Shown: piece by piece, positions 1-47,019 of the stretch
Layout of the letters: each line of letters starts with the position of its first letter
Position numbering within the stretch: the stretch's first letter is position 1
From: Squalus acanthias
Taxonomy: Eukaryota
Direction of reading: 5' to 3'
Length of the DNA stretch: 47,019 nucleotides
NCBI GenBank assembly: GCA_030390025.1
Contig: CM059453.1
Span: 6,092,982-6,140,000 of the forward strand
Notes under the pieces: model-generated
Seen by the model: only the letters and a program-made list of their open reading frames with translations
Databases searched by the model: none
What the model was told of the DNA's origin: nothing
Made by a program: the position numbers and the translations under genes

Positions 1-169
1 CTCCACCTACCCTCCCACCAGAAGTACAAACTGTATGGATTGAATTTTGACCTGCCGGTCTGCATCGCTCAATACAACATCCCGCGTTGCACTTAAAACT
101 TATTAATGACAGCGTGACTGAGCACTTGGAGAAATTTGAGCTGAATAGGGAGAGTAAAATGGACTTGTA

Positions 170-1250
170 AAGGGCAGGTCATTTTTAAAAACTTACTGAT
201 TCGTTTTGACGAAGTAACTAAAATATTAGACAGGGGAATGTTTATGGAAATGGTTTACATGCACTTCTAGAAGGCATTTGATAATGTTCCACAGAAATGT
301 CTGTTAGCTAAAAATAAAGTTTTCGAATTGAAGGCAAATTGTTACCTGGTTAGGGAATTGGTAAGGCTTCATGAGACAGAGAGTAAACATAATGCGCATG
401 TTTTCGATTTGGAAGGAAATGACGAGAGGTGTCCCACTAGGATCTGTGCTTGGACCTCTACTACTCACCCTATTCATACTGACATAGTAGGTACTGTAGG
501 CAGGAGCATAAAATTACAATGTGAATTTTATATATTAAGTGAGAGAGAAAAATTGTGGCAGATATATATAAAGACAGGTAAGTGTGAGATCATCCATTTT
601 GGACAAAATTTTATGGATACGAGTATTTATTAAATGATGAGAAAATAGGAACAGTGGCGTTCCAAAGAGATTTAGGGGTCCATGTACACAGACTACTAAA
701 ATGTGAGTTATAAAAGCTGTTGAAAATGGCCCATGGGATTTTAGCCTTTTTAGCTGGATGGTTAGAATATAAAGGGGTAGAAGTTTTGCTACAGCTAAAC
801 GTTGCCCTGCTTGGACAACATTTGGAGTGCTGTGTATAGTTCTGGGCCCCCTCACCCTAGCAATGTTATATTACCCTTGGAAGGTGTGCAGCGCAATTTG
901 AAAAGAATTGACAGGGTAGATAGAGAGATACGTTTTCATCGAATGGGGAATCTAGGATAAGGGGAAATGACCTTAAAATCAGAGAGAGAGCACATTCAGG
1001 AAAGAAGTTAGAAAACATTTCCTCACAGAAAGTGTGGTCGAAGTGTGGAACTCGCTCCCGCAAACAAAATAGATTCTAGCTCAATTATTAATTTTACATC
1101 TGAGAACAACAGATTTTTGCTAGCCATGGGCATGAAGGGATATGGAGCCAAACCAGATGTAAATAGTTAGGATGCAGATCAGCTATGATCTTCTTAAATG
1201 CTGGAACATGACCAAGGGGCTGAATGTCCTACTCTGGTTCCTTTGTTCCT
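170..1250 (+). mobile_element. Degraded CR1 LINE, RT region to 3' end
   Basis: Frameshifted FDEVTK..KAFDNVP and KCEIIHFG motifs; 3' tail gatcagctatgatc...gaatgtcctactctggttcc. Confidence 0.8.
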
Positions 1251-1624
1251 GTTATCTCTGCCCCACCCCGCCAAACTTCATGCAAATAATTATTAATTTC
1301 CAGCACTGGTTTTTTTCTGTTCTGTATGGTGTACTTTTGAATATAACTTAACTAAAAATGGAAATACTTTTGCTTCGCGTTCTGTAATTTACAGCAATAT
1401 CCAGTCTGGTAAAGGGATATATGCACAGGTTCAGGTCACATTTGTTTTTACTAGTCACTGGTGAAGGTGCGTGTGTCCTGACCAAGGGCCCAGTTACAGT
1501 TAATTTACATCAGCTTTGTAAAGTGTGCTAAAACGTAGGGTCAAGATGGATTTCCTATTCACTGGACAAATGATCACTGACCAATCTGATTAATGTTGTC
1601 TAATGTAATGATGACTTCCCGCAA

Positions 1625-1850
1625 CTAGCTTCCAGTTCGATTTTGGCTGACTAGATTAGGAATGTGTGCTCAGATTGTGAGCCCAGCTTGGGTTAGAATG
1701 CATAGACTCAGAATGTTAGCTCAGCTACGGGGCTTTCGGTTAACTTACAAGCTTAGGAATGTGCGTTCAGATTCAAGGACCAGTTTGGTTTTACTGACTA
1801 GATAAAGAATATGTGCCCAGACTGAGAGCCGGTTTTGTTTAGAGATGTAA
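1625..1850. repeat. Degenerate ~55-bp tandem repeat (cccagtttg...ttaggaatgtgtgctcagatt); further copies at ~3470-3550 and ~4430-4775
   Basis: The (g)cccagttt...ttag...tcaga motif recurs at similar spacing. Confidence 0.6.
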
Positions 1851-1859
1851 GTTCGAACA

Positions 1860-2290
1860 GAACGGAGGCCGTTCAGTGGAACGGAAGTGATTCAAGGGGA
1901 AGAAAGTGGTTTAGTTGGAAAGGCAGAGGGTTTTCTGGGGTAAGGGTGCAGGTTCGAGCGGTGAAGATGGGGCGGGCCGGCGGTCTCACTTATCCCGCGG
2001 TTTAAATATGCACCCGACCCGACCCCGCGTGCCTGCCTTTCCCCCGGTTCCAGGTGCCGGTTGAACGGAGGAAGTGACGGCAGGCGTCCCTTCCCACAAA
2101 GCAACCCGGCAGAAAAAGAATAAGCTGCACTCTGGGAGGACGAATCATATGATCCCGTGAACAACGAGGGAGCCGGCGAAGGGAGGGAGAGAGTCAAATT
2201 GAGGTGATGAGGAGTATTGGCAAGATGACAGAGAGGGGGAGGGGCAGAGCTAGCGGCGGCCTCGTTGGCTATCGCGTCTATGTGTTCAGG
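1860..2290. promoter_or_regulatory. CpG-rich island-like segment with ETS (CGGAAGTG, GAGGAAGTG) and GC-box motifs
   Basis: Locally high CpG/GC content in an AT-rich background; the motifs are visible but no gene can be assigned. Confidence 0.3.
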
Positions 2291-2917
2291 TCACTTTCTG
2301 TTAACACCAAGATCACCACCCCCAAACCTCTCCCTCTTTTTAAAACTCCCATTTTCACATACATGTAAAACCCTATTTGTAACTCCCCCTTCGTTCACTC
2401 CTTAATAAATCCCCATTTCAGCCCCATATGTACCTCTTTTGGAGCCTACTTTTCACCTCGTTTTTAAATCCCTTATCAATCCCCCTTGTGAAACCTCTTT
2501 TAAAACCCGATTTAGGTTCATTTTTTGAGGCACCGAGAAAGTGCCACGGCGTATGGGAGACAGCGAGAGGGAGAGAGAGCGGCAAAGATTGAGAGACAGA
2601 GAGAGAAGCATAGAAAGAGATGGGGGGTGGGTGCGTGGGGGGCAGAGTTTGTACTGTAGTTACCAGGACTTATTGCGCTCTACATAGAAACGAGGTTCTC
2701 ACGCCTCTGCTCTGGAGCTGTAACGCTGCACGGTGCAAACAAACCCACCTCGGAGCAGCCACATCGAAAGAGAACAGTGTGTGAGACACCGAGGATGCAT
2801 CATGCTAACTGTCAGTATTGAGCCGATACTGGGACTCGGCTCTAAAAACAAATCCCTAAACTACTCAATAAAACCAAGCTTGGCTCTGGAAATGAACACA
2901 CATCCCTGTGTGTGTGC

Positions 2918-3108
2918 AGGATGCGGTTCCTCTTCCTGCCCTGGGGAGGCGGTGAGTGTGGGGTGGGTGCAGTTCCTCCTGCTCTCCTGGGGCGGCGCTT
3001 TGTAATGGGTGGGTGCAGTTCCTCCTCCTGTCCTGGGGCGGCAGTTTGTGTGGGGAGTGTGCAGTTCCTCCTCCTGTCCTGGGGCGGCGGTGTGTGTGGG
3101 GAGTGTAC
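2918..3108. repeat. ~46-bp minisatellite, ~4 copies (gtgcagttcctcctcctgtcctggggcggc...)
   Basis: Units start at about 2967, 3013 and 3059. Confidence 0.85.
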
Positions 3109-3552
3109 AGTCACGTAAACCAGAATCGGGGCTGGATCTGAAAGACGATCCCTAATCATTCAGTATAAACCAAACTGGACTTTAAAATTCTGAAAGGCGT
3201 TTGATCGGATTGATCTAGAGAAGATGTTTTAGATTGTGGGAGGTAACATAACTCAGGGCCATTAATATAAGATGGTCTTCAATAGTGAATTCAGCATCAA
3301 CCTCTTTACATAGAGAATGGTTCCAATCTGGAACCGCATCATAATGTTAAAGATCTCAGCTAGTGAAATCTTCAGCCTTCTCTTTCCTAGAGAAAAAAGG
3401 ATGAGAGTGTGTTTGAGAGAGTGAGTGAGTAACAGAGAGTCTGTAACAGAGAGATAGAGGGAGGTGGGATTCGCGTTCAGACCCAGGGCCCAGTTTGATT
3501 TTGCAGATTCGTTTGCGGAATTGTGACAGAATAAGGGCCCAGTTGATCTTAG

Positions 3553-4428
3553 ATCATAGAATTTTAGAATGGTTACAGCACAGAAGGAGGCCATTCGGCC
3601 CGTCGAGCCCTTGCAGGCTCTGTGCAAGAGCACTCCAGCTAGTCCCACTCTTCGCCCTTTCCCGGCAGCCCTACATTATTTTTCTTTCGGGTATTTATCT
3701 AATTCGTCTTTGAAAGTCACGATTAAATCTACCTCCACCTAAATTTCAGGCAGTGCATTTCAGATCATAACCACTCGCTATGTAAAAAAGTTTTTGCTCA
3801 TGTCGCCTTTGAACCTTCTGTCAATCACCTTAAATAGTTCTCCTCTGGTTCACGACACTTCAGCTAATGGGAACAGTTTATTTCTACCTACTCTGTCTCG
3901 ACCCCTCATAATTTTGAATACCTCTATCAAATCTCTCAATCTTCTCTCCTCTAAGGAGAACAACCCAAATTTCTCCAGTCTATACACTTAACTGAAGTCC
4001 ATCATCCCTGTTATCATTCTCGTACTTCTATTCTGCACCCTCTCTGAAGCCTTCAGATCCTTCCTAAAGTGTTGTGCCCAGAATTCGACACAATACTCCA
4101 GTTTTGGACGAGCCAGTGTTTTACAGAGGTTCATCATAACATCCTTGCTTTTCTACTCTGCCTCCATGTATGAAGCCCATGATCCCGTAGGCTGTTTTAA
4201 CTGTTTTCTGAACCTGCCCTGCCACCTGAAACGATTTGTGCACATATATTCCCAGGTTATATATACCCTCTTCAGAATTGTAAAATTTTGTTTATATTGC
4301 CTGTCCTTATCTTCCTACCAAAATGTATCACTTCGCACTTTTCTGCGTTAATATTCATCAGCACGAGTCCACCAGCCTGTATATGTCCTCCTGAAGTCTA
4401 TCACTATCATCCTCACTCTTCACTATAT
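3553..4428 (-). mobile_element. CR1 LINE 3' fragment
   Basis: Reverse complement of a CR1 3' end (atcatagaa...ggaggccattcggccc...) followed by ORF2 C-terminal sequence. Confidence 0.8.
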
Positions 4429-4774
4429 TGATTCGTTTAGTGCTGTGTTTTCAGATAGAGGGCCCAGTTTGCTGTTAGTGATCAGTTTAGAGATGTGTGT
4501 TCGGATCCAAGCCCAGTTTTGTTAGATTCACTTGTTTAGGGATCTTTATTTAGATCCAGGGCTCAGTTTGGTTCTAACGACGAGTTTACTGAGGAATTTA
4601 CAGACAAGGGCCCAGTTTGATTTAGGCTGAATAGTTTAGGGATTTTGGTTCAGATTCAGGCCCCGGTTTGATTTTGGTGGCTCATTATGAGATGTGTGTT
4701 CACTTCCAGGGACAAGATTGGTTTTATTCTCTTGTTTCAGAAAGGCGTGTTTAAATCCGAGGCCCAGTTTGTGA

Positions 4775-5240
4775 TTAGAGGGCTGTCCTCCGATGAGAGA
4801 TTGCGTAGAATGTGTCTATACTCTCTGGAGTTTAAAAGAATGAGTGGTGATCCAATTGATACATTCAAGATTCTGAAGGGGTTTGACAGGGTCGATGCTC
4901 AGAGGTTGTTCCCCCTGGCTGTCGTGTCTAGAACTAGGGGGCATAGTCTCAGGATAAGGGGTAGGCCATTTAAGACTCAGATGAGGAGGAATTTCTTCAC
5001 TCAGAGGGTTGTGAATCTTTGGAATTCTCTGCCCCAGGGGGCTGTGAATGCTGAGTCTTTGAGTATATCCAAGGCCGAGATAGATAGATTTTTGGACTCT
5101 AGGGGAGTCAAGGGATTACGAGATCGGGCGGGAAAGTGGAGAGGAGGTCGATGATCCGCCATGATTTTATTGAATGGTGGAGCAGGCTCGAGGGGCCTTA
5201 TGGCCTACTCCTGCTCTTACTTCTTATGTTTTTATGTTCT
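4775..5240 (+). mobile_element. CR1 LINE 3' fragment
   Basis: ORF 4687..5154 has LYSLE..RM.GD.I.TFKILKG.D...TRGHSL...RRNFFTQRVVNLWNSLP; tail ggcctactcctgct..ttcttatgtt. Confidence 0.9.
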
Positions 5241-5640
5241 TAACACTGACGGTTCAGATTATGCATCCTCTGTGTCTCTGTGTCTCACCCAGTGTTCTCT
5301 TTTGTTGTGCTTGCTGCGAGTTAGGTTTGATAACAACCAGTGCCAGTACAGTATAAACATGCGCAGCTCCTATCTATTCGGAGCCCAATTAGTTGCGGTG
5401 ACTGCAGCTCAAAAAGCCCTGCCATCTATGACGTCCTTGGTTGCAAATAACTTTGGAACTTGAGCCAGAAAAGTTGTGGTCAGGCCGCATCCGCTTATAG
5501 CCTGTGCTGTATTGAAAGGTCTTGTTGTGTTTGCAGCTGTATGTTTGAACAGAAATGTAAATTGAAAGCACGCAGCATCCATATTAATAATACATCTACG
5601 TAATGAATAATACCCGTTAATAATGACCTCCTTATTAATT

Positions 5641-5720
5641 TGTCAGCCGTGGCTCATTTGGAAGCAATCCCGCCTCTGAGTCCAGAAGTTCTTAAGTTCA
5701 AGCCCCACTCCAGAAACTGG
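5641..5720 (+). mobile_element. Isolated tRNA-derived head of a SacSINE1-like SINE
   Basis: tgtcagccgtggctca...gcctctgagtccagaag...gttcaagccccactccaga matches the head of the full copy at 36656. Confidence 0.6.
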
Positions 5721-5899
5721 AACAGGGGGCATTTCTACAACGTCACAAACGGGGTGGGACTCTTGGGAAAGGAGACATTATTTATCTTCTCTGATTGGTC
5801 AGTGAGGATGACGTGACACCAATCTAATTAAAATTAACGGAAGTGTCCCTTTTTAACGCACAGACAAGATCCAAATTGTAAGTAAATATAAGGAGAAAC

Positions 5900-6195
5900 G
5901 TTGTTAATGTATGGCATCGTTGGCCGTGTCGACAATGCATTCTCGTCCCTCCGGTGTCCACCGGTCGCGGAAGGTTTCAAGCATACCGGCAATCACGTCA
6001 TGGTCCCACTCCACCGACTCCCGAACGTGGACATAGCCGCGGATGGGATCCAGGCAGTCGAATCAAATGATCCCCTGGACCGGGTGCTGCCTGGACCTGT
6101 GAATGGCCACCTTGGGCAGGCCCAGGAGCATACCCACGAGGAGGTCCTCCGACTTCCTCATCCCCCTCCGCTCCGGGTGGCCAATGAGAATTGCT
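5900..6195 (-). mobile_element. Tx1/L1-clade LINE ORF2 C-terminal remnant
   Basis: The minus strand translates, with disruptions, to ILIGHP...EDLLVGMLLGLPKVAIHRSRQ...DCL...RGYV...LETFRDRWTPEGRECIV...*, resembling the end of Tx1-type ORF2 in cartilaginous fish (from recall). Confidence 0.6.
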
Positions 6196-6502
6196 GCGTA
6201 TCCCGACATTGATCTGTTTTGGCCGAACCTATTGCGTCAATCAATTTTATCTGTGTATGTTCCAGCAATATTTGCATTTTCGACGAAAACCTCAAGACTA
6301 TTTCACACGTCCCTGACCTCACACCGAAATCTCAACAAAAAACTGAAGCAAATAGGATAGAACCTGGTTTAATTTCGGAAAAGTTAGAGAGCTTTAGAGT
6401 GATATAAAGAGTTAAATCAATTCGAAAAAATGCTCCTCTCTCTGACGTCGCAGATGCAGACGAAAGTGACGAAACCACATGTCTGCAGACTGCAGAAACC
6501 TG

Positions 6503-6768
6503 ACTAACTGTAATGACACCTCTTCAACATACAGCTCGCATTAGCTGCTGCAACCAAACTAAGTGTATTGACACCTCTCCAAAATTCAGCTCGCATAAAA
6601 TTGTTGCAAACAAACAAATTGTATTTACACCTCCCCAACATTCACTCGCATTAGCAGCTGCAAGCAAACTAACTGTAGTGACACCTCTCCAAAATTCAGC
6701 TCGCGTTAGCTGCTGCAACCAAACTAATTGTATTTACACCTCCCCAACATTCAGCTCGCATTAGCTGC
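6503..6768. repeat. 55-bp minisatellite, ~5 copies (actaactgtantgacacctctccaacattcagctcgcattagctgctgcaaccaa)
   Basis: Units start at about 6503, 6558, 6614, 6668 and 6723. Confidence 0.9.
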
Positions 6769-6997
6769 CAGGAAGCTGAATAAGTGTGAAATGTGAGTCA
6801 GAGGCGTCTGCAAGCGTGGGCGGTGACCTTCTGACGCAGATTCCAACATATTATGTTCAAAAATAACAGGGTATTTATTGTAAGTGTGTTTATGTGAGAG
6901 AGAGAGAGATGCTGCTTCTATAGTATGCATTGTTTAGCAACTGTTCGACATACCATACCATCATATTCAGTAACAGTCGGTTAGACGCAGTCGATTA

Positions 6998-7009
6998 ACA
7001 GGATGTGGT
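6998..7009 (+). promoter_or_regulatory. ETS:RUNX composite element ACAGGATGTGGT upstream of gene A
   Basis: Exact match to the RCAGGATGTGGT composite, 210 bp before the ATG. AP-1 TGAGTCA at 6794-6800 and RUNX AACCACA at 6473-79 are nearby. Confidence 0.4.
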
Positions 7010-7218
7010 AGTTGCCCACCTCTCCAACGAAGCTGAGTGAGTAAGCACTGTTCCTACAGTTCGGTTGATACAGACTAGCGGACTTTTCCCGATAATCTGA
7101 CGAAGATTAGCAAAGAAATCCAAGATATGGCAGGCATGAAGAATGCAGAAACCTGAATGGGCTCGATTGTGGAATTGATTCTTCATTTTGAGAGTGACAT
7201 CTACAACAGGTTCCAGTC

Positions 7219-7261
7219 ATGAGGGGTTGCTTGTTTGCTTTTCTCATGATATTAACAGATG
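7219..7261 (+). CDS. Gene A signal-peptide exon (MRGCLFAFLMILTD/V)
   Basis: ATG at 7219, hydrophobic core, phase-1 donor G|GTAAAT at 7262; joins the V exon in frame to give MRGCLFAFLMILTDVVCSAQ. Confidence 0.8.
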
Positions 7262-10200
7262 GTAAATTTATATTGTTTTTAATAATTTTGGAAAAGTTGA
7301 TTTATATCTTTTGGGTAAGGAACTGGAAAATACCGAATATAAATGATTTTTGGTGATTGATTTTAAAACTGGTGAATTAGGAATTTCATGATTGTTCAAC
7401 ACACCCCTTGTTGGTGTATTATTGTGTTTGATTACCTATTCAATTAATATTTAAATATATGACTTTTCCGTAATATTTATTAATATTATAATGCACATTT
7501 AAGAACATTTTAATTCATATTTATTCAAAATGCAAGGGAGAATCAATAGATTTTATATATATATATAGATGAATAATTCAATATTTATTTAATGTGTTTT
7601 TATTGGGCATTGGCTTGTTTGTTAACGGGTATGTATTTGGTTTTTAGATGAGTATTAAATATGTATATTATTGGTTCATAAATCTCCTACCAAATAGGTA
7701 TTCCAATAAACATTTTAATACATGTTGTGATTGGTATTGAATGAGTATTTTAAATGATTTTGAAAAGGCCTTAACTGATACTTAAATTGTGATGGGCGCT
7801 TTTTTTATTCACCATGGGATGTGCGTGTCGCTGGCGAGGCCAGCCTTTATTGCCCATCCCTAATTGCCCTTGACAAGGTGGTGGTGAGCTGCCTTCTTGG
7901 ACCGCTGCAGTCCTTGTGGTGAAGGTACAAACATACTGCATGTTTGTCAATTAACACGTACTTTAATGGAACGTTAAGATGTTGCAAAGCATTTTAAATA
8001 GAATCTGACATGGGTTCTCATGTTTCTTTCTCTCAGTTGTTTGTAGTGCTCAATGCTCTGTGGTGATGCCAAAAGTTGTGTCGGCGGTTTTGGGTTCATG
8101 TGTAGAGATCCCGTGTACATTTGATAATCTCGTCTATTACACCAACCCAAGCGGGACGTGGATAAAGTTGGGCCCTGGTCCTGGAAACCGCGGTGTCTCC
8201 ATTATCTATGATTCTAAACATCCACACAGGAAGCATTATAACTATCGTGGAAGAGCTGAGTTTAAGGGCAACATTGCAGCTGAACAATGTTCCCTCCTGA
8301 TAAAGGACATCAGGAAGAGTGATGAGGGTACATATCAACTCAACTTGAAATTCCCTTTGAGCATCTATACTAAAAACATCGCACTGACGATGCTCAAGTC
8401 TCTCTTTCTATTTCGGGTGAGTTTTCCCTTGGTTCCTTTCAGTACATTTTCACTCCAGTGCTTCAGTCTGATTCAACCTATGTGCAAAGTGGGCACATTT
8501 TATAAAGTCGCTGGCCGATCTCAAGGGGTAGTTGAAACAGAGGGTGCAAGGATACTGATAATGGACGCAGTGGTTCATATCCTAAACACAGCAGTATCTA
8601 GACATTACAGCTGTAAAACAGGCCGTTCGGCCCTGCCAACCGTGTGGCTGTTTATCCTTCATATGAGCCACACTCCGAATCGCATGTGTCTGCTCAGTTC
8701 CCACATCTCTGTATTGCAAATCCCTTCAATCACCTGTCGAACCTATTCTGAAATGTTCACATGAGGATGGAGGTGCAACTTTTTGATGGGACGCAAGACT
8801 GACGATGTTGATCTACACCTGAAATAGAAATCAGTTGCTCATTATTTCCAGACCCGGACGGCAAGTTCAAATTCTGCCTCAGTCTGGTTCTATCCCCTTT
8901 GTCCCGTTGCTTTATAAGTTTAAGCACTGCAGTTAAATCATCCCAAAATCTGTTGTAGCCCAATGAGGTCTGGCTCCAAATTTAAAAGCTTCCTTGGTGT
9001 TGCTCGTTCCTCATACCAGCCAGAAACCACGCGAATCTGCCATGTAGCGACCCCATAGACTTGAGTCCCAAACAGACATTCTTATTCCATCTGTGAACTA
9101 ACTGCGGTTCTCTTTAGAATCTTGACTTTTATATTTAACATCACTTGCCATTAAACGCAGGACTCCAATAACATTTTCATGCCCGTTTCCACTGACGGTG
9201 CTGCTTCACATTCTTATGACCCTGGAGCCCCAAATTTCCCCTCTATTCCACATCACCCAGCTTTCCACCGTTCAAACTACTATCTACCATCTCATATTCA
9301 CTGACACTGAGTTGTATGTGCCTCATATTTCCCCATTCTGCTCTCTCGCTCCATGAACCCTTTGGAACTCCCTTTAGTACTCAGAGTTATTTACTGGGAG
9401 ACGTAATTTGAAGTTTTGCTCGGGTGTCAAACTGGCGATATAGGATGAGTCTTTCATTTGTCAACACCCCATATTTCCTTTTCTGTGTAATGCAATGGAA
9501 AGTAAAAACAGTCGGGTTTGTATAATAGGAGTACGATGAGATATTGCCAGTTTTACACCATTTTCATTTGTTAACCTTAATCCCCTACTTCTGCTAGTAA
9601 TTACTGTCGGGACATTTGGACAACACTATCTCCAGCGCTATACACAAATAATCTATGTACAAAGTGAATAGAAGCATTTAATTAACTCAACCTTTTGGGA
9701 CACCGTCCTCAGTTACCAACCATTCTGAGCAACTGCACTTAACGGCGACTCACTATCATCCCTTCCAAACAGTTGTATTGCAATTTCTGCCTTATCCTTA
9801 ATTCCAAACTTTTCCAATGATCTTCTGTATTTACCGTCGTTAATGTCTTGCTGGTTACATTTCTATTTACTTTTGTGTGAAGCGTTTTAGGACGTTCCGA
9901 AAACTTTAAACGCACTTAATAAATGCAGTCTTATTTCTTGCCTTTCCCTATTCAGAGCTCAGTTACCCCGCTTTTAATTAGATCTGAATTCCAAAGTACA
10001 TTTTACAGTTATGCGAAAGTGAGTTAAAATTATGATATATTTGTTCATTCTGATCCCACGTCACCAACATGCTATTTCTCCTGAAGCTTTCATGAGATTT
10101 ACACGCGAGGTATCTGCTGTGTTTCTCAAGCACAATCTATGTTACCTGTCGTTTTCAGTTCTGTTCATTTCTTGAGCATCATCTTTCTATATTGACCTTT

Positions 10201-13200
10201 CTTTGCATCGTAATTTTGGGCCTCTCTGTGTCTGCATTAGTCACAATCTCACTGGTAAGTGCTGGTGCAAAGATAGGCACATGAAATAATCAAATATTTG
10301 TGATACTTGTAGAGATAACCTTGATTTTAATTCCTGCGTGCAATATTGATCTAAAGGTACCAGATGCATAATTTGAATAGTTCAGGTGATAAAGCGACTG
10401 ATATATAATTACCAGAAGTTATGTATTGCCCGGTGAGGCATTAAACTACCTTTTAACTCCAAGGCGTAATTCAGAATAGCGAACTCACTTGCAACACTTA
10501 GCAGACAAAAAATTACAAAATGCATTCCTTTTTAAAATTCTTTAGCAGTTTGAGTTGAAGCAGATCACTTGCCCGTTTTAAGGTTGAAATGAACGTAACA
10601 CGCGCGTTTGCTCCTACTCTTATAGAAAAGCCAGAGATTTCAGGTTATGTGGAACTGACCGCTGGACAAACTGCAATACTGAACTGTTCCCTCATCCACA
10701 ACTGCCCGGAGGGCAACCTGCAACTGAAGTGGATTAATTACAATGTGTCCCTGCCTCTTCCATGGTCTACTCAAGATGGAGCAGAAATAATCAATGCACG
10801 TTTTGGTTCTTGGAGAGTTTCATCCTTGATCACCTTTACTCCATCATCTGCTCATCACGGAGCAGTTCTGGGATGCACAATTTTAATTGGTGGTGTCCCA
10901 ACTCCTTCTCCCCAAACTCTTACCTTGAAGATTAAGTGTAAGTGTCTGTTCTAAAGTTAATAGATCTAACCTACCGGACAACGGTTTTTATTATTTATAC
11001 TTCCATCATAAACAATTTAATAAGGGTTTAGGACCGCATCAAAGAATGTATTGAAAAAAGATGGACCTCAGTACTCTGAGTTTTCGCCTGGAAAATTAAT
11101 GAATCGAAATGCTTCTCAAGCCAATTCTCATAGCAATGCTATTTTAGGAAGATTCTGACCTATAAATGAATGCTGGGGGCTGCCAGAGTTTGGCTTATGT
11201 GATTGTTAATTCGTATTCTAAGGACTTCCAGTGACGTTATGAGTGTAATCAGTCATGAAAGCATTAATAAAGGAAATGGCGAGTAATCTAAAGCTGATCT
11301 CTACTATGATCTCCGATCGGGCTTCAGAATTGGCCTGAATGAGGTACCGGTGTTAACGTATATGCGCCACCAAATGGACAAAAGGGGAAGGGTGGGGTAC
11401 ATTTTCCAGGAAATATACATTATTTTATAACTTTAAACTGATCGACAATAAAGGTTAGATCTTTTCATTTCATAACGACCCAATATCAATATTTCATTAG
11501 GAGCGAAATCATGCTTACTGAATATTCACGTTTTACATTAATGCCTATTTCAGATGGACTGGAAATAACATTCGTCAATTCGTCTGTAGCAGCTGTGGAA
11601 GGAACCTCCTTATTATTATACTGCACGGCCTGGGGGAAGCCTCTGGCCAGCTTGAGATGGGTGAAAAATGGTGAAGAGATCAGCAGATCTTCCACTGGTG
11701 AACTAAAGCAAATATTCCACAACATTAGTTCTGAGGATGACGGTGAATATTGGTGCATAGCTGAAAATGCCCAGGGCACCACCAACCGCTCCACACGGAT
11801 TTCTCTACAATGTAAGTATGTATGAATTTTCAATTAGATAGTAGGCTTTCATTTCACGAATTCTGAATTAAGTTCCAATTTCCTCTTGCCTGCTTGCTGG
11901 AAGGCGCAAATGTGCACGAGTTTGGGATAGTGGCACCACTTCCTGCGGAAATAGCGCATAAGAATCTCGATGGTTCCAATAATGGAAACCAGCCTGGCCT
12001 CTAGCTCAGTTTGACAGGATTGGAAGATGTCACAATGTGGCATAAATGCATCATGTTGTACATTTATGAGGTTGCGACAGGAGCACATTTACTGGGACCT
12101 TTACTCTGAATCTAAATGTTCATAACTATTAATGGTAGTCTGAAAAAAGCAATTTTCCAATTCTTAAAACGCCAATCCCACATTTGATAAGCACAAATTC
12201 TCCCAACATTATCTAATAAAATGGTGTTCAGCCAACTTCTTTTACTTGTATTAATGTTGAGTTAGGTCCTTTGAACTATCGCCTTGTAAGCCGGACATTT
12301 ATTGAAGAAACACGTCAGTCCACCACAAACGAAGAGGATTCAAATAGTGCCTAAAGTGCAGAAATTGAAATTAATTGACCTTTTAAAACAGTGACGGGTG
12401 AATCACGTTTGTGGGTATATGATATATAATTAACACTCTGAGCTTGCTCCGTCTGAGGTTCCCCCACAACATTTGTCAGGACAAGTTTGGTTGGACTGAA
12501 CACTCATTGGGTTTAATATGAAATTATTCCTTACGTGCGCTCACCTGTTGCAAGTGAAAATATAATAAGCCACCAACTGGTGCAACAAAGGCTGCTTCAT
12601 ATTAAAATATAACCGAGCAGAACTATTATGGTTAGTTCAACTCATGACTTAATTGTACTTCGACACTGCAACTGTTTTCATGATCATTTACTACTGATGT
12701 TTCCATCTTTTTAGATAAACCCACAATTTTAGCAGGCCCGACATGCAACAGCTCTGATAATTGGACGAATTGTAGCTGCCGGATCAGAGCCAATCCAACG
12801 GGAAACATTACATGGGGCCTCAATGGGAGAATCCTCACTGGGAACACGTCAGATGTGGAAGTAATCTCCTGGGCGGTGAACAGTCATCTCGTGGAGAGCT
12901 CCCTGAGATTGACTCACCCAACTGGAATCGGAAACTTGATCTCATGTGTTGCAGCAAACGAGCACGGGGATTCTGTCAGTAAATACCAGCTCCACTCTAA
13001 GGGTACATGTTTAATTTATCTGTAATATAATACTATGAGGGATTTGGTCCATCATGGTCAGTCACTAACTGAACGGTGTTAGTGTCAGCAAATACTAGCT
13101 CCATTCAGCAGGTCCATACGGAATCTATCTCTAATTAGGGTAAAGACCACTTCCAATCAGTGGTCAATCATCAACTGAGATGTGAAGTCGGCATTATCCA

Positions 13201-16200
13201 TTTTAACTTTCAGTCTTCTGAAACTGGCTCGGTTTAAATTTTCAAGATAACATGGAATTATCTGAGCAACAGAAGTAGCTAGTGATCTTGGAAAACAAAA
13301 TCTTCTGAATTAAGATAAAAACTTCAGAAAATCCGAATTACTCTCGCAACTTAATAGCGAACTGCAATCTACCCTTTTGTATATACATGCTCATTTCTAT
13401 CTTGTTCAGATGCATTTGAGTATATAAAGCCGATATTTAAATATCGAAGCGAAATTGAATTAACTCTATTGATTATAAATCTTACCGCTGTAACTGGCGA
13501 CCTTGGCTGGCATGCACTCTGATTGGATTTTGCCCACTGTTTTTCCGAGGGTGGATTGTCATTTGAACTTAATTTGTCACTTGTGGTTTTTACATCAGCG
13601 AATCGTAAATTATTTATTTCAAATATACGCCAGGCAGCAACACAGGAATAAAATGCCTTTGCACAAGGATCATCAGGTTGAGACAAGCGTAGTACCTAAC
13701 TTTCCAATAGCTTTGAGATCCGAAAATAAAGGTAGCTTACTTCCTCACACTCACAAATGGGCTTCCAAGATTGTTGTTTAAACCCAATTATCTAATGTAC
13801 AGCAATGGTTTTTACCAACTTTTTAGGAATATTCTCCAGGACAATAGTCCCCATAATAGGAGGAGGAGCCACTGGGCTTATTATTCTAATTGCAGTCGCG
13901 GTCACGCTCAAGATACAAAGGTATGTGTGATTCTTAATTACATAGAATGGAGTTTTAAAGGTGACCCTGCATCAGAATGTCCGTGTATCAAAAACTTGTT
14001 TAAATTAGTCTTCCATGAGTACAGTGTGCATCTGCCTAAACCCATGTATAAAGTAGAAGGGTCAATCATCGCTGACCAGTCGCTCGCATCTCCCAGCATC
14101 AAATACAGAGTAATATTAGAGTCTGCTTGAATCAGGCTGTCTGTGCATTCTTCCTGTTCCATTATTGTGGTCTGTTTCCTTCTGTTTAAACTGGAATTTT
14201 TTGGAACTTCTGAGCGCTGGCGCGCTATGTGCCAGGGAATGTTTATCCCTCCCGTGTAATCTGGATTAAGTTTGCAGCATGATCAAAGAATGGGCATAGA
14301 ATCCCGTTCAGTTTGTTTCTGCTGCTGGTTTTATGGGGGAAACCTCACACAAGCCTCCTTGCCATGTCACGCTCTCAGCATAACACTACACGAAATTGAT
14401 ACTTATGTATTAACAATCAACTCGTCCAACATACAGGTAAACAACAAGCAAATATTAAAAGTAACGTGACACATATGTTTACAGTATTCTTACCAGGGAC
14501 TTAAGCTATTTGGTCTGACTAGCTCTCTTTGAAAGCTCTAGACAGGCTCCCTGCTTTTTTTAGAAAGCCTGATAGTTACCGTCAGGAAGGTGACTGGCTC
14601 CAAGTGAGTTCAAATTAAAACCAGTTCGGTTTACAATGCGCTGCCAATCAAATTTATCCTTCAACAACGCACGCTCGAAGTTTACAATTGAAATCTATGA
14701 CGTTGCTCCTCGGTTAGGCACCTCCCCTCAACAAACCAATGATTCGGCAACAACCGGAACAAAATGAGCCTGAAAACTCTTGTGACTAGTGTTAGCTTTT
14801 AACCCTTCATGTACCATGATATAAGTAAAGAAGGCATTTCCATGCTTAATAATATCAAAATGCTTCTTTCAGAGATATGAAAGAAGGATCTCGAAACCAT
14901 TCATTAGAAATATTGATTTATTCCTGTTTCTAACTCCAATGTGCTGAAGTCGTCGATCCAATAATACTGCGTTTACACATTGAAACTCTTGCATCTGCTA
15001 CTTAGCCAGGTTGAAATCATTAATAAACCTCCTATGTCCGTTATTTATCATACTCAACTTCCACCTAGAGCAAGCAGCACCGCGCTGTTAACGCTTATCA
15101 TAGATAAAGTAACATGTTCCCTTTTGAAATGTAGGCAGGTGGGAATTGAAAAGAATTGGGTATCGGATCTGGTCTGGGCTAATCAGGAGACGTAAAAGAC
15201 GCAAGTCTCGATTGACCTGCATCGCACAGGCGCAGTGTGCTTTCACTACACATTCCAGTTAATTATGGAAGTGCCTCATTTGCATTTGTTATTATTCAGG
15301 CAGAAGCACGGGGAAGCTGCACGTGTCTCCGAAGCACACGATGATTTGGTGATTTACAGTACGGTGCAGAAGGCACTAAACGCTGAGGTAAGTGATGCCA
15401 AGCTGGAGTGACAATTGTAGGATGTTTGGTGTGCTTTCAACCAGCAAGTGATTCATAACGGGCAATACCCAACAGATAAACGGGAGTTTCAGAAACGTGT
15501 TGGCCTTTAAGGGAGGATTAGCCTCCTCACGTCGCGAAGAGTGCAACAGAGCTGCAGACTCTACATGTAGTGACCTACTAAATCCAATTAGGGAGTATTT
15601 CTCACCTTGGCGTTCCTTCTCAAACCAAATTCTTAATATAAGAATGCGTTTCCATTGTCATCTTACCCCCTACCAATTAGATCTCACCTGTTAAATGTCC
15701 AACAAGATCACAAGGTGTCAGCGACACCAGAGGGGATAACCATTGCAGTTAGGCAGGGTTATGTGCAACTTCCGAATTGCATCTTGCTGTCAAAGTGTTC
15801 CCCTTACTCCTCAAATTTGACTAACAAGGTTGTGACTTCATGCTTCGCTCCAGCATTTCAACATCTAATCTAGGCTGGAACTTCATTTCAGCACTGAATG
15901 AGTGCAGCATTACCGGAAGTCCCATCTTTAGGATTAGATGTTCAAACAAGCAGCGTTTGTTTCTTCTTCTGCAGGCAAGCAATCACATAGTCCGATTCTG
16001 GGGATGAAAAAGAGTTCTCCAAGTGCCTTTGCAAACATTTCTCCCTAAATGCACAGCAGCTGCATCTGATTAATTCGGCATTCATCTAATTAACTGGTTG
16101 TTGCATTTTTTCTACAACACCGGCTGGAATCTTAAAGTTATTAATTGCATAGCAGCGCGTCGGACTTAATAATCATAGAATCATACAGCCCAGAAGGAGC

Positions 16201-17290
16201 CCATTCATCTCACGGTACTTGTGCAGGCTCTTTGAAATTGTTAACAAATAGTCACACTATACTGCTCTTTTCTCTTTGCCCTGGTTTGTTTTTTTCTCAT
16301 GTTCACGCATATATCCAATTTCCTTTTGAAAGTTACTGTTGAATCAGCTTCAACAGCACTTTCAGACAGCGCATTCCAGTTCCTAACAATTCGCTGAATT
16401 AAAAAAAACCTTCTCACCTCCCATTTTGTTCTTGTCCCAAATACCTTCAGTCTGTGTTATCTGTTTAGCGACGCTCCTGCCAGTGGAAAACGTTTCTCCT
16501 TACTTACTGCAGAATTTTGATCACCAAGTTCTAATCTCCCTTTTACCTTCTCTACTCTAAGGAGAACAATCCCTGCTTCCCTAGACTTTCCATTTAAGTG
16601 CAGACCCTCATCCCTCCTATAATTGTAGTAAATCTAATTTGTACCCTCTCAAATATTTGACATCCTTCCGAAAGTGTGATGCACAGTATTGGACACCATA
16701 CTCCAGCCGAAGCCTAACCACTGATTTTAAAAAAATGTCATCGTAACTTCCTTGTTTTCGTAATCTGTATCTCTACTTATAAAGACTCGGATCAAGTGTG
16801 CTATTTAAGAGCCTTAGAACCAGAGACTTTTACAGCACAGAAGGCGACCATTCGGCCCGTTGTATCTGTTCTGGCTGTTTCAAAGTGGTTCTCAATTTAG
16901 TCCCAAACCCCAGACATATCCACTCGTCCGGATATACAAACTGCAAGATGTTTGTTTACTTCATGAAGACTTAACAACGCTCACCTCACGGATCAGGGCA
17001 ATTAGAAAACTTACCATGGATAAAATAGTTAGATTTCTTCTGGTGCAGATAGCACACTCCCGTCGCGTTCAGCTCTATATCTGCAATAACTCCATATCTA
17101 ACTCAAATGCCTTTCGTTACAGAGGGATGATCAATATACAGAAGCTGGTCGTGGCGCCGCACAATCGACTAAACCAGCTCAGAGTGACGAGATTGTGTAC
17201 GCGATCGTCAATATCTCAAAATTCAGCAAACATGAACAATTTATTCAAAATGAGGAGACCTGCGAATATGCAGCAATTAAACAGAACTGA
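7219..17290 (+). CDS. Gene A: Siglec/MAG-like inhibitory receptor (leader-V-C2-C2-C2-TM-ITIM tail); join(7219..7261,8037..8416,10626..10937,11554..11811,12715..13002,13827..13920,15300..15387,17123..17290); ~543 aa if the 1-nt defect in the V exon is repaired
   Basis: All introns are GT..AG with compatible phases (1,[1],1,1,1,2,0), except that the V exon is 380 nt rather than a multiple of 3. Translation shows the Siglec motifs GSCVEIPC, EQCSLLI and CSLIHNCPE, a hydrophobic TM and ITIMs. Confidence 0.85.
7800..7927 (-). mobile_element. 3' end of a non-LTR retrotransposon (same family as 43860..44382)
   Basis: Reverse complement of caccaccttgtcaagggcaattagggatgggcaataaa...ggcctcgccagcgac. Confidence 0.8.
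8037..8416 (+). CDS. Gene A V-set Ig domain exon (Siglec-type D1)
   Basis: Pyrimidine tract and AG at 8035-36; donor GTGAGT at 8417. VMPKVVSAVLGSCVEIPCTF...YRGRAEFKGNIAAEQCSLLIKDIRKSDEGTY parallels MAG D1 (MPSSISAFEGTCVSIPCRF...FQGRSRLLGDLGLRNCTLLL). Confidence 0.9.
10626..10937 (+). CDS. Gene A Ig domain 2 exon (Siglec D2-type C2-set)
   Basis: AG 10624-25, GTAAGT 10938, 312 nt, phase 1-1. EKPEISGYVELTAGQTAILNCSLIHNCPEG...VSSLITFTPSSAHHGAVLGC, including the extra interdomain Cys (HNCP). Confidence 0.92.
11554..11811 (+). CDS. Gene A Ig domain 3 exon (C2/I-set)
   Basis: CAG acceptor 11551-53, GTAAGT 11812, 258 nt. NSSVAAVEGTSLLLYC...W...EDDGEYWCIAENAQG. Confidence 0.92.
12715..13002 (+). CDS. 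Gene A membrane-proximal Ig exon (MAG D5-like, CxC motif); missed by the ORF track
   Basis: TTTTTAG acceptor, donor G|GTACAT at 13003, 288 nt open. YKPTILAGPTCNSSDNWTNCSCRIRANPTGNITW...VESSLRL...ISCVAANEHG parallels MAG D5 (HC...QCLCVVKSNPEP). Confidence 0.88.
13827..13920 (+). CDS. Gene A transmembrane exon (GIFSRTIVPIIGGGATGLIILIAVAVTLKIQR)
   Basis: TTTTAG acceptor, AG|GTATGT donor, 94 nt (same length as the gene B TM exon), uncharged hydrophobic segment followed by basic residues. Confidence 0.88.
15300..15387 (+). CDS. Gene A cytoplasmic exon 1 with ITIM VIYSTV
   Basis: TTCAG acceptor (phase 2), GAG|GTAAGT donor. RQKHGEAARVSEAHDDLVIYSTVQKALNAE. Confidence 0.82.
15868..16100 (+). mobile_element. 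Degraded SacSINE1/DeuSINE fragment
   Basis: taggctg...cagcactgaatgagtgcagcatt...gagttctccaagtg aligns by eye to the body of the 36656 copy. Confidence 0.5.
16172..16800 (-). mobile_element. CR1 LINE 3' fragment in the last intron of gene A
   Basis: atcatagaatcatacagcccagaaggagcccattc... and ctaaggagaacaatccc, as in the other minus-strand CR1 copies. Confidence 0.75.
17123..17290 (+). CDS. Gene A terminal coding exon with ITIM IVYAIV and ITIM-like CEYAAI
   Basis: CTTTCGTTACAG acceptor (phase 0). RDDQYTEAGRGAAQSTKPAQSDEIVYAIVNISKFSKHEQFIQNEETCEYAAIKQN*, TGA at 17288-90. Confidence 0.82.
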   Translation, partial: RDDQYTEAGRGAAQSTKPAQSDEIVYAIVNISKFSKHEQFIQNEETCEYAAIKQN

Positions 17291-18689
17291 AAGTTAACAG
17301 GAGTTATACTGTCAGAGCGGACAGTCTTGAACATGTTAATGGCTGAGCGCACCTGATGTTATGAAGTAAAACAGACACCATTGCATTTCAATAAGGACTA
17401 TGAGAATGGAGGTCATTCATAAAATTGGTGTCATATTTTAAATTACGTTCACAAAGTCGAGTTCATTCGAATGCAGTTGAGAGTGTACATTTTCATCAAT
17501 GTAACTTTGCAATATTTTTCTCTATTCTGTGAAAATAATAATTTTACAAACCATTTCTAACATCGTCTTTGTCTTTTGATCTACGGAAATCCATTGACCC
17601 ACAGTATGAACCCTAACAAGCGGGGAAAAGTTTGCCAAAAAGGATTGCAACGAAACACAAGTTACAATAACTTTACTTTCTGGTGCGCCTAAATTAGGTG
17701 CTAATTTAAAGAGATTACTAATTAAGCACATATACGATTCCTGGCGATAGATCCATACAATTTTATGTTGTCGGCCCTGGAATTCTGGTGTCTGAGAGGC
17801 TAGATTATGCCGTCGTAATCCCTTTGAAATACCCGACAATTCCAGATTTCCGCATGCTTGTGCATTTGTGAATTCCGGAACTTGCGTTCTCCCAACGTAT
17901 GTGTTAACAGGCCATCCACGGGGGCTCTGATAAAGCAATCGCCGGGGCAGTGTCGGTCTATTTGCCCAGCGACTGGCCAGCAATTGCCCACGTAAGTCTC
18001 ACATTTGATGCAAGTAGTCGTAGGGGTTGTTTACATCAGGGTAAGGGCATATCTAAGGTTTAAATAAAATATTTAAAAATCCAAAATTATGCACACACAC
18101 TGTATTAAATGAGTTCATGCAAATATTGGCCCGGATTATAGTTTTGGTGATGTATGCAATTATTATCAAAAAAGTAAATTTTTATTGGCCCTGAATTTGC
18201 GGTCGGAGGCGTACTTCTGGTGTACACCTCCAACATGCGAAATAATTCCGAAGTTACCCCCTAGCTAGACAGCCACGGAGAGTTCGGTTCCTGTGCCTCC
18301 AGGCATACGCCAGCTGAAGGCCCACTGATTCCAGGGATTCAGGAGGTCCACAAGCGACCTTCGGATCACGTGGTCCCGGTCCTCCAATGAGATTGGAGGA
18401 TTCCATTGCATCACTTCAGAACGGTCTCCCCCAAGGACATGCATTGGAATGCCCCCAAAATTACACAATTTAGACAAATCTAATAAATATAAATGTTGCG
18501 ATTTTCCAATTAATTAAAATCACCCAATCAAACCAAACACAATAAAAATGTTATTAATTTGAAAAGTAATTATAAACATTTTAAGCAGAGCCAATATTTG
18601 CATTAAGTAATTTTAAGTGTTTGTGCATCATTTTTATTTGTGGCTGTGCTACGCTAGTTAACTAGCAAGAAATATAAAAACAGATAATA

Positions 18690-21205
18690 AGAGCTTCTAC
18701 AGGTACATAAAAAAGAAGAGAGTAGCTAAAGTAAACATTGCTCCCTTAGAGGATGAGACTGGGTAATTCATATTGGAGAACAGGGAAATGGCAGAGACCT
18801 TGAACACATATTTTGTATCAGTCTTCATGAAAGACGGCATTAAACTATCCCAATAATCCATAATCAAAGGGCTATAGGGAGGGGTGAACTTAAAACAATC
18901 ACTATCATTAAAGTAAAAGTACTCGGTAAAATAATGGGAGTAAAGGTCGACAAGTCCCCTGGACCTGATGGCCTGCATCCTAGGGTCATAAAACAAGTGG
19001 CTGCAGAGATAGTGGATGCATTGGCTGCAATCTATCAAAATTCCCTGGAATCTGGAGAGCCCCCAATGGATTGGTAAACCGCAAATGTAACGCCCCTATT
19101 TAAGAAGGGAAGGAGACAGAAAGCAGGAAACTATAGTCCAGTTAGTCTAACATCTGTCATTGTGTAAATGCTGGAGTCCATTATTTAGGAAGCAGTAGCA
19201 AAACATTTAGAATATCTTAATGCCGTCAATCAGAGTCAGCATGGTTTTATGAAAGGAAAATCATGTTTAACAAATTTGCTGGAGTTCTTTGAGGATGTAA
19301 TGCGCAGGGTGGATAAAGGTATACAGAGGATGGGGTGTATTTAGATTTCCAGAAGGCATTCGATATGGTGACACATAAAAGGTTACTGCACTAGATCAGG
19401 GCTAACAGTTTTGGGGTGATATATTAGCATGTATAGAGGATTGGCTAACTAACAGAAAATAGATAGTCGGAATAAATGGGTCATTTTCAGGTTTGCAAAA
19501 GTTAACTAGTGTGGTGCCACAGGAATCAGTGCTGGTGCCTCGACTATTTACAATCTATATTAATTACATGGATGAAGGGACCGAGTGTAATATAGCAAAT
19601 TTGCTGATGTTACAAAGATAGGTTGGAAAGCAAGATGTGAAGAGGACAAAAATAATCTGCAAAGGGATATAGACAGGCTAAGTGAGCGGGCATACATTCG
19701 GCAGATGGAGTACAATGTGAGAAAGTGTTATCCACTTTGGTAAGAAAAATAAAAAAGCAAATTATTATTTAAATGGAGAGAGATTACAAAATACTGCAGT
19801 AAAGGGGGACCCGGGGGTCCTTGTGCATGAAACACAAAAATTTAGCATGCAGGTATAGCAAATAATCAGGAAGGCAAATGGAATGTTGGGATTAATGTCA
19901 AGAGGGCGGGAGTACAAAAGCAGGGAAGTCCTGCTACAACTCTACAGGGTATTGGTGAGACGACACCTGGAGTACTGAGTACAGTTTTGGTCCCCTTTTT
20001 TAAGGAGTGATATGCTTGCATTGGAGGCAGTTCAGAGAAGGTTCACGAGGTTGATTCTGAGATGAAGGAGTTGACTTATGAGGAACGCTTGAGCAGGTTG
20101 GGCCTATACTTATTGGTGTTTAGAAGAATCAGAGATGATCTTATTGAAACATATAAGATACTGAGGGGGCTCGACAAGTTAGACACAGAGAGGATGTTTC
20201 CCCACATGGGGAATCTAGAACTAGGTGGCATAGTGTCAGAATAAGAATTCGCACATTTAAAACTGAGATGAGGAGGAATTTCTTCTCTCAGAGTGTCGTA
20301 CATCTGTGGAATTCTCTGCCCCAGGGAGCTGTGCAGGCTGGGATATTGAATATGTTTAAGGTGGAGGTAGACAGATTTTTGAACAATAAGGGAGTAAAGC
20401 TGAAGTATCCAAATATATGCTTATGCTGAACTATAGTATTAAGGAATGAATGCAGTAAATATGCAAGTTGTAAGTGGCTAAATGGCTTACAGTTAAAGTC
20501 TGGTGAAACTAAACACAATATGCCTGCTTTGCAGAAGTAAAATGAAACGTCACAAGGTCAGAATATGCCTGCTTTGCAGAAGTAGCTTAAAGCTCTTGCA
20601 AAACCAGGAACTGTTATCTGAAGAAAACATATTACTGAACAAACCATCTGGCCAGAGGCAAAGGGCGGTTGTTGCAGCAGTAGACCAAACCAAGGCCACA
20701 GTCTCAGAAGGTCCTGGGACCAACTGATAACAAACATGTAATTAATCGGGAATGTAGGGAGTGATTCCACATGTCATGCGATTTGTAGGCGACAGAAAGG
20801 ATTAAATGTTATATTTTATATTTGTCATTCAACAATAAATCTGTATACTTGATAGCTTTGCACCCGCCCCTAGGGCGGGATATGCTTTTTATGTATCATT
20901 GTAAATGTTGCTAGGGTAACGGTGGAGTCTGATCTGAGAAGAGACTCAGACGCTTCTCCCCAGGCCTGTCAATAAAGGACCGTTTTGAACCATTACTCGG
21001 AGTCTATCATCTGTATCGAAGCTGAGCGTCGACCTAGTATATCACTGGGTCCGCTTCCAGGTTACATCAAAAGTTTTATGGGGAGCGGGCAGGGAAATGG
21101 AGCTGAGCCCAAGATCAGATCAGCCATGATCTCATTAAATGGCGGAGCAGGCTCGAGGGCCCAAATGGACTACTCCTGCTCGTATTTCTTATGTTGTTAT
21201 GTTCT
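18690..21205 (+). mobile_element. CR1 LINE (~1.8 kb, RT to 3' end), interrupted by a solo LTR
   Basis: KSPGPDGLHPRV, NYSPVSLTS, SQHGFMKGKSCLTNLLEFFEDV motifs with stops and frameshifts; the tail resumes at 21070. Confidence 0.9.
20401..21069 (+). mobile_element. Solo LTR, 669 bp (ERV/LTR-retroelement)
   Basis: TGAAGTA...TACATCA termini; 5-bp TSD AAAGC/AAAGT; 23-bp internal direct repeat at 20517 and 20562; AATAAA at 20971; cleanly interrupts the CR1. Confidence 0.75.
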
Positions 21206-22194
21206 TCTTGAAAGCAGGCCCTACGCCTGATTTTACCAGTCATCAGTATTTCATGGTAAATTGCTGGACAGTAATTAGGCAAATAGATCAACTCTGTGCC
21301 AGCGAATGTTATTTCTCAGTCGGTTCAGTAGATCTGTCAAGGAAAACCTTGACAGATCGCAAGTTCTGCGTGTGTGCGCATGCGCAACTCATGCGGCAAC
21401 GCGGAACTTGTGGGGCACAAACTGAAGGATTAGTATGGCATAGGCTCAGATTATGCCTCAAAGCCAAAATAAATGCTGACCCATTGAGTTTGGTGGAATG
21501 AAGGTAATTATGAATAAAATTAACATTCTGTTAATTATATAAGTCTTCCAATTCGGGATTCAATTGCATATCATTTAGGGACTCCCGTCGTAAATGACTG
21601 CAATGGAATTGTCCTTTGTCATTGGAGGACCAGTCCCATGTGATCCCAGGTACTCTTCCGCACGGCCTGTGCCCCTGGGATCTGTGGGCCATTATGCTGG
21701 CTACCGCCATGAGGCCTGAGATCGCAAGTTTTCGCAGCCTCGCCGCCGGCAGGTAATTACGTAGTTGTTTCGCAGGTCAGAGGCGTCCGACCTCAATTTC
21801 TAGTTCATCATTTATTAGGACGTATATGATTTGAGCCCCCATTGTGTATTTGGGAAACAGGGCCTGTCAATCTGTTTTCCGCTCACTCAGGACAGACAAC
21901 ACGTGAGCTTCTGCTTGTTTTTGTATAAGATTTACTTGGCTTCACCAACAAAACTAGCTAAGCCCCCGGATCGAAATCGCGAGATTTCTGTGTTTGTGCA
22001 AGGATCTTAAAATGTCGCTAATTTTCTTAGATGCACAGTTCAAAGTTTCCTCATCTCAAAAAATAGTTAATTTCGAAGAAACCAACGATTTATACTGATG
22101 ATTCCATTTTCGGCTGTATTATTAAAATTGCACCAGGTTACATTCTTAGGAGGAATACATGTTGATGGCGAAAAATAAACATTTCCATTTTATT

Positions 22195-22929
22195 GGGCCA
22201 GAAATTAAAGTTCCTGCGGGGCTAAGGCTTCCCCGCGGTATCTCACTGCGCGCCTACCTTTTCCCTCCGAGCTCACACGAACTTTAGTTTCAAGGCTGCA
22301 GCTGTGCAGTGTGTGCGTATCCCAGAGACGGAGTTAGTTCGTGCGAGCTCTGGGATCACGTGATTCAGTTAGAGCCAATGGCAGCACATCATCTTTCATT
22401 CATAGTTTTGACAGCAAGGGCTGTCAAAGCTATGAATCTATATCCCCCCAAAAGAACAGCTAAACCTCAATTATTTTTTTTTAAAAAAGCCATCACGTTA
22501 ATAAAATAAGTATAGTTAAATAAATTAACCACTTTAAACAAAAAATAAATTTTTAAAAAAATTTAAAATCTTTTTAAAAGTTATAAAAATAAACTTACCT
22601 TTCTTTAAAGTCTCTAAAAAAGATAAACCTGTTGAAAAAAAATTAAAATAATACTTAATTAACTACTTACCTTGTTAAAAGAGGGTCTTACGCCTTCTTT
22701 CTTTATGTGCAAAAGCTTCCATGCTTACCTGCGCGTTCAAAGCACAAAGTGCACTGCGTGCGCGCAGCCTGTAGCGCGCACGCGGTTCACCTAGGAACCG
22801 CCCCCTTTTGAGTTCACGAAGTGCCATTTTCCGCGCATGCGCAGTGCATGCTGGAAACCGGCAATTGGAGACCGAAAACGCGAGAGTACACAGTGCGTAC
22901 TCTCGCCTATTAGTTCTAATTTTCGGGGC
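22195..22929 (+). mobile_element. ~740-bp MITE-like DNA transposon (PIF/Harbinger-like)
   Basis: TIRs GGGCCAGAAATT / AATTTTCGGGGC, flanks ATT/AAT; near reverse complement of 41675..42415. Confidence 0.75.
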
Positions 22930-24112
22930 AATATGATGCCCCATTGTACTGGTTCATGTACGATCTTACGTTCGTGATCTGGAAATGAATAACGAGCGCA
23001 ATTTCAAGCTTAAAGATTCCTCATTTGTGCGTACTCTGGAAATTGCGCCCGCATAAGCTTGAAGTTGCGCTGGTTAGGTTTGATATTTCTATATGTCAAT
23101 GGTTAATTGACATCTCAACCTATATACCGGAAATACCTTATGGAAAGGTGATTCTCTCTAATTATACCCAGCTGGTATTGGTGGAACTGCAATGCTTCAA
23201 CTTCCAGGAGGGTGTAATTGCAGTTTGTTCAGTTAACACAGAAAGGTCCCTTTAGAAATGAGGGGACAGGAAGTTATGGTGGGAAAGGCTGACTGGAATT
23301 GCATCAGATGCATGTTTAAAATATTTTATTATTCCATCTCCGCAGTCACACGACGCATGGTAGGTCAGAGAGTGTGGTCTATCTTAATTCTCTCTGCGGA
23401 CTTCTGGTTGCCAACTTGCTCCCTCTATCTCCTCTTCCGCTTCTCTCTCTCTCGTTCACTCGTTTTCAGATCTCTTGTGTTTCTCCCCCATTAATTCTTT
23501 TCACTTCTATCTCCCACCCGTCTGATTCTCTATATATTTTGTAATTTTCTTCTGTCCTTTCAGTGTCATTGGCATTGTATGCTTGCAAAGGAGTCACGAA
23601 TGCATGTATGCTGAATTTGCCCTGAAAATTGTAGGAACAATGCGGCCACAGCAGCTCTCTTCCTATCACTTCTCAATCATGTATGCTTTCCCAATCCACT
23701 CAATTTAATCTAATTGGCTATTCCTTCAACTTACTACTCATCTCTCCTTATCCTATATTTCTTGCTCTTCCATAACTCCCCCACATTTGTCAACTTCCAC
23801 TAGCGGCATAACTCCTGCAGCTTCCCCTTCCTTTCTGCAGTATAATGCAGCTAATTCTACGCCGTCCATCCTTGAACATGCGCTCTAATAAGGGAGGTTG
23901 GTGAAAAGACAGAGCTCCCTCTCCCGCAGCCTGTTTCCCTGGTTGAGTTTAACTCTCGTTTCCATCCTCCTTTCCTATTTGGCTCTCTCAACGGTGCAAT
24001 ACTTGATTTCGAATTTCTACTTTGAAAAAAAAGGAAATCACCTTACAATATGGAAGTAAACACGACAGACAGACGGTGATAGCTGGAGCGATAGATAGAC
24101 TGATAGATAGAA

Positions 24113-24300
24113 NNNNNNNNNNNNNNNNNNNNNNNNNNNNNNNNNNNNNNNNNNNNNNNNNNNNNNNNNNNNNNNNNNNNNNNNNNNNNNNNNNNNNNNN
24201 NNNNNNNNNNNNNNNNNNNNNNNNNNNNNNNNNNNNNNNNNNNNNNNNNNNNNNNNNNNNNNNNNNNNNNNNNNNNNNNNNNNNNNNNNNNNNNNNNNNN
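24113..24300. other. Assembly gap (188 N), preceded by a GACA/GATA microsatellite
   Basis: Run of N; agacagac...atagatagactgatagatag at 24064-24110. Confidence 0.99.
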
Positions 24301-24479
24301 CAGTATATTATCAGTTACATCCCTGCCGCAAAACTGGTGTTGTGGAACAGCCAACCATTATCGAACCCAGTATGATTTGGTTAATATTAATGGTCATTAA
24401 GATTATGTGGTTTTAAAATGGCCGGTAAATCAATAGAAACAAATTCCACCCTGAGTACAAATTAAAAATCTACAACATC

Positions 24480-25156
24480 AGCCCGGAATTTGAGATAGTA
24501 GCAACAGCGAGGCTGTGTAAAATAGACAGCAACTTCTGGCGGCCGCACATGTATAGTTAAATGCAGTAATCCAGCAGTTACTGTCCATGATACCCTGCTC
24601 CTCCACAGGGTGCGCTGTGCCAGTTTTCACAGATTGAATCAAAACAGAAATCACGTATTTGTCATGAACCTCAACTATTTACTCACTATTCTCCTTGTAT
24701 GGACCAATGGCACAGTTCAGCCCTGTCAGTCAGGAGTTATTGAGTTTTTAACGGCGTACCAAGTCATAATTACGACTGAACAACCTCGCTGACACTGAAA
24801 ATTCATTGTGCAACTGTGGAGCCGCATTCCCTCAGAAGAACATTGGCAATTTCAGGATTTTTAATAAATAAAAGATATATTTATTTTGTTAATGATTGTG
24901 TTGTTATATTTAAATTTCTCCCTTAAACCCATCTGTATGTCCTAATCGTTATTTCGCATTCTGTTCAATAATTTAAATGTGATTCACACTAGCTGCTTTT
25001 TACATCCTGCTTTGCCATCTGTGAGAATTCTTCAATCTGAGTGGCTGAACAACCTGCCTGCTGCCTACCCTGTTGCCAGGCGCCTCAGACCCCCTGTTGA
25101 AGGCGCCAAATTCAAACTTACGTCAGAATAGAGGAAGTCTGCGCACTACAGCCCGC
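24480..25156. mobile_element. Degraded TIR element of the same broad MITE group, interrupted by CR1
   Basis: agcccggaatttg...gacagcaacttctggcg...gataccctgct matches the reverse complement of 32045..32193. Confidence 0.45.
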
Positions 25157-25162
25157 TAAAAC

Positions 25163-27765
25163 GTTAGTTGGAGTTGTATACAGACCCCCAAACAGTAATG
25201 TTGAGGTTGGGGATGGCACTAAACGGGAAATTAGAGACGCGTGCAATATGAGCACAGCAGTTATCATGGGTGACTTTAATCTACATTTAGATTGGGCTAA
25301 CCAAATTAGTAACAATACTGTGGAGGAGGAATTCCTAGAGTGTATATGGGATGGTTTCCTGGACCAATATGTCGAGGAACCAATTGGAGATCAGGCCATC
25401 TTAAACTGGGTATTATGTAATGAGAAAGGATTAATTAGCAATCTTGTTGTGCGAGGCCCCTAGGGGAGGAGCGATCATAATATGATAGCATTCTTCATTA
25501 AGATGGAGAGTGAAGTAATTGACTCAGAGACTAGGGTCCTGAATTTAATAAAGGAAACTACGATGGTATGAGGCGCGAATTGGCTAGAATCGATTGGAGA
25601 ACGTTACTTAAAGGGTTGACGTTGGATAGGCAATGGCAAACATTTAAATATCGCATGGATGAACTACAGAATTTATTCATCTCTGTTTGTTATAAAATTA
25701 AAACATAAAAGGTGACTCAAACGTGGTTAACAAGGGAAATTAGGGATAGCATAAGATCCAAGGAGAGGACATATAAATTGGTCAGAAAAAACAGCAAACC
25801 TGAGGATTGAGAGCAGTTTAGGATTCAGCAAAGGAGGACAAAAGGGATTAATCAAGAGGGGGAAAATAGAGTATGAGAGTAAGCTTTCAGGGAACATAAA
25901 AACTGACTGTAAAAGCTTCTATAGATATGTGAAGAGAAAAGGATTGGTGAAGTCAAGCGTAGGTCCCTTGCAGTCAGAATCAGGGGAATTTATAATGGGG
26001 AATAAAGAAATTGTTGACCAATTAATATATACGTTGGTTCTGACTTCAAAAAGGAGGACACAAATAACCTTCCAGAGATGTCGGGGAACATAGGATCTAA
26101 TGGAGGGAAGAACTGAATGAAATCAGTATTTGTAGGGAAATGGTGTTAGGGAAATTGACGGGATTGAAGACCGATAAATCTCCAGGGCCTGATAATCTAC
26201 ATCTTAGGGTATTTAAGGAAGTGGCCCTAGAAATAGTAGATGCATTGCTGGTCATCTTCCAATATTCTACAGACTCTGGAACAGTTCCCACGGATTGGAG
26301 GGTAGCTAATGTAACCCAACTATTTAAAAGAGGTGGGACAGAGAAAAACGGGGAATTATAGACCGGTAAGCCTGACATCGGTAGTGGGGAACAGGCTAGA
26401 GTCCATTATAAAAGATGTAATAGCACAGCCCTTGGAAAACAGTGACAAGGATCGGACAAATTCAACATGGATCTACAAAATATAAATCATACTTTACTAA
26501 TCTACTGGAATTTTTTGAGGATGTAACTGGTTGAATAGATATGGGAGAACCAGTGGATGTGATTTATTAGGAATTGCAGAAGGCTTTCGATAAGGTCCCG
26601 CATAAGAGATTAGCCTGCAAAGTTAAAGCACATGGGATTGGGAGTAAGGTACTGAATTGGATAGTGAACTGTTTGGCAGACAGGAAGCAAAACGTTGGAA
26701 TAAACGGATCTTTTTCCGAGAGGCAGGCAGTGACTAGTGATGTACCGCAGGGATCGGTGCTATGACCCCAGTTATTCACAATATATATTAATGATCTAGA
26801 CGAGGGAACTAGATGTAATATCTCCAAGTTTGCAGACGACACAAAGCTGGGTGGGCGTGTGTGATGTGAGTAGGATGCAGAGAAAGTCCATTATGATTTG
26901 GACAAGGTGGGTGATTGGGCAGAATTCATGGCAGATGCAGTATAATGTGGATAAATGCGAGGTTATCCACTTTGGTGGCAAAAACAGGAAGGCAGATTAT
27001 TATCTGAACTGCAATAGTTTGGGAAAAGGGGAAGTGCAACGACCCCTGGGAGTCCGTGTGCACCAGTCGTTGAAGGTAAGCATGCAGGTGCAGCAGGCGG
27101 TTAAGAAAGCAAATGGTGTGTTGGCCTTTATAGCTAGAGGATTCGAGCACAGAGCAAGGATGTCTTGCTGCAGTTGTACAGGGCCTTTGTGAGACCACAC
27201 CTTGAGTATTGTGTGCAGTTTTGGTCGCCTTATCGGAGGAAGGATGTCCTTGACATAGAGGGAGTGCAGCGAAGATTCACCAGACACGTTGGGATGGCAG
27301 GAACGACGTATGAAGAGAGATTGGGACGATTGTGCTTGTATTATCTACAGTTTAGAAGAATAAGAGTGGATCTCATTGAAACTTATGAAATTCTAACAGG
27401 ACTGGACAGACTAGATGCAGGAAGGATGTTCCCGATGGTGGGGGAGTCCAGAACCAGGTGTCACAGTCTAAGGATAAGGGGTAAGCCAGCTAGGACTGAG
27501 ATGAGGAGGAATTTCTTCACCCAGAGAGTGGTGAACCTGTGGAATTCTCTACCACAGAAGGCAGTTGAAGGCAATTCATTAAATATATTCAAGAAGGAGA
27601 TAGATATATTTCTTAAGGCTAAAGGGATCAAGGGATATGGGGAGAAAGCAGGGACAGGGTACTGAATTTGGATGATCAGCCATGATCTCATTAAATGGCG
27701 GAGCAGGCTCGAGGGGACGAATGGCCTACTCCTGCTCCTATCTTCTATGTTTCTATGTTTCTATG
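25163..27765 (+). mobile_element. CR1 LINE, 2.6 kb, 5'-truncated (endonuclease + RT + 3' tail), inactivated
   Basis: VGVVYRPPNS, VIMGDFN, KSPGPD, KAFDKVPH, VPQGSVL, FADDTK, RPHLEYCVQFW motifs; (tctatgtt)n tail; TAAAAC on both flanks (25157-62, 27766-71). Confidence 0.95.
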
Positions 27766-28134
27766 TAAAACCGGTGAGCTGCTTTTTTCGAGGTTAAAAG
27801 CGACCGCCGTGCCTTTTCCTTTCCTGCAAAAATATCACTTATTACCATTTCAAAACCAGTCCTGCATTTGTCCGCTATTATCATACAGTACAGTATCAGT
27901 TCAAGACTGGTAATTTTCCATGTCTCATCATGCAAACAAAACTCGGTTAACCTCAAAGAGGAACAGTGTTTCACTTAACCGAAACTTTGAGCTCATCGAT
28001 TCTATATTTAACTGCACATGAAACACTGGGCAGCTACATGTTTGAAATGCAGAACCAACAGTAATTCAAAGCGAAATTTGTAGATTATTGTTAACCGTTT
28101 AAGGGTCTTAATACATGAGAAGACTCTATGTAAT

Positions 28135-28246
28135 TTGGATGATCAGCCATGATCGTATTGAATGGTGGAGCAGGCTCGACGGGCCGAATGGCCTACTCCT
28201 GCTCCTAGTGTCTATGTTTCTATATGTTTCTATGTTTCTATGTAAT
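28135..28246 (+). mobile_element. Tiny 5'-truncated CR1 tail insertion, present only in unit 1
   Basis: Flanked by a CTATGTAAT direct repeat (28126-34, 28238-46); unit 2 shows the empty site. Confidence 0.8.
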
Positions 28247-28825
28247 ATAATATTGTGGCTCAGGGGCACTGGGACTGCAAAGTGAGTTCGTGAATTTTGA
28301 TAGCACCCGCATGCACCAATTGAAAACTAACTCAGTGATATGCGATGGAATCTCTTCTTCCGAATAGCTATAAGAGTTTGGTATTGAGAGATTGAACAGC
28401 GCCACGCAGGTTATGATGGGGAACGGGGAAAAAGATCAAAATGGGTCATCTTTAATTCATCATTAAATTGGCAGCAATTCGGAGAGAGCTCACAAAGGCG
28501 TGAAACAATTCAAACGTCAAACTTGTGCAGGAGATTTGTTAAACTGGGACTGTTGTATCAGTAACTCGGACAAGAGATGCACTGGGTGCTCTGTGCATTG
28601 GCACCAGTAATTGCTCTTGAAGATTAACTCCACTTGCGCTTCCACTGAAATCGAAAACTGTTCAAGTTCAGATTAGATGAAAGCCAAAAGGTGTTAATGG
28701 CTCTAATCTAAGACTTAAATATAGATACAACGAAACCAAAGTGTAGGTCCTATGCTGAAATATACTGCAGAGTTTTGAAAGTATTAGGTGTGCATGAATA
28801 AATATTCAATTGTGGATTAGCGATT

Positions 28826-29053
28826 GGAATCTGAACTAGGTGCTTTGTGTGGTTTATATATATATAGAATAGCTGATACCTGGGAGTGAATTATAGGCTG
28901 GAATCTAATCAACATTTACAGGGGGTTGATATACAGTGTAACGTATACACGGGAGTGAGTTGCAGCCTTGAATCTAATCGAGGGGATCGGGTGGTTTATA
29001 TATAGAATGACATATACCCGGGAGTGAGTTACAGGCTGGATTCTAATCGAGGT
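28826..29053. repeat. ~70-bp minisatellite (ggaatctaatcgagggg...tttatatatagaat...cccgggagtgagttacaggct), ~3 copies; duplicated at ~30748..30973
   Basis: ggaatct/gaatct recurs at about 28826, 28900, 28970 and 29038. Confidence 0.8.
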
Positions 29054-31405
29054 GATGACGTGTGCTATGTCCGCAATATTGGTTGCCCATAATTTTTACA
29101 AGACGCTGAGAAGCAAAAAGAACATTTCCCCCGATACTTCAACCACCCATGTGCATCCTGGCTATGAGAATACGGGAGGTCGGAGCTGCTTTCTCATCAC
29201 TTCTACTGCCGGTATAACATATAGCAGGGGGAACCCAGACGCACTTTTGCATTTCAAACACTCGTGATCTATCTGCTCGGTAAAGTCCTTTGTTTGTGCA
29301 AGTGGAGTCTGTGCAGCAGATGCAGGAGGCACCGTCAGTCCACAGTCCCTCCAGGGTGAGCTGTCATTGTATGGACTGCTGATCAACGGCCTGAACCCAA
29401 AATCAGTGCTCATATCCCAGCCCAGCCCCGTGATCCCTAACAGGACTAGACAGACTAGATGCAGGAAGGATGTTCCCGATGGCGGGGGAGTCCAGAACCA
29501 GGGTTCACAGTCTAAGGATAAGTTAGGACTGAGATGAGGAGGAACTTCTTCATCCAGGGAATGGTGAACCTGTGGAATTCTCTACCACAGAACGCAGTTG
29601 ATGGCAATTCATTAAATATATTCAAGAAGGAGAGAGATATATTTCTTAAGGCTAAAGGGATCAAGGGATATGGGGAGAAAGCAGGGATATGGTACTGAAT
29701 TTGGATGATCAGCCATGATCTCATTAAATGGCGGAGCAGGCTCGAGGGGACGAATGGCCTACTCCTGCTCCTATCTTCTATGTTTCTCCTTATCTATGTA
29801 AAACCGGTGAGCTGCTTTTTTCGAGGTTAAAAGCGACCGCCGTGCCTTTTCCTTTCCTGCAAAAATATCACTTATTACCATTTCAAAACCAGTGCTGTAT
29901 TTGTCCGTTATTATCATACAGTACAGTATCAGTTCAAGACTGGTAATTTTCCATGTCTCATCATGCAAACAAAACTCGGTTAACCTCAAAGAGGAACAGT
30001 GTTTCACTTAACCGAAACTTTGAGCTCATCGATTCTATATTTAACTGCACATGAAACACTGGGCAGCTACATGTTGGAAATGCAGAACCAATAGTAACTC
30101 AACGCGCCATTTTTGTAGATTATTGTTAAACCTTTAAGGGTCTTAATACATGAGAAGACTCTATGTAATATAATATTGTGGCTCAGGGGCACTGGGACTG
30201 CAAAGTGAGTTCGTGAATTTTGATAGCACCCGCATGCACCAATTGAAAACGAACTCAGTGATATGCGATGGAATCTCTTCTTCCTAATAGCTATAAGAGT
30301 TTGATATTGAGAGATTGAACAGCGCCACTCAGGTTATGATGGGGAACGGGGAAAAAGATCAAAATGGGTCATCTTTAATTCATCATTAAATTGGCAGCAA
30401 TTCGGAGAGAGCTCACAAAGGCGTGAAACAATTCAAACGTCAAACTTGTGCAGGAGAGTTGTTAAACTGGGACTGTTGTATCAGTAACTCAGACAAGAGA
30501 TGCAATGGGTGCTCTGTGCATTGGCAGCAGTAATTGTTCCTGAAGATAACTTCCACTTGCGCTTCCACTGAAATCGAAAACTGTTCAAGTTCAGATCAGA
30601 TGAAAGCCAAAAGTGTTAATGGCTCTAATCTAAGACTTATATATAGATACACCGAAACCGAAGTGTAGGTCCTATGCTGAAATATACTGCAGACTTTTGA
30701 AAGTATTAGGTGTGCATAAATAAATATTCAATTGTGGATTAGCGATTGGAATCTGATCTAGGTGCTTTGGGTGGTGTATATATATAGAATAGCTGATACC
30801 TGGGAGTGAATTATAGGCTGGAATCTAATCAACATTTACAGGGGGCTGATATACAGTGTAACGTATACACGGGAGTGAGTTGCAGCCTGGAATCTAATCG
30901 AGGGGATCGGGTGGTTTATATATAGAATAACATATACCCGGGAGTGAGGTACAGGCTGGATTCTAATCGAGGTGTTGATGTGTGCTATGTCCGCAATATT
31001 GGTTGCCCAGAATTATTACAAGACGCCGAGAAGCAAGAAGAACATTTCCCCCGATGCTTCAACCACCCATGTGCATCCTGGCTATGAGAATACGGGAAGT
31101 CGGAGCTGCTTTCTCATCCCTTCTACTGCCGGTATAACATATAGCAGGGGGAACCCAGACGCACTTCTGCATTTCAAACACTCCTGATCTATCTGCTCGG
31201 TAGAGTCCTTTGTTTGAGCAAGTGGAGTCTGTGCAGCAGATGCAGGAGGCACCGTCAGTCCACAATCCCTCCAGGGTGAGCTGTCATTGTATGGACTGCT
31301 GAATAACGGCCTGAACGCAAACTCAGTGCTCATATCCCAGCCCAGCCCCGTGATCCCGAATATCGGGGGCAAGCGTTGTCAGATCTTTTCTTATTCTGAA
31401 ACCCC

Positions 31406-31453
31406 ATGAGCTGCTTTGATTTTTCATTCTGCTTGCCCTGCGGTTCCCTGAAG
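31406..31453 (+). CDS. Candidate gene B signal-peptide exon (out of phase by 1 nt as assembled)
   Basis: ATG 31406 and consensus donor AAG|GTAAGT at 31454. One extra T in the T5 run (31420-24) gives MSCFDFFILLALRFPE/AAVSGQW in phase 1. Confidence 0.55.
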
Positions 31454-34400
31454 GTAAGTTATTTTTTATTTACGAAATCCACCAGAGTAGGAGGAATGCT
31501 ACTTCTGGTAGTGGGGGCGGGATCTAAATCAGCAGTCATTTATAAGCGCTGGGCTGGTGTTTTTCACATACTGCTGCCTATTTTTCGGTAGATCTCGGGG
31601 AGGGCGCGGCTGGAAACTTGCTAGAGACTCGCTGAGCCGCATGAGGCCTCCGCACTTCACCCAGTCCTAGGTGTGCATTTAAAGGTTCGATAAAACTAGC
31701 GCCTCGATCCTATTCTCCGCTGCTTTCCGCATTAATCTTTGATCGAGGGCCTGCTGGCGAGGTCAGAGCGAACAGCGTTTAATGTTTAGCACAGGCGGCG
31801 GGCCGCTGAGAAACTGTCTAAGTAGAGGGTTTATCGACAGCACCAACATTTTAAACATCTTTTATTCAGATTGGTCAGTAACTGCCTTCCGCCAGCATTA
31901 CCCTGTGACACAACCCCTCCCCCTCGGGTCTGCCGCGCAACTCCATGCCCTCAGTTATCAGAGTCTCCTCCTATTCGCCTTCAATTATTCGGCAATCGAT
32001 ACTGATTGGGTTAAGTAAAGACCCCAAGAATTATTTCGTCTTGGGGGAGGACAGCAGGGTATCACTAACACCAACTTCCGGGTTTCTGCGTTAAACTGTG
32101 CCCGGCGTACGCCAGAAGTTGCTGTCTCTTTTACCCTGTAATAACGGCGAGCACTGACAACCTCGCCGTTAATAGTACAGCAAAATCAGGGCCATTGTAT
32201 CCGGGCTAGAATGCGTTCAGGAAAGTCATTTCAAAGAATCATAGAATGGTTACACAGAGAAGGAGGCCATTCGGCCCTTCGAGCCCGTGCCGGCTCGCTG
32301 CAAGAGCACTTCAGATAATCCCACTCCCCCCGCCCTTTCCCCCACAGCCCTGCAATATTTTTTTTTTCCTTCAGGTACGATTCCATTTTGAAAGCCACGA
32401 TTGAGTTTGCCTCCACCGCCATTTCAGGCAGTGCATTCCAGACCATAACCACTCGCGGCGTAAAAAACTTTTCCGTCATGTCGCCTTTGGTTATTCTGCC
32501 AATCACCTTACAGCTGGGTCCTCTGGTGCTCGAGCCTTCCGCCAATGGGAATGGATTCTCTCTCCCTGTCTGGGCACTGCATGATTTTGAACACCTCTAA
32601 TTAACAGGACTTGAGAGATCACACACGATAGTTCACGTCACAATTGCTGCTTCACCAGATTGCAATGTTTCTGCCTTATTTACTTATTTGAGATATCCAC
32701 CCCTGCCGCAGCATCACAATGACCACAGCTTGTCGCAATCGACACTCTCTGTCAGAATCACCATGGTGCTTTATTCCCTATTATCTTCCTAGAATTTTAT
32801 GTAGTCTTTGCTTTAGTCGACTCCACCAGCACATTGCGGTCAATGCAAAGGGAAATAGGATGAGGAGTATAATGTTAAACTGCAAACGACCACTTTGAGA
32901 TAGAGATAGGAGAAAGTACAAGGCGAAGAAAAAACAAGTTGAAAATATAATCTACCGTCTGTGAAGCGGGTTACAACATTTTTCTAGTTTATACAATCCA
33001 TATAAATGCAAAATAACAACAGCAAACGTTGGAAAAAACTCAACAGGCCAGGCAGCATCCGTGGAGAGAGAAACAGAGTTAACGTTTCAGGTCGAAGACC
33101 TTTCGTCAGAACTGGAAAAAAGCAGGAAATGAAATAAATTTAAAGCAAGTATAATGCTGGGTAAACGGGGAGGGGATGAAAGAACAAAAGGGAAGGTCAG
33201 TGGTATGATAGGAAGCAGTATAAATTAAGAGACATTGAGAGACATTAAGAGGTATTCAAGGCAAGCGGAGATGGTATTTTGATAGGTTGAGGCTAGACGA
33301 AATGTGAAATGCGCTGGCAGAATGAAAGACAGCTGCCAGCTTCTGGGAGGGAAGAAAAAAAAGCCCAAACAAAAAGTTGGATGAAAAAATAAAATAAAAA
33401 TATGTCCGCATTTCACACTTCATCGAGCCTCAACCCGTCACATTAGCCACCTCCTCTTCACTTGAATATCTCTTAATGTCTCTCAATGTCTCTTAATCTT
33501 TCCTGCTTTCTATCATACCACTGACATTCCCTTTTGTTCTTTCATCCCCTCCCCCTTTTCCCAGCATTATACTTGCTCTAAAATCTACTCCATTTCCTGT
33601 TTTCTTTTAAGTTCTGACGAAAGGTCTTCGACCTGAAACTTTAACTCTGTTTCTCTCTCCACGGATGCTTCCTGCCCTGCTGAGTTTTTCCAGCGCTTTC
33701 TGCTGTTATTTCGGATTTCCAGCATCCACAGTATTTTGATATCCTGTATAAATGCAAGTTGAAGTTAAACCCGCCATGATTTATTTTAAATCTATAGCCT
33801 CCTAGAGGGTGATTGTATATTCCACATTTAGCCAGGGCTATTTTAATAATTACCTTTACTTTAAAGAAATGTGCGTTCGAATTTTTACCTGTAGCAGTGG
33901 AAATAAAAATCGGGCGTTTCTTACTATTTAATATTTCAAATTTGCTTTGTTTTGTTAGCTGCTGTGAGCGGGCAATGGTCAGTGCAGATGCCAAAGCAAC
34001 TGTCAGTGTTGGTAGGCTCCTGTGTTGTGATCCCATGTTATGTTGACCATCCATTGGTTGCACCGGATAGGATGTGGTTAAAGGGAGGGCCTGACCCCAA
34101 TGACTCGGGTGTCACCATCGTCTACAACTCAAAAAGACGAGAATCGGCTGACCCTGCGTATCGAGGTCGCAGTGGGATGATGCCGAGCCAACATCCAAAG
34201 AATTGCTCCTTTTGGATAGCTGGCATCAGGAATGAAGATGAGGGTGAATATTACATCGCAGCAACTGTCGGTGGAAAAATTATTGCCTCTGAACCGGTGT
34301 TTCTTTCCGTTTTCGGTGAGTTTGAATTTCATCCTTTCCATTGGAAAAAAAAAATATTTTTTAGGATGCGGGCGTTACTGGCAAGACCGGTATTTATTGT

Positions 34401-37400
34401 CCATCGCAAGTTACGCTGGGAAGGGATTGGCGGGCCTTCTTCCTGAACTGGCACATTACTCTTAGTAGGAGTTTGATACAAGTGAGTGTCTTGCAAAGCC
34501 ACGTGAGAGGGAAGTCAAGATTCAGCCAGGTTGTCATATATAAGCCAGACCGGGTAAGGAGGTCGGATATCGGTCCTGATAGGATATCACTGAACCAGTT
34601 GTATTTTCGCCACAAACCGACAGGTTCATGGTCACCTTTAACGATACCAGCTTATTAGTTCAAGATATTGGGCCAGAAATTCGGCTCTCCAGCTTCCCGC
34701 GGGTGCAAGCCTCGAGCGCGTACTTATCTACCGCGCCTGCCGTTGTGCTTTGGGCCCGCGTGAACTTCGGCTCCAGGGCCTCCTGCAGCTGCCGGCGCGC
34801 AGTGCTTGCGTATCCCAGGGGCGCAGTTAGTTTAAAGCGTCTCCTGGGATCACGTGGGCCATTGAGAGCCAATCGGAGCAGGGATTCTCCATTCATAGAT
34901 TTTGACAGGAAGACCTGTCAAATCTAATAGAGATCGGCTACAAAACCTCACTTAAAACTTCAAATAATTTTTTAAATCATCACATTTTTAAAATATCTTA
35001 TATTACATAAATTAAATACTTTAAACATAAATTTTAATTTTGAAAAAAATAATTACACTTTTTAACGGTGTTAAAAATAAACTTACCGTTCTTTAAAGGT
35101 TGCAAAAAAGATAAAAGTGTTGAAAATTTGTTTAAATAGTACTTAATGCACCACTTACCTTTTTAAAAGCACGCCTTGCGCCTCCTTTTCTCCCCGCATA
35201 TTCTCCGTACTTACCCTCACTCCAAAACCTGTAAAAAAAAAACGAAAGTTCGCTGCGTGCGCGCTGCCTCTCCAGCATACAACGTTGACCCTCGATCCCC
35301 TTCTTTCACGAGAACGGAAGTTCCAGTTTCCCGTGCACGCGCAGTGCATGCGCGAGACCGGCACTTCCGGTGGCCCTCCGGTGTGTACTCACCCGTGGAG
35401 ACCCGAATTTCTGCCCCATTATTTTGTGAATCTGAATTTAAATTCTCAAACCGCCGCGGTCGGTTCACGTTCTCTGGATTAGTTGACCAGGCCTCTGCTT
35501 TACTACCCCGTAACAGAGACATCACACTACAAATGATTAACTTGATTGACCTGAAGGAGCTTCTGTTCCGCAATTCAAAGATCAGTTCTACTGGGAGGCC
35601 TTGAAATAAGAAAATAGGACAATTTGCAAAATAATATTAGGGGGTCATTCAGTCAAATTATACAATTATTGTATATACATATAAAGGTAATTCGAACAAG
35701 TGGTCAATCCAATTCACAGACTTGTCAATGCGAGGTTGCACGGGAATTCAAATCCACGCCCTTTCCGATTTCCCCTTCATTAATTTAAAATTGAATAATA
35801 CCATGACAGGCTTGTAGAAACATTCCCCGAGATACAGTCCAGTGCGAGGTGTTCAACAGCAGGAAATCGTATATTATAAAATGTGCAATTTGTTAAATAT
35901 ATGTAATTTACGTGTGAAGTAAGGCCCTTAGACGGATTGGCGTTCCCATCAGATGAAGGATGTCAGTTTTGGGGGAATGGGACATTTTCAACTTCAGGCA
36001 CTAAATGTCGACAAGAAATGTTGCAGATCAGTTGGAGCTGGGATGAGATGCAGATTAGCTACCCCTCTACTCAGACGCACTGATGTGCGAAGTCCAAGCA
36101 GCAAAGAGAATTGTCCGCATGCAGCAACTTGAGATTTTCCATTTCACAACACCTTTCCATTTTGTGAGTTGCGCCACTCCACTGTAAACTGCCTGAACTC
36201 ATTTCAAGTACAAGGATGAAGCCTTTCACCCCCTTCAATTTCGGCGGGGTTCGCACGGGCTTGAAGGGATGAATAGCCTGCTGCTTTTCTTATGTTCCTA
36301 TGTTAGGCCTGGCCTGGATTAAACGTTCGCCTGTAATCCACTCACCCAACTTCGTCACCCAGTCCGAAGGAATCAAGCTACAAATTTACTTAGATTTGAT
36401 ATTCCAATGGCGGTGTTGTGTGCGGGAGATCAGAAACAAGGCAGTGAGAGTTTCTACCATCGCCATGTGTCACTAAGATAAGAGACATGGTGGAGACATT
36501 GCCTATGATCACCATGTGTCCGTGAGTTTACAAACATAGAAGAATGGTTTCCTCCAGTATCTGCTTCTGAACGCATCCTAAGATAGGCAAAATATACTGC
36601 TTGAATATTTTGGTCGGAAAATAAATCAGAAGTGCCTCTCCCCTTGGCCTCTCAGTGTCAGCTGTGCCGCATTGGGTAGCACACTCGTCTCTGAGTTCGA
36701 AGGTTGTGGGGTCAAGTCCCTCTACAGGGATTTGAGCACATAAATCTAGGCTGACACTCCAGTGCAGTGCTGCGGGTGTGCTGCACTGTCAGAGGTGCTG
36801 TCTTTTGGATAAGTAGTTAAACCGAGGCCCTCTCTGCGCTCTCAGCTGGACGTAAAGGATCCCATGGTATTATTTCGAAGAAGAGTAGGGGAGTTATTCC
36901 CGGTGTCTCAGCCAATATTTCTCCCTCAATCTACATAACTAAAACAGATTATCTGCTCGTTATAACATTGCTGTGTGTGGGAGCTTGCTGTGCGCAAATT
37001 GGCTGCCGCGTATCCCACATTACAACATTGACTACACTCCAAAAGTACTTCATTGGCTGTAAAGCGCTTTGAGACCAGTGGTCGTGAAAGGCGCTATATA
37101 AATGCATGTCTTTATTTCTTTCTCCGGTAAAGGGGATCAAGGAGCTCTATCATTACATTGCATCCAGTGTTCATCGTTATACGTGAAGATTATTCAGTGA
37201 AAAGCACCAATAATATTAATTCTACCTCTTCATCTTATAGGGAAGCCGAATATATCAGTGACGGAAGAAATCATTGCTGGACAAGCAGTGACCGTAACAT
37301 GTTCGCTCGTTCAAAGTTGCCCTGATGCCAAAATTGATTTCAAGTGGATTGAGGACAGCAGTTTTATCGCTGCGGTTTCGGCTACTGAATTTGAAGACAT

Positions 37401-40400
37401 CGACACCGGCTTTGACCATCCGGATTGGAAAGGGTCGCAGAAAGCTTCCTCTGTGCTGACGTTCGCAGCCTTGCGTCAGCATGACGGTAAAATGCTTGGA
37501 TGTGGGATTCTGGTTTCAGGACACGCACAAGGGATTCGAGAAATGGTTACATTGGACGTTCAGTGTAAGTATCGGCTACCGGCGTAAAAAATACATTTAT
37601 GGTTGGGACTGCAAGTGTCACAACAGCAGAACTGTGCAATTCATCCACTGTCTCAGTAGACTGGAAGAAATAAATAGGGACGAAGTAACCTAATTATATG
37701 GAAATGCAGCTGCATGCACTTCCGTTTCCTGTGTCTCGTGTCAGTTTCGGCGACAGTCAGGCTGCAGCAACTCAGGCTGAAACCAGTATATGTGGAATGC
37801 CGATGGCAGTCACTAGATGTCAATTGTACTGCCGGCTGAACTTTCCTGAGAGTCCCACTAAGAAAATGGCAAAGGAGCTCTATGGGTGAGTGCTTCGAGA
37901 TCGGGGCTGGAGTGGGCCATACAGCCTCTCGAGCCTGCACCGCCATTTTAGCAAGGCCATGGCTGAAATTCTACATTAACACCACTTCCCCGTCCAATCC
38001 CCTTATCAATTGATTCTTTAGTGCCCAAACATCTCTCGATCGTAGGCTTATACCAATTTAATTATAATGCCCATGGAAGAACATGGGCGGTAGCGGCCAC
38101 CCACTTTACACCCCGCCCGATTTTGTTTTCTGCTGCCTACAATGGAAGTGAAAAAAGAGCGGGGTGTCTACTTAATATCGAGCCTTTGGCACTGTCTCTA
38201 AAAGCACTCTCACCCCTATAAATTTTAACTAGCCCTCATTTTCCACTGAGAGGAAGACTAAAAATGTTTACTAGCAGAAGCATGTCAAATTAGTACCATC
38301 CTCAACACCGAATCATATGGCGCAGGAATCGAACCCGCTCCAGGCAGCTTCAGAGAGTGCAAACAAGAGGTCTAAATGCTGAGTTGAAATGCAGCGGAAT
38401 GCGCAATTCCGGCGGGTGTGCACGCCCCCACTGCATTTTGTGTTTTGGAAGAACATAAAGGCTTACTGCCCTACATGACTAACCACCGTATTGGTTGGTA
38501 TACATATATATAAATACCACTCTTCACAATGTGGCATGTCAGATTGTTAGTTAGGTGCCACGTTACAGACGCATTACAATGGTACGGGCCAGTACCGTCA
38601 GGCGCTAGGTCGTGGAATGTGTTGAAAAATGTCTACAAAACAGCAAACTGAGTGGGAGCGTTTTGAGAAGTTGTTCAGACTGACAGAATGTGGGACGTGA
38701 TTTCGCTCATAGATCCATTCTGGGGGCACTGTTGTTTACCGCGTACACAAGAGAGGAATTGGGGCCACAGTGGGGGGGGGGGCAAAACTGCACATGATCG
38801 GTGAAGCAAAACAGACAAACATGAATGGGCATTCCATTTTACACCGTTGACTCGAACAGAAATCGGGCAGGTGTCAAATGGGCTGCTAGTTCAGTATCAC
38901 TCATTGTGCGCTATTGCCAAAGATCAATCACGTCCGCATGGTGTGTACATTTGTAGATGACACTCCACTGGGATATACAGATAATAATGAGGAGGACTGC
39001 ACCAAAATGCATGAAGGCATCACCAGGCTTTCAGAGTGAATGGAAAAAAAAAGAATAACATTCAATATAGCGAAATGTGAGGAGATTCATTTTGGGAGGA
39101 GGCCAGTAGAAAAGGACGAAACTAAATACAATGGAGGATCAATACAAATCAGCAAAATAAGCTGTGCTGTGTGCACTTCGGTCTCCATGTCACAAAAAGG
39201 AGATTGAAATATTGGAGACAAGGCAGAAACGATTTACAAGGAAGTTACCAGAATTGAGAGGCTGCAATTGTCAGGTAACGCTTAGCAGTCCGGTCCTATT
39301 TCCGTTGTCAAAGCTAAAACTAAGAGGGGTGACATGAATCTTGTCCTTCATGTGGAAATGACTTATGAAATAATACTGGGCGGCCTGCTGGTGGCGCTGT
39401 CCAGGGAGAGTATAAATACTCGGACATGGTCCCAGCTTGCTCAGGACATTCTTTAACAAGAACTAGGGAAAGACGCAACTAGATCTCCATGTTGAAAAAC
39501 AGTTGATTAAAGCTTTGTTTAACGCTTAGACCAAGGGATAATAGTTTTCTTACGTCAAGGGGATCTGATAGAAGCCGCTAAAATTATGAAGGTTGGTCTT
39601 GGATAAACTGTTTTTGCTTATTGGTGAGTCGTGTACAAGTGGGTATGAACGTAAGATCAACAAAAAAAGAGATCAAATAAAGAATTTGGCAGGAAGATTA
39701 TTTACAACGAGCGAGACGAAAATGTGGAACTTGCTGCCTTATGCAGTGGTTCAAGCAGATAGCATTGTTGCATTAAAGGCACTGCTTACATGAGAGGGAA
39801 GGGAATAGAGTTATATGAGGGCAGGGTGAGACGAGGTAACTAGAGTCTGAAGACGTTTGTGCGGAGTATAAACAGAGGCATGGACGGTTTTCTCTGAATG
39901 ACCTGTTTCTGTGCTGCAGATTCTAAGTAATCGTTCTAATTTCCCATTAGTTTGCCAATGGCTATCGAGTGAAATTGGGAACTAGATTATCAAGTGAAGC
40001 CTGAAGTTGTAGAAATTTTATTCACGCAGGAATTGGAACAACGAATATTGTACCACAATTAAAGAACAAGATACAGAGCTTCATAACATTTGAAAGGGAA
40101 TTAGTTACGTAATTGAAAAAGGAAGATTATAAAACGATATTGGGAGAGGGGCATGCAAAGGGATTAGAATAGGGTTAGAGTAGACAGATTCCATGAACGA
40201 GCTCGCACAATCCCTTGCAAGATGGTCGAATAATTGGCAATCTTTACGGTTATATGTAGATTTATACTGTTATTCATTTAAATTGATTAAAACATTGATT
40301 GAAACTTAAGAAAGTAGTCAAATATCCCTGCTCCTTTTGTACAGCAGTGGAAAGGGGAATATAGTGAGTCGTATCTCTGTGTATGAACAAAATACAGATT

Positions 40401-43400
40401 GGAACCTCAAAGGCAGAGACTAGACAAGAGGATTGGTTGCTAAGGGACTCACATATCTGAAGGCTGGGAAACTGAGATTTGGAGGCAAGATGCGAGGCCA
40501 GTAATAAGTTGGTATTCTTATAACAGAAGCGCGCACTCTCCTGCGAAGGACATGTTGTGCTTTCAGTCAAGATAAGAGATGAGGTTTGACAATATGTGGC
40601 AACTCTGAAGATGGGAATGGGATTAACCACTGAGGGATAGGAAAATAAATGTGTACGTGCACTACAAGTTAGCCGAATAGCATGAAAATACAGCCTGTTC
40701 CCTCCCAAAGGTTAGAGCGCTGAGGAGAGTCGGATGTCTTGAAGCAGCTCACAAAGGTCAAGTCTGATCATCTTGAGACGACGCAGAAAGACCAGTGGCG
40801 TAAGAAAACTATGAGGCACGTGGTCTAAGCGTTAATCAAAGCTTTAGTCAACTGTTTTTCAACATGGAGATCTAGTTGTGTCCTTCACTAGTTCCTGATA
40901 AGGAATGTCCTGAGCAAGCTGGGCCCATGCCCGAGTATTTATACTCTCCCTGGACAGCGCCACCAGCAGGCGGCCCAATATTATTTCACAATTCATTTCC
41001 ACATGAATGACAAGATTCATGTCAACCAGGTTGTATTAACATCTTGTCATTTAAGACAATACTGTAGACAGTCGTATAAGAACAGTACTGTTATTACTCA
41101 ATATATATATTAAAGCATGTCATTTGAAACCACTCAGGCCGCTATCACGTGGAAATTATTGTTGCAGGACTAACAACCCTTTGTTCTGACCGTAACCGTC
41201 TGCTTTCATATAATCTTCCTCTTTAACAGATCCACCCTCAAAACCAATGGTAAATTCCTCGCTGACTGTAAGAGAGGGTAGTTCCATACTGATATACTGC
41301 ATCACACAGAGTAAACCAGAGTCTCGTTTACAATGGATGAAAGACGGTGTCTCCATTAAGAGCTCCTATTCAAACAATGTGCTGACAACGAGGTTTCCTG
41401 ACATACAATATGAAGATGAAGCAGAGTACCAGTGCGAGGCAAAAAATCAGCATGGCAGCGTGAGCAGCTGGACGAACATCACTATAGAATGTGAGCCTAG
41501 GAATTTATCTTCCTTCTTTGAAAACAAACACAATGTCCAATAAATGACTTTTTGTGATATCCATCTAGAAATTGTTAGGTAGTAATGCCTCTGTTAAGAA
41601 GCTGGTGAAAGAAAATCATGCAACGCTTCCAGCATTGGTGCATTATAAGCACAGACAGCAGTTTCCTGCATATTGGGCCAAAAATTGATCCCGCTGCGCG
41701 AGAGTACGCACTGCGTACTCTCGCGTATTCTCTCTCCAATTGCCGGTTTTCTGCATGCCCTGCGCATGCGCTGAAAACCGGCACTTGGTCTTTGGAAAAG
41801 GGGGCGGTTCCTCGGTGCATCGCGTGCGCGCTACAGGCTGCGCGCACGCTATGCACTTAGTGCTTTGGACGCGCAGGTAAGGACGGAAGATTTTAGAAAT
41901 GGAAAAAGGAGGAGTAAGACCCACTTTTAACAAGGTAAGTAGTGAATTAAGTATTTTTTTGAATTTTTTTTAACAGGTATATCTTTTTTAGAGACTTTAA
42001 AGACAGGTAAGTTTATTTTTATAACTTTTTAAAAGATTTTAAATTTTTTCAAAAATTTAATTTTTTATTTAAAATGGTTAATTTATTTAACTATACTTAT
42101 TTTATTAATGTGATGTTTTTTTTAAATTTAATTGAGGTTTAGCTGTTATTTTGGGGGGGTGTATGATTCATAGCTTTCACAAAACGTATGTGAAACTTAT
42201 GAATGGAAGATGGTGTGCTGCCATTGGCTCTAACTGAGTCACGTGATCCCACAGCTCGCACGAATTCACTACGCCGGTGGGATACGCAAGCACTGCCCAG
42301 CTGATGTCTGGAACATCAAGTTCGTGCGAGCTGGATCTGAAAAAGCCAACGCGGAGTGAGAGATCGCGCCTGCTCCTTACCCCCGCGGGAACAGAGCGAG
42401 ATCAATTTCTGGGCCATTATCTTTTCAAGCCATCAGAATTTCGTTAAAAGAGAAAAAATATGTCGTTTCAATATTTATTTATATTTCTGTTCAATTCATA
42501 AAATAACTTTAGCATTCAGATTTACAATAATCTGAATCTGGCTGAAGAGAAAGTAGGGTCTACAACAAATGAGACAGAGAGCGAGAAAGAGAGCGAGATA
42601 TATTGACCCGGTCCATATAAAGCTTATTTGCTTCCAGTGGTCGGTTAGTTTCAAAGAGATCAGAACAACGAGTGACAGCGATAAAGACAGGGAAGCACAG
42701 TGGACTTTCGCTAGATGCAAATGATTCAACAACGTTTAGAAAGGAATGGGAAACAGAGAGGCAAGTTATACAAATAAAGACGCCAGTGTATGATTAAGAA
42801 CTAAATGGAACATCTGATGTTTAGAAAAGTACAGGGCTCAAAAAAAGGTACCACAATGTTCCAGATGAGAATGCTATGCTGCACTCTGCTCCCTTGCACA
42901 CGAACAGTAACGATTCCTGCGGTGCATCACGGTGGGTGCAGGTCTGAATACAACGCTGTTGGACATTCCTTTGATTTAGAATACAATGCTCCATTGGGGA
43001 ACATTGAACTACAAATGCAATTTATATTGCATTCAATTAAGGCGATGCAGAAAATTGCACGATACCAGTTTGACACAGAGTTTTAATTTCAACTGCAGCA
43101 GGAATGGAACAAAGTGTTCAGCATTCGCAAAGAAACTTGTTGGTAAGAAAACATGTTATAGCTAGACATGAATACTTTACTGAATTAATTTTGAAGCCAT
43201 TGGTCAATGTAATTTTCCCAATATTACTGTATTGGAGTCTTTCTAGAAGTACAGCTGCAACAAAGTCTACAAATCTCTACTCTATGATTTCGATCAGTTT
43301 CAATGTTGAACCAGTTTTGCATTGACTTAGCATTTGCGACTTTCAAAGTATTGGATTATTGCATTTTAAAATGCTTTCTGCTGCTCATCGAAGTTCTAAG

Positions 43401-46400
43401 AGTCACGGACTCAATGGTTGTAAAGCCAATGAATTATTTTTATGATAGTATGTTCTTATAATTGGTTAAATCTGGCTCTGTTTCAGATGCACCACGGAAA
43501 CCAGTGGCCAATTTGTCTATAGTAACATTGGAAGGAAGCTCATTCTTCATATATTGCAAAGGCCAGGGAAACCCACCGGTCACTTTAAGATGGATGAGAA
43601 ATGGTGAAGAGATCAGCACATCTTCCACCAGTGAACTGAAAGAGATATTCCACAACATTAGTTCGAAAGAAGACGGACAATATTGGTGCACTGCTGAAAA
43701 TTACTTGGGCACTGCAAGAAGCTTCACAAAGATTTCTGTAGAATGTAAGTACAGCAAAGTGGTTGGGATATCTGGGTTGGAGTGACGTTGTTTCATGGAG
43801 TCCAAGTACGTTACTGGCGCTCCCTTTAGGATGCTTGGATTCCCATGGCTGTGTCTATGCCAGAGTGTGATGGAATACTCTCACTTGCCTGGATGAGTGC
43901 AGCTCCAACAACACTCAAGATGCTCGACACCATCCAGGGCAAAGCAGCCCGTTTGATTGGCGCCCCATCCACCAACTTAAACATTCACTCTCTCCACCAC
44001 CGGCGAACCGTGGCTGCAGTGTGCACCATCTACAAGATGCACTGCAGCAACTCGCCAAGGCTTCTCCGGCAGCACCTCCCAAACCCGCGACCTCTTCCAC
44101 CTAGAAGGACAAGGGCAGCATGCGCATGGGTAAACCAAGACCTCCAAGTTCCCCTCCAAGTTACACATTGTCCTGACTTAGAATTGTATCGCCGATCCTT
44201 TATCGTCGCTGGGACAAAATCCTGGAACACCCTCCCTAACAGCACTGTGGGGGATCCTTCACCACACGGACTGCAATGGTTCAAGATGGTGGCTCACCAC
44301 CACCTTCGCAAGGGCAATTAGGGATGGGCAATAAATGCTGGCCTCGCCAGCGACGCCCACAAACCATAAACGAGTAAGAAAAAGCACTACTTGCCATTGA
44401 CAATGGTAGCCAAACTGAAAGCAGAAGCACTGGCCAGCAAACTGAAACCCGAATGTATCGCAAAGTATTTCTAACCCTAGATGCAACCTTCCGGCATATT
44501 GAAACTGCCATTATCTCTGAGAGATGAGAGGAATTTGCAGTTGTTTACTATTATTGTCGCTAACTCGCGTTGTTCAGGTAACGCCTTTCATGATGTTACT
44601 TGTCACATTCTCAAGGGTTAATTAAATATTTTTCCGAATAGAATTGCAAAGCACATTTGTCTCAGACACATTCTGTGTCTGGTTTTGTCAAAACATTCTA
44701 TAGCCCTGCCGTTAGTTAAATTTAAGGAAGAGTTTTATATTTAACTTTATTATAGATCCACCGAGAATAGTGGAACAACCTCACTGCGCAAGGGCTCAAA
44801 ACAGCATAACATGTGCGTGTACAATGAAGGCCAATCCACCAGTAGAGCACATTAAATGGAGCCTGGATGGCCGTAACATCACGGGGAACAGTTCCGATTT
44901 TGAAGTCGCTTCTTCAGCAATGGACCGCAACCTAATGCTAAGCACACTTACACTTAACAAGGAGCTGGGGCTTGACCATAACGTCTCTTGTTATGGAACA
45001 AACAAACACGGTGTCACTTTCTCCACGATTCTGCTCTATTTACCAGGTAACTTCTGCTTGTATTTCACTGAGTAAAACTGGAACGGAGTAGATTTGAAAA
45101 TCGCATTTCTCTTTGGTATCTGTTTGTTTCTTGCATTATATATTACTCATCTGCGGTAGTGATTCGGTCTTACGGCAATAGTGTAAAATGCGCGACATCA
45201 GCGTGGCGTGCTGTTAAAAGCCTGTCTAGATTTCCTTTGACATTGCCTTGAATAGAAATCTAAATTTAATCATCAGAAATTAGTGGCTAGCGTGCCTGGA
45301 ATTTCCCAATGTGTACATCCAGCAGTAAATGCTCCGACACGATAACGTGTGTTCTGAAAATGCATCCCCGGATGACCTAAGCAGTGCCCAAATTGATGGT
45401 CTTTACAAAAAAAGTAATCTTGTGATACGGGGGTTGCTGGTGTAAGTTCTAAATGATCTCTTAGAGTTCTTGGACAAGACACAAATAGACAGCAGTCAGT
45501 ATCTTTGAGCAATAGATCAAGATTTATTAAGCTTACTGCCTTATATACTTAACAACAGGCGATAGTTTAACGAGTAGCTCGCAGCCCATGGTCTCTGGAA
45601 CCCCTTGAACACTGGTGACGTCGTCTTCCATCTGTTCCTTTAACTTCGCAGTAGATCTGTGTAAAGTTGTTCTTTGAGTATCGAGGATTTAACCCTTTTC
45701 TTATCAAAAGTTCGTTTGGCCAGTGTCCATATGTGGGCTTTAACAAATTCACCTTTAATAATTGGTTCTAATGGCCAAAATACCATTGTCACTCAGACGA
45801 CGGGTAGTATCTTGGCCCCGACTTTAAAGTGTTTTTCCGACAACTCTGCCATGTTCATCGTTATCTTGTTTGTACGTTCTTCACGTCATTCGAGTTCACC
45901 TTATCTCTCTTATTTCTAGCTTCCCTGGTACAACCAGTACAAGGCCTCGTTAGCTGCGTAAGCTGCGTGCAGCCTGTTATCAGAACTAGTCAAGATTGTT
46001 TCTGACTGTCCTTGCGGTAATATTTTGATCAAGCCTGAGCATTTTAGTTACCCAGGGAATTATGGGTAAGATTAGTTGGTCCAATGGCTGCAATTAAATA
46101 TTTAAATTATGATTCTCAACTACTCAGGACCTCTAAATACTAGTCTTTCGTAAACTGGTAAGACTGGCAGACTTTCCCTTGTTGCCCTTGGTAAGGTGGC
46201 GGTGGGCCTTCTTCTTAAACATCTGCAATCCAGGTGGCGATAGTTCTCCCACCCTGCTGTTAGCCAGGAATTCTTGGATTTTGACAAGAGGCCATAAAAG
46301 ACGCAATAAATTTTCAAGTCAGGATGGTGTGTGTCGCAGAGAAATTTGAAGGTGATAGTGTTCCCATGCACCTCTTAAACTTTTCCTTCTAGGTGCTGGG

Positions 46401-46750
46401 CCTCGGGTTTGAGAGGAGCTGTAGTAATATATTATATGTCAGAATATTATAGAATATCATATTCAAACGAGGGAAATATGTATAATATCATATGATTGTA
46501 TACAAGGTACTAACTGATACGATTTTATATTTAGCGTTATTTTTGAATATACATGAAGTTGCTCCCACAATAGAAACTCTTACCGATTTTACTAGATCTG
46601 ATTTGATGTTCCTTGCAACATACTTAAATCTGCTAATATTATTTTCTGATATTTAGAAAGATGGTTTGGGGAATTGGCTGTCGGAATCGGAGCAGCAGTC
46701 GTGATTTCCATTGTTCTGATTGTTATCTTTGTGGCCAGGAAGTTCATGAA
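31406..46750 (+). CDS. Gene B: five-Ig Siglec/MAG-like receptor, 3' partial; join(31406..31453?,33959..34315,37241..37564,41230..41490,43487..43744,44756..45046,46657..46750,...)
   Basis: Five phase 1-1 Ig exons (357, 324, 261, 258, 291 nt, all multiples of 3 and open) with GT..AG introns, then a TM exon. Domain order matches MAG D1-D5. Cytoplasmic exons lie beyond the window. Confidence 0.87.
32230..32600 (-). mobile_element. CR1 LINE 3' fragment
   Basis: Minus-strand ORF FFTPRVVMVWNALPE..VEANSIVAFK followed by the 3' tail. Confidence 0.85.
33077..33113 (-). ncRNA. Minimal type I hammerhead ribozyme motif (intact)
   Basis: AGUU-CUGACGA-A-AGGUC(UUC)GACCU-GAA-ACGU-U-AACU: helix I AGUU/AACU, helix II AGGUC/GACCU, palindromic ACGU helix III. 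Confidence 0.65.
33610..33646 (+). ncRNA. Minimal hammerhead ribozyme motif (helix III palindrome mutated ACGU>ACUU)
   Basis: agttctgacgaaaggtcttcgacctgaaactttaact. Confidence 0.5.
33959..34315 (+). CDS. Gene B V-set Ig exon
   Basis: TTTGTTAG acceptor, G|GTGAGT donor. GQWSVQMPKQLSVLVGSCVVIPC...YRGRS...KNCSFWIAGIRNEDEGEYYIA. Confidence 0.92.
34352..34650 (-). mobile_element. Degraded non-LTR retrotransposon-derived fragment
   Basis: ggatgcgggcgttactggcaagaccggtatttattgtccatc resembles the reverse of the 44320-44380 3' end. Confidence 0.45.
34670..35417 (+). mobile_element. ~750-bp MITE-like DNA transposon (PIF/Harbinger-like)
   Basis: TIRs GGGCCAGAAATTCGG / CCGAATTTCTGCCCC with a perfect ATT TSD; body similar to the 22195 element. 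Confidence 0.8.
36656..37122 (+). mobile_element. Full-length SacSINE1-like DeuSINE
   Basis: tRNA-like head, Deu-domain-like body (ggctgacactccagtgcag...ggacgtaaaggatcccatgg...cgaagaagag), tail gtaaagcgctttgag...aaggcgctatataaatgca. Confidence 0.8.
37241..37564 (+). CDS. Gene B Ig domain 2 exon
   Basis: TTATAG acceptor, GTAAGT donor. KPNISVTEEIIAGQAVTVTCSLVQSCPD...SSVLTF...HDGKMLGC. Confidence 0.92.
38940..39925 (+). mobile_element. Old CR1 LINE fragment interrupted by a short LTR
   Basis: FVDDT, KCEEIHFG and MWNLLP..VVQADSIVA motifs; tail gaatgacctgtttctgtgctg. Confidence 0.65.
39330..39557 (+). mobile_element. Short solo LTR (228 bp)
   Basis: TGAC...GTCA termini, perfect 5-bp TSD AGGGG, internal TATAAATA and ATTAAA. 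Confidence 0.8.
40796..41024 (-). mobile_element. Second copy of the same short solo LTR (229 bp), inverted
   Basis: Reverse complement of 39330..39557, with its own perfect 5-bp TSD ACCAG. Confidence 0.8.
41230..41490 (+). CDS. Gene B Ig domain 3 exon
   Basis: AACAG acceptor, GTGAGC donor. YPPSKPMVNSSLTVREGSSILIYC...W...DEAEYQCEAKNQHG. Confidence 0.92.
41675..42415 (-). mobile_element. ~740-bp MITE-like DNA transposon (PIF/Harbinger-like)
   Basis: ~21-bp imperfect TIR GGGCCAAAAATTGATCCCGCT / AGCGAGATCAATTTCTGGGCC, perfect ATT TSD. Confidence 0.8.
43487..43744 (+). CDS. Gene B Ig domain 4 exon
   Basis: TTTCAG acceptor, GTAAGT donor. YAPRKPVANLSIVTLEGSSFFIYC...EDGQYWCTAENYLG, like MAG D4 (YAPWKP...EDDGEYWCVAENQYG). 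Confidence 0.92.
43860..44382 (+). mobile_element. Non-LTR retrotransposon (CR1-group) ORF2 C-terminus and 3' end
   Basis: LAWMSAAPTTLKMLDTIQGKAARLIG...HSLHHRRTVAAVCTIYKMH...SWNTLP; related fragments at 7800 (-) and ~46180..46400 (-). Confidence 0.85.
44756..45046 (+). CDS. Gene B Ig domain 5 exon (MAG D5-like)
   Basis: TATAG acceptor, CAG|GTAACT donor. YPPRIVEQPHCARAQNSITCACTMKANPP...STLTL...VSCYGTNKHG. Confidence 0.9.
45421..46118 (-). mobile_element. Possible solo LTR (~700 bp)
   Basis: TG...CA termini (TGTGATA / ATTCTCA); on the minus strand TATATAA then AATAAA ~100 bp from the end; no clean TSD found. Confidence 0.4.
46657..46750 (+). CDS. Gene B transmembrane exon (ERWFGELAVGIGAAVVISIVLIVIFVARKFMK)
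   Basis: TTTAG acceptor, AA|GTAAGT donor (phase 2), 94 nt; hydrophobic stretch then RK. Confidence 0.88.
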
Positions 46751-47019
46751 GTAAGTGTTGTTTCGCGATTATAATTACTGTTATACTTAACCCGTAAAAT
46801 CTAACACGCTGCCTGTTAGCTTGATTCAGTTGCAGCAACTCTGGTTTAAATGGACAACAGCAGATCGAATTTCTCAAATTAATATTATCTCCAGCACCTG
46901 TAAATTAATGTATTACATATTAACTGAATGAAAGTAGTTTGCTCACATAATAATCCTTACTCTAAGGCATTACATTCAGATTGTCACCGAACGAACGGTT
47001 AGGAGCAAATTTTGATGGA

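Follow-up and report, generated by a model that had tools for sequence, protein, structure and literature searches.

Two Siglec-like genes without the F-strand arginine in Squalus acanthias and their place in a shark and ray clade

Introduction

Does a gene whose Siglec-type V domain lacks the residue that contacts sialic acid belong to one of the known Siglec lineages or to a lineage of its own? In solved Siglecs, the carboxylate group of sialic acid is held by a salt bridge from an arginine on the F strand. On contig CM059453.1 of Squalus acanthias, the stretch of DNA analysed here (47,019 nt, hereafter the window) contains two immunoglobulin superfamily (IgSF) genes with Siglec-type V domains on the same (+) strand: gene A, which occupies 7219-17290, and gene B, which occupies 33959-46750 and runs off the window end. 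A sequence-only reading of the window had described both as Siglec-type receptors without this arginine, and had suggested that they represent an arginine-less family of cartilaginous fish. We put at roughly 70% the probability that the two genes are old paralogues within a multigene Siglec clade of sharks and rays, distinct from MAG, from sialoadhesin and from the CD33-related Siglecs of mammals.

Structure of the two genes

The exons of both genes are listed in Table 1. No exon crosses the assembly gap, so the gap does not bear on any reading frame, and no Ig-like matches were found between 17290 and 33913.

Table 1. Features of the window, with positions counted from its first nucleotide
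Feature	Positions	Strand	Remarks
A leader exon	7219-7261	+	MRGCLFAFLMILTD; phase-1 donor G/gtaaat
A V-set exon	8037-8416	+	380 nt, frameshifted; Asn (AAC 8342-8344) at Arg site
A second Ig exon, C2 type	10626-10937	+	312 nt, phase 1-1; extra Cys in HNCP; 61% identity to Heptranchias P0095
A third Ig exon, I-set/Ig_2	11554-11811	+	258 nt; 68% identity to P0095
A fourth Ig exon, membrane-proximal	12715-13002	+	288 nt; 69% identity to P0095; paralogue of B exon 44756-45046
A transmembrane exon	13827-13920	+	IVPIIGGGATGLIILIAVAVTL; no charged residue inside
A cytoplasmic exon	15300-15387	+	ITIM VIYSTV
A last coding exon	17123-17290	+	ITIM IVYAIV, further tyrosine motif CEYAAI, stop codon
Assembly gap (N)	24113-24300		between A stop (17290) and B V exon (33959); intergenic, or within 5' part of B
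B V-set exon	33959-34315	+	357 nt, intact; Ala (GCA 34258-34260) at Arg site
B second Ig exon	37241-37564	+	extra Cys in QSCP, aligned on MAG NCP; 72% identity to Heterodontus P0162
B third Ig exon	41230-41490	+	73% identity to P0162
B fourth Ig exon	43487-43744	+	54% identity to A third Ig exon
B fifth Ig exon, MAG domain-5 type	44756-45046	+	matches 5lf5 residues 396-479, E = 1.6e-08
B transmembrane exon	46657-46750	+	uncharged TM; cytoplasmic exons beyond window end

Gene A consists of a V domain, three further Ig domains, an uncharged transmembrane helix and a tail with two ITIMs, from which we conclude that it is built as an inhibitory receptor. Its leader matches those of the Heterodontus relative P0125 (E = 1e-05) and the Heptranchias relative P0095 (E = 3e-04). 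The V exon has a length that is no multiple of three, and its last strand is out of frame: the frame that opens the exon ends as IALTMLKSLFLFR, and KHRTDDAQVSLSIS is read in the frame that agrees with the relatives, with the V-exon donor and with the phase-1 acceptor of the exon that follows. The frame changes somewhere from 8372 to about 8391, an interval with a run of five A at 8372-8376, and paralogue-like contigs have one extra base at 8371 or 8373 relative to the A V exon. With such a frameshift the open frame would end 11 codons into the exon that follows, and all the other A exons are open, with phase-consistent splice sites. As assembled, the frame of gene A is broken, by pseudogenization or by an assembly slip, and, unless the assembly is wrong, the Squalus copy is probably a recent pseudogene. 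In a run presumed to be of RNA (X11), coverage was limited to a repeat in intron 1.

The only V exon intact within the window is that of gene B, in which the five Ig exons and the transmembrane exon are all open, again with phase-consistent splice sites. Taken alone, the window gives a modest result: a single arginine-less V exon that is intact, and a gene whose assembled sequence is broken.

Siglec-type features

Translated from 8036, V exon A contains the motifs GSCVEIPC, EQCSLL and DEGTYQLN, and V exon B, translated from 33961, contains GSCVVIPC, KNCSFW and DEGEYYIA. Searched with phmmer against the PDB, V exon A matched sialoadhesin (E = 6.6e-11) and MAG (E = 3e-07), and V exon B matched MAG (E = 6.9e-09) and sialoadhesin (E = 5.7e-08); MAG, sialoadhesin, Siglec-5, Siglec-8 and CD33 are among the top matches of one or both exons. 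On these values the resemblance of the two V exons to Siglecs is far above chance. Pfam V-set and Ig_CD22 (PF24518) match the V exons of both genes, the Ig_CD22 score of B (27.0) being equal to the cut-off of 27. The AlphaFold (AF2) model of the B V exon has a pLDDT of 90.5, and in Foldseek it is matched best by sialoadhesin (TM 0.81-0.83) and MAG (TMq 0.79-0.83). The three approaches agree on a Siglec fold, as the sequence-only reading had proposed, and the nearest relatives of A and B are themselves Siglec-type rather than members of a non-Siglec IgSF family.

The cysteine arrangement points in the same direction. Both V domains have a cysteine in the B strand and another in the E strand, with none in the F strand, and across 25 aligned V rows C26 and C82 are invariant, as are P11 and G95 of the framework retained by B, with I24, W39, R70 and Y97 nearly so. 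Both also have the second V cysteine (IPC) and its partner, the extra cysteine of domain 2, and these two would be expected to form a disulfide. The scaffold, the HNCP and QSCP motifs and every other sequence feature named beforehand were found at the positions that had been given for them. The overall architecture is likewise that of Siglecs, a type I membrane protein in which C2-type Ig domains are combined with tyrosine motifs or a charged transmembrane residue: the tail of A provides the former, and B, with four further Ig exons after the V exon and an uncharged transmembrane segment, has a Heterodontus relative (P0162) with IHYASV and SEYANL in its tail. With the F-strand arginine replaced, A and B are to be regarded as Siglec-like rather than as proven lectins.

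The arginine site

The F-strand arginine is replaced by asparagine in A (YQLN) and by alanine in B (YYIA). In an alignment of 48 V-domain rows, these residues stand in a column that, among the 32 rows not belonging to the clade described below, holds arginine in 27, and in the phmmer alignment the yyia of B lies on the yyfr of MAG. No alignment, whether to MAG and sialoadhesin or of the 48 rows, places an arginine at this site, and the absence claimed for both genes was borne out, for B also by the model, whose predicted F strand (GEYYIAATV) contains neither arginine nor lysine. The one ambiguity concerns A, for which the HMMER pairwise alignment with sialoadhesin inserts a two-residue gap and thereby places a lysine (LNLKF) on Arg97; in the multiple alignments this lysine sits two places past the arginine column, in a column that usually holds glutamate. 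We expect canonical binding of sialic acid to be absent from both V domains, as it is from human Siglec-XII, and non-sialyl ligands may be envisaged for both.

A shark and ray clade with probable repeated loss of the arginine

The V-domain tree was built from the same 48 rows, hand-picked after a first tree, over about 126 columns of this one domain. A and B fall within a clade of 16 rows from sharks and rays only (support 98/96), in subclades supported by 100/100 (B) and 96/88 (A). Within this clade eight rows have arginine, one has lysine and seven have a non-basic residue. The arginine-less family of the sequence-only reading is not supported as proposed, the clade being mixed. The observed states need at least four changes at this site, and a single arginine-less clade was rejected (p-AU 4.2e-05, for a group that was named after the tree had been seen). 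The A-type relatives in Heterodontus and Heptranchias and the B-type relative in Heterodontus are arginine-less, the relatives P0162, P0125, P0110 and P0095 having Thr, Ile, Ile and Ile, respectively, and the lamniform B-type relatives keep the arginine (YYIR). Loss of the arginine thus appears, from the tree and these states, to have arisen several times within the clade.

Compared with their relatives, the V exons are the most diverged of all exons, with 52% identity in A versus 61-70% for the other exons, and 58% in B versus 66-73%. We suggest that A and B would be old paralogues in a multigene Siglec-family clade that evolved by gene birth and death with repeated arginine loss, and that the A-type line would have been arginine-less before Squalus acanthias, Heterodontus and Heptranchias diverged. 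A-type genes are still predicted to encode full-length proteins in the latter two, and this speaks for a role of the domain that does not depend on the arginine. As a tentative joint reading, sharks and rays may have evolved their own large, fast-turning-over inhibitory Siglec-type family, with a function corresponding to that of the CD33-related Siglecs in mammals, in which the A-type lost its arginine before the modern shark orders diverged and was kept since then as a long-lived receptor of the Siglec fold whose ligand is something other than canonical sialic acid.

Alternative readings

Loss of the arginine could also mean loss of function, A and B being dead lectins of a decaying birth-and-death family, with A a pseudogene and B on the same path or reduced to a ligand-blind signalling module. 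The frameshift of A favours this reading, no leader exon was found for B in the interval from the gap to the V exon, and the tail of B lies outside the window; furthermore, the arginine is kept by half of the clade members (8/16), which makes its loss a derived state. Nevertheless, every other exon of the two genes in the window is open, B keeps the invariant framework residues and a confidently predicted fold, and arginine-less relatives of both types are predicted full-length in Heterodontus and Heptranchias, and we regard this explanation as rather unlikely. Quite unlikely, in our view, is continued binding of sialylated lipids or of sialic acid itself at a site other than the canonical one, such as the lysine of A. 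Arginine-independent glycolipid recognition has a precedent in human Siglec-6, according to the available text of PMC10122656, B retains an N-terminal Trp that aligns with Trp 2 of the sialoadhesin chain, and a basic substitute two places along the strand is conceivable if the pairwise placement of the lysine on Arg97 is followed. The multiple alignments, however, put that lysine in the glutamate column, the predicted F strand of B has no basic residue, and A has Cys in place of the N-terminal Trp.

The name "MAG-like", given in RefSeq to several relatives, raises the further possibility that A and B represent MAG (Siglec-4) in cartilaginous fish as its orthologues. In B there are five Ig domains, the last of which matches domain 5 of MAG (E = 1.6e-08, the next match having 7.1e-05), the V exon of B has MAG as its best named match in the PDB, and no cartilaginous fish, and hence no shark MAG, was found among the best 120 of 283 relatives of paddlefish MAG. 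The PDB does not contain CD22 domains 4-7, however, so that the domain-5 match cannot tell MAG from CD22, and the MAG clade of the V-domain tree (gecko, frog, ostrich, paddlefish and two further rows; 100/99) excludes both A and B, for which reason we rejected MAG orthology. In addition, the F-G motif YYFR(G/A)DLG is absent (A has YQLNLKFP and B has YYIAATVG), the tail of A carries ITIMs, and the A/B family is multi-copy and variable whereas MAG is single-copy and conserved. This last alternative thus seems very unlikely.

Comparison with known Siglecs

Placement of A and B outside MAG leaves some likeness to it: MAG (PDB 5lf5, 5lfr) is among the best solved matches of both V exons, and B shares with it the five-Ig layout and the interdomain cysteine context, its last Ig domain matching MAG domain 5. 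Unlike MAG, A and B lack the arginine and are fast evolving members of a multi-copy family, and in A there are four Ig domains, with ITIMs in the tail. The second Ig exon of B matches CD22 (PDB 5vkj) about as well as MAG (E = 2.5e-04 and 1.6e-04, respectively), and V domains of shark and ray proteins named "B-cell receptor CD22-like" are, with weak support (75/73), the nearest outgroup of the 16-row clade. The CD22-like proteins differ from A and B in being much longer (1027-1282 aa), in having two V-type domains and in keeping the arginine, which is present in 9 of 9 CD22-type V rows, six of them from proteins whose "CD22-like" name was looked up.

The relatives of A and B are already present in RefSeq, in other species, as automatic "MAG-like" or "Siglec" predictions, and we found no published characterisation of them. 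They share the subclades and the exon layout with A and B, with V domains that are 52-66% identical, although P0162 exceeds B by one Ig domain and P0125 falls one short of A.

With the CD33-related Siglecs, A shares the layout of an ITIM and a distal tyrosine motif. Membership of A and B in that group was rejected, as five rows with YFF(R/Q/W) and ERG/KRG form a separate clade (100/100); these rows come from three proteins (Rhynchocyon P0089, MetaClust P0111 and P0142), and their label was read from the motif rather than from a curated name. As in human Siglec-XII and great-ape Siglec-5, the essential arginine of a Siglec V domain is replaced in A and B, and, as among the arginine-mutated primate CD33-related Siglecs, there are an ITIM-type tail (in A), sister paralogues that keep the arginine and, if the frameshift of A is real, a further disabling mutation. 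Unlike Siglec-XII and Siglec-5, A and B belong to a clade of sharks and rays that is not CD33-related, their replacements are Asn and Ala, and the A-type loss appears common to several shark orders rather than to one species. The shark and primate lineages are about 450 million years apart. Repeated arginine loss in the shark and ray clade would mirror the evolution of the primate CD33-related Siglecs, in which, in the text available of PMC6288428, the loss is described as lineage-specific and as occurring among paralogues that keep the arginine, some copies being further disabled; the naming rule given there assigns Roman numerals to primate Siglec-type proteins without the arginine.

For teleosts, the available text of PMC7226832 reports regularly four Siglecs, without inhibitory CD33-related ones, and does not mention sharks. 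Together with related genes in the genomes of other sharks and rays, the present locus points to a Siglec clade that is separate, expanded and equipped with ITIMs, and the old arginine-less lines of this clade, if constrained, would be natural experiments on a Siglec V domain without sialic acid.

Siglec Identity and the Arginine Site

The + strand genes A and B are predicted receptors of the Siglec family in which the essential arginine is mutated; their clade, from sharks and rays, carries automatic annotation only. Translation of the V exons returned the cysteine and F-strand motifs that the sequence-only reading had reported, GSCVEIPC, EQCSLL and DEGTYQLN in A (AAC at 8342-8344) and GSCVVIPC, KNCSFW and DEGEYYIA in B (GCA at 34258-34260). 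All searches were run with single exons. Against PDB, the A V exon matched sialoadhesin (6.6e-11) and MAG (3e-07), then CD33, Siglec-8, Siglec-10 and Siglec-5, and the B V exon matched MAG (6.9e-09), sialoadhesin (5.7e-08), Siglec-5 and CD33, these Siglec matches of B being outscored, via two stretches, by one antibody light chain. Pfam V-set and Ig_CD22 were found on both V exons, and, in the second Ig exon of B, SCP aligned on the NCP of MAG. An AlphaFold2 model of the B V exon, made from a 25-row alignment, reached a mean pLDDT of 90.5, and its best Foldseek matches were sialoadhesin (1oda and 1qfo; TM 0.81-0.83) and MAG (5lf5, 5lfr and 5lfv; TMq 0.79-0.83). Assignment to a non-Siglec IgSF family (NITR-, CD300- or CEACAM-type) was ruled out, since Siglecs came out on top both among the named matches and in the fold search.

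In the 48-row V-domain alignment, the column of the sialic-acid-binding arginine (the Arg site) holds Asn in A and Ala in B. Of the 32 rows that do not belong to the clade of A and B, 27 have Arg there. In pairwise alignment, the 'yyia' of B falls on the 'yyfr' of MAG. The predicted F strand of B (residues 95-103, GEYYIAATV) has no basic residue. No alignment shift places an Arg at the site in B, and in A a shift brings in just a Lys located two residues on. The HMMER pairwise alignment of A with sialoadhesin does open a two-residue gap and put this Lys (LNLKF) on Arg97, which points against loss of the site; nevertheless, in the multiple alignments the Lys stands in the column two past the arginine, usually occupied by Glu, and the gap-opening shift is unsupported. 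B retains the N-terminal Trp, which pairs in the alignment with the Trp at chain position 2 of sialoadhesin; A has a Cys there. At the level of alignment, and for B also of predicted structure, the Arg-less state of A and B is confirmed, and we regard the feature as real.

Relatives and History of the Arginine

A full HMMER scan with the B V exon retrieved 312 proteins at E <=0.001, 40 of them at <=1e-10. The nearest relatives (P-numbers are our handles for database proteins) are shark and ray proteins predicted automatically by RefSeq: for A, Heterodontus P0125 and P0110 (V identity 66 and 63%, respectively) and Heptranchias P0095 (53%), all with Ile at the Arg site, and, for B, Heterodontus P0162 (62-63%, Thr), Carcharodon P0004 and Cetorhinus P0152 (both about 53%, Arg). 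A word-indexed search with residues 1-125 of Carcharodon P0004 found 2 proteins among 111 candidates, P0162 included, and a search with paddlefish MAG (P0058) gave no shark MAG among the best 120 of 283 matches. In both genes V is the most diverged exon (A against Heptranchias, 52% in V and 61-70% in the other exons; B against Heterodontus, 58% and 66-73%), which would fit a ligand-facing domain that evolves faster.

In a V-domain tree of 48 rows and 126 columns, A and B both fall in a 16-row clade (support 98/96) whose 14 database rows are all from sharks and rays, the B and A subclades being supported at 100/100 and 96/88, respectively. The true MAG clade (100/99; gecko, frog, ostrich and paddlefish rows and two unnamed rows) stands apart, as do sialoadhesin (100/99) and a CD33-type group (100/100), and the 16-row clade is weakly joined (75/73) to the CD22-like V domains of sharks and rays. 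A possible Arg-less family of MAG/Siglec-like receptors had been proposed from the sequence; alignment and phylogeny uphold the Siglec type and an Arg site empty of Arg in A and B, whereas the clade, as its V domains place it, is neither uniformly Arg-less (Arg in 8 rows, Lys in 1, a non-basic residue in 7) nor MAG, A and B lying outside the true MAG clade. The non-basic state needs at least four changes on the tree, and a tree uniting the seven non-basic rows, a group named after the tree was seen, was rejected (p-AU 4.2e-05). As read from this gene tree, the Siglec clade is specific to its lineage, started out with the arginine and lost it several times. Since the A-type loss is common to the window, Heterodontus and Heptranchias, it probably predates the split of those shark orders, on the basis of a gene tree and not of dated orthology.

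Otherwise intact Siglecs that have lost the essential arginine are an established finding in primates, human Siglec-XII (R122C) and great-ape Siglec-5 being examples, and Roman-numeral names are used for them (PMC6288428). The kind of receptor is a known one, and what is new here is its members in a shark and ray clade. Fish were described as regularly having Siglec-1, CD22, MAG and Siglec-15 and lacking CD33-related Siglecs in a teleost study whose accessible text does not speak of sharks or of cartilaginous fish at all (PMC7226832). In its accessible part, the whale shark genome paper merely lists Siglecs among gnathostome Ig families, its Supplementary file 9 covering the families. Our literature search, outside which most subscription journals and supplements lay, found no paper on a Siglec expansion or arginine loss in sharks or rays.

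Gene Architecture and Predicted Signaling

Both genes consist of phase 1-1 Ig exons with the further exons listed in the table, and the tail of B lies beyond the window end. Exon by exon, A and B are 41% (V), 35%, 54% and 36% identical, and we regard them, by sequence, as old paralogues and not as recent duplicates.

Exons of genes A and B in window coordinates
Feature	Position	Strand	Length	Motifs
A leader exon	7219-7261	+		
A V exon	8037-8416	+	380 nt	
A further Ig exon	10626-10937	+		
A further Ig exon	11554-11811	+		
A further Ig exon	12715-13002	+		
A transmembrane exon	13827-13920	+		
A cytoplasmic exons (two)	15300-15387, 17123-17290	+		VIYSTV, IVYAIV, CEYAAI, then stop
B V exon	33959-34315	+	357 nt	
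B further Ig exon	37241-37564	+		
B further Ig exon	41230-41490	+		
B further Ig exon	43487-43744	+		
B further Ig exon	44756-45046	+		
B transmembrane exon	46657-46750	+		

The last Ig exon of B matches domain 5 of MAG specifically, PDB offering no CD22 distal domains for comparison, and some kinship with the MAG architecture is therefore likely. The three tail motifs of A were confirmed, and the tail of the Heterodontus relative of B carries IHYASV and SEYANL; the two ITIMs of A and the uncharged transmembrane helices indicate putative inhibitory signaling. Heterodontus P0162 has one Ig domain more (residues 245-333), between its second and third Ig domains, with no good counterpart in the 3.7-kb intron of B at 37565-41229; what matches it best in B is the exon after that intron (45%). 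A short repeat of very high copy number occupies 7747-7945 in intron 1 of A (summed contig depth 1.76-2.58 million in three DNA sequencing runs and 75,451 in X11, a run guessed to be RNA), and a related reverse piece lies in a B intron, at about 44033-44510.

Frameshift in the V Exon of Gene A as Assembled

The opening frame of the A V exon covers the F strand, after which it reads IALTMLKSLFLFR, while a second frame, KHRTDDAQVSLSIS, agrees with a strong donor (CGG|gtgagt), with the phase-1 acceptor of the exon that follows and with the relatives, Heterodontus P0125 having PVSLSVSEKPRISGF at the corresponding stretch. Because a stop lies just ahead of this stretch in the second frame, the shift was placed between 8372 and about 8391, an interval that includes an A5 run. 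As assembled, the frame of A would stop 11 codons into the next exon, so that one of the two copies is predicted to be broken, the remaining exons of A all being open. An alternative donor that keeps the frame is judged unlikely: the sole phase-compatible GT, 4 bases downstream, has a poor consensus and would keep the non-homologous IALTMLKSLFLFR strand.

The shift may be a lesion of the gene or a slip of the assembly. Public contigs under the same species label that cover 8296-8565 have an additional base, at 8371 or 8373. Their letters depart from those of the window at 13/235 and 19/271 positions, and they are therefore paralogues or distant alleles. In sequencing run X1, the extra base is present in a depth of 9 out of 20.5 at the shift, and the rest is without it. 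We favor a real and recent lesion, with a probability of about 0.6, and consider an assembly slip somewhat less probable, though a serious contender.

At several exon positions of A (8037-8140, 10650-10683 and 11711), all or most contigs of three DNA runs differ from the window letter, at a depth several-fold above that nearby (for instance, T>G at 8089, in 79.9/91.3, 151.3/151.3 and 98.4/98.4), as would be expected if the genome contained many close paralogues of these exons at other places.

Linkage of the Two Genes and Intervening Repeats

A stretch of N (24113-24300), adjoined on the left by a GATA/GACA-type simple repeat, lies 6.8 kb past the A stop and 9.7 kb ahead of the B V exon; it is crossed by no exon, and the reading frame is not at issue there. 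No Ig-like matches were found within 17290-33913. It is the scaffold that places A and B side by side. In Heterodontus francisci, A-type P0125 and B-type P0162 are both recorded on a 995,541-base contig, which hints at linkage of the two types in that species as well.

For the leader exon of B, an ab initio scan of the interval from the gap to the V exon gave weak candidates only, and the leaders of six relatives matched nothing in 24301-33958; the exon may have diverged too far to be recognized, or its place may be within the gap or ahead of it. Just upstream of the B V exon are the arms of an inverted repeat (32955-33255 and 33466-33764), one of which contains a weak leader candidate (33665-33704). 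We also noticed a direct tandem duplication of ~2 kb (about 27670-29600 and 29700-31400), with open pieces 89-100% alike at the protein level and offsets of about 1920-2033 bases. LINE-like ORFs, with endonuclease- and reverse transcriptase-like pieces, were identified at 25248-27665, 18844-20426 and 4687-5154 and, on the minus strand, at 32234-32596 and 16244-16456, and a C-terminal piece with RRNFFTQRVVNLWNSLPQ recurs several times, in degenerate form, both in the interval separating A from B and in their surroundings.
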